NCBI GenBank assembly: GCA_016712345.1
Contig: JADJRH010000002.1
Location: forward strand, 72,466 to 136,465
DNA from: Polyangiaceae bacterium
GTDB lineage: Bacteria > Myxococcota_A > Polyangia > Polyangiales > Polyangiaceae
DNA length: 64,000 bases
Direction of reading: 5' to 3'
Shown here: in pieces, positions 1 through 64,000 of the stretch
Position numbering within the stretch: the stretch's first letter is position 1
Layout of the letters: the number at the start of each line of letters is the position of its first letter
Notes under the pieces: model-generated
Seen by the model: the letters and a program-made list of their open reading frames with translations, nothing else
Told to the model about the DNA's origin: nothing
Database searches by the model: none
Position numbers and translations under genes: made by a program

Positions 1-645
1 CCGCCGCCGTTGCCGGCTTCATCGTCGGCGCCGTCGGTTCCCACGGCGGTGTCGCAGCCTCCCCCTGGGTACGCACCCGTGCCGGGTGCGCCTGGGGTAC
101 CTCCCGTGCCGGGTGCGCCTGGTGTACCTCCCGTTCCGGGTAGGCCCTATTATGCTCCAGCACCGGGCGTGCCGCCGCAGGTGGCTCCACCTTCCCAGTC
201 AGGTCCGGCGCCGATCTTACCGTGGGAGCCGGGCGCACCTGTTCCAGATGGGTATCGGCCTCAGAGTCGGCCAACAAGTGCACTTTTGGGGGTTGGAATT
301 GGTCTTTTGAGTGCGGGATGGGTGACCGCGGTGGTAACGGGCGGGGTGATGGTGGACGACGCAGATAAGAGCGGTGATCCCAATGCGCCGGCGGCGGGTA
401 CATTTGTACCCATGTTTTTCCCGGTAGCCGGGCCGTTTATTACCATGGCTGTGTGGAAACCGGGGCCGGCAGAAATGGGCCTTTTAATTACAGATGGTAT
501 TTTTCAGGTGGCGGGTGCCGCAGGGGTGTTGGCGGGGGCGTTAAAGCAAACCCATCGGCTTGTGTACGTGGGTCCGAGCGAGGCGACGCTTCGGGTAGAG
601 CCGGTGTTAGGTCTTGGTTACGTGGGCATTTCAGGGTCTTTTTGA
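1..645 (+). CDS. Proline-rich membrane protein, 5'-truncated at the window edge (frame open from base 1). Its C-terminal hydrophobic/Gly-rich module ends in ...GxF, like the next gene and like 3405..4460
   Basis: ORF 10..645 has the same frame open back to nt 1. It carries a PGAPGVPPV repeat (30-bp DNA repeat at about 80-150). The C-terminal TM-like segment is followed by a terminal 'GISGSF'. Confidence 0.45.
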   Translation, partial: PPPLPASSSAPSVPTAVSQPPPGYAPVPGAPGVPPVPGAPGVPPVPGRPYYAPAPGVPPQVAPPSQSGPAPILPWEPGAPVPDGYRPQSRPTSALLGVGIGLLSAGWVTAVVTGGVMVDDADKSGDPNAPAAGTFVPMFFPVAGPFITMAVWKPGPAEMGLLITDGIFQVAGAAGVLAGALKQTHRLVYVGPSEATLRVEPVLGLGYVGISGSF

Positions 646-659
646 GAGGAGCCTCGGCG

Positions 660-1487
660 ATGCGTTTCTTTGGAGCGATGGTGACCGCGGGGGTTCTCAT
701 GTGGGTAGGTGTTGCCCAGGCCGACGTTCCGGTGGAAAATCCAACCGGTGACGGCTGGAAGGTGGGTGTGGAAGTTACGGGGGCGAGTGTACACACAGGC
801 TCGGATGGTAAGGTTCAGGCGGACGTTGCCCATACGAGTGTACGCACAAGTTCGGATGGTAAGGTTCAGGCGGACGTTGCCCATACGAGTGTACGCACAA
901 GTTCGGATGGTAAGGTTGGAGTAGATCTTCCCTCAACAACGGTATGGCCTAGCGGAGAACCGGTAGACACGGCGGGTGTGGCGGATCTGAAGTTTCATCC
1001 GTATGGCGTGATGTCGGGCCCGGTGTCGTTCGGCGGTACTGAATTTGACTGGGCGAGCGTGAGGGGGAATGTGGCGTCGGTGGGGTTGGGGCCGCTTGCC
1101 ATTCAACCTCGACGTGGATTGTGGGGGTCAAGTTATGGGGGCGGGGCGATGAAGACGGTGGGTGTTGTGCTTGTGGCGCTGGGTGGGTTAACGTTGTTTG
1201 GGGCCGGAGTGAGTGCGATTGTGGCAGGGGTGGAGGCGGCCGATCTGAATGACGAGTGTCCCAACAAAGTGTGTGTGGAAGGTACGAGGGGTGCAAGGAG
1301 TTTGGAACGCGCTCGGGGGGCGGCGCTGGCGACGGACTGGTTGATTGGGATCGGAGGTCCGGTGGCGGCGTCGGGAACGGTGATGTTGATTTATGCGGCC
1401 GCGTTAAGTCGGATTGGTAAGTCGCCTTATACAGGTCCGGTAGTGTTTGCAGGGCCGACGGGCGGCGCGTTGCGATTCCAGTTCTAG
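660..1487 (+). CDS. Secreted or membrane protein with a signal peptide (MRFFGAMVTAGVLMWVGVAQA), 20-aa tandem repeats, and a conserved C-terminal TM + 'ECPNKVC' module paralogous to 3405..4460
   Basis: ATG at 660 sits in the frame of ORF 453..1487, with GAGAGGAG about 9 nt upstream. Signal-peptide-like N-terminus. The C-terminal 110 aa align with the C-terminus of the PEGA protein (CPNK[VL]C, then a Gly/Ala-rich helix, then a terminal GxF). Confidence 0.6.
   Translation: MRFFGAMVTAGVLMWVGVAQADVPVENPTGDGWKVGVEVTGASVHTGSDGKVQADVAHTSVRTSSDGKVQADVAHTSVRTSSDGKVGVDLPSTTVWPSGEPVDTAGVADLKFHPYGVMSGPVSFGGTEFDWASVRGNVASVGLGPLAIQPRRGLWGSSYGGGAMKTVGVVLVALGGLTLFGAGVSAIVAGVEAADLNDECPNKVCVEGTRGARSLERARGAALATDWLIGIGGPVAASGTVMLIYAAALSRIGKSPYTGPVVFAGPTGGALRFQF
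786..920 (+). repeat. About 60-bp tandem repeat (about 2.3 units) inside the CDS, encoding SDGKVQADVAHTSVRTS repeats
   Basis: The string ggatggtaaggttcaggcggacgttgcccatacgagtgtacgcacaagttc is directly repeated. The protein shows VHTGSDGKVQADVAHTSVRTSSDGKVQADVAHTSVRTSSDGKV. Confidence 0.8.
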
Positions 1488-1522
1488 GGCGCGGTATTGC
1501 GCAGTTTTCCAAGGAGCGCTCT

Positions 1523-3388
1523 ATGGTTCGCCAAAAGCTGAGCGGGGTAGGTTGGATGTTGTTGGCAACCCTTGCGTGGTCGTTGCAGGGATGTCAGGGG
1601 TGTCTCAACCTGGATGAGTACACAATTGTACCCACTGGGGGCGCGGGTGGAAGCACCGGCACGGGGGCTGGCGGTTCGGCGCCGGCATGCGTACCCATGG
1701 GGATGATTGTGGGGGCTGCCACAATGCCTGCGGAGGGGTCCAATCAGCAGGATGAATGTCCAATGTTGGAACCGGTGGAGGCGGGGTTGGAGGTGCGGGC
1801 AATTGACCCTGTAACAGACTTGTGCGTGGCGCGGGCGCGCGTTCAGGTTGGGTCCGGGGCAACGTTGGAGAGTTATCCTCAAATTCGGTCTGAAGCGGGG
1901 GCGACAACGGTGGTGGCCGGCACTTTTCGAGGGGGGAATCTAATCTTTCCAGTGAAGTGTGGTGCGGCGGAGGACGTTGTGTTGATGCCGGGGCCGTCGG
2001 CGGTAGAAAACGTGTTTGTGGCAAAGTTGGAGCGAGCGGGGGCGTCGTTTTGTACAAGTTGGGTGGAGTTGGCTTATTCTGCCGACGCGGGTGCAGTAGG
2101 TAAAATAAAGGTGTATTCTGCGGATATGAATGCTCTTGGTGAGGTTGCCATCGGCGGTGTTCTGTCGGGATCAAGTGTACACTTTGGTGAGGGGGTAGAT
2201 TTGGTGGGGGGTGGTTATTGGGCGAGGTATGGCGGGTCGGGCGGTCTGCTTGGGGCGAAGGCGGTTGGTAAGGACGCCGCTGACGCGGTGATGCAGGTCA
2301 GGTCGTTTTCTACAAAGTGGATGTTGGCGGGCGCGGTGACGAAGGAGCAGTCAGACTGCATTGGATGTGCGGGTGTTGTGCACGTGACTGAGCCGGCGGC
2401 CCAAAGTTGTGCGGGTGGTGGGGGAGCGGGTGGCGTTGGAGGGGCCGGCGGTATGGCAGGGGCGGGTGGTATGGCGGGGGCTGGTGGGATGATGACGGGA
2501 GGTGCCGGAGGGGTAGCCGGCGCGGGAAATGGGGGAGCGGCGGGCGGCGGCGGAATCGCCGGCGCGGGCGATTCACAAAATGCCTTGTTGATGGCTCAAA
2601 CGGCGGAGGGAGATTGCGATACGTTTGCAACGTTCGGTTCAGATCGGCTGGGCCCGCTGGATAGTCAGGCGGCAATGTCCCTCTCGGTATTGAATGACCC
2701 TGACGGATGTGAAATGGCATGGACAGGTTTGGCGGGTCGGGAGCCGTGGCGTTTGGACGGTGGGGCTTTGGGAACGGCTCTGTTTGACTTGGGTGGGGTG
2801 AGTAGAGACGGCTTTGCTGCGAAGACGAGTGGGCCGGGGGCGCTCTGTGCGGGCACTCCGGGGCCGGAGTGGAGTTTGCGAGTTGCGCCGGTATTTCCTG
2901 ATGCTTTTGTGTCCGGCGAACGGGTGACTTCTACCCTTTGCGGATTCAGGGACACGGTTGCGACGTTTGTGGCGCACAGTCCACCTTTGGGGAAGGTGGC
3001 AATGTATAGGTGTGAGGTTGGGCAGGATTGTGATTTAGAATCGACGCTCGTGGAGTTGCCAAGCGGGGGAGGAGAGCATCTGCTTGTTGTTGGGATGGAC
3101 GGGGGTGGGAAGCCTGACTGGTATGGTATGTTTTCACCATTGGCGGTGGATGGGGATGATAATGGTGGGTTGACTCCACGCAGAACCTATCACGATCTGA
3201 CGGTGGGAGCCGATGGAACGGTGTACGCGATTTTTACAACTTCCGGGATTGCGGCGGTTCAAAATCTGAACATGACCAACTCATGCAAGACGTTTGAGGC
3301 AAGTCCGGCGGCGGGCACGTATGTGGTGCGTTTGCGCCGCGGCGGAACCGACGCCTGGTGTGACTACGCGCACCGCATTGGGCCGTAG
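1523..3388 (+). CDS. Large secreted lipoprotein with a Gly-rich low-complexity linker (GGAGGVGGAGGMAGAGGMAGAGG); function unknown
   Basis: Lipobox-like N-terminus MVRQKLSGVGWMLLATLAWSLQGCQGC. Long ORF with coding-like GC3. No recognisable catalytic motif. Confidence 0.55.
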   Translation: MVRQKLSGVGWMLLATLAWSLQGCQGCLNLDEYTIVPTGGAGGSTGTGAGGSAPACVPMGMIVGAATMPAEGSNQQDECPMLEPVEAGLEVRAIDPVTDLCVARARVQVGSGATLESYPQIRSEAGATTVVAGTFRGGNLIFPVKCGAAEDVVLMPGPSAVENVFVAKLERAGASFCTSWVELAYSADAGAVGKIKVYSADMNALGEVAIGGVLSGSSVHFGEGVDLVGGGYWARYGGSGGLLGAKAVGKDAADAVMQVRSFSTKWMLAGAVTKEQSDCIGCAGVVHVTEPAAQSCAGGGGAGGVGGAGGMAGAGGMAGAGGMMTGGAGGVAGAGNGGAAGGGGIAGAGDSQNALLMAQTAEGDCDTFATFGSDRLGPLDSQAAMSLSVLNDPDGCEMAWTGLAGREPWRLDGGALGTALFDLGGVSRDGFAAKTSGPGALCAGTPGPEWSLRVAPVFPDAFVSGERVTSTLCGFRDTVATFVAHSPPLGKVAMYRCEVGQDCDLESTLVELPSGGGEHLLVVGMDGGGKPDWYGMFSPLAVDGDDNGGLTPRRTYHDLTVGADGTVYAIFTTSGIAAVQNLNMTNSCKTFEASPAAGTYVVRLRRGGTDAWCDYAHRIGP

Positions 3389-3404
3389 TAGACCATTGCG
3401 TGGG

Positions 3405-4460
3405 TTAGAATTTGCCGTGGATGCTGACGGAGGCGCCTTGGGGGGAGGCGAATGGGGAGATGGCCACAGAACGGAAGGTTTTGCCGCTCTTTTTGTCAGA
3501 GGGTGAACTGATAAAAAAGAGCACCACACCGGCGCCGGCGGCGGCAATTCCAACCGGGAGAGCGATGCTTGATACAAGGGCTTTGGTGCTTGCGTCATTG
3601 ATGACTTGGCGGCCTTGGGGAGTACACAACTTGTTGGGGCAGAGGGTAGAATCGTTTTGAGCGTTGCTCACGTCACCCGCGGCGAGGCCTCCCATGACTC
3701 CGCCGACTGCGACACCGGCCACGCCGACGCCCATGAGAACGTACGAGGTTGTTCGCAAGGTGTTGGAACCTTCGGTCGGTACGGTGGTAGGTGCAACGGT
3801 TGGAGTGGTTGTGACGGTGGGTAGGGCGGTTGCTGTCGGGGCGGCGTTTGCCGTGGCCGTGACAGTTGGAGTTGGTTCGGCCTTTTTGACGAGGGCCGGA
3901 ACGGCGGCTGTTTTGGAATCACCGTCGGGGCCAACGCGCACAGTGGCACTATAGGTTTCATACCCTGGGGCGCCGGCTTCAATGGTATGGTCGCCCGGGT
4001 CAACAAACATGGCTGTTCCGAGCATGGCGGCGCCCATTTCTACCCCGTCGCTTTTAACGACGAGGCCGGGAACGGCGGGGGCGGTGACGGTAAGCTTGGA
4101 GAGTTTTCCTTCGAGCGCTTTGGCGAGATCGCGTGCTCCCTGTTCGCGATCTTTTTGGCCGAGTTGAGCGGCGAGCACCGCGGCCGCTTTATACTCGGTC
4201 CAAGCGGAAGCGGTTTTACCGAGGGCTTCGTAACATCTACCCAAGTTGAGCAGCGTGCCGGGCGAAGGGTCGAGCTTTTGGCTTTCGGCAAACTTGGGGC
4301 ATGCTTCGGTGTACTTTTTTTCTGTCATGAGCTGCTTGGCCGCTTGAAAGAGCGATTCGGCAGCCAACTTGGCATTTTGGGCCGGGAGGCGGCCGGTATA
4401 GAAAACGCAGCTCGCGGCGACGACGGCAGCGGCAAACAGGCGGCGTTGTTTAGCGATCAT
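3405..4460 (-). CDS. TPR-like + PEGA-domain membrane protein with a Thr/Pro/Ala-rich linker and a C-terminal TM module; 3' partner of the Ser/Thr kinase
   Basis: Likely start MIAKQRRLFAAAVVAAS lies 5 nt after the kinase stop. TPR-like KKYTEACPKFAESQKLDPSPGTLLNLGRCYEALGK. PEGA-like VKSDGVEMGAAMLGTAMFVDPGDHTIEAGAPGYETYSATVRV. C-terminal LCPNKLC + TM. Confidence 0.65.
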   Translation of the reverse strand: MIAKQRRLFAAAVVAASCVFYTGRLPAQNAKLAAESLFQAAKQLMTEKKYTEACPKFAESQKLDPSPGTLLNLGRCYEALGKTASAWTEYKAAAVLAAQLGQKDREQGARDLAKALEGKLSKLTVTAPAVPGLVVKSDGVEMGAAMLGTAMFVDPGDHTIEAGAPGYETYSATVRVGPDGDSKTAAVPALVKKAEPTPTVTATANAAPTATALPTVTTTPTVAPTTVPTEGSNTLRTTSYVLMGVGVAGVAVGGVMGGLAAGDVSNAQNDSTLCPNKLCTPQGRQVINDASTKALVSSIALPVGIAAAGAGVVLFFISSPSDKKSGKTFRSVAISPFASPQGASVSIHGKF

Positions 4461-6066
4461 CGAAGATGCTCTTTCCAGGGGTGGGCTTGGGGGCGGCGGT
4501 GCTCTTGGGAGCGGTGGAGCCTGCAACTTTTGGTTTGGTGGAAGCGGCAGGGGTTGCAGAAGCTGTTTCGGTGGGTGCGGCAGCAGCGGAGGTTGCGGCG
4601 GATGGCTCTACCGAAACAACTGTCGCGGGACTGGCAGTAGGTGCGGCGGCGGTTTGCACCGCGGCCGCGGTTGACGCTGCGGCGGTGGGTTGTAGCGGTT
4701 GGGATGCGGTCTGTGCGCTTTCTGACTTGTTTGACAAGGCGAAGAAAGCCCCAGCCGCTCCACCGAGAACGAAGAGGGCCACGACCGCAATGAGGAGCGG
4801 TGTTTTACCGGATGACGTGGGTACAGCCGGGGTGGCAAGCACCATGTTGGGTGCGGTGGTGGGTAGGGTTTGGCCTGCCGGTGCGGGTGGGTAGGTTTGT
4901 GCAGAGGGTTGGGTAGGTGGAATGGCAGTGGAACCGGCGGCCGGAGGCACGGAAGGCGCTGTGGAAGCTGCGCGGGCGGGAGGCGGCGCTTCAAGCGCGA
5001 TGGTTCCACCGCGATGGGGAGCGGGCGCGGCATCAATGGCGATTGTTCCTCCAAGTCCAATGGGGGCTTGGGGAGGTGGGTTGCGGGGAGGTGCACCGGC
5101 GACGACAGTATCGAGGCCTGCTGCGCGTGCGATTCGGTCGATATTGGGTTGAGAGCGACTTGGGGCGAAGGGCGCAATGGCGAGAACAAAATCGGCAATG
5201 GTGGGGTAGCGAGCGCCACGATCGCGGGCGTACGCTTTTTCAAGCGCGAGAGCAAACGGTTCGGGTAGATCAGGGCGGGCGACGCGAAGTGGAGTGGGGC
5301 TGCCCGTTAATACTTCGGCGCATAGTTGGGGTAGGGTATCGGCATAAAAAGGTTGTTTGCCGGCGAGCAATTCATACAGGGAGATGCCGAGGGCGTAGAT
5401 GTCTGTCCGGTGATCAACCCCGCGGGTTTGCTGCATTTGTTCGGGCGACATGTAAAGTGCCGAACCCATGGCCGCCGTGGTTTTGGTAAGGTTGTCTGTG
5501 GACTCTTGCATTTTAGAAATGCCAAAGTCGAGGACTTTGACAAGGGAAGATCCGTCGTGACGCCGGGTGAGAAAAAGGTTGGCGGGTTTGATATCGCGAT
5601 GGATGATCCCTGCGGCGTGCGCTTCTGACAGGGCTTCTGCCGCTTGGATGACGTAGTCAATAGCGTCTTGGAGGGCGAGTACACCTTTGATGGTTAACTC
5701 TTTGGCGAGATCATGGCCTTCTAGGTACTCCATGACCATGTAGGGCGAGCCGTTTTCAAGCGTGCCGACGTCGCTTACGCGGGCGACATGTTCACTTTTT
5801 ATTTTGACTGCGGCTTTTCCCTCGCGGAGAAATCGCGCGGCGGCCTCGGGGTGTTGGGCAAACGTGGAGGTTAGAAATTTGAGGGCGACACGGTCGTCGA
5901 GGGCGATGTGTCGAGCCTCGACGACAACGCCCATTCCACCCTGTCCAATGACGCGGTCCACTCGGTATTTGCCGGCCAGGATGGTGCCGGGGGCAACGGG
6001 AGCGTCGTTGACGACGGCTGGGCCGGCGGAAGGAGGAGTGCCTGCGGGATGGGTAGATTGAGTCAT
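4450..6066 (-). CDS. Eukaryotic-like Ser/Thr protein kinase (Hanks type): N-terminal kinase domain, Pro/Ala-rich linker, TM segment and an Ala/Thr-rich tail
   Basis: GQGGMGVVVEARH glycine loop, VALKFL, HRDIKPANLF catalytic loop, DFGISK, MSPEQ activation segment. Confidence 0.9.
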   Translation of the reverse strand: MTQSTHPAGTPPSAGPAVVNDAPVAPGTILAGKYRVDRVIGQGGMGVVVEARHIALDDRVALKFLTSTFAQHPEAAARFLREGKAAVKIKSEHVARVSDVGTLENGSPYMVMEYLEGHDLAKELTIKGVLALQDAIDYVIQAAEALSEAHAAGIIHRDIKPANLFLTRRHDGSSLVKVLDFGISKMQESTDNLTKTTAAMGSALYMSPEQMQQTRGVDHRTDIYALGISLYELLAGKQPFYADTLPQLCAEVLTGSPTPLRVARPDLPEPFALALEKAYARDRGARYPTIADFVLAIAPFAPSRSQPNIDRIARAAGLDTVVAGAPPRNPPPQAPIGLGGTIAIDAAPAPHRGGTIALEAPPPARAASTAPSVPPAAGSTAIPPTQPSAQTYPPAPAGQTLPTTAPNMVLATPAVPTSSGKTPLLIAVVALFVLGGAAGAFFALSNKSESAQTASQPLQPTAAASTAAAVQTAAAPTASPATVVSVEPSAATSAAAAPTETASATPAASTKPKVAGSTAPKSTAAPKPTPGKSIFDDR

Positions 6067-6074
6067 TGCGATTT

Positions 6075-7979
6075 TTACCTGCCCAGCTTTGTGAGGAATA
6101 CGTCGAGGGATCCGACCGCTGTGATGCCGCCGCCGCCGAAGTCGGCCACGTCGCCGAAGGCGCCGCCGACAATGGTGAAGCCGGCTCCGTCAACGGCGAT
6201 GCCCGCGGGCGAGTCGCCCAGGGCGTGAGCCCATACGACGTTGCCATTCAGGTCGATTTGGGCAACGAACGAGCCGCCTTGGGGAGAGGCGGGATCGGGT
6301 AGACTGACTCCACTGCCGCCGAGGATAAACGATTTGTCGTAGTTCCCGGCGATCCACACGCCGTTTTTGTCGGCGGTGATGGTGGACAGTGTTTCACCCC
6401 CGGTTTCACCGTATTTGAAAGTCCACGCGATGTTGCCTGAAGAGTCAAGCTTGGTGACAAGGATGTCGCTCGTTCCGCTGGGAGTAAAGGTATCGGCTTC
6501 GAGCGAGGTGGGCCCGGTGAGAGTGGAGGCGACGTAGATGTTGTTGTTGAACGTTGTCAACTTGCTGGGTTGACTATCAAGTGTCCACCCTTTGGACCAA
6601 ACGGTTTGACCTGTGTCGTCGAGCCGGGCAAGGAAGGTGTTGGCTCCCGTGGGGAGTGGGCCTTTTCCGAGGTCAAGACCAACGGTGTCTGTGCGGCCGA
6701 GGACGTAGATTGCCGTATTGATAAAGTCGGCATCCATGGTGTTTGAGCCGGTGGCAGCTTCCGCACCGGAGCCACCCAAAACACGCGTCCAAACAACTTG
6801 GTTCTGATTGTCGTATTTGATGACAAATAGGTCATTTCCACCCACTTGGGTGAGTGGGAATGTGTTGGCCGGGCCGGCATACATGACGTTGCTGTTAAAC
6901 TCACCGGCGACAACATACCCGCCGCTCATCCAGCGAATGGTATGAGCCAACTGGTTATTTCCACCTCCGTAGTGGAGGCTGAAAAAGTGGTTGCCGTCGT
7001 TGTCGAATCGACCGATATACCCATCTTGGCCCTGGGCTTGGCCCAACATGCCGCCGCCGAGGTCAAGGTCGCCGAAAATGTAACTGCCGGCGATTAGAAT
7101 GCCCTGATTGCCATCCCAAGCAGCGGAGTTGACGGCTTCACCCCCTTCACCGCCAAACTGTTTGGCCCAACCAAAACTGCCGTCGGGGTTGAATACAGAC
7201 AGGTAGATATCTTCCCAGTTGGCTCCCTGGGAGTTCATTGTGCCGCCGCCGAGGTCGAGCGAGCCTTTAAAAGAGCCGGCAAAGGCGATTTGATTGGTGA
7301 ACGGTTTGGTGGCAACGGCGCTCCCAAATTCTAGACCGAAGCCGCCTTTGGCAACGGTCCACACCCAACAGTTTTTGCCGTTGCAATCTTCGTCGCTTGC
7401 CGACGAGCAGAATTCGTCGGCGGGTAAAACTTCACCGGGGCAGGTGGATGGGATGATTCCAGTGGCGGGGCAGAGCGTTGTGCCCGGCTTGCACTGTCCC
7501 ACATTTTGAGTGCCGACCGGGCCGGTATAACAGGTGATTGTGTCGTTGGGGTTGCAGCAACCCTCTTTTTCGTTGTTTAGGTTGTCGCAATCATCGTCTG
7601 CCGGGGTAAGGCAATCTTCTGCGGCGGCGGGGAGAACCTGGCCTTTGCAGAGGCCGTAGGCGGTGCCCTGGTCGTTACAGGTTTGTGTACCCTCTTGGCA
7701 AGCTCCGACGTTGGCTGTGCCTTGTGGGCCTTCGTAACAGGGAATGGACTCGCCGGGTGTACAAAACGACCCGCCGGTGCCGCCTGTTCCACCCGTGGCG
7801 CCGGTACCGCCCGTTCCGCCTGCTGCTCCGGTACCGCCTGTTCCACCGGTGGGAGTGCCGCCGGTGCCGCCTGTTGCGGGCGCATCTTTAAAGTCGTCGA
7901 TGCCGATAAGGATACCGCAGCCCGCGGTGGATAAACCGAGCGAAAGCAGCGCCGAAATAAGCCGAAACGTGCGGGGCAT
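6075..7979 (-). CDS. Lipoprotein with a Gly/Thr-rich linker, two Myxococcus-type cysteine-rich repeats and a C-terminal beta-propeller-like repeat domain
   Basis: Signal/lipobox MPRTFRLISALLSLGLSTAGCG (internal start of ORF 6075..8135). Repeats CTPGESIPCYEGPQGTANVGACQEGTQTCN and CCNPNDTITCYTGPVGTQNVGQCKPGTTLC. Repeated 'G..GG.G.D.G..v..d..Gn' blocks. Ends 9 nt upstream of the kinase start. Confidence 0.65.
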   Translation of the reverse strand: MPRTFRLISALLSLGLSTAGCGILIGIDDFKDAPATGGTGGTPTGGTGGTGAAGGTGGTGATGGTGGTGGSFCTPGESIPCYEGPQGTANVGACQEGTQTCNDQGTAYGLCKGQVLPAAAEDCLTPADDDCDNLNNEKEGCCNPNDTITCYTGPVGTQNVGQCKPGTTLCPATGIIPSTCPGEVLPADEFCSSASDEDCNGKNCWVWTVAKGGFGLEFGSAVATKPFTNQIAFAGSFKGSLDLGGGTMNSQGANWEDIYLSVFNPDGSFGWAKQFGGEGGEAVNSAAWDGNQGILIAGSYIFGDLDLGGGMLGQAQGQDGYIGRFDNDGNHFFSLHYGGGNNQLAHTIRWMSGGYVVAGEFNSNVMYAGPANTFPLTQVGGNDLFVIKYDNQNQVVWTRVLGGSGAEAATGSNTMDADFINTAIYVLGRTDTVGLDLGKGPLPTGANTFLARLDDTGQTVWSKGWTLDSQPSKLTTFNNNIYVASTLTGPTSLEADTFTPSGTSDILVTKLDSSGNIAWTFKYGETGGETLSTITADKNGVWIAGNYDKSFILGGSGVSLPDPASPQGGSFVAQIDLNGNVVWAHALGDSPAGIAVDGAGFTIVGGAFGDVADFGGGGITAVGSLDVFLTKLGR

Positions 7980-8105
7980 GGCAAGTCCTTGCATGGTGCG
8001 CAGAACGGCGCGCACGGCGGAATAATGGCCGAAATTGGTCCGGTATCGCAAGAGTTGTTTGCGGAAGACTTTCCGGGAGGGTGCGCTTGCGTTTACCCTG
8101 GCGGA

Positions 8106-9713
8106 ATGCCGACGGACGCGGATCCTAAGAAACACGGTCTGAAAAGCGAAGTGGTGTACGCCGCTCCGGGTGTGGAGGGTGCTCCGAAACCCGCGGAATC
8201 GAACGAACCATTGGGAGTTCGGGAGGAGAACGGAATTTACGAGGTGACGGCGGAGATCGTGTCACCCTACAACAATCACGATTTGGCTCCGGCGCGCATT
8301 CGCGATCGCAAGTGGGCGATGAAAGACATTGCGGCGCTGTGGATCAGCATGTCCGCATGTGTACCCACGTACATGTTGGCTTCGTCGCTGATTGCGGAGG
8401 GGATGAATTGGTGGCAGGCGGTGCTGACGATTTTTTTGGGCAACGTGGTGGTGCTGCTCCCCATGGTGCTCAATGCCCACGCCGGGACGAAATACGGCAT
8501 TCCCTTTCCAGTGTATTGCCGGCCGTCGTTTGGAATGTTGGGGGCGAATGTGCCGGCGCTGCTTCGGGCACTGGTTGCGTGTGGTTGGTTTGGAATTCAA
8601 GCGTGGATTGGCGGCTGGGCGATTTATAAAATTCTGGCTGTGTACATTCCGAGTTGGGAGAAGGTGCCCAATTTGGCAATTGGTATTAATACTCCCCAAC
8701 TGTTTTGTTTCTTGCTGTTTTGGGGGGTGAATATGCTGGTTATCTATAAAGGCATTGAGTCGATTCGACTTCTTCTCAATGTGAAGGCGCCGCTGCTTAT
8801 TGCGCTCGGTTTGGCGCTTTTGACGTGGGCTTACCAAAAAGCGGGCGGCTTTGGAACGATGTTGCATACGCCGTCGGCGTTTGACCCGGGACAGCCGAAA
8901 CACGGGCAGTTTTGGACGTTTTTCTTTCCCGCGTTGACCGGTATGGTGGGTTTTTGGGCAACGCTGTCGCTGAACATTCCCGACTTTACCCGGTATGCGT
9001 TTTCGCAAAAAGATCAGGTCATGGGGCAGGCGTTGGGTCTACCCACAACCATGGGTCTGTTTTCGTTTATCGGTGTAGCGGTAACGGCGGCGACGGTGGT
9101 GATTTATGGGGAGACGATTTGGGATCCGGTGGTGCTCATTACCAAGTTTAGACACCCCGCGGTGTTGGTGTTTGCACTTGCCGCGCTTGTGATCGCGACG
9201 CTGGCAACAAATATCGCAGCGAACGTGGTGAGCCCGGCAAACGACTTTGCAAACTTATGGCCGTCGAAAATAACGTTTCGGCGGGGTGGGTATATCACAG
9301 GGGTGATTGGAATTATCATTCAACCTTGGAAGCTTGTGGCCGACCCGACGGGGTACATTTTTACTTGGCTCGTGGGCTATTCTGCGTTACTCGGGTCCAT
9401 CGGCGGGGTGTTGATTTGTGACTATTTCTTAATTCGGAAGACCAAGTTGGACTTGGTTAAGTTGTATCAAAAAGACGGGCCTTATTGGTATAGCGGTGGG
9501 TGGAATTTTAAGGCACTGATTGCGTTGGTGCTTGGGATTGTGCCCAATTTGCCGGGATTTTTGGGAACAATTAAGGTAGCGAAGGTGCCGCAGTTCTGGA
9601 TGACTTTGTACAACTACGCTTGGTTTGTGGGGTTTGGTATTTCGTTCGCTGTGTACGCAGCGCTGTCGTGGGATGAGCGGAAGAAGGTTCAATCGGAAGC
9701 GGTTTCTACCTGA
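8106..9713 (+). CDS. NCS1 family nucleobase:cation symporter (cytosine/uracil/allantoin/hydantoin permease-like). The start is uncertain (candidates 7989, 8106, or GTG at 8241)
   Basis: Conserved NCS1 N-terminal motif NHDLAPARIRDRKWAMKDIAALWISMS followed by about 12 TM helices. A GGGAGGAG RBS precedes an in-frame GTG at 8241. Confidence 0.75.
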   Translation: MPTDADPKKHGLKSEVVYAAPGVEGAPKPAESNEPLGVREENGIYEVTAEIVSPYNNHDLAPARIRDRKWAMKDIAALWISMSACVPTYMLASSLIAEGMNWWQAVLTIFLGNVVVLLPMVLNAHAGTKYGIPFPVYCRPSFGMLGANVPALLRALVACGWFGIQAWIGGWAIYKILAVYIPSWEKVPNLAIGINTPQLFCFLLFWGVNMLVIYKGIESIRLLLNVKAPLLIALGLALLTWAYQKAGGFGTMLHTPSAFDPGQPKHGQFWTFFFPALTGMVGFWATLSLNIPDFTRYAFSQKDQVMGQALGLPTTMGLFSFIGVAVTAATVVIYGETIWDPVVLITKFRHPAVLVFALAALVIATLATNIAANVVSPANDFANLWPSKITFRRGGYITGVIGIIIQPWKLVADPTGYIFTWLVGYSALLGSIGGVLICDYFLIRKTKLDLVKLYQKDGPYWYSGGWNFKALIALVLGIVPNLPGFLGTIKVAKVPQFWMTLYNYAWFVGFGISFAVYAALSWDERKKVQSEAVST

Positions 9714-10558
9714 CGTTCACGAACAGATTGGGCGATAAAAAGGGCAACGAGCAGCAGGTTGCCCAACGTCAGGCGAACGAGCACGTAGGTAGACAGGTGG
9801 CCTGCGCAGGCGAAAATGCCGAGGAGCAGGCCATGGGTAGATGGGCCGAGGTAGGCCCATCCGCGGGCGATGGGGGCGAGTTGTTTGGCGTAGAGGGCGG
9901 CCTTTTGGGGGGAAGGTCGCTCGGTTTTCTTTTGGCGCCCAATGGTGGACTGGACAATGAGGAAAATCTCGTAGATTTGAAAGAAGAGCAGGGTGACAGG
10001 GGAGCCGCCTTTTTGTTTGAGTTGAGCGATGTCGGCGCGGGTTTCTGCCAGGTCGTTGCCTTCACGGTAGGAGGAACCTGAAAGGGTAAGGTAGCGATTT
10101 TTGAAGTGGTCAAAAAGTGTTCCTTGGAGAAGGATGCTGACCAATCCGAAAGCGGCGAGGAGAGCGCCTTTTTGACCGTGCGTGTCGTACAGGTGAAACG
10201 ACATCGTGACGCCGGATGTGACACCGACGATGTAGTCACTCATGCCGTCGAGAATGCGACCAAGGCGGGAAGATGTGCCGCGGGCGCGGGCGAGTTGACC
10301 GTCGGCGCAGTCGAGAATTCCATAGAGAAGGGTGAGGGCGGAGGCGATGACAATGGAGCGCTTGTCGGTGAAACGAAAGAGAACAGCACCGGCGAGGCCG
10401 GAGACAATGCTCAACACGGTCATGCCGTTGGCGGAGAGCGGGGTGGGCAACGCGAGTCGAACGAAGAGGTAGGCCGCGGGGCGAAAAAAGTAGAGGTCAA
10501 GCGGGGTTTCTACCTGACCGGGTTTGAGTGTGGCTTTAAAGCTGACTGGCGTTGTCAT
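9689..10558 (-). CDS. CDP-alcohol phosphatidyltransferase family protein (membrane)
   Basis: Signature DCADGQLARARGTSSRLGRILDGMSDY matches D-G-x2-A-R-x8-G-x3-D-x3-D. Multiple TM helices. Start MTTPVSF lies 8 nt after the upstream gene's stop. Confidence 0.75.
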   Translation of the reverse strand: MTTPVSFKATLKPGQVETPLDLYFFRPAAYLFVRLALPTPLSANGMTVLSIVSGLAGAVLFRFTDKRSIVIASALTLLYGILDCADGQLARARGTSSRLGRILDGMSDYIVGVTSGVTMSFHLYDTHGQKGALLAAFGLVSILLQGTLFDHFKNRYLTLSGSSYREGNDLAETRADIAQLKQKGGSPVTLLFFQIYEIFLIVQSTIGRQKKTERPSPQKAALYAKQLAPIARGWAYLGPSTHGLLLGIFACAGHLSTYVLVRLTLGNLLLVALFIAQSVRERQVETASD

Positions 10559-10566
10559 GGGTAGAT

Positions 10567-11760
10567 TCAGCGATGCGCCGAGCAGGCACCACAGAGGGCA
10601 CAACCGGATTGGGCGTGCTGACCTGCCAATTGGGCTTCACCCATCCATTGGTAGGTTTTGGAGAAGACGACCATGACATCGTCGACCGAGGGAGGTGGGG
10701 TTGTTTCAAGTGGGGTGCCGGGGAGGGGGCGAAATACGACGGGGAGAGGAATGGCTCCCACGTCAACAACGGCGCGAACGGCGGCGAGCGTGTCTTGGAG
10801 CGGTTCGAGTCCGATGATGATCTGACTGGATGCCTGGTGGGGGCCGAAGATTTTGACGGAGTGGGCGAGGGCCGAGAGGTAGCGATCACGGGTGATAGCC
10901 GATTTGCCGGGCATGAGCCGACGGCGGATGTCTTCATCCCAAAGTTCTATATTGAGGAGGATGGAGTTGAGTCCGGCGTCTTTGAGGCGGTCAAGCCAGT
11001 CATCGGTGTCGGGTGGAGCCATTTCAACGCACACGGGTAGATCGACGTGGCGCTTGAGTTCGGCGATGGCGTCGGCTTTGTGGCGAGCACTCTTGTCGGG
11101 TGCGAGGCGGGTTCCACCCCCGAACGAAATCTCGGCGGCAGGGTTTTCTTGGAGAGCAACTTTGACAACTTCGATAATCGATTCAATGGGGCGCCATTTG
11201 GCTTTTTGGTCGATTTTCATTGCACAAAATTGGCACATTTGGTCGCCCTGCCAATAGTCGCAGCCGCCTTGGTAAATGGCTGTATACAAGCTTGTGTCGC
11301 AATGGGCGGACACCACCATGGACATGGGAGTTCCGTTGGATGTGGTGCGGTTATACCATTGGGGCCAAGCGAACGGTGTGGCCCCTACCATTCTATCTGA
11401 GCCATGGTAGACGGCGTACCCGCCGTTTTCGCGTTCGCGTTCGAGGTGGAGGGGAGAATTTTGAACGAACGGTTCGAGAACGGGGGCGTTGACGGCGGTG
11501 TGCGATTGTCCGTCGTGAAGGCGAAAAAAACGGCCTTGAGAGAGGCCGGCGCGCTTGTGAAGGTAGTGATTTTCGTCGGTGAGTTCTGCCCAAATATCGG
11601 GTGCGATTTGCAGGCCTTGGGCGAAAATCCGAGCTTTGGCGAGCATGAGATTTTCGTTGATGGGGCGGCGAGCCTGTGGAGCGGCAACGGGGAGGGTAGG
11701 GAGTGAATGGGTAGGTGTGGACGGCGCTGAAAAGAGAGGGAGCGATCGCACGATGGTCAC
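10567..11760 (-). CDS. Radical-SAM-like Fe-S protein with a non-canonical cysteine triad (CX8CX2C) and an extra C-terminal Cys cluster
   Basis: GGCDYWQGDQMCQFC. The Gly-rich 'ISFGGG' block and 'IIIGLEP' resemble radical-SAM SAM-binding/barrel motifs. C-terminal CALCGACSAH. Start is ambiguous (11760 or internal MLAKARIF). Confidence 0.45.
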   Translation of the reverse strand: MTIVRSLPLFSAPSTPTHSLPTLPVAAPQARRPINENLMLAKARIFAQGLQIAPDIWAELTDENHYLHKRAGLSQGRFFRLHDGQSHTAVNAPVLEPFVQNSPLHLERERENGGYAVYHGSDRMVGATPFAWPQWYNRTTSNGTPMSMVVSAHCDTSLYTAIYQGGCDYWQGDQMCQFCAMKIDQKAKWRPIESIIEVVKVALQENPAAEISFGGGTRLAPDKSARHKADAIAELKRHVDLPVCVEMAPPDTDDWLDRLKDAGLNSILLNIELWDEDIRRRLMPGKSAITRDRYLSALAHSVKIFGPHQASSQIIIGLEPLQDTLAAVRAVVDVGAIPLPVVFRPLPGTPLETTPPPSVDDVMVVFSKTYQWMGEAQLAGQHAQSGCALCGACSAHR

Positions 11761-11854
11761 TCTACGGGGAAAAGCGTCGCGGTCGCAAGGTCGGTGAGGA
11801 AGGGAGGTGAAGTTTGCGAGGGAGGTCGGGTAAGTCAGTGAGGAAGGCGGTCAG

Positions 11855-13372
11855 TCAGCGAGGGACGCGGCGCGCGGCTTCACACAGGGCTTTTTTGAAC
11901 GGATCGGCGGGGGTTTGAGGGGAAGGTTTTTCTTCACACGCAACTTCAGGCGTGAGCGGGTCGAGCGCGATGCCAAGGGTATATGCGCGCGGTTCACTCT
12001 GGGGGTGAAGCAGACCGTGGAGGCTCCAATAACGGCCATTTCGACCGTGGATCTCTTCAGGCTTTTCAACATAGTGTTTGGCAGCTTCGGTTTGACCTTC
12101 TGCAAGGAGAGCCGCTGTCAGGTAACACCGAACCGAGGCTTCCCACGGAACGGCGGCATGGGCGACCGAATGCTGAACCGCCGCGGCGCGGGGGTGACCG
12201 CGGTCAAATAGAAGTTGACCGAGGCGGACGGCTTTTACGGCCTGTTTCATGTTGGGGATCTTGGCGCCGGGTTTGAGTTCGTCCGGGATGTCTTTGGGTA
12301 CACCCGCGAGGTGTTGACGCCACCTTGTGTCCCACGCGGCAAGGTCCATTCCAGAGATTTCTTTGAGCGCTCCCGCGGCGGGGTCGTCTGCGGGAGACTC
12401 TTTGACTTTGACAACCATGCGGGGGAGCGCGTCTTCGCCGAGTTCAGAGGCAAAAAATCGGACAAAGCTGGAGACTTCAGCGTAGGCAACGGAGGCTTCT
12501 TCAGCCGAGGGTAACATGGCAATGGAAGGGCCGAGTTTGTCGAGCGGCCGGCCGAGGTTCATGGCGATGCCCACGGCGGCGTACGCATCGTTATTGGGTA
12601 GATCGTCGTGAGGCCACGCTTCTCTCCAGCGTGTTTCCTCGCGTTTTGCGACGCCCTCTTGAAACCAGAGGGGGGCTTTGTCGCGGGTGCCGGCGGTGAG
12701 GGCGAGATGGGTAAGTTCGTGCGCGAGAGTATCCATCCAACCATACCCGTGGGCGCGCGGGGAGAGCATTGTCACTCGACCCCACTTGGCGATGGCGACA
12801 GTGCCCGTGGTTTGCGCGGCTTCGTAGGGTAGACCGGTGACGGCGGAGAGGGTTAGTTGGTCACGAACAAGTTCAATTCGAATGGGGGAGGGTAGAGTGA
12901 CGCCGAGATCTTTGGCGAGGGTAGATCGCGCTTTGTCAGCAACGTCGACGATGAAAGGAACCAGGGCTTGATCGTCGTCGTCTTGGAGGCGCACGGAGAC
13001 GCCTTTTTCTTTGTCGACGATGGTGACGGTGGCTGCCGTTGCCCGGGCGCAGCCGCGGGCGATGTCGCCGATGTGGCGTGTTTCGTCGCTCATTGCGAGG
13101 TCGGCCCGCGAGAGGAGTTCTACCGCGCGGTCACAATCCCCCTCGTATACAGCGAGTCGAGCGCGTTCAACGGCGATGACAGGGTCCGTGCTTTCTGTTG
13201 CGTCGAGAATGGTATGAGCACTGGTAAGGTCAAGTTCGAGGATAGCCCCGCGGGCGAGCGACGCCGTGATGTCAGAAAGGGTAGGGAGGCGATTTTCGGC
13301 GTGGGATATGGATGGTAGAGCAACGGCAAATGTGAAGGCTGCAAGGGTTGGGAAAAGGCGGGCGGTTTTCAT
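11855..13372 (-). CDS. Secreted zincin-like metallopeptidase (Peptidase_MA_2-like HExxH...EG motif)
   Basis: Signal peptide MKTARLFPTLAAFTFAVALPSISHA. LAHELTHLAL (HExxH) followed by LWFQEGVAK. Confidence 0.55.
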   Translation of the reverse strand: MKTARLFPTLAAFTFAVALPSISHAENRLPTLSDITASLARGAILELDLTSAHTILDATESTDPVIAVERARLAVYEGDCDRAVELLSRADLAMSDETRHIGDIARGCARATAATVTIVDKEKGVSVRLQDDDDQALVPFIVDVADKARSTLAKDLGVTLPSPIRIELVRDQLTLSAVTGLPYEAAQTTGTVAIAKWGRVTMLSPRAHGYGWMDTLAHELTHLALTAGTRDKAPLWFQEGVAKREETRWREAWPHDDLPNNDAYAAVGIAMNLGRPLDKLGPSIAMLPSAEEASVAYAEVSSFVRFFASELGEDALPRMVVKVKESPADDPAAGALKEISGMDLAAWDTRWRQHLAGVPKDIPDELKPGAKIPNMKQAVKAVRLGQLLFDRGHPRAAAVQHSVAHAAVPWEASVRCYLTAALLAEGQTEAAKHYVEKPEEIHGRNGRYWSLHGLLHPQSEPRAYTLGIALDPLTPEVACEEKPSPQTPADPFKKALCEAARRVPR

Positions 13373-16263
13373 TTGAGGAGGCCCTCCGCATAACGTTTCA
13401 CGGCCTCTTTTAATGCCGGGTCAACGGGGCCACTCAACCCATCCATGACACGTTTGCGAAACGCTTCAGGGCCTTTGTATTTGTCCTTGCCTGGGATGTC
13501 GGCCTTCCCACCGATGGGTTTGTTGCGCGGGTCTTCATCGGTGCCGTGGGAGCGATCACCTGATTCATCGTCTTTGCGATTTTGGGCCATTTCAAGGGCG
13601 CGCTGCGCTGTTTCTTGTTGTTTCTTACCCTTCTCACCATCTCCCTCTTGGAGGGCTCGTTGGGCTTCCCGCATGGCGCGCTCGGCGTCTGTCAACCTGT
13701 CGAGAGTATCTTGGTCAAGCGTGCGGTTTCCGCGGTGGGCTTTTTCAGAAAGGCTGCGCGCGCGTTCGGCGAGTTTTTCTTCGTTTTTGGAGGACTTTGA
13801 GAGTTCTTCTTTGGCTCTTTCGCGGGCGGCTTTTCGCAACTTTTCAAGCGCTTCTTCGGCCCATTTGAGTTCACGTTCCAGCGTTTCGGCGGCTTCAGCG
13901 GCTTTTTGACCGGTGGACTTGTCAAAAAACGAATCACCGCCGAGGCGCTTGGCTTCTTTGAGGGCTTTGAGCGCTTCTTTACCGCGTTCTACCGCGTCTT
14001 TCAGGTTTTGACTGTCAAGCGAACCGGCCATCCCCTCGGCTTCTTGACGGCCGGCCGCCGCTTCAGCTTCGGCTGTTTCAGGTCGGCCTTGTTTGGGTAG
14101 ATCTTTGACGGCGTTGCGAATGTTTTTGGCGTGTTCGCGGGCGGCTTCTTTGATGGCTTCACGCTCTTCCCGTTCGGCTCGGTCGAGCGCTTGACTCACC
14201 TGATTCATCTCGGTGGCATGGTCGCGGGCGAGATCTTCGAGTTCTTGTTCGTTGGCCGCCTGTTCCGCATCGGCGTCGGATGCTTCGCTTGGATCCATGG
14301 AAGGGGCTCCACCCGACTCAACTCCACCGCCTCCTCCGCCGCCGCCTGAAAAGGAAGCATCGGGTTTGCGAAGCCGCGCGGCGAGATCTTGAGCTGCCAA
14401 CTCCGCATGTTTGAAGTCGGACGGTTTGCGAGCGCGATCGATCCGGCGGAGATCGGAGGCGACAATCTCACCGAGATCGAGCCCGAGTTCCCCCAGTTTG
14501 AGCAGTTGTTTGCCACCGGAGTCGAGCACTCCAAACGAAGCATCGAGTCGCAGAGCAGCACTTTCGGTGTCCATTCCCAAAGCGAGAGCGCCGGCGGCGA
14601 GCGCGGTTTCGTCGGCGACGTCGGCAAGGCGTTTGGCGACGGCGCGCGTGTCGCGGACTGCGAGGGCGCGAAGTCCTCCGTCAAATGCCAATAGGGCATC
14701 TTCGGTTTCGTGAATGAGCTTGTCGTACGTTGTTTGCGAGGGCGCTTTGCTGAATGCGTCGAGGCTTTTGTCGAGGCGACTCCATTGTCCTCGGGCCAAT
14801 GCGGTCATTCGGCCATTGGGGGTGAGGCCGGCAAACGTTTTTCCAAGGGCCTCCATGGTGAATTGGCGCGCGCGTTTTTGAGCGTCTGTTTCCGCCGCAA
14901 CAATGTCTTTGGAGGTTTTGGGGTCAAACTTGGTTTCAATGCGGTGCGCGAGCAGGTCTGTGAGTTGGTCGCGGGCCTTTAGCAATTCGGCATATCGAAG
15001 CGCTTCAGGCTCACCGGCCTGCGGCAACACGACAATCACGGCCTCGCTCTTACCCCACTTGGGACCGCTCACTTCATCGTTGTCGCGGGCTTCAATTCGC
15101 ACTTCCACAGGAGCGTAGGTTTTGCGAAAGAAGGGGTCATTGGGGCCGAGTTGAACACTGCCTTTGTCGGTTTTTGCGTCGGTCGCCGGGCGCGAAAGAA
15201 TGCGGCGTTCCTCGCGGGCGCCGGCTCGCATGGAGAGCACCACTTCTCGCAGGCCGTGGTCGTCTTCGGCTTCGTAGGTGAGGGCGATGTTGGGTTCGTC
15301 TAGAATGCGAGTTGTGCGCGGGGCTCCGGCGACTCGAACTTTGGGAGCTTCGTCGGCGATGGCTGTGATGACCTGTTCGTCGGCTTGCGGGATGCGCACA
15401 TCCCCAAAGGCCGCAACAATGTGTATTCTAGAATTTTCGGTGAGTGTGAGGTGAGCGACAATGCCCCCGCCGCCGTCGCCCACAAAGGGTGTTTCGGTTC
15501 GCCCGTCGCTGATGAGGAGTTGTCGGCCCGAGTGAACGGCGGTGCCGCGCACGGCGATTTTGGTGCCGCGGGGGAGTGCAACGGGTGTGAATGGGTTGAG
15601 CAGCTCTTCAGACTCGTGAAGGTACGAGGGCGGCGTGGCGGACATGGAGATGTCGTCGACCCAAAAGAGCGGCAGCGGCGCGGTGCCGTTGCGGGCTGCG
15701 AGAACGTCGAGACCTTCGATGATGCGGAACGGCTCGGCGACGACGATGGCGAGAGCGGCGCCCGCGATGAATAGGGCAGCGACGGACCATCCGGCGGCGA
15801 GAGAAGCGGCGCGGCGACGAATGACGTCGAGCGGCGCGCGATCGAGGAGGCGACGAAGATGAAGGGCTGCGAGCGCGGGGGAACCGGCGTTGTCATCTTG
15901 AAGCGTGCGTTCAGAGAGACTCAATGCGCGAAGTGTTGCCGCGGAAAGATCGGGATCGGTGCGGCCGACGGCTTCCGCGATGGTGCGGCGCGGATCGGCT
16001 CGGCGCTTGCGAACGATGACCGCGCGAGCGACTGCTCCGAGGATCAAGGCTGCGAATATGGCTGCGGCGGCGAAGCGAGCGCGTTGTGTACCCATGCGCG
16101 CGAGCAGCGCCAGGAGCACAAATGCGAGGGCGAAAAGCGCTGCGATGACTCGCCGAACCGACGGTGAGATTTCAGCGTCCCATGAAGAACGCAGGCGGGA
16201 GAGCCATTCTGGAGCGATCGCGGGCTGCGCACCGGTGCGCGTATCGGGCTTGGCAACGGCCAT
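13369..16263 (-). CDS. Large membrane-anchored protein with N-terminal TM helices and a very long Glu/Lys/Ala/Arg-rich coiled-coil C-terminal half (DUF4175-like architecture); function unknown
   Basis: Start is ATG at 16263 (MAVAKPD) or TTG at 16293. TM segments near the N-terminus. A GGGGGGGG tract. C-terminal heptad-rich low complexity. 4-bp overlap (ATGA) with the downstream zincin gene. Confidence 0.6.
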   Translation of the reverse strand: MAVAKPDTRTGAQPAIAPEWLSRLRSSWDAEISPSVRRVIAALFALAFVLLALLARMGTQRARFAAAAIFAALILGAVARAVIVRKRRADPRRTIAEAVGRTDPDLSAATLRALSLSERTLQDDNAGSPALAALHLRRLLDRAPLDVIRRRAASLAAGWSVAALFIAGAALAIVVAEPFRIIEGLDVLAARNGTAPLPLFWVDDISMSATPPSYLHESEELLNPFTPVALPRGTKIAVRGTAVHSGRQLLISDGRTETPFVGDGGGGIVAHLTLTENSRIHIVAAFGDVRIPQADEQVITAIADEAPKVRVAGAPRTTRILDEPNIALTYEAEDDHGLREVVLSMRAGAREERRILSRPATDAKTDKGSVQLGPNDPFFRKTYAPVEVRIEARDNDEVSGPKWGKSEAVIVVLPQAGEPEALRYAELLKARDQLTDLLAHRIETKFDPKTSKDIVAAETDAQKRARQFTMEALGKTFAGLTPNGRMTALARGQWSRLDKSLDAFSKAPSQTTYDKLIHETEDALLAFDGGLRALAVRDTRAVAKRLADVADETALAAGALALGMDTESAALRLDASFGVLDSGGKQLLKLGELGLDLGEIVASDLRRIDRARKPSDFKHAELAAQDLAARLRKPDASFSGGGGGGGGVESGGAPSMDPSEASDADAEQAANEQELEDLARDHATEMNQVSQALDRAEREEREAIKEAAREHAKNIRNAVKDLPKQGRPETAEAEAAAGRQEAEGMAGSLDSQNLKDAVERGKEALKALKEAKRLGGDSFFDKSTGQKAAEAAETLERELKWAEEALEKLRKAARERAKEELSKSSKNEEKLAERARSLSEKAHRGNRTLDQDTLDRLTDAERAMREAQRALQEGDGEKGKKQQETAQRALEMAQNRKDDESGDRSHGTDEDPRNKPIGGKADIPGKDKYKGPEAFRKRVMDGLSGPVDPALKEAVKRYAEGLLK

Positions 16264-16338
16264 CGGGGCGAAGCGTAGCCGGGTGGCCAACAAGGTCCAG
16301 CCGGGTGCGCAAACAGCGGGTTCCGAGGCGCGATGTTT

Positions 16339-16971
16339 TCACCCGGCGGGAGCCGGTTTTCGTGCGATGCCGCGGACGGAGGGGCGGGTAAAAAACATCG
16401 CTTTGCGCAGGCTTTCGCGCTGTTCGTTTTGAACTTCAAACCCGGCCGCGCGGATGGTGTCGGCGGTGCGGCGCGTGAGATGGCAGTTGCCCGCGATGTG
16501 TTTCCAAACCGGCTCAATTCGCTTTTGCCAGGCAAAGCGATCGGCTCGGTCTTCTGCTGCAACGTGTTCGATGTACACAAGCGCTCCGCCGGGACGGAGC
16601 ACGCGATGGATCTCTCGGAGCGATTGCTCGGGGTCGCGCACGGAGCAGAGAACGAGCGTCGTGACGACCGCATCGAACGACGCATCGCGAAACGGCAGCG
16701 ACTCCGAAACGGAGTTCATGATCTCCACGTCAGCGCGCTTGGAGAGGCGTGCCCGCTCGCGCAGTTTGGGGAGCATGTGGGAATCGGGTTCGGTTACGAC
16801 AAGGCGCGAAACTTCCGCCGAATAGTGGCGGAGGTTGGCCCCGGTGCCGGCCCCAATCTCAAGCACTTCACCTGACAGTTCGCGCAGGAGTTCAGCGCGC
16901 CAAGCGATGAGGCAGGCTTCTTCCACGTTGGACATGAAGCGGTCGTAGATGGCGGACATGAACCACGACAT
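16339..16971 (-). CDS. Class I SAM-dependent methyltransferase (Methyltransf_11/UbiE-like)
   Basis: Motif I VLEIGAGTGANLRHY. Post-I acidic residue. VLRPGGALVYIEH. Confidence 0.75.
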   Translation of the reverse strand: MSWFMSAIYDRFMSNVEEACLIAWRAELLRELSGEVLEIGAGTGANLRHYSAEVSRLVVTEPDSHMLPKLRERARLSKRADVEIMNSVSESLPFRDASFDAVVTTLVLCSVRDPEQSLREIHRVLRPGGALVYIEHVAAEDRADRFAWQKRIEPVWKHIAGNCHLTRRTADTIRAAGFEVQNEQRESLRKAMFFTRPSVRGIARKPAPAG

Positions 16972-17083
16972 GGCAAGCAGATGGTGTCACCTGTTGTGCG
17001 ACGTGCACACGCCAATTTGTGCGCGCGATCTTTACGCGCGCAACGTGCTGGCGTTTGCGTGCGACGTGATACGTTCGCCCGTT

Positions 17084-18313
17084 ATGGCGAAGCGCACCGG
17101 CTCCACGGCGCGCGGCGCAAACGCGTCGCGAGGTATGGAGCGCAAAGACTTGACGGGCCCGAGGCCCGCCGTGGCAAAAGCCGCGAAAAAGCGCGCTGCG
17201 CCCGATGCACCGCCGACAAGTCGAGAACGCGCCAGGCGCTCACCCAAAGTTGGAACGAAGGCCGTGACCCCGCCGAGGAGCACGGCGCAGGAGAAGCACG
17301 GAACGAAAGGCGCCGCGCGCGCAAGCAAGTCTTCTCCGTTGGATCAGGCGGCGCAGGCCGGTCGTGGCGCGGGCAGCACAAATGTGTACGCATCAAGCGG
17401 CGTCGAGCGTTCTCGGCGCGTGAGCATCCTGCCGCTGCCGAGTTTGGATTTTGGTTTGGCGCGTGTTCCGGCGCGAATTCCCACTCCGCCGTTGTTGGCA
17501 CCGCGATCAATGGAGTTGGAGTGGACGGGGGATCCGGGCGGATCGGCGCCGCCTCCGGAGGCCGCGTTTGATCGTTGGGTTCGACGTGGTGACGAACTGT
17601 TGCGTCGGCTCGCCGAACACGGTGCGGCGACGCATGAATATCGGGCGAACCTAGCGGAGGGGATGTTCTGCTGGATCGATCCGGAGGGACGGGTGTCGGC
17701 GCAGGCGCAGGCCGCTCTGTTGTGTACGTTCAACCCGCAGACGCAGGCTGTGAAAATGGGGTGGGCAGATCCTCAGACACGGCGTTTTTCGTTGCCGGCA
17801 ATTGCGGGGATGGTCGCTGAGGTGGATGACGTGGATGAAGAAGCGGCCTGGCACATCGCCATGGCCGCGGCGGATCACTCGGGCGCGCAATACATCTATC
17901 GCGTGCGTTCACCGGCGCAGTGCGTGTTTGTGGCTCTGTCGCGGCTGACGTTTTCTCCCGATGCGGAGGAGTTCGTTCCTGCAACTCCCGTATCGATGGT
18001 GCTTGCGACGCTGCACGAAGTGCACGCTGCGGCTTGTTTGCGAGCCGAGCCGCTCGATACGTTTCGAGCGCGCGTGGCGGCGGCGGGCGCGGCTCTTCTC
18101 GAACACGCTGAATATGTACACCGCGACACCGATTGGGTGGCTCGCCTGGAGCGCACCGGAAAGCGTTTGAGAATGCTCGCCGAGCAACTTCCGAGGCCTA
18201 CCTTTTTCAGTGTCGCAAAGGGCGCGAATACGGTTTGGTTGGAAGCGGATATTGCCGATGAGCTGGCGGCTTCCGTTGCTCTGTTGGAAGAAGAGTGGCG
18301 GCAATTTAAGTAG
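17084..18313 (+). CDS. Hypothetical protein with a basic Lys/Ala/Arg-rich disordered N-terminus and a C-terminal globular domain
   Basis: Long ORF (16949..18313) whose first in-frame ATG with sensible context is at 17084 (MAKRTG). No recognisable motif. Confidence 0.4.
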   Translation: MAKRTGSTARGANASRGMERKDLTGPRPAVAKAAKKRAAPDAPPTSRERARRSPKVGTKAVTPPRSTAQEKHGTKGAARASKSSPLDQAAQAGRGAGSTNVYASSGVERSRRVSILPLPSLDFGLARVPARIPTPPLLAPRSMELEWTGDPGGSAPPPEAAFDRWVRRGDELLRRLAEHGAATHEYRANLAEGMFCWIDPEGRVSAQAQAALLCTFNPQTQAVKMGWADPQTRRFSLPAIAGMVAEVDDVDEEAAWHIAMAAADHSGAQYIYRVRSPAQCVFVALSRLTFSPDAEEFVPATPVSMVLATLHEVHAAACLRAEPLDTFRARVAAAGAALLEHAEYVHRDTDWVARLERTGKRLRMLAEQLPRPTFFSVAKGANTVWLEADIADELAASVALLEEEWRQFK

Positions 18314-18436
18314 TTTCGATCCGCGGCAATGGAACGCGCGTGTGTCGAGTGTTCACCGCCGTTGTTCGGGGCGTCGGCGACGATCGCAAAACGGAAGCTT
18401 GGTTTGCGCGTTCACCTTCGCATAGGCTAGCGCTGG

Positions 18437-19333
18437 ATGCGGCTTCTCCCATTGGTGCGCGGCTTGGTGTTGGTTGGGGCGACTGCGCTCGCCTTTGCGC
18501 CGACCGCGCTCTTTTCCGATGTTGCGTACGCACAGCAAAAGGGCGGTGTGACCCCGCTGATTCAACGCGCCGCTGAGCTGTTTGACGACCAGCAATACGA
18601 AGAATCAATTCAAACCCTGTCGGCGGCGCTTCTCCGGCCCGGATCGTCGACGCGCGAAAAGATCGAGATCTACCGGTTGCTTGCGTACAACTACATTACG
18701 TTGAAGCGCACCGACGAAGCCGACAGCGCTGTGCGCGGTTTGTACGTGATCGATGAGTCGTTTGTGTTGCCCGCGACAGAATCGCCGCGTTTTCGAGAGT
18801 TTTTCGAGGCGACGCGCAAGAAGTGGGTTGAAGAGGGCAAGCCCGGAAAATCCGCGGAGACGAGCGGCGCTCCGGCTGAGGCGCCTGTCAAAGTGACACA
18901 CAGTTCACCGGCGCAGGTGGAGCCTGGAACAACCATCAAGTTGAGCGGATCGGTGGATGACCCCAACGGGCGCGTGCGGGGCGTGCAGCTCTTTTATCGC
19001 GCGGGCACCAAAGGCAAGTTCAAGATCGTCGCGGGCACGTACACACTCGGAAAATTCAACACGCAAATTCCAGGCAAAGACGTGGTGCCTCCGCTTGTTG
19101 AATATTATTTGGAGGCGGTTGATAACGGCGGTTTGCCGGTTGCTTCGCGCGGCGATGTGTCCACTCCGCTGCGGATCGTTGTTCCCGAGCCGCAGAAGAG
19201 CGGCGTATTTTCGAGCCCGGCGTTTTGGATTCCGGTGGGCGCCGTTGTTGTCGGGGCCGCGGTGGGCATTCCGCTCGGATTTGCGTTCCTGGGCCCCAAA
19301 CAAACCGCAACTGTTCGGGTGGGCATAAAGTAG
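18437..19333 (+). CDS. Secreted/membrane protein with a signal peptide, TPR-like segment and a C-terminal TM helix
   Basis: MRLLPLVRGLVLVGATALAFAPTALFSDVAYAQQ. C-terminal FWIPVGAVVVGAAVGIPLGFAFLG. Its stop overlaps the prmA GTG start by 1 nt. Confidence 0.5.
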   Translation: MRLLPLVRGLVLVGATALAFAPTALFSDVAYAQQKGGVTPLIQRAAELFDDQQYEESIQTLSAALLRPGSSTREKIEIYRLLAYNYITLKRTDEADSAVRGLYVIDESFVLPATESPRFREFFEATRKKWVEEGKPGKSAETSGAPAEAPVKVTHSSPAQVEPGTTIKLSGSVDDPNGRVRGVQLFYRAGTKGKFKIVAGTYTLGKFNTQIPGKDVVPPLVEYYLEAVDNGGLPVASRGDVSTPLRIVVPEPQKSGVFSSPAFWIPVGAVVVGAAVGIPLGFAFLGPKQTATVRVGIK

Positions 19334-20238
19334 TGGCGAAGCGCAAAACTGCGGCTGTCACATACCCGTTTGTGGCCGTAGACGTTCGAGAAGAGTACGC
19401 AGGCGAGATCGCGACGCTCCTCTTTGAACAGGGGGCCACGGGCATTGAAGAGCGCGACGATCAAACGCTGAAAAAAGGTCCGGGCCGCGGCGCAGTGACG
19501 GTGGTCGGCGCGTTTGACTCGGTTCGCGAGGCGCGGGCCGCGATCAAAGCCGTGCGCGCATCGCGTCCGATCCTGAAGCCGCGCCTCGAAGAAGTTGTCG
19601 GCGATGCATGGCGCGACGCTTGGAAGGAGCACTTCGCTCCGTTCGCGCTCACTTCGCAGGTGGTTGTGGCTCCGCCGTGGTCGATCCCCGACGCGAAGCC
19701 GGGAACACGTGTACTCATTCTCGAACCGGGTCGAGCGTTTGGCACCGGGCTGCACGCGACCACTTCGCTTGTTGCAACTCTGCTGCAAAAACACGCGGCG
19801 CGGCTTGCGGGCAAAACGGTTCTCGATGTTGGCACGGGCAGTGGCATTCTTGCGCTGACAGCGCTCGTGCTCGGCGCGGTGCGTGCCGTTGCGCTCGACG
19901 TGGATCCGGACAGCGTGAGCGTTGCGATCGAAAACGCGGCGCGCAATTCGCTTTCGGACCGTGTTGAAGCGCGCATTGGATCGGCGCACGACGCCGGTGG
20001 CCGCTACCCGGTGGTGCTGGCCAACATTGAAGCGCGTGTACTCGGGCCGATGGCTCCCGATCTGTTCGCCACACTCTTGCCCGGCGGATTGCTCGTTCTT
20101 TCGGGAATTTTGGGCAACGAGCACGACGCCATGGTGGCTCGCTACGAAGCGCTCGGTCTGCGGCGGATCCAAACGGAGCGACGCGGCGAAGCCGCCGGTG
20201 AAGCCTGGGTTGCGATCGCGTTTGAACGCATCGCATGA
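19333..20238 (+). CDS. prmA: Ribosomal protein L11 methyltransferase
   Basis: GTG start overlapping the upstream TAG (taGTG). FGTGLHATTSLV and VLDVGTGSGILAL motifs. Confidence 0.85.
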   Translation: MAKRKTAAVTYPFVAVDVREEYAGEIATLLFEQGATGIEERDDQTLKKGPGRGAVTVVGAFDSVREARAAIKAVRASRPILKPRLEEVVGDAWRDAWKEHFAPFALTSQVVVAPPWSIPDAKPGTRVLILEPGRAFGTGLHATTSLVATLLQKHAARLAGKTVLDVGTGSGILALTALVLGAVRAVALDVDPDSVSVAIENAARNSLSDRVEARIGSAHDAGGRYPVVLANIEARVLGPMAPDLFATLLPGGLLVLSGILGNEHDAMVARYEALGLRRIQTERRGEAAGEAWVAIAFERIA

Positions 20239-21026
20239 GCGGCGCCGTGCAGAGGTTGTTGCGTGTTCCGGTGGAGCGGCTCGTTCCCGGGCCATGTGTA
20301 CTCTCCAAAGAAACGTCGGCGTATGTGGCTCGTGTACACAGGCTTCGCGAGGGTGACGCTGTCGTTGCTTTTGACCCCGAGCAGGCGGTTCAGGCGCACG
20401 CGGTCGTGTTGCGCATCGAAGACGCAGGCTATCGAGTGACGGTCGAGGTGAGTCCACCGGAGCCGGCAACCGTGGTGGCGTCGCGCCGGCTCACGCTGAT
20501 TCAAGCGATCGGCAAAGGGGACAAGATGGATGCGATCGTGCGCGATGCCACCGAACTCGGCGCGACGCACATCGTTCCGGTGATCTCAGAGCGCAGCGTG
20601 GTGAAACTCGGCGACGTGGGGGGGCGCCCGGCGCGATGGCGTCGAATTGCGGTGGAGGCGGCGAGGCAGAGCGGGCGGGGCGACGCGCCGCGCGTCGCCC
20701 CGCCCGCTCTGCTCGCCGCCGCCGTTTCCGAAGTGTACACATCGCCCGCACCCGGTCTTTGCGTGTGCCTCGCGCCGGGCGCCCCCCCGGTCCTCGGCGA
20801 TCTGTTCGCAGCGCTCGAGCCGACCGACGGGGTCACGATTGTGGTGGGCCCCGAAGGAGGCCTTTCGGAAGCGGAAGTGAATTTGTGTACACAATCCGGC
20901 TTCACCGCATGTGGGCTCGGCGGCTTTGTTCTGCGCACCGAAACCGTTTGTGCGGCCGTGCTCGGCGCATTGCTGATCGGCGCGCCGAGCCCCAAAGGCG
21001 CGCGGCAAAGCCCGTCGGATAGGTGA
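20235..21026 (+). CDS. rsmE: 16S rRNA (uracil1498-N3)-methyltransferase, RsmE family
   Basis: 4-bp overlap with prmA. PUA-like N-terminus. LIQAIGKGDKMD and C-terminal GPEGGLS motif. Confidence 0.8.
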   Translation: MSGAVQRLLRVPVERLVPGPCVLSKETSAYVARVHRLREGDAVVAFDPEQAVQAHAVVLRIEDAGYRVTVEVSPPEPATVVASRRLTLIQAIGKGDKMDAIVRDATELGATHIVPVISERSVVKLGDVGGRPARWRRIAVEAARQSGRGDAPRVAPPALLAAAVSEVYTSPAPGLCVCLAPGAPPVLGDLFAALEPTDGVTIVVGPEGGLSEAEVNLCTQSGFTACGLGGFVLRTETVCAAVLGALLIGAPSPKGARQSPSDR

Positions 21027-21062
21027 CGCGCGCATCGAAATCGGCGACGTTACGAGGGACGC

Positions 21063-22607
21063 ATGGGTGAGCGCGGGCCGGTGATTGAATGTAGCGACGT
21101 GACAATGCGCTTTGCGCGCACGCTTGCACTCGACGGCGCGTCGGCCGTGTTTTCGCCCGGTGAGATTCATGCGGTTGTGGGAGAAAACGGCGCTGGAAAG
21201 TCGACGCTGCTCAAACTCGCCGCGGGATCGCTCGCGCCGACTTCGGGCAGTGTGGCGGTGGGCGGCGAGCGGCTTCGGCCGGCAACGCCGGCCGAAGCCG
21301 CTCGCCGCCGTGTACTCATGGTCCACCAACATTTCATGTTGGTGGGCGCGTTCACAGCGCTTGAAAACCTAATGCTCGGCAATGAACCGGTGCAACAAGG
21401 CGGTGTACTCAACGAAGCGCGCGCGCGCCGCGAAGTGACGGCTCTCGCCGAAAAAACAGGTCTAACGGTGCCGTTTGATACCGTTGCCGATGCGCTCGGC
21501 GTGGGCGACAAACAGCGCCTTGAGATCCTGCGCGTGCTGTATCGCGGAGCGCTCGCGATTCTTCTCGACGAACCGACGGCGGTGCTCACGCCGCTGGAAG
21601 CCGACGAGCTTTACAAGGTGCTGCGTTCGCTCGCCGATGAGGGGCGCACGGTGGTGATTGTGACGCACCGTTTGGATGAGGTGGTGCGGTTTGCCGATCG
21701 CGTGACAGTGATGCGCCGCGGTCGCACGGTGCTCACCCGGCCTTTGGATCGAGCTTCAAACGCCGCATCGACCGAAGATCTGACGCGAGCAATCATGGGC
21801 CGCGAGCCGCCGCCGCCGTTTTCACCGCCGGATGTGGAGAGCGACGCGAAGATGGCGATCGAGATCCGTGCGCTCGGGTTTCAAGACGCGGCCGGTGTCA
21901 CGCGTCTTCGCGACATCACAATGTCGGTGCGCGCCGGCGAGATCGTTGGGATCGCAGGGGTGGAGGGCAACGGTCAGCGTGAATTGGTGCATGCGATCGC
22001 GGGCCTTTTGCCTTCGTGCTCGGGGTCGATCGCGGTTGCGGGAGAGCCGTTGCCGTTTGATGCCGACGAAGCGCGCGCGATTGCGGCACGGCGATCGGTT
22101 GTGCGCGTTGTTCACGAAGATCGCCACACCGAAGGGCTGCTTCTCGACGCGACGGTTGCCGACAATTTGGTTCTAGGCCAATTGGGTACTGTTTCGCGCG
22201 ATCACGAAGCGGAAGTGGTGAGTCGCCGCGTGAAGAGTTTTGGCATTGTTCCCGCGGATCCGTCGCGCCTCGCGGGCGAACTTTCGGGCGGCAATCAGCA
22301 AAAGATCGTGGTCGCGCGGGCGCTCGATGCCTTTCTTTCAAAAGGTACACAACCCGGTTGTGCGGTGGTGATTTCGCAGCCCACGCGCGGCGTGGATGTC
22401 GGCGCAGCTGCGGCCATTCACGAAGCGATTGGAAAAGCCGCCGCCGCGGGCCTGGGTGTACTCATTGTGAGCGCGGATCTCGCGGAGCTGCGGCAGCTCT
22501 GTCACCGCCTTCTCGTGATTCGAAAAGGGGAGATCGTGGCTGAATTTGCACCGTCGGCTTCGGAAGAAACGATCGGCCGCGCAATGCTCGGTGCGGAGGC
22601 CGCATGA
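21063..22607 (+). CDS. ABC transporter ATP-binding protein with duplicated ATPase domains (CUT2 / BMP-nucleoside type)
   Basis: Walker A GENGAGKSTLLK. Degenerate first signature and a second LSGGNQQKIVVARAL. Two Walker B. Confidence 0.85.
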   Translation: MGERGPVIECSDVTMRFARTLALDGASAVFSPGEIHAVVGENGAGKSTLLKLAAGSLAPTSGSVAVGGERLRPATPAEAARRRVLMVHQHFMLVGAFTALENLMLGNEPVQQGGVLNEARARREVTALAEKTGLTVPFDTVADALGVGDKQRLEILRVLYRGALAILLDEPTAVLTPLEADELYKVLRSLADEGRTVVIVTHRLDEVVRFADRVTVMRRGRTVLTRPLDRASNAASTEDLTRAIMGREPPPPFSPPDVESDAKMAIEIRALGFQDAAGVTRLRDITMSVRAGEIVGIAGVEGNGQRELVHAIAGLLPSCSGSIAVAGEPLPFDADEARAIAARRSVVRVVHEDRHTEGLLLDATVADNLVLGQLGTVSRDHEAEVVSRRVKSFGIVPADPSRLAGELSGGNQQKIVVARALDAFLSKGTQPGCAVVISQPTRGVDVGAAAAIHEAIGKAAAAGLGVLIVSADLAELRQLCHRLLVIRKGEIVAEFAPSASEETIGRAMLGAEAA

Positions 22608-23785
22608 ACGCGACGCTGCGCCGTTTCAAACAGCCCGCGCTTGTGGCGGTGATCGCGATTGCAGGCTTGTGGCTTGTGTTCAACCTGATCGCGTTTGCGT
22701 TTGCCGAGGCGCCGCTCGCCACGCTGGCCCGCGCGTGGGGCGGAACGTGGGGTACACCCTACGGGATTGGTCAGGTTCTCTTTAAGGCCACTCCGCTGAT
22801 TTTTACGGGGTACGCATTTCATATCGCGCAGCGCGCGGGGCTTTTTAACATTGGGGCTGAAGGGCAATTGGCCGCCGCGAGCCTCTGCGGTGGTGCGTTT
22901 GCCGCGCAGTTGCCGGCGTCGACGCCGATGCCGCTCGCCCTTCTTTCGGCGCTGCTTGTCGGCGCGATTGTGGGAGCGCTTGTGGCATTGCCACCCGCGG
23001 TCATGCGCGCCCGACTGGGTGTACACGAGGTCATTACCGCGATTATGATGAACCGCATTGTGGACGTGCTTGTGCCGTTCACTGTTGCGACGGTGCTCGG
23101 CGCGTCGTCGCTTCGAACGGCCGATGTGGTTTCGGGAGCCACTTTGCCGAGGCTCGACAAAGTGTTTGTCTCGCTGAGCGGCAGTGCGGCTTCAGCGGCC
23201 TTTCCACTCGCTGTTGCGCTTGTTGTGGCCCTTTATTTTTGGCTCGGTCGATCGAGGCCGGGCCGCGAAATGCAGTGGATTGGCAAAAGCGCGGAGGCCT
23301 GTCGCGCCGAGGGCATCTCCGTGAGAAATAGGCTTATCTTGGCAATGCTCTTGTCGGGGGCTTTTGCCGGATTGGGCATGAGCGCGACGGTGCTTGGATA
23401 CAAGGGTTATTTTGAAGTTGGGCTCGGATCGGGAGCCGGATTTGCGGGAATTGCTGTGGCGCTGTTGGGGCGCGGCCACCCGATTGGCATTGTGCTCGCG
23501 GCCCTCTTTTTTGGCACTCTTGAACAGGCGGGATTGGCCATTAACGCGCGGGTGCCCAAAGAGGCAATGACAGTGCTGGAAGCGGTGGCGATCGTGCTTG
23601 TTTCGGCGGCGGGCAGAGTGTCAATCTCCAACACCGAACAACCGGCCAATTCGGCTTCGAATGAAGGTGATTCGAGCAAGAGTGAGGCTCAAGGCGGGGG
23701 CCCAGACGGGCCGGAAAAAGGCTCAACGCGACAAAGCCCCAAAACAAAACCAGACACAGAGTTTGCCGAGGTGACACCGTCATGA
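22604..23785 (+). CDS. ABC transporter permease (BPD_transp_2 family) with a hydrophilic C-terminal tail
   Basis: 4-bp overlap with the ATPase gene. About 9 TM helices. Family-typical conserved loop. Confidence 0.8.
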   Translation: MNATLRRFKQPALVAVIAIAGLWLVFNLIAFAFAEAPLATLARAWGGTWGTPYGIGQVLFKATPLIFTGYAFHIAQRAGLFNIGAEGQLAAASLCGGAFAAQLPASTPMPLALLSALLVGAIVGALVALPPAVMRARLGVHEVITAIMMNRIVDVLVPFTVATVLGASSLRTADVVSGATLPRLDKVFVSLSGSAASAAFPLAVALVVALYFWLGRSRPGREMQWIGKSAEACRAEGISVRNRLILAMLLSGAFAGLGMSATVLGYKGYFEVGLGSGAGFAGIAVALLGRGHPIGIVLAALFFGTLEQAGLAINARVPKEAMTVLEAVAIVLVSAAGRVSISNTEQPANSASNEGDSSKSEAQGGGPDGPEKGSTRQSPKTKPDTEFAEVTPS

Positions 23786-24681
23786 GCGGCGTTTTTTCGC
23801 TGACAATGGTGGCCGAGTCACTCCGCATTTCGGCGCCGTATGTGTGTGCGGCTATGGGGGGCATTTGGGCCGAAAAGAGCGGTGTTGTTCAAATTGGCCT
23901 TGAAGGGGTGTTGCTCACAAGCGCTTTTGCGAGTGTGGCCGCCGCTGCTGCAACTCAAAGCGCGGTGATTGGCTTGTTGACAGGCGTATGCGCAGGAGCG
24001 TTGTTGTCTTTGGGGCACGCTTTGCTGGTGGAAAAGGCCAAAGTTCACGCCATGGTGAGCGGCATTGCACTCAATCTGCTCGCGTACGCCGGGACGCGAT
24101 TGGCACTGAGAGGCCTGTATGACAGCGCATCCAACTCACCTGCGATTGAGGGGTTTCGGTTTGGGCCGGTGGGAGCTTCCGGTGGTGCGCTGCTTGGAAG
24201 GGTATTTGCCGACCCGGTGACGCTTGTGGCTATTTTAATGGCAGTTGCAACTCCGTGGCTCCTTAAAAAAACCCGGTTTGGACTGCGTGTGCGGGCCGCC
24301 GGCGAAAACCCGGATGCGCTGAGTGCGGTGGGAGCGAGTGTCACCAAAATTCGCAGTTATGCCCTCCTTTTGTCGGGTGTGGCCTGTGGTCTGGGAGGTG
24401 TACACCTCGCATTTGACCAACATCGGTTTGAGTCGGGCATGTCCAACGGACGTGGGTTTATTGCCCTCGCCGCGGTTGTTGTTTCGGGGTGGAGAGCCGG
24501 GTATGCGGTGCTTGCCTGTTTGGCATTTGGAGCGCTCGAAGCCCTTCAAATCGTGCTTCAAGACGACTTGCGAAAGTCGCGCGGGGGCGACCTGATTCAA
24601 CTGCTTCCGTATGTGGCAACACTGCTTGTGTTGGCTGTGGCCGCGGGCAAATCAAACGCTCCAAAAGCTCTGGGGAAGTAG
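23782..24681 (+). CDS. ABC transporter permease (BPD_transp_2 family), second subunit
   Basis: 4-bp overlap with the upstream gene. Multi-TM protein paralogous to the upstream permease. Confidence 0.8.
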   Translation: MSGVFSLTMVAESLRISAPYVCAAMGGIWAEKSGVVQIGLEGVLLTSAFASVAAAAATQSAVIGLLTGVCAGALLSLGHALLVEKAKVHAMVSGIALNLLAYAGTRLALRGLYDSASNSPAIEGFRFGPVGASGGALLGRVFADPVTLVAILMAVATPWLLKKTRFGLRVRAAGENPDALSAVGASVTKIRSYALLLSGVACGLGGVHLAFDQHRFESGMSNGRGFIALAAVVVSGWRAGYAVLACLAFGALEALQIVLQDDLRKSRGGDLIQLLPYVATLLVLAVAAGKSNAPKALGK

Positions 24682-24733
24682 CGCTGTTGCGACAATCTCT
24701 TGCCCACGGCGGCAAGTGGCGCCGACAGGAGCT

Positions 24734-25132
24734 TTATTTGGCACTCAGCAGATCGACAAGCAGTCGCAGCGCGTCGATTGTTGTAAAAACACCTACGACT
24801 TCGCCATTTTCAATAACGGCGGCGGAGCCGATTTTGCGAGTTGCCATGTCAAATGCCACGTCGCGGACAAGCGCATTGGGGGCGACGGAATACGGTTCTA
24901 CAAGGCTGAAATCTTCAACGGTACACCCGGCCGAATTAAAGCCCTGCATGTTTTCAAGAGCGCGCAACTCACGCTCGGAAACAAGGCCTACGAGCTTTGA
25001 ACCATCGACAACGGGAAGGTGCCGAAAGCCGCGCTCCTCCATGATTTTGAGCGCTTCGGCGAGTGTTGTGCGCCGATCGACCGTGATCGGACTTTTGGTC
25101 ATGTGATCGCGAATGTGAAGGTCGAGGCTCAT
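24734..25132 (-). CDS. CBS-domain pair protein
   Basis: 132 aa. Two CBS-like repeats (FRHLPVVDGSKLVGLVSEREL; GSAAVIENGEVVGVFTTIDAL). Confidence 0.7.
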   Translation of the reverse strand: MSLDLHIRDHMTKSPITVDRRTTLAEALKIMEERGFRHLPVVDGSKLVGLVSERELRALENMQGFNSAGCTVEDFSLVEPYSVAPNALVRDVAFDMATRKIGSAAVIENGEVVGVFTTIDALRLLVDLLSAK

Positions 25133-25249
25133 GTTTCGGCTCTACCTCCATCAAACATCGCCCTCAAGAGCCGCGGCGGCGTGCGCCACGATTGCGCGAC
25201 ATCGCGGTGGTCAATCAGTTTGAATTGAAACTGTCGGCCCCCGCGGGCC

Positions 25250-25846
25250 ATGATGAAATTGATGAAATGGCAGGGGTATCGGCTTGCGCGGGGATTGGCT
25301 GCGCTGCTCGCGTGTTTAACAGGCTGCGGGGGATTGCCGCCGAATGTACCGCGCGTGGGGGAGTTTGATGCGCGTCGGTTAAACGGCGGATGGCATGTCC
25401 TCGCGTCGACATTTCCCATGTGGCTTGAAGGGAAGAAGACAGATCCAAACTTTATTTATCGGGTGATCGATGGAACATCCCCGGTGGAATTGGACGACAC
25501 CGTTGCGTACACCGAGGGCGGCCGGCGCGAAACGATCGAAGGAATCGACACGCAGGAGTCCACTTTTCCAACTCACTTTACCTGGAGGGGAAAAGGCCTC
25601 TTGGCCGCATTTTCAAGCGATTGGGTGGTTGTTTCCACCGGACCCGAAGATCGATACGTGGTGCTTTATTTTACCAAAACGTTGGTCACTCCCGAAGGTG
25701 TGGATGTGATTGCGCGTACACCCACGCTGAGCGAACCGGATCGCAAAGCGGTTGAAACGCTCTTGCGAAATGATCCTTTTTTGAAGGACAAATCGCGTCA
25801 AATTGTGTGGCTTGGGAAGGCGGGCTCAAAGCGGGACAGCCCGTAA
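25250..25846 (+). CDS. Bacterial lipocalin (Blc-like) lipoprotein
   Basis: Lipobox LLACLTGCG. FDARRLNGGWHVLAS matches the lipocalin FD..R..G.W motif. About 190 aa. Confidence 0.6.
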   Translation: MMKLMKWQGYRLARGLAALLACLTGCGGLPPNVPRVGEFDARRLNGGWHVLASTFPMWLEGKKTDPNFIYRVIDGTSPVELDDTVAYTEGGRRETIEGIDTQESTFPTHFTWRGKGLLAAFSSDWVVVSTGPEDRYVVLYFTKTLVTPEGVDVIARTPTLSEPDRKAVETLLRNDPFLKDKSRQIVWLGKAGSKRDSP

Positions 25847-25888
25847 TATCCAGCGCTGTTGCGAATGTGCGGGCAGGACTGACCTCAC

Positions 25889-28792
25889 GTGAGACGTGAT
25901 TTGCAGCGCCGCACAGATGATAATGCGCCGATGGAGCTTTCACCCGGTGCGGCGTTTGCACGGTACACCGTGGAAGCCGCGCTTGGCGGTGGCGGCATGG
26001 GCCATGTGTACCGCGCGTTCGACACGCAACTGCATCGGCGGGTGGCGCTCAAAATCCTCCATGACGCAAACGCAAAAGGGGATGCGGCGGCGACCGCAAT
26101 TCTTCGCGAAGCGCGCGCGGCGGCGGCGCTCAATCATCTGCACGTCGTCACTGTTTTTGAAGTGAGCGAGTTTGAAGGCGTGCCGTTTATGGCGATGGAG
26201 CTTGTTCAAGGCACATCGCTGCGGCAACTCATCGGCCGCGGGTCGATCTCGATTGGCCGGAAAATCAAGTGGCTGACGCAGGTGGCCGATGCGCTCGCGG
26301 CAGCTCACGAAGCGGGCATTGTGCACCTCGACGTGAAACCCGAAAACGTGATCGTTCGCGAAGACGACCTCGTGAAGGTGCTCGATTTCGGTATTGCGCG
26401 TCGCAGAAGTTTTGACCCCGAAAAGTGGTTGCCCACCAATGTTCCGCCGAGTGATTTGGCCCTTCTAAACACGCTCACAAATGGCAACGGCGCGATCGTT
26501 GGAACGCCGCGCTACATGGCACCGGAGCAAATCGGCGGCAGCGCTCTGTCGAGTCACACAGACCAGTTTGCGTGGGGTGTTGTTGCCTTTGAGTTGTTCA
26601 CCGGCAAAAGCCCGTGGCCGCCCGGTGATGACCTGTATTCGTTGTTTTCAAACATTGTTCGAGCGAAGCCGCCGGACCTTCGGTCGTACGTTCCCGAGTT
26701 GCCCGATGAAGTGGTGCGCGTTGTCGAGCGGGCCATGAGCAAGCCGCGTGAAGATCGCTTTCCGGCAATGGGAGATGTGGTGCGCTCGCTGCGCCCATTT
26801 CTCGCGGAAACAAGCGGTTTGGCGTCGTCCGATTTGGCCTTTCGTCCTGTCGCTTCCGATGAAATGCCAACGCTTCGAGCCGATGCGACGGCGCCCACGG
26901 TGGATGTGGCTTCGCTGCCTATTTCGCTTCCGGTGGCCGACAAAGATCGATCCACCGCCGAAACGATCGATGCGATTTCGCTGCCCGGCGTGGCAAAAAA
27001 AGCGGCTGCAGAAACGCTGCGCGCCGCTGAGAACGTGGCTGCGCCGAGTGTACACCACACGGGTGCACCGGTGACGCAGCCCACGGGTTCGCAACTTACG
27101 CAACGATCGGGAATGCCTGCGGAGCCTGCAAACGCCGCCATTTCCAATCGCCGTGTGTTGGGGCTTGCGGCGGCGTTATGTACACTTTTGCTCGGCGTTT
27201 GGTTTTTTACGCGTGACAAATCCGTGGCCGCTCCGCCGGGGCCCCCGCGTCTCACAAGCTGTACCGACGCCGCCGAGCGAACATTTGCCGCGGCGACGCG
27301 CGCGCAACGAAGTGGCAATTGGCAAAGTGCCCGTCAGCTTTTTCAAGAAACAACAACGATTGATCCGGAGTGTGCGCCGGCGCACGCGCGTTTGGTGGTA
27401 ATTGGCTATTGGACAGATCCACCTTCAAAAACGCGTGATGCAATGCGGCTTGCGCTCGATCTGAAAGAAAAGCTCCCCGAGCGCGACGGTGAACTATTGC
27501 ATTGTTATGAGTCGGTGTTGTGGAATACACCGCCTGATAAAAAGGCATTTTCAAGCTGCCTTGTTTCTTTGTCAGATGCTCATCCGGGCGACGCTGAACT
27601 CGCATATATCGCTTCAGACTTTGCGCCTACGCCGGCAAAAATGAGGGAATTGGCGGAGCGGGCCCTTTCAATTGACCCTCACTATTCAGACGCCTACCAG
27701 GCACTTGCGGCGGCTCTTGCGCGTGAAAACAACGAGGAAGGTGCGCTGAATGCGCTCGCAAAGTGCGTTGAAAAAAACACCACTTCAATGGATTGTTTGG
27801 CACAGCGGGCGTTGCTTCTGCGGCACTTGGGTCGATGTTCAGATCTCGAATCCACGGGTAGAGCGTGGATTGCGCGCAGCAGTGAGTCAACAGGGGCTCA
27901 TTACACGCTCGCGTCGGCGCTCGCCGCGCTCCAAAAGCCAAAGGCCGCGGTGGAAGAGGCGCTTGTGACTCGTTGGGCCCATTTGGCCGGCTCCTCGGAT
28001 GCGGGCAGTGAACCGTTGGAGCGAACAGCGTTGTCGGCGTTGTTTGGTGATTTGGCGGGGGCTCGCAAACAGGCAGTCGGCGTTTTCGACAAGGCGCAGG
28101 GGGCCGCCGATTCCGACGACCGAGTGGATGCGGCGCTGTGGCTTATTGAACTCGACCTGGAGACAGGCAATGTGGATCAGGCCACAACGTTTGCAGCCGA
28201 CTTATTTCAACGAAAAGCGGCGTGGGACGCGGCATCGCGGCATCGCGGTTTTAATTCAAAAGCGGCTCTTTTTGAGCCGACTCTGCTGCGGGTGTTGGGG
28301 CTGAAAAACGGCCTTGTCAAAAGCGAACACAAAGAGGCACTTTCAGCGTGGAATACGCGCATGAAGGATACTGCCACCCTCCATCAAGAAGGCATTTGGG
28401 TGCTCGGTACGGCGCTGCTCGCAAACACACCCGAGCAGGCCGAAAAAGCTCTCGAAACAATGCCACCTTCAATCACATCTGAAACAAGTTGGATCAGTGA
28501 ACTTCCGGGCCTGATCACGTACGCTTATGCCGCAAAAACGCTTCTACTGGCCGGGAAAACAGATCTTGCATTGCCACTTTTAAAGCGGGCTGTTGCGTCG
28601 TGTACATCGCTTGAAGATCCCCTTTTGCACACGCAGGCAACTCTGTGGTTGGGACAGGCACTTGCGAAAACAGGCAATCTGCAAGAGGCGTGTGCCGCAT
28701 TTACCAGCGTTCAAGCTCAATGGCCGGCAACATCCGGCTCACTCACAAGGCAGTCGGCCGAAGAGCAAATCAAAGCACTCAGTTGCAAGTAG
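25889..28792 (+). CDS. Ser/Thr protein kinase with a TM segment and a long C-terminal TPR-repeat domain
   Basis: GGGGMGHVYRA, VALKIL, HLDVKPENVIV, DFGIAR, GTPRYMAPEQ. The C-terminal 500 aa is TPR/Ala-rich. Confidence 0.85.
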   Translation: MRRDLQRRTDDNAPMELSPGAAFARYTVEAALGGGGMGHVYRAFDTQLHRRVALKILHDANAKGDAAATAILREARAAAALNHLHVVTVFEVSEFEGVPFMAMELVQGTSLRQLIGRGSISIGRKIKWLTQVADALAAAHEAGIVHLDVKPENVIVREDDLVKVLDFGIARRRSFDPEKWLPTNVPPSDLALLNTLTNGNGAIVGTPRYMAPEQIGGSALSSHTDQFAWGVVAFELFTGKSPWPPGDDLYSLFSNIVRAKPPDLRSYVPELPDEVVRVVERAMSKPREDRFPAMGDVVRSLRPFLAETSGLASSDLAFRPVASDEMPTLRADATAPTVDVASLPISLPVADKDRSTAETIDAISLPGVAKKAAAETLRAAENVAAPSVHHTGAPVTQPTGSQLTQRSGMPAEPANAAISNRRVLGLAAALCTLLLGVWFFTRDKSVAAPPGPPRLTSCTDAAERTFAAATRAQRSGNWQSARQLFQETTTIDPECAPAHARLVVIGYWTDPPSKTRDAMRLALDLKEKLPERDGELLHCYESVLWNTPPDKKAFSSCLVSLSDAHPGDAELAYIASDFAPTPAKMRELAERALSIDPHYSDAYQALAAALARENNEEGALNALAKCVEKNTTSMDCLAQRALLLRHLGRCSDLESTGRAWIARSSESTGAHYTLASALAALQKPKAAVEEALVTRWAHLAGSSDAGSEPLERTALSALFGDLAGARKQAVGVFDKAQGAADSDDRVDAALWLIELDLETGNVDQATTFAADLFQRKAAWDAASRHRGFNSKAALFEPTLLRVLGLKNGLVKSEHKEALSAWNTRMKDTATLHQEGIWVLGTALLANTPEQAEKALETMPPSITSETSWISELPGLITYAYAAKTLLLAGKTDLALPLLKRAVASCTSLEDPLLHTQATLWLGQALAKTGNLQEACAAFTSVQAQWPATSGSLTRQSAEEQIKALSCK

Positions 28793-28905
28793 CCCATTCG
28801 ATATGGACGCCGCGCCTCAGGTGGCGTGACGTGGCAGGTCGTTGCGGGGCGTTCAATCATTTTCAGTATTGGAGAAAATCGACAGTCACGATAATGCTTG
28901 TGCGC

Positions 28906-29199
28906 ATGGCGAAAAAGACGCAGTCGCACGGGAACAAGACCGCTCAATCTACTGCCAAAAACGCTGCAATGCCGCCCATTCGGCTTGAAACGGTGACATC
29001 GCTTGAGGCCGGTGAGTACACCGACGAGCTGGACCCGTTGGCCGCACACACCAACTCAGCCCGTCCGCCCAATCGGTATGAAGCGCGTCCGCCCAATCGG
29101 TATGAAGCGCGTCCGCCCAATCGGTATGAAGCGCGTCCGCCCAATCGGTATGAGGCGCGCCCGCCCAATCGGTATGAAGTAGTTACTCCCGCGCACTGA
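28906..29199 (+). CDS. Small Lys-rich protein ending in five tandem RPPNRYEA octapeptide repeats (hypothetical)
   Basis: ATG at 28906 in frame with ORF 28645..29199. Coding-like GC3. Overlaps the 3' end of the convergent gene by 17 nt. Confidence 0.35.
   Translation: MAKKTQSHGNKTAQSTAKNAAMPPIRLETVTSLEAGEYTDELDPLAAHTNSARPPNRYEARPPNRYEARPPNRYEARPPNRYEARPPNRYEVVTPAH
29056..29175 (+). repeat. 24-bp perfect tandem repeat x5 (cgtccgcccaatcggtatgaagcg)
   Basis: Five near-identical units read directly. They encode RPPNRYEA on the + strand and GGRASYRL on the - strand. Confidence 0.9.
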
Positions 29200-30175
29200 C
29201 AACGTTCGCCACATCGGTGATGCGCGTCAGCACCCCTGTCTTGAGCCACTTTTGCCGGTTCGCCTTGTTTTTGAGCACCGTTGCACGCTCAAAAAAAAGG
29301 CGTGCCGCCGCTTCCGCTCCCACCTGAGCCAACCTGACAGAAGCCACTTCAAAAAGCGGCGGATTCCACGGCGCCCCCAAAAGCATTTGTTCAGAATAAG
29401 AGCGCACACGCGTTACTTTGCGCCAATAACTTTCAAAGTTAGAATACGGATAGTGTAAAATGGCGGGTGACAAAAATCGCGCTCGACCAAGCCCGTAGTG
29501 CAGCGGAAGGTGAAATCCGTGTGCTCCGGCGGGGAGTGTGCCCCGCCGCGTTTGTACTGCCGCCTTCCCATTGGCGTACGCCAAAAAATAGCCGCCTCGA
29601 TCCTGAAAATAGGGCAGCGCCTCGTCGAGCGCCGACGGGTCAATCCCCCGGGGATTTTTTGTGAAGAGTGTTATTTCAGAAAAGGGCTCTTTGACCGCGG
29701 TGTGTTCACACAGCCCTTCATGATTGTCATAAATGACATACCCAATACCCAATTGACTGAGGCTGTTAAAGTGCTGCTGCGCATCGCTGTTCGGTGGATA
29801 AAAAAGCTCATCACCGTCAATGTGCAAGAGCCATGGCACGCCGTCGGACCGGGCCATTTCAAGGCCGGCTTGCACAACACACAGTTGCCTCGCTGTGAGT
29901 TCATCCGGCGACGCTGCGGGCTTTTCCCAATCACCGGCAAATGGCAGATACGTTTTTTGAAAGTCGTCTTTTGCCATGCGCTTTTGAAGCGCCTTGTTCA
30001 CATGAATAAACCTGACTCCCGCCTCCGAAAAGGGCTTACGTCCGGGTTCGGGTTTGGCGTCAAAAAAGATATAAAAACGCTCGATTCCAATGTGCTTGTG
30101 CCAGTAAATCCACGGTCCAAGATCGGCAGTGGGCGCCCGCACGGTGGTCACAATGGCCACGTTGGATTGACTCAC
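29183..30175 (-). CDS. Putative GT-A fold glycosyltransferase (DxD motif)
   Basis: VAIVTTV...FYIFFD N-terminal strand pattern. LLHIDGDELF DxD-like motif. 330 aa. Confidence 0.4.
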   Translation of the reverse strand: MSQSNVAIVTTVRAPTADLGPWIYWHKHIGIERFYIFFDAKPEPGRKPFSEAGVRFIHVNKALQKRMAKDDFQKTYLPFAGDWEKPAASPDELTARQLCVVQAGLEMARSDGVPWLLHIDGDELFYPPNSDAQQHFNSLSQLGIGYVIYDNHEGLCEHTAVKEPFSEITLFTKNPRGIDPSALDEALPYFQDRGGYFLAYANGKAAVQTRRGTLPAGAHGFHLPLHYGLGRARFLSPAILHYPYSNFESYWRKVTRVRSYSEQMLLGAPWNPPLFEVASVRLAQVGAEAAARLFFERATVLKNKANRQKWLKTGVLTRITDVANVVSARE

Positions 30176-31416
30176 AAACTCTCCATGGGGGGCTGTTCGG
30201 TCGCGCGAAAGAGCGGCGCAAACACCGTTTCATCCAGCGCTTTTGACAGCTTTAGCAGCGTCGTGCGACCGGCTTGCACCTCCGCTGGGCTAAACACTCG
30301 CGCCAAGACACGCAGTTCATCACCGGGGGATTGTGTACGCAACTTGGCCTTAAAAAGAGCGGCTGTCACAGGGTCGGTTAAGTTAACCCCGCAACGCACC
30401 GAAGATGCCAATTTGACAGCGAGTTGCTCCAGCGCGAGAGCTTCTTTTCGTTTTGGAAAACGCGCCTTAATCAGCTCCAAAGCCGCTTTTCTGTGGGGCA
30501 CATGATGCAGAATCGCCGCGACAAACCGTTCGTCGAGATTGGCAGTTTGGCGGCGGACGGCCGCGGCGGCCCGCAGTCTTCGATCTTCACGCAACGTGGC
30601 GAGCAACGTCCGCGTTGTGTTCTCCCCATGTTTTGCGATACAGGCCTGTACAGCGGACTTCATGTTTTCAAACGTGCCAAAGTGGCTGTGAAGCAACTCC
30701 AATGCACGAAAGGAGGTGTCTTCGTCCGAGCGAGCAATCAACTCACACGCGCGCGAAAGGGCTTGTGTGGGCGGCGCTGTGCGGCACAAAAGGCGCAGTG
30801 TTTGGATTTGGCGTAATTTTATTTCATTCGTTAAAAAAGGGTCAATCGCGAGGCCGGGTGCCCGATAGTCAAACTGGGGGCCAACGTTTTGATCACTGCC
30901 GGTGCGTACAACAAGGGTCGCCGACGGTTGCTCCAAATGCACAACAGAGTGCACAAGAGCCGGTGAGATCTCCACAACATCTCCGGGATGGAGGCACTCG
31001 GCGCCGTCAAAGTGGAGATTGCCCAAAAGCAGAGTTTGAGGGGAGCCGAAAGCCGCTTCAAAGTGATGTCGAGTTTGCAGTCGCGAGCCCGAAAAAGCCT
31101 GAAATGCGCCCGAAAATCCGTGACCGTGAACGGTTGTTGGAATGTCCACCCAAAAAAGCACTTCAATGTGAAAGTGCTCCCCTCGATAAACGGTAATCGG
31201 TGGCTCGCCGAAACTCTCCGCCAAGTCATTTTGCGGGGGCAAGGTGCTTGTTTTTAGCACCCACTCAACCACTTCATTCGAACTTGTCCGCTCCACGATG
31301 CGCGCTTTTTGGAGGGCTTCCGCGGCGATTTTGGGAAAGTGTCTGACAGCGAATTGAGCGCGCTTGTACTCGCGCTGCACGGCTTTTCCCAGTTCTGCAA
31401 AAATGCGCATGAGCAA
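30172..31416 (-). CDS. Cupin-domain protein with a C-terminal HEAT/ARM-like helical repeat region
   Basis: TTVHGHGFSGAF plus GDVVEISPALVHSV resemble cupin motifs 1 and 2. 4-bp overlap with the downstream GT-like gene. Confidence 0.45.
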   Translation of the reverse strand: MLMRIFAELGKAVQREYKRAQFAVRHFPKIAAEALQKARIVERTSSNEVVEWVLKTSTLPPQNDLAESFGEPPITVYRGEHFHIEVLFWVDIPTTVHGHGFSGAFQAFSGSRLQTRHHFEAAFGSPQTLLLGNLHFDGAECLHPGDVVEISPALVHSVVHLEQPSATLVVRTGSDQNVGPQFDYRAPGLAIDPFLTNEIKLRQIQTLRLLCRTAPPTQALSRACELIARSDEDTSFRALELLHSHFGTFENMKSAVQACIAKHGENTTRTLLATLREDRRLRAAAAVRRQTANLDERFVAAILHHVPHRKAALELIKARFPKRKEALALEQLAVKLASSVRCGVNLTDPVTAALFKAKLRTQSPGDELRVLARVFSPAEVQAGRTTLLKLSKALDETVFAPLFRATEQPPMESL

Positions 31417-31437
31417 ACAATGGTTGCGGAAAGAACG

Positions 31438-33834
31438 TTATTTGCCCCAGAGTTTGGCGAAGGCGAGTGTTTGGGCGTTTTCTGGAATGTTGCGTAAGAA
31501 CGTGTCTCGAAAGCGGCTGTCGGTGATGCGGCCCGCTCTTTCAAGCAATCGCGTTTTGGACGCTTCCATGAGCGTTTTTGCTTTGGCAATATCTCCCGAC
31601 TGGGCGGTTGCCGAAGCGTTTACAAAACGTATCCAAGCCTCTCCCTCTTCAACACCCAACTGCTCTTGCAACAGGGTTAAGGCTTGTTCTGAGAGGTCTA
31701 CTCCTTCGGCTGTTTGGCCGAGCGTAAGTTTCACATTCGCGAGTACCGCCAGCGCATACGCCTTAATTCCGGGGATTGTTGCAGCGGCTTCTACCGCGCT
31801 TTGGGCACTTTCAAGCGCTTCATCACTTTTGGCGGCCGCCGTGTAAATGAGCGCCAAATAAAGGCGTGATACAGCTTCAAACCGCCGATTGCCCTGATCG
31901 ATAAAACGCGCGAGGGCCTGTTTTTCGGCAGCAATCGCTTCATCGGTTTGACCTGTGCGCGCGAGGGCAAGGCCCAGATTGGCCTGCGCACCGGCAGCAA
32001 AACTGAGGCGCATCGGCTCGGCGGTGGCAAATGCCTCCGAAAGAACGCGCTCCGCCGCTTTGTAACCCCCGAGTTGCAACAAGGCATTTCCAATGTTGCT
32101 GCGTTGCAGAGAGGCATTTCGAATATCACCCGCGGCGACAAACTCGTCGACAGCCTCTTTGACGAGATCCAAATACCGCATCGCGTCGCCGTCGAAAATG
32201 GCCAGTTCGGCGCGTGCGACTGCCATCCACGCGCGAACAAACGGTTCGTTTTTGGAGCGCGAATCCATGGACTCTTCAACAGACTGAAGGATTCGGCGCG
32301 CTCGCTCCACCGAGCCGGTACGTGCCAATTGAACGAGAAGCCGACATGCGGCCACCGTGCGGGCCGGGTGTTCGGGCTGCGGCGAATCGAGCAACAGGGG
32401 GGCGAGAGGTGCCAATCGATCGCCGTTTCCGCGGTGACCGGCCGCCATTGCCACGTGTCCAAGCGCCGCAAACCAGCCTGTTGTGCCCGGCTCAAAACTC
32501 TCCATTGCCTGAGCCGCCTGGGACTCTGAATCAACGTAATGACCAAGCCAATAGTTGGCGATCGCCTGCGTGAGACGCATTCGACCCACAAAGGCCTTGT
32601 CACTCGAATCTTGCAAAAGCGCCGATTCGGCACGTTCCACGGCGTCTGAAAGGGCATTGATGCGAAGTGCGTCTTCGGCCGCGGCACCGAGTTGCTCCAC
32701 CGAAAGCGATGAATCGCGCGCTCGCCACTCAATCTCTGAACTGCCACCCGCGATAGGCGTGGGCGCACCCACCCACGTTGCGCCTCGCGGCCGCCCGATG
32801 CGCGTGGGTACACCTCGGAAAGTGCCTTCTTCGTCGACTTGAAAATCTTCCTGAGCGAGTTCAACAATGTCGGCCAAATCGCCTGGATCCAAGGGCGGAG
32901 CGGACACTCGCGCGTCTGTGGGATCTGCGCGCAATGCGGCTACGTGTACACTTCGATTTTCAAAACAAGCCCACAAACGATCTCGAAAAGCCTGCATTGT
33001 GGGGCGTTTTTCGAGATCTCGCTCCAATCCCAAACGAATTGTGTGCAACAGCTCGGCGGAGATCGGCGCTTCACTCGGCCACGGTGGAGGCCCCATGCCT
33101 GTTAATATCTGCACCAAAATCGCGTGTTCCGTAGGCCCGTCGTACGGGCAGCGGCCGGACAGAGCTTCAAACAAAACAGCCGCGAGCCCCCATACGTCGG
33201 CGCGCCCGTCGATGGCGCTGTCACCCCGCGCCTGCTCGGGCGACATATAAGCGGTTGTCCCGAGCAACGTGCCAGTCAGCGTTGCAAATGCCTGTTTGCC
33301 GCGTGCGGGCATTTTCGCAACACCAAAGTCGACAAGTTTGGGTGACAGCTCGCTTGAACTGTTGCGCGCGAGAACAATGTTGTCGGGCTTGATGTCGCGG
33401 TGAACGATGCCTCGACGGTGCGCGGCCGCGAGAGCGTCGGCGATGGGGAGCGCAATCTGCAACGCTTCGTCCGCGCCGATTCGGCCCACGTTGGCGAGCC
33501 GCTGGCGCAGGCTTTCACCGCGGAGCAGTTCTTGAACAATGAACAACGTGCCGTCGGCTTGAATGCCCATTTCAAGCACGGTGACAACGTTGGGATGATC
33601 AATGCTCGCGGTGGCCTGCGCTTCGCGCAGAAAGCGGCGCGTGATCTCCGCGTGGCGCGAATAGTGGGGGTGCAACAACTTGAGCGCGACTTTGCGACCG
33701 ATGAGCGCGTCTTCGGCTTCATAAACGCTGCCGACCCCACCCTGGGCAATGAGGCGCAGGAGCGTGAATTTGCCGCCCACCACAATTCCGGGAGCCAACG
33801 GCTGACCGGACGATTCATCGGCGGAAAGACTCAA
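31438..33834 (-). CDS. Ser/Thr protein kinase with a C-terminal TPR-repeat domain
   Basis: GGVGSVYEAED, VALKLL, HRDIKPDNIVL, DFGVAK, GTTAYMSPEQ. TPR-like C-terminal 450 aa. Confidence 0.85.
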   Translation of the reverse strand: MSLSADESSGQPLAPGIVVGGKFTLLRLIAQGGVGSVYEAEDALIGRKVALKLLHPHYSRHAEITRRFLREAQATASIDHPNVVTVLEMGIQADGTLFIVQELLRGESLRQRLANVGRIGADEALQIALPIADALAAAHRRGIVHRDIKPDNIVLARNSSSELSPKLVDFGVAKMPARGKQAFATLTGTLLGTTAYMSPEQARGDSAIDGRADVWGLAAVLFEALSGRCPYDGPTEHAILVQILTGMGPPPWPSEAPISAELLHTIRLGLERDLEKRPTMQAFRDRLWACFENRSVHVAALRADPTDARVSAPPLDPGDLADIVELAQEDFQVDEEGTFRGVPTRIGRPRGATWVGAPTPIAGGSSEIEWRARDSSLSVEQLGAAAEDALRINALSDAVERAESALLQDSSDKAFVGRMRLTQAIANYWLGHYVDSESQAAQAMESFEPGTTGWFAALGHVAMAAGHRGNGDRLAPLAPLLLDSPQPEHPARTVAACRLLVQLARTGSVERARRILQSVEESMDSRSKNEPFVRAWMAVARAELAIFDGDAMRYLDLVKEAVDEFVAAGDIRNASLQRSNIGNALLQLGGYKAAERVLSEAFATAEPMRLSFAAGAQANLGLALARTGQTDEAIAAEKQALARFIDQGNRRFEAVSRLYLALIYTAAAKSDEALESAQSAVEAAATIPGIKAYALAVLANVKLTLGQTAEGVDLSEQALTLLQEQLGVEEGEAWIRFVNASATAQSGDIAKAKTLMEASKTRLLERAGRITDSRFRDTFLRNIPENAQTLAFAKLWGK

Positions 33835-33847
33835 ACTCAGCTCCTTT

Positions 33848-33930
33848 AACCCGGATTATTCACGAGGACTCCACGCGAAGGGTCCGATCTCGGCCCTTCG
33901 CGCAATCGCCTCATGAATAACCCGGGTTCA
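33848..33930. promoter_or_regulatory. About 85-bp imperfect palindrome (nested hairpin) followed by a T-run, in the divergent region between the kinase and aroA
   Basis: acccggattattcacgagg ... cgcgaagggtccgatctcggcccttcgcg ... cctcatgaataacccgggt, then ttgaaggtttttttgag. Confidence 0.6.
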
Positions 33931-34091
33931 CGAACTTTGAAGGTTTTTTTGAGCGCATGTCAACCGTCTCGTGATGAGCCACAGAATGTATTCAAACGAT
34001 GGTGGGTATCGCTTCGTTTGCCGCAGCGGCGATTCTTGCACTCTCACATGGCCCCATTGTCGCCGGGCCGACTTTCTGACAAGCGTGCGGC

Positions 34092-35447
34092 GTGCTTTCG
34101 CTCGTTGTCGACCCAATGACCGGCCCACTTTCGGGAAGTGTACCCTTGCCGGCCGACAAGAGTATTACGCACCGCGCGCTGCTTCTGGCGGCAATCGCCG
34201 ACGGTGAAAGCCGAATCGGTGCGAGCCTCCTCGGAGCCGACAACCTTTCCACCGCCGGGGCGCTGCGGGCAATGGGTGTACACATTGACGAGCAATCCGG
34301 CGCGGTGACCGTTCGTGGCAATGGGCTCTTTGGTTTGCGAGCGCCCGCGGGGCCTATTGACTGCGGTAACTCGGGCACCACAATGCGCCTTTTGTGCGGC
34401 ATCCTCGCGGCGCAGCGGTTTTTCGTCACGCTCACCGGAGATGCCTCGCTTTCGTCGCGGCCGATGGAACGTGTACTCAAGCCCCTGCGACTTCGGGGCG
34501 CCCGCGCCGAGGGCAAGATCGATCCAAAAAGGCCCGGTGAATGCACCGCGCCGCTCCACATTGGGCCGCTTCCCGAGCCGCATGTTTTGTCGACAATCGA
34601 ATACGAAATGCCCGTGTCGAGCGCGCAGGTAAAAAGCGCGTTGCTGCTTTCGGGGCTCTTCTCCGACGGGCCAACCTACGTGCGTGAGCCGCTCCTTTCG
34701 CGCGATCATACAGAGCGAATGCTCACCGCACTGGGTGTACCTTTGCAAACGCTCGGTCCCATGATCGAGCTGGATCCGTCGGTTTGGTCCGGGTCGCTTC
34801 CCGCGTTTGATGTACACATCCCCGGCGATCTCTCGGCGGCCGCGTTTCTTGTGGCGGCGGCGCAAATTGTCCCGCAAAGCCGCGTCGACGTTCGAAACGT
34901 GGGCCTCAACCCAACGCGGTCGGGCTTTTTAGATGTGCTTCGCGACATGGGCGGCGCCTTTGAGGTGGAGGCGCGCGGTGAGCAGTTGGGTGAGCCGATG
35001 GGCCTTGTGCGCGCTTCTTCGTCGGCGCTCGTGGGCGCCCGCATCGGGGGTGAATCGGTGGCGCGCTCCATTGACGAAATGCCTATTTTGGCAGCGCTTG
35101 CGGCGTGTGCATCGGGGATAACAACCGTCACCGACGCGGCCGAACTGCGCGTCAAAGAAACCGATCGCCTGTCCGCTGTCGTTCAGGTGCTTCGAGCTTT
35201 CGGAGTTCGGTGCGATGAAACGCCCGACGGCCTGGTGATCGAAGGGCGCGCGGGCGAGCCGCTCATCGCCGCCGATGTGCACAGCCGCGGCGACCATCGA
35301 ATTGCCATGACAGCGGCCATCTTGGGATTGGTCGCCGACGGGAAAACACGCGTGCAGGATGCTAATTGTATACGAACGAGTTTCCCTAAATTTGTAGGCA
35401 CCCTGCGCGCTTTAGGCGCCACCATCTCGGTTGAGGAAACGGCATGA
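34092..35447 (+). CDS. aroA: 3-phosphoshikimate 1-carboxyvinyltransferase (EPSP synthase)
   Basis: LPADKSITHRALLLAAIADGESRI and GNSGTTMRLL motifs. About 440 aa. The start may be the internal MTGPLSG. Confidence 0.9.
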   Translation: MLSLVVDPMTGPLSGSVPLPADKSITHRALLLAAIADGESRIGASLLGADNLSTAGALRAMGVHIDEQSGAVTVRGNGLFGLRAPAGPIDCGNSGTTMRLLCGILAAQRFFVTLTGDASLSSRPMERVLKPLRLRGARAEGKIDPKRPGECTAPLHIGPLPEPHVLSTIEYEMPVSSAQVKSALLLSGLFSDGPTYVREPLLSRDHTERMLTALGVPLQTLGPMIELDPSVWSGSLPAFDVHIPGDLSAAAFLVAAAQIVPQSRVDVRNVGLNPTRSGFLDVLRDMGGAFEVEARGEQLGEPMGLVRASSSALVGARIGGESVARSIDEMPILAALAACASGITTVTDAAELRVKETDRLSAVVQVLRAFGVRCDETPDGLVIEGRAGEPLIAADVHSRGDHRIAMTAAILGLVADGKTRVQDANCIRTSFPKFVGTLRALGATISVEETA

Positions 35448-36157
35448 AGCAATCCGCGTACAATGCCCGCCGCGCCCCGCGCGTGGCGATCGACGGTCCG
35501 GCCGGTGCCGGCAAGAGCACCGTCGCCAAACGTCTCGCCGAGCGACTCGGCTTTTTGCACGTTGATACCGGTGCGATCTACCGCACAGTGGCCCTTGCGG
35601 CGCATCGCGCTGGGTACGCATGGGACGACGAGCCGAATGTGGCGCGTGTTGCCGAGGCGCTTGTTGCGGAGCGGCGTATCGCCATGGAAAAGGCCGAAAA
35701 CGGCAGCGCGATGCGTATTGTTCTCGATGGTCAGGACGTGTCGCCGTTTATTCGCACGCCCGAAATGAGCGCCGGTGCGAGCCGCGTTTCGGCGATTGCG
35801 GCGGTTCGCAAAGCTCTTTTGGCGCTCCAACGTCAAGCCGGTGAAAGCGGCGGTTGTGTACTCGAAGGGCGCGACATCGGCACGGTTGTCTTTCCCGATG
35901 CCGAGGTGAAGTTGTTTTTAACGGCCACAGTCGCGGAGCGCGCCAAACGCCGCTTCGATGAGCTTGTTGGCAAAGGTGTACACACAACGCTCGATGCAAC
36001 GCTCACCGACCTTGTTGCCCGCGACAAAGCCGACACTGAGAGGCCCGTTGCTCCTTTAAAACAAGCCGAAGACGCGATCCTCGTCGATTCTACAGATCGC
36101 GATGTGGACGCAGTGATCGAAGAGATGGTGCGTGTGGTGAATGCGCGCGCTCGCTGA
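35444..36157 (+). CDS. cmk: Cytidylate kinase
   Basis: IDGPAGAGKSTVAKRLAERLGFLHVDTGAIYR. 4-bp overlap with aroA. Confidence 0.9.
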   Translation: MKQSAYNARRAPRVAIDGPAGAGKSTVAKRLAERLGFLHVDTGAIYRTVALAAHRAGYAWDDEPNVARVAEALVAERRIAMEKAENGSAMRIVLDGQDVSPFIRTPEMSAGASRVSAIAAVRKALLALQRQAGESGGCVLEGRDIGTVVFPDAEVKLFLTATVAERAKRRFDELVGKGVHTTLDATLTDLVARDKADTERPVAPLKQAEDAILVDSTDRDVDAVIEEMVRVVNARAR

Positions 36158-37070
36158 AAGAGCCGTTTTTGCATGTGTACTCGCGGCGTTTGTCGGCGCC
36201 TGCGCGAGTGTGCCAACGCCTCAAAAAAAAGGTGAACGTCCGCCCCAGCTCTCGAAAGAACTTGCGGCGACTGATCTCCTTCCGGCCGATCTGGATGTGG
36301 TTCTTAGGATTGATGTCGCGCGGATCAAAGCCGGGCTCGGTCCTGCGTTCGCCGAGTCACTTGCTGAGCGAGCGGCCGAACAGTCACGCGACGGCTTTAT
36401 CGCCGAAGCGATGAGCCGCGCCGACGCTGTGTGGATCGGCCTGCGTCTCGCGGATATCGACGCGGGAGATCGTGTACTCATCGCGGAGGGAAAAACGGGC
36501 GAGATCCACCTTGAACCGAGTGAATGGGCCGAAGTGAAAGCCGGCGCCACGATCGAAGATGTACACATTCTCGATCGCAAAGGGACTCTTTCGCGCGCTT
36601 CGACAGGTCGCATTGTGGTGGCCAAAGATCGCTTGATCGCCTTCGTTTCTCCGGCCGAAGTGGATGCGGTGTCACGCCTTCTCAAAAACGGCGCCGATGA
36701 GGGGCACGGCGATCCCGCGGCGACGGGGCTTGTGAGCATGGATGTGCGAGGCCACCGGCTACCACCCGCGCTTGAAAAAAAATACCCTTCGATCGGGGCT
36801 GTGATCGCGGGCATTTCTAAAATTCGAGGGTCGGCTGCGATGGGCGACTCGGCCGTCAACGTGAACGTTGAAGTGTACGCACGGAGTGAACCCGATGCTG
36901 AGCGCGCCGAAAAATTTTTGGTCACGGTGCGCGATGCGGCTTTGAATACGCGTTATGCGGACGCCATGAAAACCGTCGCGATCGAGCGCGCGGGCGCAAC
37001 GATTCATCTCAAAGCCAATGTGCCGGCGTCGTTTGTCATCGCCGCTTTGAGCGCTTCAGCGGAGCCTTGA
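36141..37070 (+). CDS. Hypothetical lipoprotein
   Basis: MRALAERAVFACVLAAFVGACAS lipobox. Overlaps the cmk 3' end. Confidence 0.5.
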   Translation: MRALAERAVFACVLAAFVGACASVPTPQKKGERPPQLSKELAATDLLPADLDVVLRIDVARIKAGLGPAFAESLAERAAEQSRDGFIAEAMSRADAVWIGLRLADIDAGDRVLIAEGKTGEIHLEPSEWAEVKAGATIEDVHILDRKGTLSRASTGRIVVAKDRLIAFVSPAEVDAVSRLLKNGADEGHGDPAATGLVSMDVRGHRLPPALEKKYPSIGAVIAGISKIRGSAAMGDSAVNVNVEVYARSEPDAERAEKFLVTVRDAALNTRYADAMKTVAIERAGATIHLKANVPASFVIAALSASAEP

Positions 37071-37246
37071 GGCAATCGACGCCAGGCCCGCCCGTGGCCG
37101 CGCGCAGCGTGCGAGCACGGACACTTGGGAGGGCAGGGCGCGCACCGCGCGACCGGGGGAGGGCAGCGATTTTTTTTGAGGCTTGTTCTAAAGGCGATTT
37201 GAGGTTTTTTGGGGTCGGCTGAAATTTTGGTCCCCTCTCGCGCGAA

Positions 37247-37864
37247 TTGGCCGGTCAGGTGATGCTTCTACCGCAAATGACCGCCTCACCCCGTCTCGCA
37301 GGCTCGCCGATGCGGCAGAGCGATGCTTTGGCGGAGGAGACTGCTTCGTTGAGGCTCACCGTTCGCTCGGTGGTTGCTGCTGTTTTGGGCCTTTCACCCA
37401 ATCATCCCGACGTTGAAGACTGCGCTCAAGATGCACTTTCGCGCGCGCTTGAAGGGCGCGATCGATTGCGCGGAGGTGAGCCGCTTCGGCCTTGGGTGAT
37501 CGGGATCGCGCGGCACGTGGCAATTGACGCCATTCGCAGCAACAAGCGGGCGCGGGCGCGATCGGTGATTGAAACGGAAAACGATGAAGGTGAAGCCAGC
37601 CTCATCGATCGTGTTGCGGATCCGTCGCCCGGACCCGAAGAACGAGCCGGCACGAACGAAAGGTCCGAACGCTTGTCACAACTTCTCGCGGAGCTGCCGG
37701 CCGACCAGCGAACGGCGCTCCTTTTGTTCCACGTCGACGGTCTGAAATATCAGGCGATCGCCGACAAATTGAAGGTTCCCATGGGAACGGTGGCCACGTG
37801 GATTGCGCGGGGTCGCAAGACCATCGCCGATGCGCTCGGCAACTCGCACGAGGTGGAGTCATGA
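37247..37864 (+). CDS. ECF-subfamily RNA polymerase sigma-70 factor
   Basis: Region 2 (DCAQDALSRALEG...WVIGIARHVAIDAIRS) and region 4 HTH (LLLFHVDGLKYQAIADKLKVPMGTVATWIARGRK). The start may be the internal MRQSDAL. Confidence 0.8.
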   Translation: MAGQVMLLPQMTASPRLAGSPMRQSDALAEETASLRLTVRSVVAAVLGLSPNHPDVEDCAQDALSRALEGRDRLRGGEPLRPWVIGIARHVAIDAIRSNKRARARSVIETENDEGEASLIDRVADPSPGPEERAGTNERSERLSQLLAELPADQRTALLLFHVDGLKYQAIADKLKVPMGTVATWIARGRKTIADALGNSHEVES

Positions 37865-38490
37865 CAATCGAAACGCTGGCACACGATGTTGGATGGGATG
37901 CCTCGGGGCACCTTTCCGATGTTGCGCTGACAGTTGTGGCCGACGGCGAAGAAGCGCTGCTCGACGGGGCCATGTCGCAGCATTTGAATACGTGCAGTGC
38001 TTGCTCCGCTCGCCTTGGTGAAGTGGCCATGCGTTCGGCCGATGTGGCGGCTGTTTTTGGCCAGTTGAGCGCCGAAAATGTGGCCAATTTGCGCGCTGAA
38101 AACGTTGTGCAGGCGGCTCCTGTTGTTCAGGTGGAGCGCGATGTGATTGCCCTTCCGGCGGAAGTGGTAAGTCCCGCGGCTTCGTCGAGTCGCAACAAAC
38201 GAAAAGTGCCTGTTCGCGTGATTGCCATCGCGTTTGTTGTGGCTTCGCTCGGCGCGCTTCCGTCAATTGTTTCTATCCCGGAGCGTGCGTCGCAGCTTTG
38301 GACGGTGGTTCGCAAAGTGCTGCCGTCGCTGATTCGCATGAGTCCCGGATTGATCGAACGCGCGTGGCACCCGTCGTCGGGCAGGGCCACGTTGCTTGTG
38401 TACACCCTCGCGTTTGCGCTCTGCGCCGCGGGGTTTTTGATCGCAACAAAAGCTTCAAAACGTGCGGCATTTAACGGAGGACGGCAATGA
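37861..38490 (+). CDS. Zinc-binding (ZAS-type) anti-sigma factor with a C-terminal TM anchor
   Basis: ATGA overlap with the sigma gene. HLNTCSACSARLGE (Hx3Cx2C). C-terminal LLVYTLAFALCAAGFLIA. Confidence 0.7.
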   Translation: MTIETLAHDVGWDASGHLSDVALTVVADGEEALLDGAMSQHLNTCSACSARLGEVAMRSADVAAVFGQLSAENVANLRAENVVQAAPVVQVERDVIALPAEVVSPAASSSRNKRKVPVRVIAIAFVVASLGALPSIVSIPERASQLWTVVRKVLPSLIRMSPGLIERAWHPSSGRATLLVYTLAFALCAAGFLIATKASKRAAFNGGRQ

Positions 38491-39971
38491 GGTTCCGAGG
38501 CGGCGTGGGCAGATTGTTTGTGGGGGCGTTGGCTCTCAGCGCGGCGATGTCATTTTCGGCGGGGGCCTTCGCCAAAGTGAAACGTTCCGGCACGTGGCCG
38601 TCGAATGAAACCAAAGTGTCGCTCGACGTATCGCGCGTACCTCGCGATCAGGCGATCCAAGCGCTCGCCAAAGCGGCGGGTTGGAGTGTTGTTGTTCACG
38701 CTCCGCAGGCGGATCTCGTGGATGTACACGTGAAAGATCAGCCCGCCGACAAGGTGCTTGAACTTTTGTTGCTCGATGCCGACTACTCGGTGTCGCGCGA
38801 TGGGACGCTTGTTTCAATTGTGCGTGAATCGGGCGGTGAGCCTTCAAAACAAGGCAATTCGGGTGCTGCGACCCCGGTTGTGACGGTGCCCACAATTCCG
38901 CCGGCGAGCGTGCCTGTTCCGCCCGTGATGCCCACTCCTCCCAATGGCGGAGTTGCGCCGAGTGTACCCACGCCGCCCACGCCTCCCGAGCCTCCGGCGG
39001 TGCCTTCGGTGGCTGCTGTTCCCGAGGTGCCCGCTGTGCCTGCCGTTCCGAATGCGCCAAGTGCGGCAGCCAATGCCGATGACGACGGTCCGCCCGCTGA
39101 GAATGGGAAAGATCGCGAGTTCTTCGGTGGAAGTGCCACGATCCCCAAAGATGAAGTGGTCAATGACGTGGCCGTGATGGGTGGCAGTCTCGATGTGTAT
39201 GGCAAGGTCACAGGTGATATCGCGGTGACCGGCGGATCAGTGCGTATTCATCCCGGAGCGCGCGTGTACGGCGATGTTTCGGTGATGGGCGGCGGCGTGA
39301 ATGTGAGCGACGGCGGCCGAATCGACGGTGATGTCGATGTGGTTGGCGGGACTGTTACGCGCGGCGATAAAGCGGTGATCGGCGGTGATGTTCACGGTCG
39401 AAACGGCAAGAGCAAAAAGAGCGATTCGGACGATGATGACAGTTTGGCGGGCCGCGAGAAGGTGCGAGACACCGCTGCTGAAGTGGGTGGGGCCTTTGCG
39501 CGTGCGGCGCTTCTTTTCGTGCTCGGAACAGTCCTCCTGGCGCTCGCGCCGCAACGGATGGATGCCCTCAAAGCCGAACTTGTGGCGCACCCAATGCGTT
39601 CATTCGCCAAAGGGATTGTCGGTTTTCTAGCGGCTTGTGCGCTGTTTTTGGTGCTGTGTGTAACGGTTGTGGGCATTCCGTTTGCGCTGATCGGTGCAAC
39701 GGTCGCGGTTGTGGCGGTGTTCGGCTCCATGTGCGCGGTGCTTGAAACGGCGGGTCGCGCGCTTGTGAAACACAAGTCGGACAATCCGTATGTACACCTG
39801 GCGGTGGGTACACTTCTGTTTTTGGGCGCCACCGCGCTTCCTGTGATTGGGCCGCTTGTGGGCTTCACTGTGGCGTTTCTTGCGGTCGGCGTGCTTGTTT
39901 CAACGCGGGCCGCGGGGCTTATTCAAAAGAAAAACGGCGGCGCGCAGCCTTATCGCTCAGCGCCGGTGTGA
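38487..39971 (+). CDS. Secreted/membrane protein with a Pro-rich linker, a bactofilin/DUF4097-like beta-helix repeat region and a C-terminal multi-TM domain
   Basis: ATGA overlap with the anti-sigma gene. Signal peptide. AVMGGSLDVYGKVTGDIAVTGGSVRIHPGARVYGDVSVMGGGVNVSDGGRIDGDVDVVGG. Four C-terminal TM helices. Confidence 0.6.
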   Translation: MRFRGGVGRLFVGALALSAAMSFSAGAFAKVKRSGTWPSNETKVSLDVSRVPRDQAIQALAKAAGWSVVVHAPQADLVDVHVKDQPADKVLELLLLDADYSVSRDGTLVSIVRESGGEPSKQGNSGAATPVVTVPTIPPASVPVPPVMPTPPNGGVAPSVPTPPTPPEPPAVPSVAAVPEVPAVPAVPNAPSAAANADDDGPPAENGKDREFFGGSATIPKDEVVNDVAVMGGSLDVYGKVTGDIAVTGGSVRIHPGARVYGDVSVMGGGVNVSDGGRIDGDVDVVGGTVTRGDKAVIGGDVHGRNGKSKKSDSDDDDSLAGREKVRDTAAEVGGAFARAALLFVLGTVLLALAPQRMDALKAELVAHPMRSFAKGIVGFLAACALFLVLCVTVVGIPFALIGATVAVVAVFGSMCAVLETAGRALVKHKSDNPYVHLAVGTLLFLGATALPVIGPLVGFTVAFLAVGVLVSTRAAGLIQKKNGGAQPYRSAPV

Positions 39972-40002
39972 AGGGTGGTTTGAATCGCGGGCCGGGCACC
40001 GG

Positions 40003-40150
40003 AGCTAACCACGGAGGCACGGACGTTTATGGAGATCCACGGAGGATCTATATGTAGTGTACACAGCAGCGTCTCGGCGACTTTGGAAGAAGGTCGCCGT
40101 CATCCAAGGCGAAAATACAAAAAATCTCTGTGTACTCTCTGTGGCCTCCC
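40003..40150. repeat. Degenerate copy of the CACGGAG/CTCTGTG heptad inverted-repeat element (intergenic, convergent gene ends)
   Basis: aaccacggaggcacggacgtttatggagatccacggagg ... caaaaaatctctgtgtactctctgtgg aligns with the element at 57871..58048, including the internal tgtagtgtacacagcagc core. Confidence 0.55.
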
Positions 40151-40212
40151 CAAGCTCCGTGTTTAAATACGACGTGTCAGCAAAGCGTGACGTGTCAGCG
40201 AAGTGCGAGGTG

Positions 40213-41175
40213 TCAGGTTGCGTTGCTTTCGTCGACGAAGTGAAACCACTGCGTTGGATGACGCTCAATAAACGCTCGCATGGCATTGGCCATTTGCTGA
40301 GCTGCCCTGTCGAGTTGTTCCGGCGAGGGTTTGCGTGAGATCTCGATAGGCTCCATCACTTCAGCCTCGTATTGCATAAAGTCGAGTCGCCGCGTGAAAA
40401 TGGGCAATAGCGGCGCACCGCTCACCGCGGCAAGTGTGAGCGGCCCCTCTGGAATACGCCAAGTGCCTCCCGGCAAATGAGCTGTTCGAAACCGCATCCC
40501 CGGCGGCACACGATCGAGTTGCATGGCGACAACGGCATTCCGTCGGAGCGCGTGGAGAAGGGGCAGCGCATCAAAGGCGCTGTCGCCGATGTGAGCCACT
40601 TTTACCCCCGCACGTTCACGGGCGCGATCTTGAATGGCCCTCGCGTGCTCGTCGCGTTCACGCTGCATCACCACCCACACTTCTCCCGGGTGTACACTTC
40701 GCATGACCGAGCCGGCAAACTCCCAGCCTGCCGTGTGCGCGGTGACAATGATCACGCCGCGCCCTTTTGCGGCGCACGCCTGGTAGCGCTCGACGCCGCG
40801 CGGAAGCGACGCCATCGCGTAGCGACGACCGTCGAGCAACATCGCTTCGGTGAGGCACGAAGCGTAGTTTGAGAACACCGCCGCCACTTCGCGCTCTTCT
40901 TGCAACGCGGGGCGCTCCCCGAGAACGCGGCGCAGATTGTTGCGAACAATGCGGCGTTTATCGGGAAGGATCGCCCAAAAACCGAGGCCCCAAACGGGCG
41001 GGCTGTAGCGCACCCACACTTCGGGGCCGTGCTCCACGCCGGCTCGCATGATGCGGCGCCAAAAGGCCGAATCGGCCCTCAGTCGGTCCCTCACGTTCTC
41101 GCGCAGACCACCCACCCATTCAACAATCCTGGAGGCCGCCATTGCTTCCGGGCCTTTGTTAGCACCGCGACTCAA
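40213..41175 (-). CDS. LpxL/LpxM/LpxP-family lipid A biosynthesis (lysophospholipid) acyltransferase
   Basis: VIIVTAHTAGWEFAG matches the H-x4-[WE] acyltransferase motif. About 320 aa. Confidence 0.7.
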   Translation of the reverse strand: MSRGANKGPEAMAASRIVEWVGGLRENVRDRLRADSAFWRRIMRAGVEHGPEVWVRYSPPVWGLGFWAILPDKRRIVRNNLRRVLGERPALQEEREVAAVFSNYASCLTEAMLLDGRRYAMASLPRGVERYQACAAKGRGVIIVTAHTAGWEFAGSVMRSVHPGEVWVVMQRERDEHARAIQDRARERAGVKVAHIGDSAFDALPLLHALRRNAVVAMQLDRVPPGMRFRTAHLPGGTWRIPEGPLTLAAVSGAPLLPIFTRRLDFMQYEAEVMEPIEISRKPSPEQLDRAAQQMANAMRAFIERHPTQWFHFVDESNAT

Positions 41176-41176
41176 T

Positions 41177-42727
41177 TCACAGCTGGAAAAAGTGTTTGAT
41201 CCGATCGATGAACTGCAAACTCTTCACGTTCACTTCGCGCTCACGATCGCTCATAGGCATGGACTCGGCATGTTCGTCCAACATGGTTTGACGTTCTGCG
41301 AGCACGCGTGACAGCTCTTTGACCAGGTTTGGCGAAGCCGAGAGCACATCGTGAAATGGCTCGTGGCCAATCACCATGAGTTCGCACTCGGTGTATGCAC
41401 GAACAGTTGCCTGGCGTTTTTCGCCGGTGACAAGGGCCATTTCGCCGAAAAATTGTCCTGGACCGAGCCTTGTCACTTCACTCGTTTCTTTACCCGCGCT
41501 TTCAAGCAGCACAACCACCGTTCCACGCTCAATGATGTACAGCTCGTCGGCATCGTCGTCTTGTCGAACGATCGTTTCGCCGGGCGAAAAGAGGCGGGTT
41601 GTGGCGAGCGTTGCGAGGCGTTTGAGTACACTTCGATCAAGCACGCTCAAGATGTCCACGTTGCCGAGAGCGCTCTCGCGTTTTAACGCGCTGCTCGCAT
41701 CTTCCCGCGCCCTTGTTTCATCGGAGACTTGATGCAGGTGTACCGTTCGCTGCGGAAACGGAATGGTGAAGTTTGCCCTGTGAAGGGCGTAATAAATGCG
41801 ATCGCGAACTCCCCCGTCGACGCCGTCGCGCTTGTCGAATTGGTCTGTCCAAAAGCGCACCCAATATTCAATGCCGCTCTCGGCGAAGTTGTTTGTCACA
41901 ACGCTGGGCGCGGGGTCTGTGAGTACACCGGGCGTATCGCGGAGCGCGTCGAGAATGACCTCGTGTACACGTCGCGGCGGCACCTCGTATGCGACGCTGA
42001 TGTACACACTGCGGCGCGATGATTTTGTGGGTTTCGTGAAGTTTACAATCGGCGCTTTTGCAAGCATTCCGTTGGGTACAATCACTTCTACGTCGTCGAG
42101 CGTAACGACCTTTGTGGCGCGCCAGTTGATCTCCACAACTCGGCCGATGTGCCTTTTTTCGTTGTCGAACGCGATCCAATCACCCACGTCAAAAGGGCGC
42201 TGCATTTGGATAGAAAGGCCGGCCACCAAGTTGCCAAGCGTTTCTTGAAGCGAAAGGCCGATGACAGCGGTGACAACCGCACCGGTGGTGAGGATGGAGC
42301 CCGGATCAAACCCGAGCGCTCGGAGCGCACCGAGCAGCAAAAATAGGTACAAAACGCCCTGCGCGATGTCGCGCAAAATGGCGGGCACAGGGCGTTGCAT
42401 GCGCCGGCCAAGCACCACTTCGAGCACCAAGAGCCCGATCAGCCGACCAAACGCAAAGAGCAATGCGAGCAGCGAAACGAACTTGATCGCGACGGTGATC
42501 GACGCCTCTTCGGGCACAACGAGGCGCAGGAGCATTGCGCCCATGTGTACAAACAGAAAAAACGCCGGCACACGCAGCAGTCGCTCGCCCTTCTTGGGCA
42601 ACAAAAAGCGCGTGATAAAAAGCAGCAGAACGGCCGCGATCAAGCCGATCACGCCGAGAAGCGCCGAGCCGGTTACCAAGTCCCGAAAGATTTTTTCGAG
42701 CGCCATGCGGCGGCACGACCATCGCAC
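41177..42727 (-). CDS. MscS-family mechanosensitive channel with a C-terminal cyclic-nucleotide-binding domain
   Basis: Three N-terminal TM helices. MscS core LGNLVAGLSIQMQRPFDVGDWI. cNMP domain FFGEMALVTGEKRQATVRA. The alternative start MALEKIF is at 42706. Confidence 0.8.
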   Translation of the reverse strand: MRWSCRRMALEKIFRDLVTGSALLGVIGLIAAVLLLFITRFLLPKKGERLLRVPAFFLFVHMGAMLLRLVVPEEASITVAIKFVSLLALLFAFGRLIGLLVLEVVLGRRMQRPVPAILRDIAQGVLYLFLLLGALRALGFDPGSILTTGAVVTAVIGLSLQETLGNLVAGLSIQMQRPFDVGDWIAFDNEKRHIGRVVEINWRATKVVTLDDVEVIVPNGMLAKAPIVNFTKPTKSSRRSVYISVAYEVPPRRVHEVILDALRDTPGVLTDPAPSVVTNNFAESGIEYWVRFWTDQFDKRDGVDGGVRDRIYYALHRANFTIPFPQRTVHLHQVSDETRAREDASSALKRESALGNVDILSVLDRSVLKRLATLATTRLFSPGETIVRQDDDADELYIIERGTVVVLLESAGKETSEVTRLGPGQFFGEMALVTGEKRQATVRAYTECELMVIGHEPFHDVLSASPNLVKELSRVLAERQTMLDEHAESMPMSDREREVNVKSLQFIDRIKHFFQL

Positions 42728-42800
42728 GAAAAGGCGTCGGTTTGCGACCCGGTTGTGAACAATCTCGGAGGCGACTCGGCCGTCGTGTACACTTTATGGA

Positions 42801-43508
42801 ATGACCTCGGCGCTGCGCGTGCTTCTCGTGGACGATGAACCGGATCTCCAGGAGCTTCTCGTGTTTAATCTCACGGCCGCGGGGTTCGTTGTTGAAGCGG
42901 TCAACACCGCTCAAGCGGGCCTTGACGCGGCTCGGCGTGAGCGCCCCCACGTTGTGATTCTCGATGTGATGTTGCCGGACTTGGCGGGGACGGAAGTGTG
43001 TCGCCAACTGCGCGCCGATTCGCACCTTGAAGATGTGGGGATCGTGATGCTCACCGCGCGCGGCGATGAAAGCGATCGCGTGTTGGGCTTTGAGGTCGGT
43101 GCCGACGACTACGTGGTTAAGCCGTACAGCGTTCGAGAGCTTGTGTTGAGGGTGAAAGCGCTTGCGCGTCGTTCGGCCGAAAGCCGAAGCGCCCGCGCTG
43201 TGGAAGACGCGGGTTCACGCCTTGTGTGGCGCGGTCTTTCGGTGGACCCTGTTCGTCACAGAGTGTTTATCGGGGACAGTGAGCTTTCACTCCGCCCGCT
43301 TGAATACAAATTGTTGTCGGCCTTTATGGAACACCCTGGCATTATGTTTTCACGTGCTGAGCTGCTTGAAATGGTCTGGGGAATTAAGCCGGACACCCAC
43401 ACTCGCACGGTGGATACCCATATTCGCCGACTTCGCGAGCGACTTGGGGTTTTTGGAGATGCGATTGAAACAGTGCAGGGCTTTGGCTACCGCCTTCGAA
43501 ACCCATAA
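42801..43508 (+). CDS. OmpR/PhoB-family response regulator
   Basis: Receiver VLLVDDEPDLQELL...DVMLPD. Winged-helix C-terminus ending GFGYRL. Confidence 0.85.
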   Translation: MTSALRVLLVDDEPDLQELLVFNLTAAGFVVEAVNTAQAGLDAARRERPHVVILDVMLPDLAGTEVCRQLRADSHLEDVGIVMLTARGDESDRVLGFEVGADDYVVKPYSVRELVLRVKALARRSAESRSARAVEDAGSRLVWRGLSVDPVRHRVFIGDSELSLRPLEYKLLSAFMEHPGIMFSRAELLEMVWGIKPDTHTRTVDTHIRRLRERLGVFGDAIETVQGFGYRLRNP

Positions 43509-43705
43509 ACTATCTCAACTGTGTCAAAACCGCTTTTCCAAGCGTGGTTCGCCACGACTCCTGCATCGTCTCGGAGCAGGCATCGGGCAGCGCGCCGCGG
43601 CAGCAGACACCAGTAACGCTCAAATCCGCCGGTCTCGCCGGTCTCGCGTTTTGCCCCGCTGCGCTCTCTACATGACTCCATCCGAAGACCTGACACAGTA
43701 GTGCT

Positions 43706-45184
43706 ATGACCCTCTCCTTTCGAACCAAACTGCTTGTCAGTTACCTCGGACTGGTGGCTTTTGTAATCGCCGTCACCACGTTTGAACTCAATCGTTCGCT
43801 CGGCGCCGATTTGGTGCGGCAACTGGATGAAAGGCTGATCGCTCAAACCGATGGCGCGATGTTGTGGATTGGGGCGGGGCGGCATCCCAATCGGCTGGCG
43901 GGTAGATTGGCTTCGGTGGTGGGGGCGGAAATTGCCCTGATTGATAAAAGTGGAACGGTGCTTGGGTATGCCGATGCTCGGCAGTCCGTTCTACAAACCG
44001 GAACAGGCGCCGATTCTCCCGATTCAAAACCGCCTTCTTTTCCCGACCAAAACGATCAACCTGAAGTGAAAGGCGCCCGCGCCGCGGGGCGGGGTTTTGC
44101 GACGCGGCTTGGAAACCTTCCCACTCGGACAATGCGGTATGTGGCGGTTTCCAACCCCGAGGGGTTGGTATTGAGACTGGGTGTACCTTTGTCGGGGGTG
44201 GAAGAAACGCTCACAGGGATGCGTCGGCGCCTTCTTTTTGCGGCATTGTTGGCGATGGTGGTGGCTGTGGCGCTCGCGCTCTTGGCATCAAGGGTGATCT
44301 CGGGACCACTGCGCGCTATGGCGGATATCGCGCGGAAAATGGCGGAGGGTGATTTTAAGGCGCAGCCGCCTTCCAATTCTCCCGATGAGCTTGGCGCGCT
44401 TGCAAAGGCGCTCTCCTCCATGGGTAGTCAACTGGAAGCGCGCATTACTGATCTGACTTCCGAGCGTGATCGTCTGACGGCGCTTCTCGGTCAGGTTCGA
44501 AAGCTCGAGGTGGTGCGTCGCGACTTTGTGGCCAACCTCTCGCACGAGCTTCGAACGCCTGTCACAGCCATTCAAGGCTACTCTGAAACGTTGCTCACCT
44601 GTCCAACAGAGCCTGCGACGCGCGAGAAATTTCTGACGATCATCCATCGCAACGCGGAGCGGGTAGGTCGCCTTCTCGGGGATCTTCTTCAACTGTCTTC
44701 CATTGAGGCAGCGCCTGAATCGTTTGAGCCGGAGCCGATTGTATTGAGCGCTCTCGCAGGGCTTGTGGCGCAGACTGTTGAGGAGCGCCGAGTGGAGTCG
44801 AGCGCTCAGATCGATGTGGAGATTTTGCCGGACCTGACAGCGATGGGCGACGCGGGGCGGCTTGAACAGGTGGTTGAAAACCTTGTTGACAATGCCCTGA
44901 AACACGGCGGAAAAGGTGTACGCATTCGCCTGACGGGGGCCAAACACAATGGTCAGGTTGAACTTCGCGTGAGCGACAACGGGCCGGGAATTGCCGCGGA
45001 GCACCTTCCACGCATTTTTGAGCGTTTCTACAGGGTAGACCCCGCACGTTCGCGCGAAAAAGGCGGCGCGGGGCTGGGCCTGGCCATTGTGAAACACCTT
45101 GTGGAAGGGATGGGAGGAAACATTCAGGTCGAGAGCCGCGTGGGCGAAGGCACAACCTTTGTTGTGACTCTACCCGCCGCCTAG
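43706..45184 (+). CDS. PhoR-like sensor histidine kinase (2 TM, HAMP, HisKA, HATPase)
   Basis: LSHELRTPVTAIQGY H-box. DNGPGIAAEHLPRIFERFYR. GGAGLGLAIVKH. Its stop TAG is supplied by the terminus of the adjacent MITE. Confidence 0.8.
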   Translation: MTLSFRTKLLVSYLGLVAFVIAVTTFELNRSLGADLVRQLDERLIAQTDGAMLWIGAGRHPNRLAGRLASVVGAEIALIDKSGTVLGYADARQSVLQTGTGADSPDSKPPSFPDQNDQPEVKGARAAGRGFATRLGNLPTRTMRYVAVSNPEGLVLRLGVPLSGVEETLTGMRRRLLFAALLAMVVAVALALLASRVISGPLRAMADIARKMAEGDFKAQPPSNSPDELGALAKALSSMGSQLEARITDLTSERDRLTALLGQVRKLEVVRRDFVANLSHELRTPVTAIQGYSETLLTCPTEPATREKFLTIIHRNAERVGRLLGDLLQLSSIEAAPESFEPEPIVLSALAGLVAQTVEERRVESSAQIDVEILPDLTAMGDAGRLEQVVENLVDNALKHGGKGVRIRLTGAKHNGQVELRVSDNGPGIAAEHLPRIFERFYRVDPARSREKGGAGLGLAIVKHLVEGMGGNIQVESRVGEGTTFVVTLPAA

Positions 45185-45381
45185 GTGGCTGGTGTTTTTC
45201 GTAACGAGCAGCCCCGATCACGCGTCCGAGCGAGTTGCGAGAGCGCGAAGCGCGAAGCACACCGAGCAGCGCGAAGCGGTGCGAAGGTCACCGGAGCGGA
45301 ACATACGCGGAGTTTTTGAGCACCGGAAGCGCAGCGAGGACGCGTCAGCGGGGCGCGCAGTAGAAAACACCAGCCACCTAG
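45183..45381 (+). mobile_element. MITE-like element copy A (about 197 bp) with 17-bp terminal inverted repeats GGTGGCTGGTGTTTTTC and flanking TA
   Basis: cTA|GGTGGCTGGTGTTTTTCgtaacgagcagccccgatcacgcgtcc...gacgcgtcagcggggcgcgcagtaGAAAACACCAGCCACC|TAg. The interior is a long imperfect palindrome. Contains an extra about 56-bp gcgcgaagc-rich insert relative to copy B. Confidence 0.75.
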
Positions 45382-46181
45382 AATTTGGCTCCCACAGAAA
45401 TGGACCCCAAACCGAAGTTGACCTGAATTTTGCTCGTGGTCTGGCTGAATCGCTCGCGGATCCGTGTCATGTCACTTTTGGCGCTGGCTGCGATGAGTCC
45501 AGCAACGATCATCCCCGCGGCACCGAGGGCGAAAAACGCGCCGCTGGCTGCTTGTGCCCCTTCATCGGGATTGCAGCTCGAAAAAATGCCACATCCGCGC
45601 GTACTACCCACGGCGAACATGAGCACCCCGGCGAATGCCACTCCACCCCCAATTCCAACCACAATGAGAGAACCAATTCGCCGTGCGCGAGCACTCGCGT
45701 ACTCCGGTATCTCACGCAACCTCATTTCAAGTTGTTTGTCAAAGCCCTCTTTTTCGTCCCGCTTTTGTTTTTCATCAAACGCGTCCATGTACGCGGCGCC
45801 TGCTGGATCTACCACGGCAGGTTGAACGTACGGACTTTGACCGCCGGGAGGCGGCGGGTAGGGGTAAGGGTAGGGGTAAGGGTAAGGCGCGGCGGTTGTT
45901 GTTGGGTAGGTGGATGGGTAGGTTGGAGCCGTTGCTGTTGGAGCGGCAGATGGGTAGGTTGTTGCTGCAGGCGGAGGAGGCGGCGGGAGGAACGGCGCGT
46001 TTGGAACTTGGGGCGGAGGCGGCGGGGGTAGGTCGTCGGCCCAAGCGCTGCTGCCGAAACTCCCGGCGAAGGTCAGGACTAAGCCCAGTCCAACGGTTGC
46101 GCGAACAATTGCGCACCCTGCGCGACGGGTGTCACGTGAATTCTCCAAAGCGAGACGGGATCGAGCCGTTTTCAGGGTCAT
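45378..46181 (-). CDS. Proline/tyrosine-rich membrane protein (YPYPYPYPYPPPP tract) with a signal peptide and C-terminal TM helices
   Basis: Likely start MTLKTARSR. Signal ...VGLGLVLTFAGSFGSSAWADD. Its stop is supplied by the MITE-A terminus (ccaccTAG). Confidence 0.5.
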   Translation of the reverse strand: MTLKTARSRLALENSRDTRRAGCAIVRATVGLGLVLTFAGSFGSSAWADDLPPPPPPQVPNAPFLPPPPPPAATTYPSAAPTATAPTYPSTYPTTTAAPYPYPYPYPYPPPPGGQSPYVQPAVVDPAGAAYMDAFDEKQKRDEKEGFDKQLEMRLREIPEYASARARRIGSLIVVGIGGGVAFAGVLMFAVGSTRGCGIFSSCNPDEGAQAASGAFFALGAAGMIVAGLIAASAKSDMTRIRERFSQTTSKIQVNFGLGSISVGAKF

Positions 46182-46429
46182 GTATTCAGCGACAGCAAGC
46201 CCTGCGCCAGCCATCGATACCTGGTGGATGAATGCACCGGGGGGGTGGATCGCTTGCAGTCCATATCCAAGTTCCAGGCCCAAGGCGACAGCCTCAGCCT
46301 ACCCTGTTTCGGCGGCTATACTGGACGATTCCAGCATTTTCGAAACAATCGGTGGAGAGAGCCCCCACCATCCACTTGGCCCACCGGTTGCACCACGCAT
46401 CTCGGCCTCTTTTGAAAGGCAGGCACGGC

Positions 46430-47620
46430 ATGCGACGGATCTCGATGTTCTTTGGCCTTCTCGTCAGCTCCGCGCTCGCGATCACAGCGTGCGAGTCGGC
46501 GCCCGGCCCCAGCCCTTCGCCGAACGATACCGACGATAAGCCTTCCGTCCCCACGCCCGAAAACCCCGAGGCAACGCGCCCCGAGGTAACCCATACGGTG
46601 TTGGATGATCGGGTCAAAGATTACAACGAGGCGCTTCGCACAGCCTCGCTCAAGCTGCTTCGCGCGCTTCCTACCCTTCAACAAATCAAGAAGGTAGCAA
46701 ATGCGGCCGACCCCAAGCGCGCGTACGAAGAAGAACTCGACGCAATGTTGGATGATCCGCGTTTTACAGACCGCATGATCAAGTTTTGGCGCGATACAAT
46801 GCGTATGGGCGGCGGCGCGGCCGATGGTAAACCCAGCCGCAACACGGCCCCCAACTTGGCCGCGCGCATCACGGTAGAAGGTCGCCCCTTTACAGATCTG
46901 TTCACCTCACCTTCCAACAACTGCCCCGAATACGACGGCACCAACAAAGTCTTTACCGACGGTGAGTGCAACGGCGGAGCGCCTGTGGAGGCGGGTGTAC
47001 TCTCCAACCCAGGTGTACACTACCAATTCTACGGAAACATGGCTTTCCGCCGCGTGCGCTGGGTGCAAGAAGTGTTCGTCTGCACCAAGTTCCCGGCCGA
47101 GTACAGCGACAAACCCATTTCCAAAAACGGCGCGGATTATATGTCGCCGTGGCCGTTTGAGTCGATCGCCACAAGCCCGATTGACTTTCAAGATACCAAG
47201 AGCGTTGTGTGCGCCAACTGTCACACAACCATCAATCACGTGGCGCCCCTGTTCGCAAACTTTGACGCAAACGGCATGTGGCAAAACGAAATCAGCGTGA
47301 TGACCCCCACTGTCGATCCACTCAAGTCAGAGCTTTCTCACTGGCTCAACCCGGGAGAAACTCTTTCCTGGCGCTTTGGTGAACCCGTCAAAGATCTGGC
47401 CGAGCTGGGTCAGGCAATGGCGGCCGATCCCGATGTGAATGAGTGCGTTGTGTCGCGGCTCTACAACTTTGCCATGTCCAAAGAAGACATCGTGAACGAT
47501 CTGGCCACCGTGCCTTATGAAGTTCTCGATGAGTACATGATCACCTACTATCAAAATGGTCTAAACCTGAAGACCACGCTCAAAGCGATCTTCAGCAGCG
47601 CCGATTTCGTGCGGTTTTAG
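46430..47620 (+). CDS. Lipoprotein with a CxxCH (c-type haem-binding-like) motif; resembles the Planctomycete-type PSCyt/DUF15xx partner of a DUF1501-like protein
   Basis: MRRISMFFGLLVSSALAITAC lipobox. VVCANCHTTINHV. RBS-like aaagg upstream. Confidence 0.5.
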   Translation: MRRISMFFGLLVSSALAITACESAPGPSPSPNDTDDKPSVPTPENPEATRPEVTHTVLDDRVKDYNEALRTASLKLLRALPTLQQIKKVANAADPKRAYEEELDAMLDDPRFTDRMIKFWRDTMRMGGGAADGKPSRNTAPNLAARITVEGRPFTDLFTSPSNNCPEYDGTNKVFTDGECNGGAPVEAGVLSNPGVHYQFYGNMAFRRVRWVQEVFVCTKFPAEYSDKPISKNGADYMSPWPFESIATSPIDFQDTKSVVCANCHTTINHVAPLFANFDANGMWQNEISVMTPTVDPLKSELSHWLNPGETLSWRFGEPVKDLAELGQAMAADPDVNECVVSRLYNFAMSKEDIVNDLATVPYEVLDEYMITYYQNGLNLKTTLKAIFSSADFVRF

Positions 47621-47637
47621 GAGAAGAGGAGCAAGCC

Positions 47638-48375
47638 ATGAAGACGACCCCGATCGTGATTTCGGCGCTCGCCATCGCTTGCGGCCTCTCGGCCGCAGCC
47701 TGCGATTCGCGACCTGACACGTTAACCCCCAAGCCTCACAGCCCATATCAAGAAAACCCCACCAACAACGTGGAAGAAAAACCGGGCGCGTTTGCCGGTG
47801 GCCAAGACAACACGTTTGACCATATGGCGGGCCTCGGCGACGACGCTCCCAAAGACGCGTTTGAAGTTCTCCAGCAACGCGAAGAAGAAGGCCCGGCCGA
47901 AATTCGAACCCGCCTTCACTCGTGTCAGAAAATTCAGGTGACCACCCTTCGAAACATGCTTTCGAGCCTTGGGGTGAACCTTGACGCAACGGGCAATCCA
48001 CCCACCGCGGGTCAACTTCTCAAAGAAGGAACCGGCGCCCTCGGTGCCGCCAACTACGACGCCCGCGTGGGTGAAACAATTGTTTGGACGGCGGCCGGCG
48101 CGGCGAAGCTGTTCGACATCTTCGTTCAAGCGGCACCTGAAATTATTGCCAACCTTCCCAACATGCCTCAATGCCAAATCGACGGCGTTGGCGTTCAGCT
48201 CTTTGACGAGAACAACGTGTGTGTGGCCGACGGCATCACCTGCATCATCGGTCGCCCCGCAACCCCGGAGCATGTGGCCATTTGCAACAGCGTGGTCAAC
48301 AACGCTTCGAGTATTGAGAATGGCAAGAACATTGCAGTCGCTACCATTCTGAGTGCGGCGCACTCCTGCGAGTGA
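47638..48375 (+). CDS. Hypothetical lipoprotein
   Basis: MKTTPIVISALAIACGLSAAAC lipobox. 245 aa. No motif recognised. Confidence 0.5.
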   Translation: MKTTPIVISALAIACGLSAAACDSRPDTLTPKPHSPYQENPTNNVEEKPGAFAGGQDNTFDHMAGLGDDAPKDAFEVLQQREEEGPAEIRTRLHSCQKIQVTTLRNMLSSLGVNLDATGNPPTAGQLLKEGTGALGAANYDARVGETIVWTAAGAAKLFDIFVQAAPEIIANLPNMPQCQIDGVGVQLFDENNVCVADGITCIIGRPATPEHVAICNSVVNNASSIENGKNIAVATILSAAHSCE

Positions 48376-48388
48376 AACGGAGAACACC

Positions 48389-49777
48389 ATGGTTGACGAA
48401 CGCCTGAAGAATCTGGAAGGTCGCTCTCGCCGAAACTTCCTCCGTTGGGCAACCACCGCCGGCGCGGTGTTGGCCCTAGATCGAGCCAAAGTGTTGGACG
48501 TGATTTCCGACACCGGCGGCTCCGCCCTTGCCGATGAGGGTAGCTGCGCTCTCACCATGCGCTCGGTTCATTTGGTGGCAGGCGACGGCGGGTTTGCCTG
48601 GTTCCAACTCCTCTGGCCGCATGTTGAAATCGCCCGTTCAGGCAATGGTGGGTTTGCCTACCATCGTTTCGGCGAGTCAACCAAAGCCGTCGATACCGAC
48701 AAAGACTTTGAATTTTCGCCTGAAAGTCCGTGGCAAGACATGGATAAGGGCAAGCGCATCAGCGCTTTCATGGCGGGTACAAATCAAACCCATACCCCCA
48801 CCCCGGGCTCGGCAGCTCAACTGGGTGGTGGAACAAGCATGCTTGCCGCGTGCGCAGCCATTCAGCGCGCCACACCTTCCCTCCTCCCTGTGATTGGGGT
48901 TGACCCGGTTAACTTCGGCACGGCCAAAGGTGCACCTGACATTGCCACGGTGGGTGATGCCGATGGGTTGGTTCAGCTCTTCAACAGCGCCGCTTCACGC
49001 GCGATTCTGAGCCTTCCGCAAGATGCCGCCCTGTACGAGGCGTATTACAAAGCGTTCCTCGGTCTGAACAAAGCGGCCTCGCGGCCCACCGTTCAACGCC
49101 CGCTCCGCATTGGTAAGACGAGCGCCAACTTCCTCGGTCAAAACCTTGCCAAAGATCTCGAACCGTCGGCCGACGATCTCCAACGGTTTGGAATCAACGG
49201 TGGTACACCCAACAAGCTCGCTCAAATTGGTCGCATTCTCATTACCGCTTCCAAAGCCTTCAAAAAGGGCCTTACCCAGAGCGTCATCCTACCCGCCATG
49301 CGCGACGATCCGCACGGCGCTTTCCAAGATATGAACAACCTGCGCGACACGGTTGGACTGCTTGGGAAGATGCTTGACCAGTTCTTGAAAGACCTGGCAG
49401 AAGTACAAGATCCGCTCTGTTCTACCCGTACAATCGCCGACGACGTGGTTCTCACTGTTCACGGCGATACACCAAAAGATCCGCGCGATCGCAGCGGTTG
49501 GCCCGATGGTACACCTGCCAACGCCAACTGGCTTTATGTCATGGGCAACGGTTACCTGAAAACCGGTTGGTTCGGCGGCGTGCGTGAAAACGGCAACGTT
49601 GACGGGTTTGACCCGACAACCGGCGCCAACGTCCCCGGTCAACCCGCCAATGCTACCAGCGATGCCGCAGGCGCCGCTGTCGCGTTTGCTGTGGCCAAGG
49701 GCGACATGAAACGCGTTCAAGAGTTTTATACCGGCCCCTCCATTGACGGTATCGTCAACATCAACCCCCTCCAGTAG
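48389..49777 (+). CDS. Tat-signal protein of the DUF1501/DUF1552-like (sulfatase-fold-like) family
   Basis: GGAGAA RBS then MVDERLKNLEGRSRRNFLRWATTAGAVLAL twin-arginine signal. About 460 aa. Confidence 0.6.
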   Translation: MVDERLKNLEGRSRRNFLRWATTAGAVLALDRAKVLDVISDTGGSALADEGSCALTMRSVHLVAGDGGFAWFQLLWPHVEIARSGNGGFAYHRFGESTKAVDTDKDFEFSPESPWQDMDKGKRISAFMAGTNQTHTPTPGSAAQLGGGTSMLAACAAIQRATPSLLPVIGVDPVNFGTAKGAPDIATVGDADGLVQLFNSAASRAILSLPQDAALYEAYYKAFLGLNKAASRPTVQRPLRIGKTSANFLGQNLAKDLEPSADDLQRFGINGGTPNKLAQIGRILITASKAFKKGLTQSVILPAMRDDPHGAFQDMNNLRDTVGLLGKMLDQFLKDLAEVQDPLCSTRTIADDVVLTVHGDTPKDPRDRSGWPDGTPANANWLYVMGNGYLKTGWFGGVRENGNVDGFDPTTGANVPGQPANATSDAAGAAVAFAVAKGDMKRVQEFYTGPSIDGIVNINPLQ

Positions 49778-49813
49778 TACCCAGTCCTGAAAGAAGCGGC
49801 AGAGGCCACGCCG

Positions 49814-50782
49814 ATGGCCAGGGTGTTCGCGTCCTGTTTTGCCGCTTCTGTCTGTGCGTTTTCACTTGTCGGCTGTGGTGAATCCCGGGCGAATACCCAT
49901 CAAGGCGCCGTTGTGTTTGGCATCACGTCCGACTTTCAGCCCGGGCCTGATATCGCACGTCTCCAGGCTGACCTTCAAGTGGAGGAGGGCGCCGTCAAAA
50001 CGCTTGTGTGGGCGGCTGGAAAAACGCCCGAACTAACCTTCCCATTGGAAGTGAGAGCCGAAAACGGCGCGGCCGACGCTCTTGTAACGCTCCGTTTGTC
50101 TGGGTATGAAGGGTTTGGTTCCGCCGAAATCCCCTTTGTTGAGCGAACTATTTCTACCCATTTTGTTGCAGAAAAAACGCTCCTTGCCCGCACCCATTTA
50201 GAATGGGAATGTGTACCCAATTACCACTTACCGGGCGGCGATTTGGCGCCGATCTGTAAACCACCCCTCACCTGTGTGGCTGCTGAATGTGATGACCCGT
50301 TTGTTGAACCTTCCCACTTAGAAGTGTACACACCAAACTGGTTTTCAGATTTTGCCGACGCGTGCCGACCTGAAGGTGCCGGCCCACCGGAGGTAATGGT
50401 AGGTCAGGGGCTTGAAACGTTTTCACCCCTCTCGCCAGCGGCACCCCTCATGATGGAAAAAGGCTCACAGGGCGGCTACCATGTTTGGATTGCTCTGAGG
50501 CAAAAAAATTTGCACCAAAAGGGCTCTTATACGTCCGTTTCAATAGAGCGAAACGACACGCTTGAAGAGCTTTGTGCGGTTGAAATTCCGTGGGATTTTA
50601 CCCCCATTGGAGACGGGGAGGTCGGGTGCGAGCTGGCCGGCATTCGATGTGTTGTGAGTTACGATGCTGCTGCCGCCGCCGCCCTTACCGGTAAAGAAGT
50701 GGTAGTCAAAGCAAGGGTAGTAGACCTATTGGGTGATGTGGGGTTTGGAGAGCAGGCAACCATGTTGACCCCACCTCCTTAG
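49814..50782 (+). CDS. Hypothetical secreted lipoprotein
   Basis: MARVFASCFAASVCAFSLVGCG lipobox. Its stop TAG is supplied by the MITE-B terminus (ccacctccTTAG|GTGG). Confidence 0.5.
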   Translation: MARVFASCFAASVCAFSLVGCGESRANTHQGAVVFGITSDFQPGPDIARLQADLQVEEGAVKTLVWAAGKTPELTFPLEVRAENGAADALVTLRLSGYEGFGSAEIPFVERTISTHFVAEKTLLARTHLEWECVPNYHLPGGDLAPICKPPLTCVAAECDDPFVEPSHLEVYTPNWFSDFADACRPEGAGPPEVMVGQGLETFSPLSPAAPLMMEKGSQGGYHVWIALRQKNLHQKGSYTSVSIERNDTLEELCAVEIPWDFTPIGDGEVGCELAGIRCVVSYDAAAAAALTGKEVVVKARVVDLLGDVGFGEQATMLTPPP

Positions 50783-50923
50783 GTGGCTGGTGTTTTTCTA
50801 CTGCGCGCCCCGCTGACGCGTCCTCGCTGCGCTTCCGGTGCTCAAATACGCAGAGTATGTTCCGCTCCGGGTCTCGCTCGGACGCGTGATCGGGGCTGCT
50901 CGTGACGAAAAACACCAGCCACC
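50781..50923 (-). mobile_element. MITE-like element copy B (about 141 bp), inverted relative to copy A, with the same 17-bp terminal inverted repeats
   Basis: tTA|GGTGGCTGGTGTTTTTCtactgcgcgccccgctgacgcgtcc...gggctgctcgtgacgAAAAACACCAGCCACC|TAg. The reverse complement aligns along its length with copy A, minus the 56-bp insert. The spurious ORFs 45192..46031(+) and 50706..50915(-) both begin MFFVTSSPDHASER. Confidence 0.75.
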
Positions 50924-50936
50924 TAGCACCTACCCA

Positions 50937-52637
50937 TCAGCTCTTGGCTTTTTTGCGCCTCCTTCGGGCAACACTTTGTAAGACGTTGCGCAGGTCGGTC
51001 ACGTCAAAAGGTTTTTCAATGTGCTTGTTGGGCACACTTTCGAGAAACTCGGCGGCGTGTTTGGTGAACGCTCCACCTGTCATAAATACCATGGCATCCA
51101 ACAATTCAGGCGCGTTGTGAGCTACCCACGCGTGAACCGCCATGCCCGATACCTCCGGCATCATCAGGTCGCACAAAATCGCATCAAACGTGCGGTCACT
51201 TTGCAAAACTTCAAATGCGTGTTTACCCGACTCTACAAGAGTCACATCAAAATGTTCTTCCAGGAGCACTTGCAACGTGGCGCGCAGGGTTTCTTCGTCG
51301 TCGACAACAAGAACTCGGGCCTTTTTCTCCTCATACGTGTGGGAGCGTGAACTCACGGGGTTGGGAGTGGGCCTGTCGTCACTGTTTCCAATGGGTAGGC
51401 GGAGTATAAATTCAGAACCTTTTCCAAGTTGGCTCTTGACGTCAATACTACCACCGTGGCTGCCAAGAATATCCCGGCAAATAGAGAGCCCGAGGCCAGA
51501 ACCTTGACCCTTTTGTTTGGTGGTAAAAAACGGGTCAAACAAGCGCGGCAAGTTCTCCGGCGCAATCCCATGCCCTGTGTCTGAAATAGAAACGAAGACT
51601 TCTGCACCCGACTGCCATGTTCGAATGTGAACCCGATTGCGCTCTGGAGCCCCCTCGTCAATTGCGTGCGCCGCGTTGACAAGCAGGTTGAGAAATACCT
51701 GCGATAAGCGACCTTGATTGGCTGTGATTGCCTGAATTGGTCCGAGGTCTTTTTCAACAGTGGCCCGAAATCGCAACTCGTTTGCCGCCAAATCGAGCAC
51801 TTTTTCGAGCAGGCTATTTACGTCGACTCCCGCGCGTTCATCGTTTTCAACCCGCGCAAAAGCCGTGAGGTCGCGTGCAATGCGGCCCACCTGGCGAGCC
51901 CCATCGGTGGCTGTATCCGCGCGCTGAGCGAGCATGTCAATTGTCAGAAGGGCTTTTTGCACACCGCTTCGCGCAAACAGTCGGTTGGTTTTTTCAACTC
52001 CAAGTTCAGACTCCAAGTCATCTTTGAGACGTGAAAGCGCGCCCCCGATGGAGGGCAGATCGGCGCGCAGTCGCTCCAGATTCAAGAGCACATAGGTAAT
52101 TGGATTGTTGACTTCGTGGGCGACACTCGCGGCCAGCAATCCCATGCTTGCCAATCGGTCGCGTTGGGCAAGCTCCGCCAAAAGCTGCCGCTTTTCGGAA
52201 ACGTCGGTGGCAATCGCCGCAATTGCGGAGTTGCCTTCCCATGTCACTTCTACGCCGGCTACCTCGGCCAAAAACACAGATCCGTCGCGCCGGAGCAGCC
52301 GCCGTTCACGAAAAGGTGCCGAAGCGCGCCGCTCTTGAACGTCGCGCACTCTCTGTATGCTTGAATCGCGCTCATCCGGGTGCACGAGATCAAACGAGTT
52401 CGTGCCAACCAGCTCCGCCGCCGAACTGAAACCGTGCATGCTGGCAGCAGCGTGGTTTGCGTACGCAATCTTTCCATTGCGATGCACCAGCACCGCGTCG
52501 GGCAAGGCGTCCATCAGCGCTCGAAAGCCGTGCTCCGCGTTCTTTTCGGAATGCGGCGTTTCGTCGGGGCGTTTGCCCTGGGGACTTTCGGCGGCGTTCG
52601 CCTGCCCAACCTCGTCGGTTTGGTGTGGGTTCGACAT
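50937..52637 (-). CDS. Hybrid sensor histidine kinase (PAS, HisKA, HATPase, C-terminal receiver)
   Basis: PAS LMDALPDAVLVHRNGKIAYAN. H-box ASVAHEVNNPITYV. GSGLGLSICRD. Receiver VLVVDDEETLRATL...DLMMPEVSG. Confidence 0.8.
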   Translation of the reverse strand: MSNPHQTDEVGQANAAESPQGKRPDETPHSEKNAEHGFRALMDALPDAVLVHRNGKIAYANHAAASMHGFSSAAELVGTNSFDLVHPDERDSSIQRVRDVQERRASAPFRERRLLRRDGSVFLAEVAGVEVTWEGNSAIAAIATDVSEKRQLLAELAQRDRLASMGLLAASVAHEVNNPITYVLLNLERLRADLPSIGGALSRLKDDLESELGVEKTNRLFARSGVQKALLTIDMLAQRADTATDGARQVGRIARDLTAFARVENDERAGVDVNSLLEKVLDLAANELRFRATVEKDLGPIQAITANQGRLSQVFLNLLVNAAHAIDEGAPERNRVHIRTWQSGAEVFVSISDTGHGIAPENLPRLFDPFFTTKQKGQGSGLGLSICRDILGSHGGSIDVKSQLGKGSEFILRLPIGNSDDRPTPNPVSSRSHTYEEKKARVLVVDDEETLRATLQVLLEEHFDVTLVESGKHAFEVLQSDRTFDAILCDLMMPEVSGMAVHAWVAHNAPELLDAMVFMTGGAFTKHAAEFLESVPNKHIEKPFDVTDLRNVLQSVARRRRKKAKS

Positions 52638-52759
52638 GGCCCTTCAAAACTAGTCCTAAAAGAAGCGATAAGGAATGGATGATTGCGCTCCCCGCTTTTC
52701 CGTTAGGCACGACCTTCCCCGCGCGATGAGCCGGTGCTACGCCGCGGCCCCCTTTCGTC

Positions 52760-54880
52760 ATGGCACAGTCGAGCAACGAGTCCACACCTGCCGAACAGCC
52801 TTCGCGCCTCGCACGACTCGGTGAGGCCTGCGTCTTCGGCGTATGTGTCGCCGCGCTCGCTGCGGTTCCCACCGCGCTTCGAACGAGCGCTCAAGGCGGC
52901 CATTTTTTTGACGGGTTAATCGTCGGAGATGCCGCGCTTCTGCCCATTGTCACGCTGTCGATCGTGATGTTGCGCGCCGCCGGTCGAGGTGTACGCGGAC
53001 TCATTGGGCAGGCGCCAACGCGTGTGGATGTGCTTCGGATCGCGCTGTGGATCGGCCTTGCGCTTCCCGCGCTCGCGGTGCTCGCGACGCTTCTCAAAGC
53101 CGTCACACATCACCGCGGATTGGGTGGAGCCACGTTCGGCGTGTTTGGGTTGGCGGCTGTCGCGGCATCGGCGCTCCTTGCGTACAGGCTTGTTGACATC
53201 GGTGAAAAGCTTGTCGCAAAAGGCTTTAAATCGTGGGTTTTGGCAGCGATCGGTGCAGCCATCGGAGTGGCGCCTGTGCTCGTTGTCGCCGCGCCGCTCG
53301 CAAGCTCTGAAGCGGGTGCGGTGGGCGCCGCCATTGTGGACGGGCTCATTGCTGCGATTGCCATGGCCTTGATCGTGACAGTGGATCTCGGCCCGCGATG
53401 GCGCAAAATCGCCGGAGTTTGGGGTATTCCGTTTGCGGCATTGGTGCTGATCACCGCCACCGCACGTTTGGAGGCAACGCCTTCGGTGGGTAAAGCCGTG
53501 CAGGCCGGCGGTGGGCTCGCGGCAACCCTTCTGCACGGTCTTGAAGGCTGGACAGATCGCGACGGCGACGGGGAAGGGGCACATTTCGGCGGGGCCGACT
53601 GCGATGAAGGCAACAGCGCTCGCAACACGCGTACACCTGAAATTCCGGGCGACGGCATCGATCAAAACTGTGACGGAACGGATCCCTCCGCATCGCCGGT
53701 TGTGTCCGCTCCGTCGGCTTCGGCGCAGGGATCGGTTGCTGTTGCCAACACCGCCGCGAGCGCCGCTCCAAACAGCGCTAAAAAACCCGACATTTTGTTA
53801 ATCACGCTTGACTCATTTCGATCGGATCGAATGAGCGCGTACGGCTACGAAAAACCCACAACGCCGCGCCTTGCGGAGCTTGCCAAACGCGGTGCGCTTT
53901 TTAGTCGTGTGTACGCAGCGGCCAGTGACACGCAACGAGCGTACGTGCCGATTGTAACGGGCCGGCGATATGCAAATGCGGCCCGCGACAAGCGTGAATG
54001 GCCCACACTTCTCGGCGACAACGACACGTTGGCGGAGCGACTTCATCGCTCGGGTTATGTCACCGCGGCGGTCACCTCGTTCACGTGGCTGAGCGACGAA
54101 AGAGGCTTTGATCAAGGGTTTGATCGATTTGAGACGGTGTACAAAGAGGCGCATCCCGAACGGGGCGTGACAGGGCCTTTTGCAATTCGAGCGGCTCGAA
54201 AAATCTTGAGCGACCTTTCGGATCGCGCTCAGCCGATCTTTATTTGGGTACACTTGTTTGACGCGCACGAAAAATATCAGGAGCACCGGGGCATTGATTT
54301 TGGAAAGGGGCGCGGTGCCGACTACGACGGTGAGGTCGCATTCGTCGACCAGCAGATTGGCACCCTCCTTGATGACGTTGCCAAGAGTCCGCGCGCTTCG
54401 AACATGGCTATTTTTGTGCATGGAACCAACGGCGAAGGCCTCGACGAACACGAGATCACCGGCCATTCAGGCGAGCTTTTTGAGGAGTTTTTGCGTGTTC
54501 CGCTGATTGCCGTTGTCCCAGGTGCTGCCCCGACAAAAGTGGAGCCGGCTGTGAGCATGGTTGATTTGGTGCCCACTCTGTTGGACTTGGCCGGCGCGCC
54601 CAAAGAAGGCACCGACGGTGCGTCGCTGCTACCTGCTATTCGCGGCTTGGGAGCCGTAAACGCTGGGCCCGTATTTGTTAGGTCGAAAAAGGGCGCGGCC
54701 TTGATTATGGGCGATCAAAAGCTCATGGTGATGGAGCGGAAGAAAGGAAAACTTTCCCTCCTTTTTGACCTCGCAAAAGACCCCGGTGAAAAGAAAGATC
54801 TCGCACCGGAAAAGCCCGAAGACATCGAAAAGCTGCTCAAGGTACTTTCTGACGTGGAAGGCGAAACGGTAAAAAACTGA
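52760..54880 (+). CDS. Membrane-anchored sulfatase/alkaline-phosphatase-superfamily protein (LtaS/OpgB/EptA-like architecture) with a MopE-like metal-binding motif between the TM and catalytic domains
   Basis: About 8 N-terminal TM helices. DRDGDGEGAHFGGADCDEGNSARNTRTPEIPGDGIDQNCDGTDPS. Sulfatase-fold start ILLITLDSFRSDRMSAYGY...TPRLAELAKRGALF. Lacks the canonical C/S-x-P-x-R (has SDTQR). Confidence 0.7.
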   Translation: MAQSSNESTPAEQPSRLARLGEACVFGVCVAALAAVPTALRTSAQGGHFFDGLIVGDAALLPIVTLSIVMLRAAGRGVRGLIGQAPTRVDVLRIALWIGLALPALAVLATLLKAVTHHRGLGGATFGVFGLAAVAASALLAYRLVDIGEKLVAKGFKSWVLAAIGAAIGVAPVLVVAAPLASSEAGAVGAAIVDGLIAAIAMALIVTVDLGPRWRKIAGVWGIPFAALVLITATARLEATPSVGKAVQAGGGLAATLLHGLEGWTDRDGDGEGAHFGGADCDEGNSARNTRTPEIPGDGIDQNCDGTDPSASPVVSAPSASAQGSVAVANTAASAAPNSAKKPDILLITLDSFRSDRMSAYGYEKPTTPRLAELAKRGALFSRVYAAASDTQRAYVPIVTGRRYANAARDKREWPTLLGDNDTLAERLHRSGYVTAAVTSFTWLSDERGFDQGFDRFETVYKEAHPERGVTGPFAIRAARKILSDLSDRAQPIFIWVHLFDAHEKYQEHRGIDFGKGRGADYDGEVAFVDQQIGTLLDDVAKSPRASNMAIFVHGTNGEGLDEHEITGHSGELFEEFLRVPLIAVVPGAAPTKVEPAVSMVDLVPTLLDLAGAPKEGTDGASLLPAIRGLGAVNAGPVFVRSKKGAALIMGDQKLMVMERKKGKLSLLFDLAKDPGEKKDLAPEKPEDIEKLLKVLSDVEGETVKN

Positions 54881-54946
54881 GAAAGGTACGCATCGCTTGG
54901 GACCACAATTGAGCGTCCCTACGCAGCGCGGCAAGGAACTTTCTTT

Positions 54947-56011
54947 ATGACGAATGTTGGCCCTGACCCCGGCGGCGCCTCAAATTCCCGGCGCATGAGT
55001 TTTCGCGTTGCAGCGATTGTCGGGTTTGGACTCGGCATTGTGTCGCTCGCCGCGGTTGTGAAAAGCCTCAAGGTCGATGTCGATCCTTCGCAACTCACAG
55101 CCGCGGTTGGCCCGCGGCCCCTTGCGTACACCTGGCGTTTATACAGAGATCACCACTGGCAGATTGTTGGAAGTCCCACTGAAAGCCGTGAGGCCACCGA
55201 CGCCGCCGAAGGCAATCGGGGCAATTGTTCAACCGGCATGATTGAAGTGAAGGGCAACATGAAAGTCGACCCTTCACCCAATTCTTACTACGACAAAAAG
55301 AGTATTGAAGAGGCGCAGAAGACCACTTGTACAAAGTGGATTAATCGCGAGTTTCCCGAGCGCTGCGCCGAGTTTGATCGCGACAAATGGCTTGAGATCT
55401 CCAAAGAACTCAAAACCAAACCCATGCACTTTTGTATCGACCGGTTTGAGTACCCCAATCAAAAAGGGGTATACCCGGTTATCATGGTCAACTTTCATGA
55501 ATCGCAGGCGCTTTGCGAAGAGCAGGGAAAACGCCTCTGCGATGAAGCGGAGTGGACCTTTGCCTGTGAAGGGGAAGAAGCCACACCTTACCCTTACGGG
55601 TATAGTCGCGATGCCACGGCGTGCATTATCGACCATAAATGGCGCGCGTATAACGGCGCCGCGTTTGCCGATAGGGAAGGTGAGCCCGCGCGCAACGAAC
55701 TCGACCGCTTGTGGCAGGGAAAAGCGTCAGGCACTCAACCTCGTTGTCGCAGTCCGTTCGGCGTTTACGACATGACGGGCAACGTTGACGAGTGGGCACA
55801 TACAGTTCGCGAAGGCGAGCGACCTTCCATTCTCAAAGGCGGCTATTGGGGTCCGGTGCGCACGCGATGTCGGCCGTCTACCCGCTCCCACGACGAGAAC
55901 CACACGTTTTATCAACAAGGGTTTCGATGCTGCTCAGATGCCCCCAAAAACAACCGCCGCGTCGACGCTGAAGATCCTTCCATTGCGCCGCTTCCGGGTG
56001 AGTTGAAATGA
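54947..56011 (+). CDS. FGE-sulfatase (SUMF1) domain protein with an N-terminal TM anchor
   Basis: HFCIDRFEYPNQKGVYPVIMVNFHESQALCEEQGKRLCDEAEWTFACEG and GVYDMTGNVDEWAH...KGGYWG...GFRCC. Confidence 0.75.
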   Translation: MTNVGPDPGGASNSRRMSFRVAAIVGFGLGIVSLAAVVKSLKVDVDPSQLTAAVGPRPLAYTWRLYRDHHWQIVGSPTESREATDAAEGNRGNCSTGMIEVKGNMKVDPSPNSYYDKKSIEEAQKTTCTKWINREFPERCAEFDRDKWLEISKELKTKPMHFCIDRFEYPNQKGVYPVIMVNFHESQALCEEQGKRLCDEAEWTFACEGEEATPYPYGYSRDATACIIDHKWRAYNGAAFADREGEPARNELDRLWQGKASGTQPRCRSPFGVYDMTGNVDEWAHTVREGERPSILKGGYWGPVRTRCRPSTRSHDENHTFYQQGFRCCSDAPKNNRRVDAEDPSIAPLPGELK

Positions 56012-56553
56012 CATCTCCCGCACCCGCGCGCACCGCTCGATGGCTCGACGCCGTGACGACGGTGCTTGTCACTTCAATCGTGGTTGTACTGGCCGTGGCC
56101 GTGAGTCCGTCGCTTCTTCGTGCCGGCGAAAGCGCCGCTTCGCCGCCGCGTGACTTTCCCCCGCCGGTGCATGTTGCCCATCCAAGAAGTGTACACAACT
56201 CCCACCCCAACGCGTTTCCGTTTTCCGACGACGACGGCCCTCAAGATGTGGATGAGCCGCCGGGAGCGCGCGCCGGTGCTCGGTCGCCGAACAGCCCGCT
56301 CGCAGCGCCGCCGGGTGTTCCCGGTGGAGACCGCGATGATGCCGACGACAACGATCTCGGGCTCAAGAGTGGAGTGATCACGAGGAGGCTTCAACTTCGC
56401 GACAGGGCCACTTCCGCGGTCGTTCAAGTGGTAGAACCGGGGCAAACGGTCAGCATTCTTCGCGACGACGGGCAGTGGGTATTGCTCGTTTTGCACAGAC
56501 CGGGTGATCTGGTGACGGGTTGGGCGCTTCGAAGTGAGCTTTCGCTCCGATGA
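56008..56553 (+). CDS. Membrane protein with a disordered acidic linker and a C-terminal SH3b-like domain
   Basis: ATGA overlap with the upstream gene. TM WLDAVTTVLVTSIVVVLAVAV. C-terminal VQVVEPGQTVSILRDDGQWVLLVLHRPGDLVTGWALRSEL. Confidence 0.45.
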   Translation: MTSPAPARTARWLDAVTTVLVTSIVVVLAVAVSPSLLRAGESAASPPRDFPPPVHVAHPRSVHNSHPNAFPFSDDDGPQDVDEPPGARAGARSPNSPLAAPPGVPGGDRDDADDNDLGLKSGVITRRLQLRDRATSAVVQVVEPGQTVSILRDDGQWVLLVLHRPGDLVTGWALRSELSLR

Positions 56554-57806
56554 ACTTCACAAAAAACGCTCGTTCTTACAGGGGTCGCGTATTAACAACG
56601 CGCCCAGAACAGAGTGTATTCAAAACGCACCTTGAAGAAGACGGCGTTGTTGTTGTGGGCGCAGACGGAACCATTCTGTTTGTGGGTCCGTACTCAAACA
56701 ACGTTCCACACCCGGTTGTGGATTTTCATCCGCACGTGATTACCCCCGGATTTGCCGACGTTCATGTGCACTATCCCCAAACGCGCGTGATGGGTAGGGC
56801 CACGGGGCCTCTTCTTGATTGGCTTTCAAACACTGTGTTTCCAGAAGAGTCCAAGTTTGTTGACTCCGCTTATGCCGACAAAGTTGCCAATGAGTTTTAT
56901 GCGCACTTAATTGCCTCGGGGACAACCTGCGCCGGCATTTATGCAACATCGTCAAAAAGCGCTACTCAAACAGCCATTCAACACGCATTGAACGTGGGTA
57001 TTGCGGCTCAGGTGGGCCTTGTTTTAATGGATCGCGGCGCCCCGGACGCGCTTGTTGTTTCTCGTGAACAGGCACTCTCCGATTTGGCCCAATTGCTGAA
57101 TTTCACCGCTGGAAACGAGCGGGTAAAACTGGCCGTCACGCCGCGTTTTGCACTGAGTTGTACACCTGAATTGCTGCGTGAAGCGGGCCATTTTGCGGCT
57201 CAAAACAAGCTTCTTGTGCAAACCCACCTTTCTGAAAACGTGGAAGAATGCCGGGCAACACTCGCGGCATTTCCAGGGTGCGCCGACTATTTGTCGGTGT
57301 ATGAATCGGCGGGTCTTGTTCACGATCAGGCCTTGTTTGCGCACGCTATCCATTTATCTGACAGTGAGGTTGAAAGAATGGCGCGGGCGGGGGCCAAAGT
57401 GGCTCATTGTCCCGATTCAAACCTGTTTTTGGGCAGCGGAACAATGCTCCTTCGCGCGCTCCTCTCGGCTGGAATCAAAGTGGGTTTGGGCAGTGACGTG
57501 GCGGCGGGCCGAACCTTTGATATGCGCCGCATTGCGGCCTCGGCCTACGACGTGGCGCTCCTTCAAAAAGCGCCCGTTTCCCTCGAAGAGTTGTTTGCTC
57601 TTCTCACGTTCGGCGGCGCTCAAGTGCTCGGTTTTGGTGACACGAGGGGAGCGCTCACGGCAGGTAGAATGGGCGACTTCTTGGTGATCGACGTGCCTGA
57701 ATACACGCGCCAAAAAAGCGACATTCTGGGACAACTGCTTTTTGCAAGTGACACTTGCAAAGTGATTCGAACCTATTTGAGTGGCAAAAAGCCCAATCTG
57801 CCCTGA
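56550..57806 (+). CDS. guaD: Guanine deaminase (amidohydrolase superfamily)
   Basis: PGFADVHVHYPQTRVMG matches the guanine deaminase metal-binding HxH block. About 418 aa. 4-bp overlap with the upstream gene. Confidence 0.75.
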   Translation: MNFTKNARSYRGRVLTTRPEQSVFKTHLEEDGVVVVGADGTILFVGPYSNNVPHPVVDFHPHVITPGFADVHVHYPQTRVMGRATGPLLDWLSNTVFPEESKFVDSAYADKVANEFYAHLIASGTTCAGIYATSSKSATQTAIQHALNVGIAAQVGLVLMDRGAPDALVVSREQALSDLAQLLNFTAGNERVKLAVTPRFALSCTPELLREAGHFAAQNKLLVQTHLSENVEECRATLAAFPGCADYLSVYESAGLVHDQALFAHAIHLSDSEVERMARAGAKVAHCPDSNLFLGSGTMLLRALLSAGIKVGLGSDVAAGRTFDMRRIAASAYDVALLQKAPVSLEELFALLTFGGAQVLGFGDTRGALTAGRMGDFLVIDVPEYTRQKSDILGQLLFASDTCKVIRTYLSGKKPNLP

Positions 57807-57870
57807 CAAGTCTATAACTTCAGCCGCCTCGCAACGACCTGAAATGCCCTGCCACCTGACGCGTCGTAAT

Positions 57871-58048
57871 CAACACGGAGGCACAGAGATCACGGAGTTC
57901 CACGGAGTTTTTTTGTATTTTAGGCTGCAATAGGCTCGCACGGCGTCGTGCATCACCTGTCTGGCTTGCGATTGTGGATGATGTGTACCCATAGCAGCCA
58001 AAGAAACAAAAAACTCCGTGTTCCTCCGTGTTCTCCGTGATTCCGTGG
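57871..58048. repeat. Inverted-repeat element built from heptad arrays: three CACGGAG repeats + T7 on one arm, and A6 + three CTCCGTG repeats on the other arm about 100 bp away
   Basis: caaCACGGAGgcacagagatCACGGAGttcCACGGAGttttttt ... caaaaaaCTCCGTGttcCTCCGTGttCTCCGTGattccgtgg. The arms are reverse complements of each other. Intergenic between guaD and the BNR-repeat gene. Confidence 0.7.
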
Positions 58049-58143
58049 TGAAGAGACGTCACAGGCATCCAAACGCGTTCAGTCGTTGCGTGGCGGCGTC
58101 GGTTGTAGTGGCCATTTGTCGGCCTCTGGACTATTCGAGCCGC

Positions 58144-59595
58144 ATGATGTTTCAGCTTTCGCCCGTGGGCAGGGCGCTTTTGGCTACTTCCCTCGTAGGA
58201 GCTTTTATCGGATGCGGGGCGCGCGGCGGTTTGCTCGAAGAGTATGGGCAGGCCGGTGTGGGCGGCGGAGGCGGGTCTGGCGGGAATGGTGGAAGCGGCG
58301 CAGGCCAAACAACGTCGGTCACAACCGGCGTGACCACCACATCCACCGGAACAACCACGCCGACGCCCGTCAATGCAACCGTCATATCAGAATCATTCGA
58401 CAGCATTTTTGAAGGCGAAACGTCGGTCGTTGCCACGTCTTTCGGCTTTGTTGCCGCCGCGTGGATTGCGGTGAGTCAACAGGGCGAGCCATTTATCGCT
58501 TATGCGTTTTCCACCGATGACGGTGCCAATTGGGCGCCGCCCGTTTCATTGCAGTCTCCCGATGGTCGTGTGGGGAGCGATCCGGTGCTTGCGGTGGACT
58601 CGGCCGGAAACATTTACCTCACATGGGTAGGTTTTTTTATCGGCTCAAACGGGCCTGAAGACATGGTTGTGTACACGTCCAGGGCCCCTGTCGGCGCAAC
58701 GTTTTTTGAAGACCCGGTGCCGGTGAGCCCGCCCAACACACCCAACGGTATTTTTCTTGATAAGCCGTGGATTACCACGACGGCCAAAAACTCGGTGGTT
58801 GTGTCGTATGCACGATTTGATACTACCGGCGCAAGCGACTTTGCGATTGTCACGGGTAGAAGCGACAACGGCGGCCAGAGTTATCAGCTTTCTGAAGTGG
58901 TAAAAGACGCTTCGTTTAACTCGTTTTTTAACCTGGCGTACGTGTGTTCTTCGCTCGAAACGGGACGAGTGTACACAACCTATTTAGACATTACCCAGTT
59001 TGGACAACAACTTGAAGTAAAGACAAAATTGGCATGGAGCGATGACGACGGTCAGACGTGGCCGCCCGGCAACAACGTAGAAGTGTCTGAAGGTGAGTTG
59101 GATGTGGCCTTTATGGATCCGGGCTGCACCGCCGTTGGAAACGAAGTGTGGGTCACCTACGGGCGCAGTCCTGATCCGTTGAGTGGTGAGTCGGAAGAAA
59201 GTCAAAAGCTCAATGCGATTATGGTGCGCCATTCGGCCAACGGCGGAGCCAACTTTGAGCCGGGCTTTAACGTGGCAGACCCAACTGTCGCCAAGTTTTT
59301 TATGCATCAAGACCTCAAGGCCGAGCCGACAACCGTGCTCGACATGGTCTATTACGCGGGCAATCAAAACGAAGACACCAACGGTACCTTCAGGCGGGTG
59401 CGCTTTAAAACGGGTGAAGTGCAGCCCTTGAGTGAAACGGTGTACTCACCAATTATCTTTACCCCCGATCGCGCGGTGCCTTATTGGCTCGGCGACTACG
59501 TTGGACTCTACGTGCGCGGCACGCGAATGTACACAACCTACGTGGTGAACGAAACCGAGCTTTCCCACGTGGCTTTCAGCGCGTTCAACTTGTAA
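58144..59595 (+). CDS. Secreted lipoprotein with BNR/Asp-box repeats (sialidase/glycosidase-like beta-propeller)
   Basis: MMFQLSPVGRALLATSLVGAFIGCG lipobox. Gly/Thr-rich linker. Asp-boxes STDDGANW, SDNGGQSY, SDDDGQTW, SANGGANF. Confidence 0.6.
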   Translation: MMFQLSPVGRALLATSLVGAFIGCGARGGLLEEYGQAGVGGGGGSGGNGGSGAGQTTSVTTGVTTTSTGTTTPTPVNATVISESFDSIFEGETSVVATSFGFVAAAWIAVSQQGEPFIAYAFSTDDGANWAPPVSLQSPDGRVGSDPVLAVDSAGNIYLTWVGFFIGSNGPEDMVVYTSRAPVGATFFEDPVPVSPPNTPNGIFLDKPWITTTAKNSVVVSYARFDTTGASDFAIVTGRSDNGGQSYQLSEVVKDASFNSFFNLAYVCSSLETGRVYTTYLDITQFGQQLEVKTKLAWSDDDGQTWPPGNNVEVSEGELDVAFMDPGCTAVGNEVWVTYGRSPDPLSGESEESQKLNAIMVRHSANGGANFEPGFNVADPTVAKFFMHQDLKAEPTTVLDMVYYAGNQNEDTNGTFRRVRFKTGEVQPLSETVYSPIIFTPDRAVPYWLGDYVGLYVRGTRMYTTYVVNETELSHVAFSAFNL

Positions 59596-59625
59596 CCCTG
59601 CCACGCTCCAAAGCGCCGGCCACGT

Positions 59626-61701
59626 TCACTCACACGTTGCGGTTTCGTCGGCTGAACCCTCTGGGACAACCGGTGTACCTTGGGCGAAGCTTTTCAGAAA
59701 ACACCTATACTGGTGTTTGGGCTGGGGCTGCTGAAAAGCGGCTTCATGCCCGTCTTCTATACCGTCTTCAGGGTGTTGAACAACCACGGCTGTGGAAGTA
59801 GAGCCGCCTTCACGAAGCACGTTTTTTGAAGCGGGAAATGGGATGACTTTGCGATTGGCAAGGTCAAGCACACTGCCCAAGGGCGCAAACGACGCGAGTT
59901 GTGGATTGGTTTTATCAAGCTCCGGGCCCGCCAAATCAAGCCCAAGCGAGAGAGCGGTGGAGTTGGCAATGGGCGGTAAGATGTAGTTGTCAACAACACC
60001 CTCGATCATGAGGATGTGGTGTTGACTGTCGGCTTCTGACAGAATCTGCCTACCATACGCTTGAATGTCCGCCGGTTCTGCAGCCCATTGGAGGAGAGTC
60101 ATGACAGGGTCAAGTTCTGTGAGTTCACGCGTGCCCTGATACTCCAAGATCAACTCGGCAAACCCTTTTGTCTCAATGGGCTTTTTCTTGTGGATGATAT
60201 TGGCAATATAGCTTGACCCGGCGCCGCTCAAAATCGCCGCTTTTAGCCGAGGTTCATACGCCAATGCGAGGGGCACAATCGACGCTCCCATGGAGTGTCC
60301 AAAGGCGGCCATGGTGTCCATGTCAAAGTGGGCAGGTTGACCGTTGGGAGTGGTAAGACCCGGACAACTGGATGCGTCGATTTCTACGTTTTCAAGAATG
60401 TGGGCCTGAAGGGCAATTTCAAGCGCCGATTGCCGAACGTTGTCGCGCAGGGCAAGGGGGTTGAATACGTTGAACATCAAAAACTGTTCGTCTTTGTTCT
60501 TGGGGTTGCGGAGGCCGCCGTGAGGGCCGTCAATGCTGCTGCCGGCAAATCCCACTTTGGCAAACTCCATGGCAGGTCCGGTGCCGGGTTCAATGGCCTC
60601 TCCGCCGTTTTCCGCGCGCACGCCGCGGTCTACAAGAGGGCGATTTCCACCCGCGCCTGTGCGGCTGAATACGACGATTGGAAAACCTTTTTCGGGCATG
60701 GGCGCGCGAGGAAGGGTGATAACGAAGTTGGCTTCTTCGTAGGCTTGAACGGCGGGATTGCCACTTTCATCCACTCCCCAACCGCCGCCGACGGTGTCAT
60801 AAGGAGGATCGCCGGCTTGGTAAGTAGGCATTTTAACGGTGGAGTGGAACACACAGAAATTATCGAATACTTCTTGTGCTTCAAACGGGGCGAGCGGCTC
60901 GGGGATAGGTTGAGAGAGGGCGTGAGCCACAAACTTACCCATTTGTTCAACGGGATTTCCCGTTCGAAATACGGCGAGGGCGGCCAAATCTGAAAGGGCA
61001 ACACCTTGACCTTGAACGGCGCCGATGGCTGTGCGGTAGTCTGTTGCAGCGGCATCTGTCATGCCGTTTGGCAGGGCTCCTTGCCAGATATCGCGCAAAA
61101 CGCTCGACTCACCGAGGGGCTTGCCGCTTTTATCTTTAACGGTGCGCCGAACGACGGCAGCGTAAAGTGTACCCGGTCGCAAAGGTACACCTTGATACGG
61201 GAGCAGCGAAAGCAGATTGGGGGCACCAAACGGACCGCCGTCAAGCTCAAACCCAACGGTGATGGGATATCGAACGCCGAAGTCAGGTGCTTTTGGATCG
61301 ACCCCAACGAGAAACACAGAGGCCTCGTTTTCAAGGCTTTTGCGCATGTCGCTCGGGAGCGACGCTGGGTCAATTTCGTCTGTGACGGTGAAATAAACAC
61401 CTGATGAAGTGCCAAATCCGTCGGCGTCGCGTTTGACGATCTCGCTGATTTGGTCAACGAGAGAAACACCGCCTTTGTTTGGAAACCCCTCAAAAACAAC
61501 TTTTCCGTCTGCGGTTCTGCGATGTTCACTCGGAAACGGTGACGCGTAGAAGTCAGCCGTGTTGGCCATGTCCATGCGAATGGTTGTGCCGGGATCAACC
61601 GCAATAGGGGTGCTTGAACAGCCGTCGCCGTCGGCGCCCATAAGGAGTACGGTGAGTGTACACAGACCGACGGGTCGCCAAAGGTTACGTAGCTTCGTCA
61701 T
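59626..61701 (-). CDS. Secreted lipoprotein, putative alpha/beta-hydrolase (esterase/lipase-like, GxSxG)
   Basis: MTKLRNLWRPVGLCTLTVLLMGADGDGCSS lipobox. AFGHSMGAS nucleophile-elbow motif. About 690 aa. Confidence 0.55.
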   Translation of the reverse strand: MTKLRNLWRPVGLCTLTVLLMGADGDGCSSTPIAVDPGTTIRMDMANTADFYASPFPSEHRRTADGKVVFEGFPNKGGVSLVDQISEIVKRDADGFGTSSGVYFTVTDEIDPASLPSDMRKSLENEASVFLVGVDPKAPDFGVRYPITVGFELDGGPFGAPNLLSLLPYQGVPLRPGTLYAAVVRRTVKDKSGKPLGESSVLRDIWQGALPNGMTDAAATDYRTAIGAVQGQGVALSDLAALAVFRTGNPVEQMGKFVAHALSQPIPEPLAPFEAQEVFDNFCVFHSTVKMPTYQAGDPPYDTVGGGWGVDESGNPAVQAYEEANFVITLPRAPMPEKGFPIVVFSRTGAGGNRPLVDRGVRAENGGEAIEPGTGPAMEFAKVGFAGSSIDGPHGGLRNPKNKDEQFLMFNVFNPLALRDNVRQSALEIALQAHILENVEIDASSCPGLTTPNGQPAHFDMDTMAAFGHSMGASIVPLALAYEPRLKAAILSGAGSSYIANIIHKKKPIETKGFAELILEYQGTRELTELDPVMTLLQWAAEPADIQAYGRQILSEADSQHHILMIEGVVDNYILPPIANSTALSLGLDLAGPELDKTNPQLASFAPLGSVLDLANRKVIPFPASKNVLREGGSTSTAVVVQHPEDGIEDGHEAAFQQPQPKHQYRCFLKSFAQGTPVVPEGSADETATCE

Positions 61702-62032
61702 TGCGCCTCACCTCCGCCGGCAAAACCTCGGCGCGGATATTTCTCTTACCAAGGTCGGGCGCGCGGCGCTACCACCGGGCAACGGGCCGCCGGTTGTTTC
61801 CCGGACCGGGAGACCTTCGGGCACCTGGGCTGGCATCAAGCTTTGATTGCGAAAAGCGTGGCCTGATATGAATGGTCTGCGGCGGGCGTGTTACTAATGC
61901 CGAGCGCTTTCTATGTTTTGGCCGTTTCTACATGGATTGCCGATCGCGGTATTCGGTTGAACAAAAAGCGGTTGGTACTTGATATTCTATCGGCGACCCA
62001 AACTCTCAAACGCGCTCCCCGGAGGAACGGTG

Positions 62033-64000
62033 ATGTTCTTGGCTAGCAAACGCGACGTTGAAACAAGAGGCAAACGCCGGTGGGTCATGTTGGCCTCCTT
62101 GCCGCTTGCGTTCGCGTTGGGCTCGTCGGGCTGTTGGGTGGCGGTGGTTGAAGGTGAAGGTGCCAGTTGCCATGTCACCTCCACAACCCCGAGTTTTGGT
62201 GAAACGAGCGTCAACATCAATACAGAGATCGTTATTGAATACGATCGGCCAATTGACTTCTCTACCGTTGACGCAACCGGCGCATTTTCGCTCTTGGGTG
62301 GTGAAACAGTCACCTATACTGTGTTTCCCGAGGGTGAAACAGGCGTCCGCGTGGTGCCTGACAAGGCGCTGAGATATTGGGGAGAATACGCGCTGTATTT
62401 TGCAGGCGTTACAGGCAAAGATGAAACCGAGTGTGAGCCGGCTGAACTGGCGTTTAAGACATTGGTGCCGGTGAGCGAGCCCGAGCCTCTGCGGCCCACG
62501 CAGGTAAATGACAGCGCTATTGTTGGAGATCGGTTGATCACTGTGTCGCCCACCGGGCGGCGAATGCAGGTGTACGACATTTCCAATGGTGAAGCGCCGG
62601 TTCTCAAAACAGAAGTGATGATGGACCCAACTCCGGTTCACATTCGAGTGGATAAAAACCGCGCTTATGTGGCGTCGGGGCCTTGGGGAACTGCCATTTA
62701 CGATGTGACAAATCCTGAAGTGCCGATTTTGCTGGGTGTGGCGGGCAGTCCGGGACAGGCCATTAAAACAACAACGTTTGAAAAAGATGGCAAAACCTAT
62801 TTGGTCATTGCCGACAACGTCATGGGCATGCGCATTGCCGACGTGACTGATCCTGCCGGTGTGGTGGATATTTGGTCGGGTGGTGGGCAGGCCGGCGTTC
62901 TCTCGGTGGCTTATGAAAATGGCGTGTTGGCGGCGGTAGACAGGCAGGGCGCTTTTCAGCTTTACGACGTTCAAAATCCGGCCGCTCCGGTGCTGCTTTC
63001 GGACAACAAGACAGTGGGTGTTCCCGATACGTTTGGAACGGCTATTCCAGCTTCAGATGTGGCCATCAGCGGCACCACGCTTGTGGTGAGTTTGGGGTAC
63101 GCCGGTTTTGAGTCGTTTAATATTTCCAACCCCCAAAGTCCGGTGTTCGTGAGTCACCTGCTTGGGCCGCAGGGTGTCTGTTCAGCGAACTGTGCCGACA
63201 ACCTGATTGATATGCAGGCCTTTAATGGGTCTATTTTTGCCGCGGCGGCGCTGTCCGGCGGTATGCGGGTGAACATTGGCGATGGAGGCCAGTTGATCGC
63301 CGGGGCCACGCTGAAAGCGGCGGGGCGTATCAACTCCATTGCGACAGATGGGAAAAACACATTTATCGGCGGAGATGCCGGGTTGACTGTGTACACAGTT
63401 TCGGCAACCACCGATACCTCGCCTTCGTATGTTGAAAAAAATGGGTGGGGAGCCGTTCAGGGTGCGGCTGTGAAAGACGGTTATTTGTATGCCACTTCGT
63501 CTTCGAGAGGGCTTGAAACGTACAGCGTGTCCAATCCGCTTGCGCCGCTCCCCCTGGCCCTGACAGACAGTCCCGGTGTGGAGCGTGACGTGGGGCTCGT
63601 GGGCGTGGCGGCCATTGGCAACCTGGTTGTTGTGGGTGACGGTCGAGCGGGATTGTCTATATTTTCGGCTGAAAATCCGGCTTCGCCCAGCCTGGTTGCC
63701 AATTTTCAAACAAGCGACGGATCCGGGGCTGTCATCCCAAGCGCCGACCCGAATCTTGTGTACCTTTGCGTGGGCAACAAGGGGCTTGGAACATACGATA
63801 TTTCGGTTCCTGAAGCGCCCAAGGAGATCTCACTCCTTGGGGATCTGAACATGCTCACGGGTGGTTGCTCCGATTTAGAGTTGATTGGAGATCGCCTTTA
63901 TTACTCGGGTGGAAAAGGGATCGCCGTGCTTAATGTCTCGGTACCTTCATCACCCATAATTGTGTCGTCTTACGACTTTCCCGGAAACGATATTGTCACG
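62033..64000 (+). CDS. LVIVD-repeat beta-propeller lipoprotein, 3'-truncated by the window end. It is absent from the ORF track because no stop is reached
   Basis: GGAGG RBS 7 nt before the ATG at 62033. MFLASKRDVETRGKRRWVMLASLPLAFALGSSGC lipobox. Eight or more repeats of the type L.V.D...G..I.DVSNP..P (AYVASGPWGTAIYDVTNPEVP, LAAVDRQGAFQLYDVQNPAAP, LYATSSSRGLETYSVSNPLAP ...). The frame is open to nt 64000. Confidence 0.6.
   Translation, partial: MFLASKRDVETRGKRRWVMLASLPLAFALGSSGCWVAVVEGEGASCHVTSTTPSFGETSVNINTEIVIEYDRPIDFSTVDATGAFSLLGGETVTYTVFPEGETGVRVVPDKALRYWGEYALYFAGVTGKDETECEPAELAFKTLVPVSEPEPLRPTQVNDSAIVGDRLITVSPTGRRMQVYDISNGEAPVLKTEVMMDPTPVHIRVDKNRAYVASGPWGTAIYDVTNPEVPILLGVAGSPGQAIKTTTFEKDGKTYLVIADNVMGMRIADVTDPAGVVDIWSGGGQAGVLSVAYENGVLAAVDRQGAFQLYDVQNPAAPVLLSDNKTVGVPDTFGTAIPASDVAISGTTLVVSLGYAGFESFNISNPQSPVFVSHLLGPQGVCSANCADNLIDMQAFNGSIFAAAALSGGMRVNIGDGGQLIAGATLKAAGRINSIATDGKNTFIGGDAGLTVYTVSATTDTSPSYVEKNGWGAVQGAAVKDGYLYATSSSRGLETYSVSNPLAPLPLALTDSPGVERDVGLVGVAAIGNLVVVGDGRAGLSIFSAENPASPSLVANFQTSDGSGAVIPSADPNLVYLCVGNKGLGTYDISVPEAPKEISLLGDLNMLTGGCSDLELIGDRLYYSGGKGIAVLNVSVPSSPIIVSSYDFPGNDIVT

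Follow-up and report, generated by a model that had tools for sequence, protein, structure and literature searches.

We analyzed a 64-kb window, the whole stretch of DNA considered here, from 1 MAG of the family Polyangiaceae (Myxococcota) whose full genome is probably several megabases. The perfect palindrome GTGTACAC was counted 23 times, exactly the number given in the initial annotation of this DNA. Its start coordinates were exact for 19 of the 23 sites, and the other 4, off by 1 to 10 nt, are corrected here to 23019 (was 23020), 24398 (24408), 34276 (34275), and 58669 (58679). The GC content, put earlier at about 65%, is 58.7% by a base count of the window. The sites and the codons and peptides in which they are read are as follows.

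Site 1: 787-794, ORF 453-1487 (+), A-GT GTA CAC, S-V-H, in a tandem repeat
Site 2: 2175-2182, ORF 1523-3388 (+), AGT GTA CAC, S-V-H
Site 3: 20332-20339, RsmE-like RNA methyltransferase gene 20235-21026 (+), CGT GTA CAC, R-V-H
Site 4: 20733-20740, same RsmE-like gene (+), GTG TAC ACA, V-Y-T
Site 5: 20885-20892, same RsmE-like gene (+), TTG TGT ACA CAA, L-C-T-Q
Site 6: 23019-23026, ABC permease gene 22604-23785 (+), GGT GTA CAC, G-V-H
Site 7: 24398-24405, ABC permease gene 23782-24681 (+), GGT GTA CAC, G-V-H
Site 8: 27048-27055, Ser/Thr kinase gene 25889-28792 (+), AGT GTA CAC, S-V-H
Site 9: 32944-32951, Ser/Thr kinase gene 31438-33834 (-), S-V-H on the coding strand
Site 10: 34276-34283, aroA 34092-35447 (+), GGT GTA CAC, G-V-H
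Site 11: 35976-35983, cmk 35444-36157 (+), GGT GTA CAC, G-V-H
Site 12: 38398-38405, ORF 37798-38490 (+), GTG TAC ACC, V-Y-T
Site 13: 40057-40064, intergenic, between convergent genes 38487-39971 (+) and 40213-41175 (-)
Site 14: 40690-40697, lipid A acyltransferase-like gene 40213-41175 (-), AGT GTA CAC, S-V-H
Site 15: 41963-41970, MscS/cNMP-binding channel gene 41177-42727 (-), CGT GTA CAC, R-V-H
Site 16: 42785-42792, intergenic, between divergent genes 41177-42727 (-) and 42801-43508 (+)
Site 17: 47013-47020, gene 46232-47620 (+), GGT GTA CAC, G-V-H
Site 18: 50324-50331, ORF 49814-50782 (+), GTG TAC ACA, V-Y-T
Site 19: 56189-56196, ORF 56008-56553 (+), AGT GTA CAC, S-V-H
Site 20: 58669-58676, BNR-repeat gene 58018-59595 (+), GTG TAC ACG, V-Y-T
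Site 21: 58969-58976, same BNR-repeat gene (+), GTG TAC ACA, V-Y-T
Site 22: 61656-61663, ORF 59626-61701 (-), CTG TGT ACA CTC, L-C-T-L
Site 23: 63389-63396, ORF 61979-64000 (+), GTG TAC ACA, V-Y-T

As had been claimed, the sites use all three frames of genes in either orientation and also fall in spacers (40057 and 42785). Frame use is uneven, with 13 sites in the frame xGT-GTA-CAC ([S/G/R]-V-H), 6 in GTG-TAC-ACx (VYT), 2 in x-TGT-ACA-C (x-C-T), and 2 intergenic. The RsmE-like gene carries its 3 sites each in another frame. Within the 64-kb window we identified no DNA methyltransferase, restriction enzyme, or Vsr-like genes and no competence genes.

Abundance of GTGTACAC and its near-matches

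The strong over-representation noticed at first reading stood, and its size ranges from about 9-fold to 60-fold across the null models. Against the 23 sites observed, base composition (zero-order) predicts 0.86, an order-3 Markov model about 1.1, and dinucleotide-preserving shuffles (n = 100) 0.36 +/- 0.61, with a maximum of 2. The 21 genic sites compare with 2.4 +/- 1.4 (maximum 7) in 500 synonymous-codon shuffles, which preserve the proteins and the codon usage of each gene, and with 0.63 after shuffling of codon order, while the approximately 3.5 kb of non-coding DNA holds 2 sites, with about 0.05 predicted by composition. GTGTACAC is the commonest palindromic octamer of the window and the third of all octamers when both strands are counted. 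A maximal-order Markov model expects 43.3 copies on both strands, with 46 observed; we judged that this does not refute the enrichment because these same sites, along with their one-mismatch variants, inflate the 5- to 7-mer sub-words. Perfect sites occur at 1 per 2.8 kb, or 1 per 0.75 kb with one-mismatch forms included, and perfect sites are missing from an 18-kb stretch (2183-20331) that contains 13 one-mismatch sites. The hexamer GAGCTC has zero occurrences in the window.

Imperfect sites form a halo across the window (1-64000), in which 62 further GTAC cores match GTGTACAC at 3 of the 4 outer letters, and the degenerate form GNGTACNC is found at 85 sites, so the signal is graded. Sorted by 0, 1, 2, 3, and 4 flank mismatches, GTAC cores number 23, 62, 54, 28, and 17, against 0.7, 8.4, 38.9, 78.1, and 57.8 predicted from composition. 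GTAC is not enriched overall because copies without the outer G and C lie about 3-fold below base composition. The one-mismatch variants include GTGTACTC/GAGTACAC (19), GTGTACGC/GCGTACAC (15), GTGTACCC/GGGTACAC (13), and ATGTACAC/GTGTACAT (11). Those altered at outer positions reach 1.4 to 17 times the order-3 expectation, except CTGTACAC, which is absent, and those altered at core positions 3 and 4 reach 0 to 1 times. An earlier estimate of roughly 100 GTGTAC/GTACAC hexamers was right, with 72 GTGTAC and 55 GTACAC lying on 104 distinct GTAC cores; their zero-order expectation from the base frequencies of the window is about 28.

Codon choice and orthologous sequences

Among 26 peptide positions able to encode GTGTACAC, 21 do so, and 3 of the 5 non-using positions hold 7-of-8 matches. 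The Val codon GTA is rare (about 10% of Val) and is frequent only when both outer letters are present, being used at 63% (39/62) where.G. precedes and C.C follows, at 10% (13/136) where only C.C follows, and at 6% otherwise (Fisher p = 1.5e-14). The Tyr codon TAC makes up 88% in the context G.G-TAY-.C. versus 40-51% elsewhere, and in the third frame the share of T at the synonymous position falls from 61% where both flanks are present to 17% where one is and 9% where neither is (baseline 25%). Where letter 2 of the octamer is synonymous, it is T in 21 of 21 cases (baseline 20%), and where letter 7 is synonymous, it is A in 10 of 11 (baseline 24%). The optimum is the entire 8-bp palindrome, with the central GTAC made only where G1 and C8 are both present, and where the protein sequence bars a perfect GTGTACAC, the nearest 7-of-8 variant appears. 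The signal survives the synonymous and codon-order shuffles as well as these conditional tests of codon choice, which bears out the original view that it acts at the DNA level and is no codon or peptide effect.

Comparison with orthologs identified synonymous recoding of a conserved [G/S/R]VH peptide at 4 sites and an amino-acid change at 4 others. The peptides that carry the word are also in excess, with 50 VH dipeptides in the window proteins versus 31 expected. Site 6 arose through synonymous recoding, since the ortholog in one relative (L083) encodes the identical peptide LGVHE with the codons GGG GTC CAC. The same relative has GGVHL with GGG GTT CAC at site 7, and orthologs keep RSVHP or RGVHP (AGC GTT/GTC CAC or GGC GTG CAC) at site 14 and R-V-H (CGG GTG CAC or CGC GTC CAC) at site 15. 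Amino acids differ at site 8, where L083 has PSVRV (TCG GTG CGG); at site 10 in aroA, where MGV is continued by R, H, Q, or S in the orthologs (codons GGC/GGG GTG CGC and similar); and at site 11 in cmk, where the window has KGVHT and six orthologs have KGV plus A/S/T, then T, an amino-acid replacement. At site 12, the window has Tyr in place of a Trp conserved in five orthologs (V-W-T/A/C/M). The site-creating changes suggested by the orthologs include transversions of several kinds. These comparisons show that GTGTACAC sites arise via synonymous recoding with otherwise rare codons (GTA, NGT) and sometimes via amino-acid replacement.

Six of the nearest relatives identified, whose AroA is 72-76% identical to that of the window and whose GC content is 70-73%, contributed 96 kb of sequence; this contained 0 copies of GTGTACAC and no palindromic octamer above 2.5 times its order-3 expectation. 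A further 80 bacteria (1.26 Mb) contained 6 sites. Full-text literature searches found no published account of GTGTACAC as an iterated palindrome, consistent with the initial annotation, which knew of no earlier description.

Comparison with HIP1 and other iterated words

HIP1 (GCGATCGC) is in 15- to 300-fold excess in cyanobacteria, and its one-mismatch variants are enriched and deviate mostly at the outer letters. GTGTACAC fits the statistical anatomy of such a cyanobacterial HIP1-type palindrome, and the resemblance first proposed holds: the excess of 21- to 64-fold over the 0.36 to 1.1 sites expected from compositional nulls lies inside the HIP1 range, the sites are spread over all frames and into spacers, and variants with one mismatch are over-represented, keep the core, and deviate toward the outer letters. 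Like HIP1, it is a perfect 8-bp palindrome at independent sites that codons or peptides leave unexplained, and its inner core is unenriched outside the full word. We consider GTGTACAC very probably a genuine DNA-level, HIP-like signal. HIP1 proper was ruled out, as the word is GTGTACAC, the host belongs to Polyangiaceae, and GCGATCGC reaches merely 1.4 times its order-3 expectation in the window. Unlike the HIP1 word, GTGTACAC has 50% GC and a GTAC core, with no GATC or CG; its density is lower, and the likeness is a statistical one drawn from 64 kb of sequence. Further marks expected of the HIP type are a cognate orphan methyltransferase for the core or the word, sites that keep their positions between related genomes as a sign of selection, and periodicity of 10-90 kb along the chromosome. 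HIP1 is nearly phylum-wide, whereas GTGTACAC is found in one Myxococcota lineage and is missing from its six closest sampled relatives. HIP1 palindromes, themselves unexplained, have so far been reported only from cyanobacteria, and the similar case described here comes from an uncultured myxobacterium.

Individual cyanobacteria carry alternate "exceptional" HIPs, for example, GGGATCCC, CAGGCCTG, and TCGATCGA (Elhai 2015; Xu et al. 2018), and a methyltransferase specific to each alternate word is present (Elhai). GTGTACAC resembles these as a sporadic, single-lineage palindrome other than HIP1. However, the alternate words belong to a phylum already equipped with HIP machinery and seem to replace HIP1, whereas the Polyangiaceae relatives show no ancestral HIP.

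The uptake sequences USS (Pasteurellaceae) and DUS (Neisseriaceae) are asymmetric, 9-12 nt long, and usually common to a whole family. GTGTACAC shares with them a short word in coding DNA, kilobase density, enriched near-matches, and an effect on peptides, but it is symmetric, has eight letters, and depends on both halves together. Dcm/Vsr very-short-patch repair yields an excess of CCWGG in E. coli from repair bias, with no selection on the word, and Vsr converts only T:G to C:G. In contrast, GTGTACAC was created through several types of change, among them transversions to A and T, and its excess is far larger. Restriction-site avoidance also concerns short palindromes and shares with this case the depletion of GTAC without its outer G and C and the lack of GAGCTC, but the full GTGTACAC goes the opposite way, with an excess of about 20-fold or more and active creation of sites.

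Proposed agent and alternative explanations

We propose that in this Polyangiaceae lineage, a directional force on the DNA itself would drive any convertible sequence toward GTGTACAC, acting neither on proteins nor on codon usage. Because the octamer is read as a symmetric unit, the protein that recognizes it would be sequence-specific and symmetric, probably a homodimer. HIP1 has the orphan methyltransferases DmtA and DmtC, and by analogy the most likely agent would be a solitary DNA methyltransferase acting on the GTAC core in the GTGTACAC context, together with a reader of the mark. Sites may accumulate since the methylated word would be useful, in strand discrimination during repair, in recombination or uptake of self-DNA, or in chromosome organization; alternatively, methylation-linked mismatch repair would ratchet near-cognate sequences to GTGTACAC. 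The G-5mC ratchet of Elhai, as written, was rejected for GTGTACAC because the word has no GC dinucleotide. Since site creation involved transversions of several kinds, a single-lesion repair bias (Vsr-type T:G) would be insufficient. A methyltransferase-centered system is a tentative, though serious, candidate for the agent, and we give the whole explanation, a lineage-specific HIP-type palindrome with a putative solitary methyltransferase behind it, a probability of about 0.5.

GTGTACAC might instead be an uptake or recombination signal (USS-, DUS-, or Chi-like) spread by molecular drive, with DNA carrying the word taken up or recombined in preference, repeated self-transformation multiplying it in coding DNA in the frames that tolerate it, and no methylation needed. 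Recent work reports that HIP1 raises transformation efficiency and that its abundance correlates with what the authors term a DNA uptake system; the density and graded near-match enrichment of GTGTACAC also resemble those of uptake sequences as generally known, and its sites are mainly genic, in the least costly frames, with some amino-acid changes forced. We nevertheless regard this as unlikely, since a perfect 8-bp palindrome with cooperating halves differs from the known asymmetric signals, the six relatives lack a word that would usually be family-wide, and the window is without competence genes.

Rather improbable, too, is selection on sites that bind an abundant nucleoid-associated or chromosome-organizing protein with no DNA modification, a role proposed for HIP1 (Xu et al.). 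A symmetric word read as a unit would suit a dimeric binder, the additive, graded tolerance of the outer letters resembles a binding-energy landscape, and GTGTACAC is the repeated unit of short regular arrays in phage contigs, so that readers of the word plausibly exist. However, such a protein would have no need for thousands of exact 8-bp genic sites that cost rare codons and amino-acid changes.

It is very improbable that long-read consensus calling went systematically wrong at a modified motif, such as G-5mC-GTACGC being read as GTGTACAC. The accession series of this MAG would suggest a long-read MAG study, and at two sites His (CAC) in the window corresponds to Arg (CGN) in relatives. In contrast, a separate Logan assembly of SRR11674035 is 100% identical to the window over 3,091 bp, including sites 10 (aroA) and 11 (cmk), where contig L081 has the same sequence. 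As this assembly is independent, the window sequence with its GTGTACAC sites is probably not an assembly artefact. Further, A7 is real at four sites because orthologs conserve His there, GCGTACGC, the word that would have been misread, occurs in mild excess (6 versus 1.4) and is not depleted, and the reading frames are intact.

We give hardly any credence to the view that GTGTACAC simply follows from codon usage, from codon-pair bias, or from a favored peptide (VH, VYT), with no selection on the word in the DNA. In its favor, a single frame, reading [S/G/R]-V-H, accounts for 13 of the 21 sites in genes, and Val and Tyr are most often encoded by GTG and TAC. Against it, the synonymous shuffle falls far short of 21 sites, the dominant frame relies on rare GTA and minor NGT only in the full context, relatives use other codons for the same peptides, and sites are held by three frames, both gene orientations, and spacers.

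An origin from a single dispersed repeat or mobile element (REP/MITE-like) can be dismissed. Summed over 12 flanking positions, the information is 0.71 bits, whereas each of the GTGTACAC-rich contigs recovered elsewhere, all of them derived from repeat arrays, shows 4.8 bits or more; no sequence is conserved beyond the core, no repeat family contains the sites, and 21 of the 23 lie in different protein-coding contexts, in line with the independence claimed at the outset. Site 787 is the sole GTGTACAC site within a tandem repeat (51 nt x 2.6 copies, 784-917), and the remaining copies of that repeat read GTGTACGC.

Number and dispersal of the octamer sites

An exact search identified 23 sites of the palindromic octamer GTGTACAC in the 64,000-base window, the same total as in the initial annotation, whose start coordinates were exact for 19 of the 23 sites and wrong by 1-10 nt for the other 4 (true starts 23019, 24398, 34276, and 58669). 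The octamer was expected 0.36 +/- 0.61 times in 100 dinucleotide-preserving shuffles of the window (maximum 2), 0.86 times from base composition, and approximately 1.1 times under an order-3 Markov model, with the observed count reaching 20.7 times the order-3 expectation; the over-representation claimed earlier was thus confirmed as an observation (23 against 0.36-1.1). It ranked first by frequency among the palindromic octamers of the window and third among all octamers counted on both strands, after CGCCGCCG and CGGCGGCG, which are reverse complements of each other. Next in over-representation among palindromic octamers was GAGATCTC, found 5 times where the order-3 model predicts 0.7. The hexamers GTGTAC (72 copies) and GTACAC (55 copies) together marked 104 distinct GTAC cores, against a zero-order expectation of approximately 28 calculated from the window base frequencies. 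The maximal-order Markov check suggested by the initial annotation gave 43.3 expected and 46 observed on both strands. This model places the excess in 5- and 6-mers, and no extra excess appears at lengths 7-8 because the full octamer is the optimum and the 7-of-8 forms are approximations under protein constraint. Maximal-order scoring was dropped as a test, its sub-words being dominated by the same sites, and conditional tests at synonymous positions were used in its place.

The gene content of the window is that of an ordinary chromosome, including aroA, cmk, prmA, rsmE, ABC transporter genes, Ser/Thr kinases, two-component systems, and a sulfatase. The ORF model made for this analysis comprises 47 genes and covers 94.6% of the window. 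The following features are referred to by position:

20235-21026, RsmE-like gene in which GTGTACAC occurs three times within 560 nt, each time in another reading frame
29058-29179, 24-nt tandem repeat AGCGCGTCCGCCCAATCGGTATGA in 5 nearly perfect copies, in the spacer adjoining an ORF on the minus strand (29183-30175)
34092-35447, region encoding AroA
45181-45234 and 50873-50926, inverted repeat pair of 54 nt, 98% complementary
45291-45367 and 50794-50870, inverted repeat pair of 77 nt, 95% complementary

The segment of approximately 5.4 kb between the 45-kb and 50-kb inverted repeats carries a PSCyt2/PSCyt3/PSD2-domain gene and several unannotated ORFs, and this segment may be invertible or mobile. 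The encoded AroA is 100% identical to MBK8255083.1, which lies on a contig of 738 kb and is annotated as "MAG: Polyangiaceae bacterium," and the assignment of the host to Myxococcota is therefore right. An independently assembled Logan contig from SRR11674035 (L081) is 100% identical to window positions 33486-36576, including two GTGTACAC sites, and this was among the specific tests that contradicted an assembly artefact.

Sites were present in genes of both orientations and in all reading frames, with 13 in the frame xGT-GTA-CAC ([S/G/R]-V-H), 6 in GTG-TAC-ACx (V-Y-T), and 2 in x-TGT-ACA-C. A further 2 were intergenic (40057 and 42785), lying in approximately 3.5 kb of non-coding DNA for which composition predicts about 0.05 by calculation. 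Shuffling synonymous codons within genes, with proteins and gene codon usage kept, gave 2.4 +/- 1.4 sites (maximum 7 in 500 shuffles), and shuffling codon order gave 0.63, against 21 genic sites observed. As many as 21 of the 26 peptide positions able to encode the octamer do so (13/15, 6/6, and 2/5 by frame), and 3 of the 5 that do not are 7-of-8 matches. The VH dipeptide occurred 50 times in window genes against 31 expected, with 21 of the 50 spelled GTA-CAC. The proposal that the signal resides in DNA and not in codons or peptides was upheld by the synonymous shuffle (21 against 2.4) and by the spread over frames and spacers; a codon or peptide effect as the cause is contradicted by the shuffles, by the orthologs, and by context-dependent codon choice.

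The 30 nt on each side of the 23 sites had nothing in common, and the 12 positions nearest the octamer totaled 0.71 bits. In repeat searches, a 51-nt tandem repeat contained the site at 787, with GTGTACGC in its other copies, and no other site fell in a repeat; none of the dispersed repeat families in the window includes GTGTACAC sites, and an Rfam scan of the window gave no match. The sites are therefore independent, as had been claimed, and a dispersed repeat as their source is contradicted by flank information and repeat searches alike. An 18-kb stretch (2183-20331) lacks a perfect site yet holds 13 one-mismatch sites and has normal codon-position GC, and its interpretation as a foreign island was rejected.

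The whole symmetric word as the optimum

GTAC overall was not enriched in the window (184 against 189-235 expected), whereas the degenerate form GNGTACNC, which keeps the outer G and C, had 85 sites against approximately 20 by composition, and GTAC with neither flanking G nor C was calculated to be about 3-fold depleted. GTAC cores with 0, 1, 2, 3, and 4 outer-letter mismatches to GT....AC numbered 23, 62, 54, 28, and 17, against composition predictions of 0.7, 8.4, 38.9, 78.1, and 57.8. One-mismatch forms at the outer letters were mostly enriched, including GAGTACAC (19 in the both-strand count against 1.1 expected), GCGTACAC (15 against 2.5), GGGTACAC (13 against 2.8), and ATGTACAC (11 against 1.5), whereas variants at core positions were at or under expectation. 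The octamer alternates purine and pyrimidine, and Z-DNA propensity was considered and dropped, the alternation-breaking GAGTACAC being as common as the alternation-keeping GCGTACAC.

Codon choice depended on both flanks. The rare valine codon GTA makes up 10% of Val codons overall in the window; its share was 63% (39/62) with.G. before and C.C after, 10% (13/136) with C.C after only, and 6% otherwise (Fisher p = 1.5e-14). TAC encoded 88% of tyrosines in the context G.G/TAY/.C. and 40-51% of those in other contexts. For the third frame, the baseline share of T at the synonymous letter was 25%; it rose to 61% where both flanks were present and fell to 17% where only one was and to 9% where neither was. 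The GTAC core is thus created only with both outer letters in place, and the palindrome is therefore read as a unit. Where letter 2 was synonymous, T stood there in all 21 cases (baseline 20%), and where letter 7 was synonymous, A stood there in 10 of 11 (baseline 24%). The optimum is thus the full octamer, with 7-of-8 forms as the nearest approach when a letter is constrained by the protein sequence. These tests show a directional force that acts on DNA and has the whole symmetric word GTGTACAC as its optimum.

Distribution among organisms and gain of sites

Six of the closest relatives among the matches examined (contigs L082-L087, 96 kb in total), with AroA 72-76% identical, contained no GTGTACAC and no excess of GNGTACNC, and no palindromic octamer in them exceeded 2.5 times the order-3 expectation. 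GCA_046351455.1 and GCA_041389765.1 are two assemblies lacking the octamer. Among the matches listed in the AroA-alignment contig search, most came from distant phyla and approximately 8 from Myxococcota, and these loci were used as negative controls. The 80 loci of other bacteria among the matches listed, 1.26 Mb in total and drawn among others from a Sorangium genome and several Polyangiales MAGs, held 6 GTGTACAC sites against 15.8 expected. When viral and metagenome contigs were scanned for three consecutive octamers, no dispersed pattern appeared among the matches listed, which were regular short arrays or a 12-nt satellite, all with conserved flanks (at least 4.8 bits). In the arrays, found in many low-GC phage contigs of the viral set (L088-L132), GTGTACAC forms the core of units with periods of 22-23, 25, 31-33, and 44-46 nt. 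In the satellite, it is the core of the degenerate 12-nt unit CCGTGTACACGG, present in a group of the metagenome contigs (L133-L252) that come from the related sample series Ga0056xxx, Ga0209259, and Ga0209459. Both kinds were rejected as HIP-like carriers on account of their conserved flanks.

For eight sites, related contigs gave the codons of the orthologs. At 23019, 24398, 40690, and 41963, the relatives have the same [G/S/R]-V-H peptide with codons GGG-GTC-CAC, AGC-GTT-CAC, CGG-GTG-CAC, and similar, so that these four cases are synonymous recoding in the window genome. At the other four of the eight, the amino acid differs between the window and the relatives.

Amino acids at the four sites that differ between the window and its relatives
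Site; relatives; window
AroA; G-V-R/Q/S in most, G-V-H in L084; G-V-H
Cmk; KGV[A/S/T]T; KGVHT
Kinase; SVR; SVH
Fourth site; Trp conserved in five relatives; Tyr

The site-creating changes included both transitions and transversions of several kinds. Origin of the octamer by CpG deamination of GCGCGCGC, a word abundant in the relatives, was dropped, as it leaves unexplained the near-saturation of encodable positions and the context dependence.

The window has 58.7% GC, below the approximately 65% given in the initial annotation, and a third-codon-position GC of only about 0.6, against 70-73% GC in the same six relatives. The palindrome-bearing genome has the lower GC, which implies a large AT-ward shift in the same lineage. 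Further, GAGCTC, which we take to be the SacI/MxaI restriction site, is absent from the 64 kb against approximately 20 copies expected, whereas in the six relatives it occurs 6-22 times per 8-21 kb. AGTACT and CTTAAG also had no copy in the window, and the absence of the three words looks like lineage-specific restriction-site avoidance.

Comparison with HIP1 and candidate mechanisms

HIP1, the highly iterated palindrome of cyanobacteria, and its alternate forms have been described as palindromic octamers in 15-300-fold excess, present in all frames and in spacers independently of codons and peptides. Its one-mismatch forms are enriched with deviations at the outer letters, and its inner core is not enriched outside the full word. 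The resemblance to HIP1 proposed initially was borne out, since GTGTACAC shares this statistical anatomy in its excess, dispersal, codon independence, outer-letter mismatches, and a core unenriched outside the full word. We regard it as HIP-like, yet as a different word in a different phylum with an apparently recent, single-lineage origin. The initial annotation had known of no description in Myxococcota, and we likewise found no account of GTGTACAC as an iterated palindrome in the full-text literature, with search coverage incomplete and novelty accordingly provisional. A full-text search for HIP1 literature mentioning myxobacteria found none, a broader literature search including TGTACA returned nothing relevant, and the published myxobacterial methylomes and genome papers checked contained no GTAC-type motif. 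Judged by titles and abstracts, the papers found that name a highly iterated palindrome appear mainly cyanobacterial.

The reading of a symmetric word as one unit suggests that the protein involved is itself symmetric and sequence-specific. The HIP1 core is recognised by orphan methyltransferases, and by analogy we favour a solitary methyltransferase that would target the GTAC core in the GTGTACAC context, with a partner that would read the mark. Sites could then be gained by selection for the marked word or by a methylation-linked repair ratchet of the kind proposed by Elhai. The specific G-5mC mechanism of Elhai is inapplicable because GTGTACAC has no GC dinucleotide, and a repair bias confined to one type of lesion fits poorly with the varied substitutions. 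The approximately 40 ORFs scanned in the window included no gene for a DNA methyltransferase or restriction enzyme and no Vsr-like gene. Two other explanations of the word are live rivals to a methyltransferase and its reader: a DNA-uptake or recombination signal, which is the direction of recent HIP1 work, and a set of binding sites for a chromosome-organising protein.

A more far-reaching reading, held tentatively at a probability of roughly 0.45, is that of an independently evolved HIP system outside cyanobacteria. One Polyangiaceae lineage would have gained a solitary methyltransferase or other symmetric DNA reader after its split from the relatives with 72-76% AroA identity. Under its action, recoding to GTGTACAC would have spread across the genome, paid for in rare codons and in some conserved residues, at the same time as GC fell from approximately 71% to approximately 59% and GAGCTC was lost entirely.

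For about thirty years the role of HIP1 has been unsettled, and to our knowledge the evidence so far comes entirely from one phylum. Cause and consequence are hard to separate there because the word is ancient and nearly universal in that phylum. The GTGTACAC system appears young, and orthologs still reveal how sites were created, through synonymous codon changes and through replaced amino acids. A myxobacterium whose sequenced relatives lack the word offers a clean contrast for asking which genes for methyltransferases, repair, uptake, or nucleoid proteins are confined to the lineage. If the reading is true, the origin of HIP words and its causes could be studied in a second natural experiment, one that is evolutionarily young and phylogenetically unrelated to the first. 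The octamer would also serve as a strong compositional marker when contigs of the lineage are binned and when horizontally acquired DNA is sought within it.

The GGGTAG[G/A] words (GGGTAGGT, GGGTAGAT, GGGTAGGG, and ATGGGTAG) occurred at 6-10 times the order-3 expectation, with 44 copies on the plus strand and 15 on the minus strand, in all frames and both gene orientations; they clustered in 1-16000 and 44000-52000 and were absent from 16-43 kb. GGGTAGGG matches the FtsK-orienting pattern GGGNAGGG of E. coli, and GGGTAG[G/A] may be a skewed chromosome-orienting word. Over the whole window, G (20,425) exceeded C (17,162). Across positions 1-24000 the plus strand had a very strong positive GC skew, at 0.30 for the initial 4 kb and 0.10-0.25 from there to 24 kb, independent of gene orientation.

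Follow-up and report, generated by a model that had tools for sequence, protein, structure and literature searches.

The Correia elements of Neisseria are TA-flanked palindromic MITEs that lie between genes, and promoter, RNase III and terminator effects have been documented for them; IS630 itself prefers CTAG as its target and duplicates the TA. Two MITEs (copies A and B) in the 64,000-nucleotide stretch of Polyangiaceae DNA analyzed here, hereafter the window, have a probable TA duplication in common with IS630 and Tc1/mariner MITEs, but the latter belong to another transposase family, their autonomous elements measure about 1.1–1.2 kb, and their termini are unrelated. The Correia elements, too, differ from copies A and B in sequence and hosts. 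Among members of the IS1182 family, IS1272 of staphylococci takes the place of a stem-loop in its target without generating a duplication (PMC5678879), and ISPse1 makes a 4-bp repeat (PMC3281130). IS1272 favors palindromic targets close to the ends of genes (PMC5678879) and has a transposase of the family to which we assign copies A and B, whereas ends of the A/B type follow a strict C-TA-G rule with TA on both sides. In the literature searched, no paper reported that IS1182 members target CTAG, and none described MITEs from Myxococcota.

As shown in Table 1, copies A and B lie in opposite orientation and have a common terminus, GGTGGCTGGTGTTTTTC, which is exact at three of the four ends and carries two mismatches at the right end of copy A; the 17-bp termini that an earlier note on this DNA had described as shared thus hold in full for copy B and for one end of copy A. 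Of 100 shuffles, none contained at least five matches to this terminus, even with up to three mismatches allowed. Consistent with the two inverted, TA-flanked copies of the earlier note, each of the four ends is flanked by TA, and each copy is a long imperfect palindrome that aligns with the other over its full length: between A (+) and B (-), 136/141 aligned bases (96.5%) are the same apart from a 54-bp indel, and the A-run of one terminus differs by 1 nt. The indel corresponds to what had been reported as an extra 56-bp insert in copy A; the stretch in A is indeed 56 nt long, but 2 nt correspond to it in B.

Table 1. Features at the locus, with positions in the window.
Feature	Position	Strand	Remarks
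HAMP-HisKA-HATPase histidine kinase	43706-45184	+	TAG stop at 45182-45184; copy A begins with its G
MITE copy A	45184-45378	+	195 bp; left terminus 45184-45200 (+) perfect, right terminus 45362-45378 (-) 15/17; TA at 45182-45183 and 45379-45380
Copy-A-only stretch	45235-45290	+	56 nt, GCGAAGC repeats, palindrome apex; counterpart in copy B is 2 nt
Pro/Tyr-rich membrane protein	45378-46283	-	TAG stop at 45378-45380; copy A ends at the base pair of its G
Inverted segment (Pro-rich gene and three-gene core)	about 45381-49777		Orientation against both flanks opposite to that in every close relative
Three-gene core	46430-49777	+	PSCyt2/PSCyt3/PSD2 CxxCH protein, 245-aa lipoprotein, Tat-signal protein; conserved across Polyangiaceae
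322-aa lipoprotein	49814-50782	+	TAG stop at 50780-50782; copy B begins with its G
MITE copy B	50782-50923	-	142 bp; termini 50782-50798 (+) and 50907-50923 (-) both perfect; TA at 50780-50781 and 50924-50925
PAS-HisKA-HATPase-receiver hybrid kinase	50937-52637	-	TGA stop at 50937-50939, 13 nt outside copy B

Like MITEs in general, both copies are shorter than 300 bp, have no coding capacity and carry inverted terminal repeats (15–17/17 in A and 17/17 in B). One contig derived from SRA data, with a sequence identical to that of the window, breaks off 27 nt into copy B, which is the behavior expected of a repeated sequence. However, the interior of the element gave no blastn match beyond the termini in 114 fetched genome loci, and JGI metagenome contigs scanned for the MITE arms (terminus, gap, CCCCGNTNACGCGTCC) gave no match. 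Copies A and B apparently represent an ordinary MITE family that is new to description, and because the two copies in the window are the only ones documented, we infer their mobility from structure. The string GGTGGCTGGTGTTT, with mismatches allowed, can be used to search for further copies.

The family to which these elements belong became clear from autonomous elements with the same terminus. All full-length elements recovered that are bounded by a terminus of the GGTGGCTGGTGTTTTTC type, including those in Actinomycetota and Chloroflexi, are 1.8–2.0 kb long and encode IS1182-family transposases, and RefSeq labels plasmid homologues "IS1182 family transposase." Three were scored against the IS1182 equivalog NCBIfam NF033551 (cutoff, 270 bits). 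The transposase of one from the Actinomycetota and Chloroflexi set (L016) reached 292 bits and matched Pfam DUF772, DDE_Tnp_1 and DDE_Tnp_1_6. A second element, at positions 132–2154 of a Myxococcales-type metagenome contig (flanks CCTA..TAGA; the left end recurs in contig-end fragments from a Myxococcales MAG), scored 306 bits. The third, an 1848-bp element in the isolate Polyangium fumosum DSM 14668 (SSMQ01000176.1), reads CTA-GGTGACTGGTGTTTTTC ... AACACCAGCCACC-TAG and scored 333 bits. This last element, from a host of the same family, Polyangiaceae, agrees with copies A and B at 16–17/17 terminal positions and in its CTA...TAG flanks; in comparison, copies A and B (142–195 bp) are without a transposase gene, have an unrelated palindromic interior and would depend on a transposase in trans. 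The P. fumosum genome also contains a MITE of 101 bp whose termini are perfect and whose flanks are CCTA..TAGA; it is one of the same-terminus MITEs (101–206 bp) from Polyangiales and Haliangium that match A and B in their 17-bp termini, TA flanks, size class and palindromic build. The interiors of these MITEs cannot be aligned with A and B, and the MITE derivatives appear to be lineage-specific. Because the same termini bound elements that encode IS1182 transposases, copies A and B are, by terminus identity, assigned to the IS1182 family and not to IS630.

We next consider the target site. As the earlier note had stated, three flanking genes end exactly in the element termini, each TAG stop consisting of the flanking TA and the terminal G of the element (Table 1). 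The exact 17-mer matched 117 times across 185,579 species genomes; 80 of these matches were TA-flanked, and 73 of 77 unique TA-flanked ends had C at -3, giving CTA-GGTGG. Copy A obeys this CTA-G rule, as the autonomous elements do, and TTA is found at 2/77 ends and at the left side of copy B (T at -3, hence a TTAG target). The target is, to judge from these flanks, CTAG with its TA duplicated; duplication would account for the TA at all four ends, and because of the minority flanks TTA and GTA we lean toward a 2-bp TA duplication over the closely similar alternative in which all 4 bp of CTAG are duplicated and the terminus is shorter by one base.

The note had further proposed that the element supplies the stop codons and that insertion might prefer them; neither idea held. 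The inferred pre-insertion sites, CCGCC-TA-GAATT for A and CCTCCT-TA-GCACC for B, already contain TAG in the same frames, so that the element preserves these stops rather than providing them. Taking either copy out of the sequence leaves TAG at an unchanged position, and the C-terminal ends of the three stop-overlapped proteins lie within ∼1–3 residues of those of orthologues; with copy A taken out, the stops of the kinase and the Pro-rich protein would overlap within one CTAG. In-frame stops were found at 18/67 element ends (27%) and at 116/534 of the remaining CTAG sites of those loci (22%; p = 0.35), showing no preference. In a comparison of open-frame lengths across the three frames, the TAG frame had come out slightly ahead (23 versus 14 and 11); this comparison was replaced by the CTAG-site control, which showed no enrichment. 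A coding-frame classifier based on GC by codon position was discarded because it misclassified known genes of the window, whose GC is only ∼58%. The overlap with TAG stops thus arises because the family inserts at CTAG; it is a by-product of the target site and not a functional signal. CTAG itself is ∼14-fold depleted in the window (16 sites, where base composition predicts 233). An empty site turned up neither among the nearest relatives, which share only ∼70–76% DNA identity, nor in two short SRA-derived contigs, which were filled or truncated.

The earlier note had derived the elements from IS630/Tc1-mariner. The TA flanks at all four ends speak for such an origin, and the C-TA-G rule matches IS630 target use; we nevertheless regard it as highly improbable because every full-length element recovered with the A/B terminus is 1.8–2.0 kb long and encodes a DUF772/DDE_Tnp_1/DDE_Tnp_1_6 protein above the IS1182 cutoff. 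The proposed search for a full-length IS630 transposase with matching termini returned IS1182-type elements only, and none of these elements carried an IS630-type (DDE_3) transposase. It had also been suggested that the bracketed 5.4-kb block was mobilized as a composite unit, and one could equally suppose that the two copies recombined with one another and so inverted it. The copies are inversely oriented, the segment 45381–49777 is inverted compared with all close relatives, with its left breakpoint exactly at copy A, and in a Polyangiaceae MAG two inverted same-terminus MITEs bracket yraN, with TA at the outer ends only. However, relatives that have neither the MITE nor its terminus keep the bracketed genes between the same neighbors, namely RR-HK-MscS and, at the opposite end, hybrid kinase-sulfatase, and the block is therefore resident chromosomal DNA, native to the locus and not carried in by the MITEs. 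Moreover, the right breakpoint lies within 49778–49813, where no MITE remnant was found, and copy B sits at an ancestral gene junction. The 322-aa lipoprotein gene, inside the bracket but outside the inverted segment, retains its ancestral orientation beside the hybrid kinase, although recombination between A and B, like intramolecular replicative transposition, predicts that it would be inverted; both were rejected as causes of the inversion. TA at all four ends also fits two separate insertions, and we consider a composite or recombinational history improbable. Within the core, the CxxCH protein matches Pfam PSCyt2, PSCyt3 and PSD2, and the Tat-signal protein, formerly labeled DUF1501-like, has no Pfam match at E ≤ 0.01.

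A different possibility is co-option of the hairpins, either as bidirectional transcription terminators or as RNA-stabilizing structures, where convergent genes would otherwise lack a spacer. The folding proposed in the note did yield very stable hairpins, with minimum free energies of -106.3 kcal/mol for copy A (z -5.6) and -85.5 kcal/mol for copy B (z -7.9); in addition, both copies lie between convergent genes in gaps without any other terminator, and small hairpins composed of flank plus terminus and followed by CTGGTGTTTT were detected in a consensus scan. An intrinsic terminator, however, combines a GC-rich hairpin with an immediate U-tract, and here the hairpin is present and the U-run absent: the tails of the full hairpins, UAGAAUUUGG, UAGCACCUAC, UAGGCGGCGG and UAAGGAGGUG, contain no U-tract on either strand. 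The consensus scan as a whole was at chance level (9 found versus 9.8 expected), no Rfam family was matched at the gathering score in the entire window, MITE architecture yields a hairpin automatically, and relatives do without one. Overall, co-option of the hairpins seems unlikely to us, if somewhat less so than a composite history.

We therefore return to separate insertion of IS1182-type MITEs mobilized in trans at NTAG, with TAG rebuilt and a resident block between them, an account that we hold with considerable confidence. The 17-bp termini would be the ends bound and cleaved by the transposase of IS1182-family insertion sequences, acting in trans in the source genome (none is encoded in the window), and each copy would have inserted separately at NTAG (copy A in a CTAG, copy B in a TTAG), with duplication of the central TA. 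Because the element starts with G and ends with C, both junctions would read TA-G inward, one on each strand, and a TAG containing the target TA would be rebuilt. Such restoration of the stop would make insertion into the near-zero spacers of convergent genes harmless, and probably neutral, so that the elements would persist. For sites A and B, respectively, this account predicts the empty alleles ...CCGCCTAGAATTT... and ...CCTCCTTAGCACC... Points against the account are that the window contains no autonomous element, that the loci and contigs searched yielded no further copy of the MITE interior, and that IS1272 and ISPse1 behave differently within the family.

A more far-reaching combination of these observations is speculative, and we think it unlikely to be correct as a whole. 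It holds that stop codons are a safe harbor for the IS1182 subgroup and for its MITEs by way of the depleted CTAG, the terminal G...C rebuilding TAG on both strands; that each insertion turns one CTAG into two and so seeds abutting arrays, as at one locus (L039); that a lost or relocated copy caused the 4.4-kb inversion with a breakpoint at the overlapping stops of two genes; and that copy B perhaps hopped 1 kb. Whatever its cause, the inversion ending at copy A provides a small case of rearrangement at a MITE site.

For annotation, the results indicate that TA-flanked palindromic repeats in Polyangiaceae should be labeled IS1182-type and not IS630. The same 17-bp terminus and CTAG rule occur in Actinomycetota, Chloroflexi and Myxococcota, which is a modest pointer to the spread of one IS1182 subgroup across phyla of soil bacteria.

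Copies A and B, the two short inverted-repeat elements of the window, are a real and ordinary MITE pair. The terminal 17-mer GGTGGCTGGTGTTTTTC is matched exactly at 45184 (+), 50782 (+) and 50907 (-), and with two mismatches at 45362 (-), a count that none of the window's shuffles attained. All four ends have TA directly outside, and copy A (plus strand) aligns end to end with copy B (minus strand), with identity at 136 of 141 aligned positions. Consistent with the earlier note, copy A carries an extra insert of 56 nt, a GCGAAGC-rich stretch (45235-45290) that aligns with 2 nt in copy B; the copies also differ by one base in an A-run. Both are long imperfect palindromes whose RNA folds far better than shuffles, with minimum free energies of -106.3 kcal/mol (z -5.6) for copy A and -85.5 kcal/mol (z -7.9) for copy B. 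Their interiors were matched nowhere else in the fetched loci or in a scan of metagenome contigs. Two short SRA-derived contigs match the source genome; one stops 27 nt into copy B, as an assembly broken at repeated sequence would.

Coordinates of elements and stop codons, and gene orders around the block (HK, histidine kinase; RR, response regulator; PSCyt, CxxCH protein with PSCyt2/PSCyt3/PSD2; Tat, Tat-signal protein)
Feature	Position	Details
MITE copy A	45184-45378	boundaries by sequence reading
MITE copy B	50782-50923	boundaries by sequence reading
Histidine kinase stop	45182-45184	TA + element's terminal G
Pro-rich protein stop	45378-45380	minus strand; TA + element's terminal G
322-aa lipoprotein stop	50780-50782	TA + element's terminal G
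Complete element in contig L127	132-2154	flanks CCTA..TAGA
Gene order, window (reverse strand)		sulfatase(-), hybrid kinase(+), copy B, 322-aa lipoprotein(-), Tat(-), lipoprotein(-), PSCyt(-), Pro-rich(+), copy A, HK(-), RR(-), MscS(+)
Gene order, locus L119		sulfatase(-), hybrid kinase(+), 322-aa lipoprotein(-), Pro-rich(-), PSCyt(+), lipoprotein(+), Tat(+), four extra genes, HK(-), RR(-), MscS(+)

A scan for the 17-mer, covering one genome for each of 185,579 species, returned at least 114 loci. Among the matches listed, 80 of 117 exact matches have TA flanks, and C stands at position -3 in 73 of 77 unique TA-flanked ends, so the junction is C-TA/GGTGG. The listed matches without TA come from unrelated taxa, and by a hand estimate their number is about the chance expectation for a 17-mer. 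When ends were paired within the listed loci, both short elements (101-220 bp) and full-length ones (1.8-2.0 kb) emerged, with flanks CCTA...TAGG or similar. In four MAG loci from Myxococcales, Polyangiales and Pseudomonadota (L012, L032, L048 and L060), the 17-mer has no TA flanks and is followed by a common sequence, ..GCTGGCC.GT..GACTGCAC.GCCGA, which bears no relation to the interiors of the MITE or IS elements and may belong to a conserved gene segment or to another repeat.

The proteins encoded by the full-length elements are ~520-610 aa long. The transposase of an actinomycetotal element (L016) matches Pfam DUF772, DDE_Tnp_1 and DDE_Tnp_1_6 and scores 292 bits on NCBIfam NF033551, the equivalog "IS1182 family transposase" (cutoff 270); about 30 further loci among the matches listed encode homologues, and RefSeq plasmid homologues are annotated as IS1182-family transposases. 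In the listed Myxococcota loci, all elements are short or are fragments at contig ends; two of the fragments start a reading frame matching the transposase N terminus. A metagenome scan with one of these fragments recovered contig L127, whose complete element encodes a 604-aa transposase (306 bits on NF033551) that is 57% identical to its actinobacterial counterpart. With the L127 transposase as query, a protein search found an entry from Polyangium fumosum. Its 1854-bp contig (L128) consists of exactly one element, reading CTA-GGTGACTGGTGTTTTTC ... AACACCAGCCACC-TAG, with a transposase scoring 333 bits on NF033551. The same isolate genome has a 101-bp MITE (L070) with perfect termini and flanks CCTA..TAGA, indicating that in Polyangiaceae, the family to which the window belongs, the terminus belongs to IS1182-type elements and that autonomous and miniature forms coexist. 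The IS630/Tc1-mariner origin proposed earlier was not supported: among the elements recovered with the terminus, none has an IS630-type transposase attached to it, and the full-length elements encode IS1182-type enzymes instead (292-333 bits). Judged by these shared termini, copies A and B derive from the IS1182 family, not IS630; no IS1182-type transposase is encoded in the 64-kb window.

Three neighbouring genes do stop within element termini, as had been noticed, each TAG being formed by TA and the element's terminal G (see table). When copy A is taken out with TA as the duplication, the plus strand reads ...GCC GCC TAG AAT TTG..., keeping the kinase TAG, and the minus strand reads AAA TTC TAG, keeping that of the Pro-rich protein; before insertion, these convergent genes would have overlapped in a single CTAG. 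Removal of copy B leaves an identical stop (...CCT CCT TAG CAC...). The same pre-insertion sequence would result if 4 bp (CTAG) were duplicated and the terminus were shorter by one base; the minority flanks TTA and GTA favour the TA duplication. Compared with their orthologues, the three proteins differ in end point by no more than about 1-3 residues, with no truncation or extension. On this reconstruction the element preserves the three stops and does not, as first proposed, supply them. CTAG is ~14-fold under-represented in the window (16 sites versus 233 expected from base composition), and MITE junctions make up 3 of the 16. Across the fetched loci, 18 of 67 element ends terminate an open frame of 100 codons or more, compared with 116 of 534 other CTAG sites (Fisher p = 0.35); stop-codon overlap thus follows from the CTAG target, and the suggested preference of insertions for stops was not detectable beyond it. 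Overlap at three of the four window ends lies towards the top of the range, reflecting the very close spacing of two convergent gene pairs. In a Polyangiales MAG (Co_metawrap_2065; L039, 1-330), two different MITEs with this terminus abut across one common TA (..CCAGCCACC-TA-GGTGGCTGG..), which fits insertion into a CTAG made by an earlier insertion at its own end.

Each copy separates two convergent genes and folds into a very stable predicted hairpin. On neither strand is the hairpin followed by a U-tract, a consensus terminator scan was at chance level, and Rfam gave no match. A terminator or RNA-stabilising role is therefore possible but unsupported, and the hairpin is an ordinary consequence of MITE architecture.

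The 5.4-kb block of secreted-protein genes between the copies had been suggested to move as a composite unit. Its Tat-signal protein has many Polyangiaceae homologues, and the gene contexts fetched for relatives at 72-89% protein identity lack both terminus and MITE. The outer neighbours of the block are the same in L119 and the window, indicating that the block is native, not imported; gene order thus lends the composite-transposon reading no support. Elsewhere, in an uncultured Polyangiaceae MAG (L030, 5113-5826), a yraN-like gene is bracketed by two inverted MITEs of ~125 bp with the same terminus, which have TA flanks and good termini at the outer ends only; the upstream gene's TAG stop overlaps the terminus, as in the window, and the arrangement is possibly a small composite unit.

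Comparison with all close Polyangiaceae relatives shows that the segment ~45381-49777, which spans the Pro-rich gene and the PSCyt-lipoprotein-Tat operon, is inverted with respect to the DNA on either side. The Tat gene converges on HK in the closest relatives too (L116, L124, L125, L117 and L118), so the window arrangement is derived. The left breakpoint (45378-45380) lies exactly at copy A; the other, which reads CAG-TAG-TAC and has no repeat, falls within a 36-bp gap (49778-49813) that shows no MITE remnant, and copy B sits at an unrearranged junction. Recombination between copies A and B was rejected as the cause, as was intramolecular replicative transposition, because either would have inverted the 322-aa lipoprotein gene too. 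A third MITE copy, lost or relocated, could account for the inversion, but this is speculation.

The window holds other repeats. A 24-nt unit in five to six tandem repeats (29058-29201) apparently codes for a repeat of eight residues, RPPNRYEA, close to where a small ORF starting at ~28907 ends. A 182-bp stretch (57870-58051) has at its boundaries 44-nt inverted arms (82% complementary), which are rich in CACGGAG motifs and end in T/A runs, and could be a further MITE-like element or a bidirectional terminator. Each adjoins one of two distant sites (28813-28851 and 57825-57863) that share a 39-nt sequence in inverted orientation (79% complementary). A 51-nt unit is repeated three times in tandem at 759-917, and two perfect GC-rich palindromes with 23-nt arms lie at 20666-20712 and 21261-21309.

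Follow-up and report, generated by a model that had tools for sequence, protein, structure and literature searches.

The segment 57805-58121 of the window (the whole 64,000-nucleotide stretch of Polyangiaceae DNA analyzed here) is probably a gene-less, presumably non-autonomous copy of a widespread selfish palindromic nuclease cassette, and a second palindrome at 40005-40166 is of the same family. In its full-length form, the cassette consists of a left arm, one small gene for a GxxExxY nuclease of the PD-(D/E)XK type, and a right arm that mirrors the left. The two copies in the window are members of this family, carry no gene, and are insertions specific to their lineage.

Two heptad-array palindromes in a Polyangiaceae genome

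The canonical core of the 58 kb copy extends from 57869 to 58052 and holds four CACGGAG-type heptads in each arm. The left arm (57869-57914, + strand; arm profile E 2e-7) consists of ATCAA, then CACGGAG-G-CACAGAG-AT-CACGGAG-TTC-CACGGAG, then T7 (57908-57914), and the right arm (58008-58052, + strand; arm profile E 4.5e-6) of A6 (58008-58013), then CTCCGTG-TTC-CTCCGTG-TT-CTCCGTG-A-TTCCGTG, then GTGAA. A heptad search of the 64 kb window places the exact + strand CACGGAG matches of this copy at 57874, 57891, and 57901 (left arm, spacings 17/10) and the exact - strand matches at 58014, 58024, and 58033 (right arm, spacings 10/9). These are the three heptads per arm, followed by T7 in one and preceded by A6 in the other, that a sequence-only reading had described; it had missed a fourth heptad per arm, of slightly different sequence (CACAGAG, 57882; TTCCGTG, 58041). 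Each arm contains at least two heptads of the form C-R-C-N-N-A-G at a period of 8 to 12 nt, and the heptad type is the same in both arms, inverted (CACGGAG / CTCCGTG).

Complementarity between the arms reaches 82% over 44 nt (57870-57913 with 58008-58051; inverted-repeat pair I1), and a second stem pair, I2, runs inward (57909-57934 with 57988-58013). CACGGAG matches the 64 kb window 14 times against 10.2 expected, and 9 of the 14 matches lie inside the two elements; since the window-wide count alone is not unusual, the heptad signal is one of clustering. When the window was scanned with an arm profile for which other genomes had supplied 114 arms, exactly four arms were retrieved, belonging to the two copies (E 2e-7, 4.5e-6, 0.0019, and 0.042), and nothing else. 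The earlier claim of a repeat family made of heptad arrays in a long inverted repeat is borne out by the 82% complementary arms and by the arm profile. The suggested long RNA stem also holds in prediction: the + strand of 57860-58060 folds at -90.2 kcal/mol (z -8.2), and the - strand reaches -94.8 kcal/mol (z -10.6).

The 93-nt interior (57915-58007) is partly self-complementary through pair I2. A tblastn search with GxxExxY proteins found no GxxExxY gene or remnant in it, nor anywhere in the 64 kb window; because the interior (93 to 106 nt) is devoid of such a remnant, we class the 58 kb copy as a gene-less form. An 82-aa open reading frame (ORF) spanning the element was dismissed as an artefact of the repeats. 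An intrinsic terminator was likewise rejected, as the promoter and terminator scan of the element gave no site inside it and the T7 run sits within the stem. Neither the window nor 20 to 26 family loci matched any Rfam family at the gathering and E-value thresholds, the sub-threshold matches being generic hairpins to microRNA precursor models only.

At 58 kb, the element extends further than first reported. The terminal pentamer of the right arm, GTGAA, fits the family's GTKAA, that of the left, ATCAA, differs from TTMAC at two positions, and pairing continues past both pentamers into extra stems. The fold of 57805-58121 is a single hairpin (-151.9 kcal/mol, z -8.8), and this fold, together with the comparison with a relative described below, delimits a palindromic insert that occupies the space from the guanine deaminase stop codon to the BNR-repeat gene. 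Its outer stem, formed by 57812-57838 on the left and 58082-58108 on the right (pair I3; 27 nt, 78% complementary, paired in the fold), belongs to the insert and lies outside the canonical arms. Because these outer stems are not part of the canonical family, the insert may be composite, or one element nested in another.

Two + strand genes flank the 58 kb copy. Upstream is a guanine deaminase gene (amidohydrolase; 56550-57806, Pfam PF01979, E 1.4e-52), whose product is 100% identical to a protein named "MAG: guanine deaminase [Polyangiaceae bacterium]"; downstream is a gene for a BNR/Asp-box repeat protein (58144-59595, weak Pfam matches to BNR and BNR_2). In a relative from a Logan assembly (L201), a deaminase 85% identical to that of the window is followed by the same BNR-repeat gene start, with the ATG and the N-terminal codons conserved, but the gap between the two genes measures 36 nt there and 337 nt in the window. 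Judged by this comparison of orthologous sites, the 58 kb element is a lineage-specific insertion between two genes that are nearly adjacent in a relative. L202, more distantly related (62% identity), carries another gene downstream and gives no information on the site. The hairpin, of about 300 to 315 nt, probably lies inside a two-gene transcript, to which the element would simply add some 315 nt of stem that RNase III may cut, as it does in the ORF-carrying intervening sequences (IVS) of 23S rRNA. The sequence-only reading was right to place this copy immediately upstream of the BNR-repeat gene; no link of the element to that gene, or to the PhoB-like or ECF genes, is evident.

The second copy (40005-40166) is real and degenerate, and its best alignment to the 58 kb copy is in reverse orientation. 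One of its arms (40005-40044, + strand; arm profile E 0.042) reads CTAAC, then CACGGAG-G-CACGGAC-GTT-TATGGAG-ATC-CACGGAG; the other (40119-40166, + strand; E 0.0019) consists of an A-run, then CTCTGTG-TACT-CTCTGTG ... CTCCGTG, then TTTAA, and matches 57901-57926 at 85% over 26 nt (pair I7). The two copies have in common their arms, an inner block TTTTTTGTATTTT (85% over 26 nt), and a flank motif CTGACRCGTCGTAWTYAA. The copy announced by the sequence-only reading therefore exists, and the common core which that reading named is weak and forms part of the palindrome. The 40 kb copy folds weakly (z -3.6 and -1.9). Its flank at 40166-40212 (- strand) corresponds by alignment to 57825-57869 (CCTCGCA...CTGACRCGTCGTAWTYAA), and a solo, partial copy of this outer-arm motif, free of heptads, occurs at 28813-28851 (- strand; 39 nt, 79% complementary to 57825-57863, pair I4; CGCCYCGCAACGACCTG...CCACCTGAGGCG), immediately past the stop of a 967-aa ORF (25889-28792). 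Since the outer parts recur both beside the 40 kb copy and alone, either the repeated unit exceeds the canonical arms or the heptad element is nested in another palindrome, an arrangement that other genomes also show. The solo motif may represent a separate small repeat family of this genome that a heptad element has entered.

The 40 kb copy is found between the convergent ends of a gene for an STN-domain protein, which adjoins an ECF sigma factor gene, and a gene for an LpxL-type acyltransferase, so the gene, ORF, and Pfam context agrees with the earlier statement that both copies are intergenic. In two Polyangiaceae metagenome-assembled genomes (MAGs; L215 and L216) that keep the gene order and whose acyltransferase is 85% identical, no heptads occur at the orthologous site. 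There, a variable-copy G-rich tandem repeat (gggcggcgggcgcgaggtgggga) fills the region (L215 3930-4128, L216 1990-2135).

Other repeats were observed in the window. Long inverted repeats at 45181-45367 (77 nt, 95%) and 50794-50926 (54 nt, 98%) bracket a 5.4 kb segment that is flanked by two histidine kinase genes and contains five ORFs, one with PSCyt2/PSCyt3/PSD2 domains and the others with no Pfam match; no transposase was seen in it. ORF 28645-29199 ends in a 24-nt tandem repeat (AGCGCGTCCGCCCAATCGGTATGA; five copies, 94 to 100% identity; 29058-29201), which would translate into an octapeptide repeat. At 759-917, a 51-nt unit is repeated in tandem three times, the second copy being equal to the third and each of them 74% identical to the first.

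A palindrome family built around a GxxExxY nuclease gene

The heptad-array palindrome family is not private to this genome. We scanned one representative genome per species with the pattern AAAAANCTCYGTGN{2,4}CTCYGTG, which returned at least 120 matches. Those listed include Bacteroidota, Chloroflexota, Planctomycetota, Acidobacteriota, and Gammaproteobacteria, as well as Omnitrophota, Kiritimatiellia, Armatimonadota, one Peptococcaceae bacterium, and one Methanocellaceae archaeon, and at least several genomes contributed more than one locus. Among the matches listed, features absent from the search pattern recur: a third heptad in 59 of 127, the array terminus GTGGT in 66 of 127, and a partner arm upstream in 46 of 127. 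The sequence-only reading had predicted further copies, and they exist in many phyla, with the arm profile tying the window copies to them; the conservation of the arrays in orthologous intergenic regions of relatives, by which that reading had also proposed to judge the family, was not found.

Across the family, an arm consists of TTMAC followed by two to five C-R-C-N-N-A-G heptads separated by purine spacers of 1 to 3 nt, and the other arm mirrors it; complementarity of the arms ends 5 nt outside the first heptad. The interiors of the 52 paired arms among the matches listed cluster at 4 to 43, 76 to 121, 166 to 322, and 411 to 490 nt, the window copy, with 106 nt, falling in the 76-to-121-nt cluster. 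They are unrelated between genomes, and none resembles that of the window. Gene-less elements predominate among these pairs (47 versus 5 gene-bearing). They avoid coding sequence and are intergenic: only 7 of the 47 lie in long stop-free stretches, compared with 84% of random segments. The genes flanking them are co-directional in 14 cases, convergent in 8, and divergent in 4.

Nested elements were seen in L017, where an inner hairpin with CACAGAT heptads lies within a CACGGAG element (2568-2725; Thermoguttaceae), and in L100, where a complete short element is inside another (4974-5124); L054 and L120 are further loci in the group with arrays or nesting. The first two cases suggest insertion into the apex of existing hairpins. 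Single arms in tandem, an arrangement unlike the paired hairpins, were noted in L108 (190-398; five CACRGAG arms, 34-nt spacing) and in L037 (4332-4785; four to five arms, 99-nt spacing).

Among the matches listed, all paired-arm interiors of 411 to 490 nt hold one ORF of about 124 to 125 aa, and this ORF encodes a GxxExxY protein (TIGR04256, E 8e-47; PF13366 [PDDEXK_3], E 3e-46). A shorter, 217-nt interior, in L022, retains a 26-aa remnant of the gene. The association was examined in an independent sample of 80 metagenome loci, chosen solely by their similarity to GxxExxY proteins. By a strict CACRGAG definition, arms are present at 21 of the 61 loci with enough flank. Most of the remaining 40 have, by eye, the same architecture with variant heptads (CACGAAG, CGCAGAG, CGCCGAG, CGCGGAG, CACAAAG, CATGAAG, and CAGTGAG), and a general heptad detector run on the 80 loci recovered an upstream arm at 56, a downstream arm at 57, and both at 47. 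Gene-bearing interiors in these loci are tightly sized, mostly 375 to 512 nt, with the gene starting about 15 nt past the last heptad and its stop lying 3 to 10 nt ahead of the right arm.

At least eight heptad variants occur, and they are matched between the arms of each element. The heptad type is identical across the arms at 40 of the 47 two-armed loci and differs by at most 1 nt at all 47, while random pairing of arms gave a mean of 9.4 identical pairs and a maximum of 20 (10,000 permutations). As the heptads of an element agree while their type varies, the conserved feature is the match between the arms and not one particular heptad sequence. Perfect complementarity was found in 96 of 143 heptad pairs, and mismatches concentrate at the variable position 4. 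The number of heptads may differ between arms (3 versus 5 in L205). Transitions among the arm mismatches would yield 65 G.U pairs on the sense strand and 73 on the antisense strand; this symmetry lends no support to an RNA structure selected on one strand, and the arm pattern looks like that of terminal inverted repeats whose identity is maintained in the DNA.

On a single contig, L139, one copy with the gene and one without it have common ends (67 nt at 95.5% at one end, 86 nt at 89.5% at the other) and unrelated centres. A gene-bearing relative of the gene-less form therefore exists, and its sole protein is the small PD-(D/E)XK nuclease. The GxxExxY protein keeps the D, E, and K of its PD-(D/E)XK motif without exception, and a search of defence and phage libraries gave weak matches to Cas4 models in the core region and otherwise none there; these features of the sequence support a nuclease role. 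A PDB sequence search with the protein returned no solved structure, and its predicted structure (pLDDT 46.5) was too poor to use. Viral contigs yielded a single distant GxxExxY homologue, in a giant-virus MAG, which makes phages unlikely carriers.

A different cargo was considered and set aside: longer "pairs" enclose ordinary genes, such as those for FabG or a glycosyltransferase, and are probably two separate elements. In L165 (258-1420), arms of the CGCCAAG/CGCAAAG type surround a 212-aa ORF that adjoins a GxxExxY cassette; this ORF may encode a nucleotidyltransferase, AbiEii-like by eye, and thus be a second kind of cargo.

Mode of spread and alternative readings

We suppose the cassette to be a selfish element whose parts spread, or are kept, together. 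Its nuclease would act on the arrays of heptads or on the structure (hairpin or cruciform) into which these fold, and the gene-less copies would have arisen by deletion and would either persist or be mobilized in trans. Because the 64 kb window has no GxxExxY gene, a cognate nuclease elsewhere in the source genome is assumed. No consistent target-site duplication was detected in 130 family elements, direct repeats being at control level at every tested boundary and length; the sole, weak excess is of 4-nt repeats at boundary 5 (8 observed versus 1.5 expected). This absence argues against a classical cut-and-paste DDE mechanism, and it would fit a mobility route based on nuclease-driven copying or recombination. 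The evidence for mobility consists of presence and absence between relatives, and no transposition or homing event was observed. One GxxExxY protein found in identical form on 24 contigs has the same genomic context in all of them, with no sign of movement. A tight insertion was noted in L205 (2962-3438; the same in L206 to L214), where a GxxExxY cassette is wedged between SpoU methylase and RarA/MgsA genes, the left arm holding the last codons and stop of the methylase and the next gene starting 9 nt beyond the right arm.

The alternative that survives best reverses the order of events. The hairpin would be primary and the nuclease gene an invader, so that gene-less hairpins would be the "empty sites" of a GxxExxY homing-type endonuclease, which cuts near the apex, after which its gene is acquired by copying from a hairpin that already holds it. 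Several observations sit well with this scheme, namely the excess of gene-less over gene-bearing forms given above (47 to 5), the near-exact filling of the interior by the gene, the nesting of elements at the apex of other elements, and the missing target-site duplications, which homing would also predict. Moreover, heptad type tracks the protein sub-lineage; all "MEFDELSN..." proteins, for instance, go with CACGAAG. Against it, the interiors of gene-less forms, 4 to over 300 nt long, are variable and mutually unrelated, which leaves no conserved apex target, and the gene remnant in L022 indicates that at least some gene-less forms arose by decay. As the scheme also leaves the spread of the hairpins themselves unexplained, we consider it improbable and favor the cassette reading, in which arms and gene belong together.

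We give somewhat less credence still to a reading in which the hairpin is mainly an RNA structure useful to the host (to be processed by RNase III, to stabilise mRNA, or to stop transcription) and the nuclease gene rides along by chance. The very stable folds and the location between genes, including short operon gaps, would suit such a function, and there is a precedent in the ORF-carrying hairpin of Coxiella 23S rRNA, which is cut out by RNase III (PMC4990558). Nevertheless, relatives whose neighbouring proteins are 85% identical lack the elements at the orthologous sites, the orientations of the flanking genes are mixed, and G.U pairs on the sense strand are not in excess among the arm mismatches, which are symmetric; nor does the element contain a terminator-like site or match an Rfam family.

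The sequence-only reading's own suggestion, that heptads about 10 bp apart are response-regulator or iteron-type binding sites controlling the neighbouring genes, draws on a spacing that puts them on one face of the DNA helix and on the two-component and ECF sigma genes present in the window, but it is very unlikely, as the sites are absent from the orthologous intergenic regions (L201; L215, L216), the same architecture stands beside unrelated genes in many phyla, the heptad sequence changes between elements while staying matched between arms, and what the arms surround is a nuclease gene, not promoters.

A broader proposal goes beyond the two window copies. GxxExxY nucleases with heptad-array inverted repeats could constitute an undescribed class of mobile cassette across prokaryotic phyla, in which the nuclease would be the sole protein, would recognize the heptads specific to its own lineage, and would insert without target-site duplication into intergenic DNA or hairpin apices, leaving behind a very large number of gene-less hairpins, the two window copies among them. 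We put this forward tentatively, as a possibility that we would not yet call probable.

Relation to known systems and significance

In design, the closest analogue is the ORF-carrying IVS of 23S rRNA in Coxiella and Leptospira. This selfish insert of about 430 nt has paired ends that form a long stem around one small ORF, as in the cassette; it was gained by horizontal transfer, its ORF is prone to decay, and RNase III cleaves the stem in Coxiella (PMC4990558). Unlike the heptad elements, the IVS is inserted into helix 25 or 45 of the 23S rRNA and encodes the S23p four-helix-bundle protein, whereas the heptad elements lie between protein-coding genes, have heptad stems, and encode a GxxExxY PD-(D/E)XK protein or nothing. 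The 64 kb window contains no rRNA, so the 58 kb element is not in either of these helices.

The gene-less copies also resemble miniature inverted-repeat elements (MITEs) and small palindromes such as Correia/NEMIS, ERIC, RUP, and Nezha, which are short, intergenic, and multi-copy, carry no gene, and have hairpin-forming terminal inverted repeats. The likeness extends to the existence of a longer, related gene-bearing element and to a presence that varies between relatives. The heptad elements differ in having no target-site duplication (130 elements), in being paired with a 124-aa PD-(D/E)XK nuclease and not with a DDE transposase, and in having ends that are lineage-variable arrays of 7-nt units, found in many phyla and not in one genus.

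A parallel may further be drawn with REP/BIME sequences and their RAYT (Y1) partners, abundant extragenic palindromes of which some flank one small gene thought to move them. The gene is of another kind, GxxExxY/PF13366 and not a Y1 transposase in every gene-bearing case examined, and the heptad arms are arrays of 25 to 45 nt, whereas a REP is a single palindrome of 20 to 40 nt with a GTAG head. Small PD-(D/E)XK enzymes are encoded by selfish or mobile DNA in the case of homing endonucleases such as I-Ssp6803I and of Cas4-like nucleases; compared with these, the GxxExxY proteins have no intron, intein, or CRISPR context, and the relationship is at the superfamily level only.

No paper describing the arms was found in the literature searched, which excludes most subscription journals, and the only trace of the arm motif there is a B. 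fragilis primer that contains it. The pairing of heptad-array palindromes with GxxExxY genes is apparently widespread and undescribed, although an earlier description is possible. PF13366/TIGR04256 is very large, with at least 8000 members by our count (all 8000 scored candidates had E < 1e-10), and a 2012 survey of the superfamily lists the function of PDDEXK_3 as unknown and reports multiple horizontal transfers (PMC3424549).

At the 58 kb locus itself the finding is modest, an ordinary-looking selfish insertion between two genes. Its interest lies in the family. The tie of GxxExxY proteins to a fixed DNA architecture with lineage-specific heptads offers a testable substrate for this large, uncharacterised group. 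For annotation, the link between arms and gene would explain a class of intergenic hairpins in many phyla, and the hairpins of the family probably also give rise to spurious ORF calls. If the mobility of the cassette holds true, it would represent a type of mobile DNA that operates without a DDE, tyrosine, or serine enzyme.
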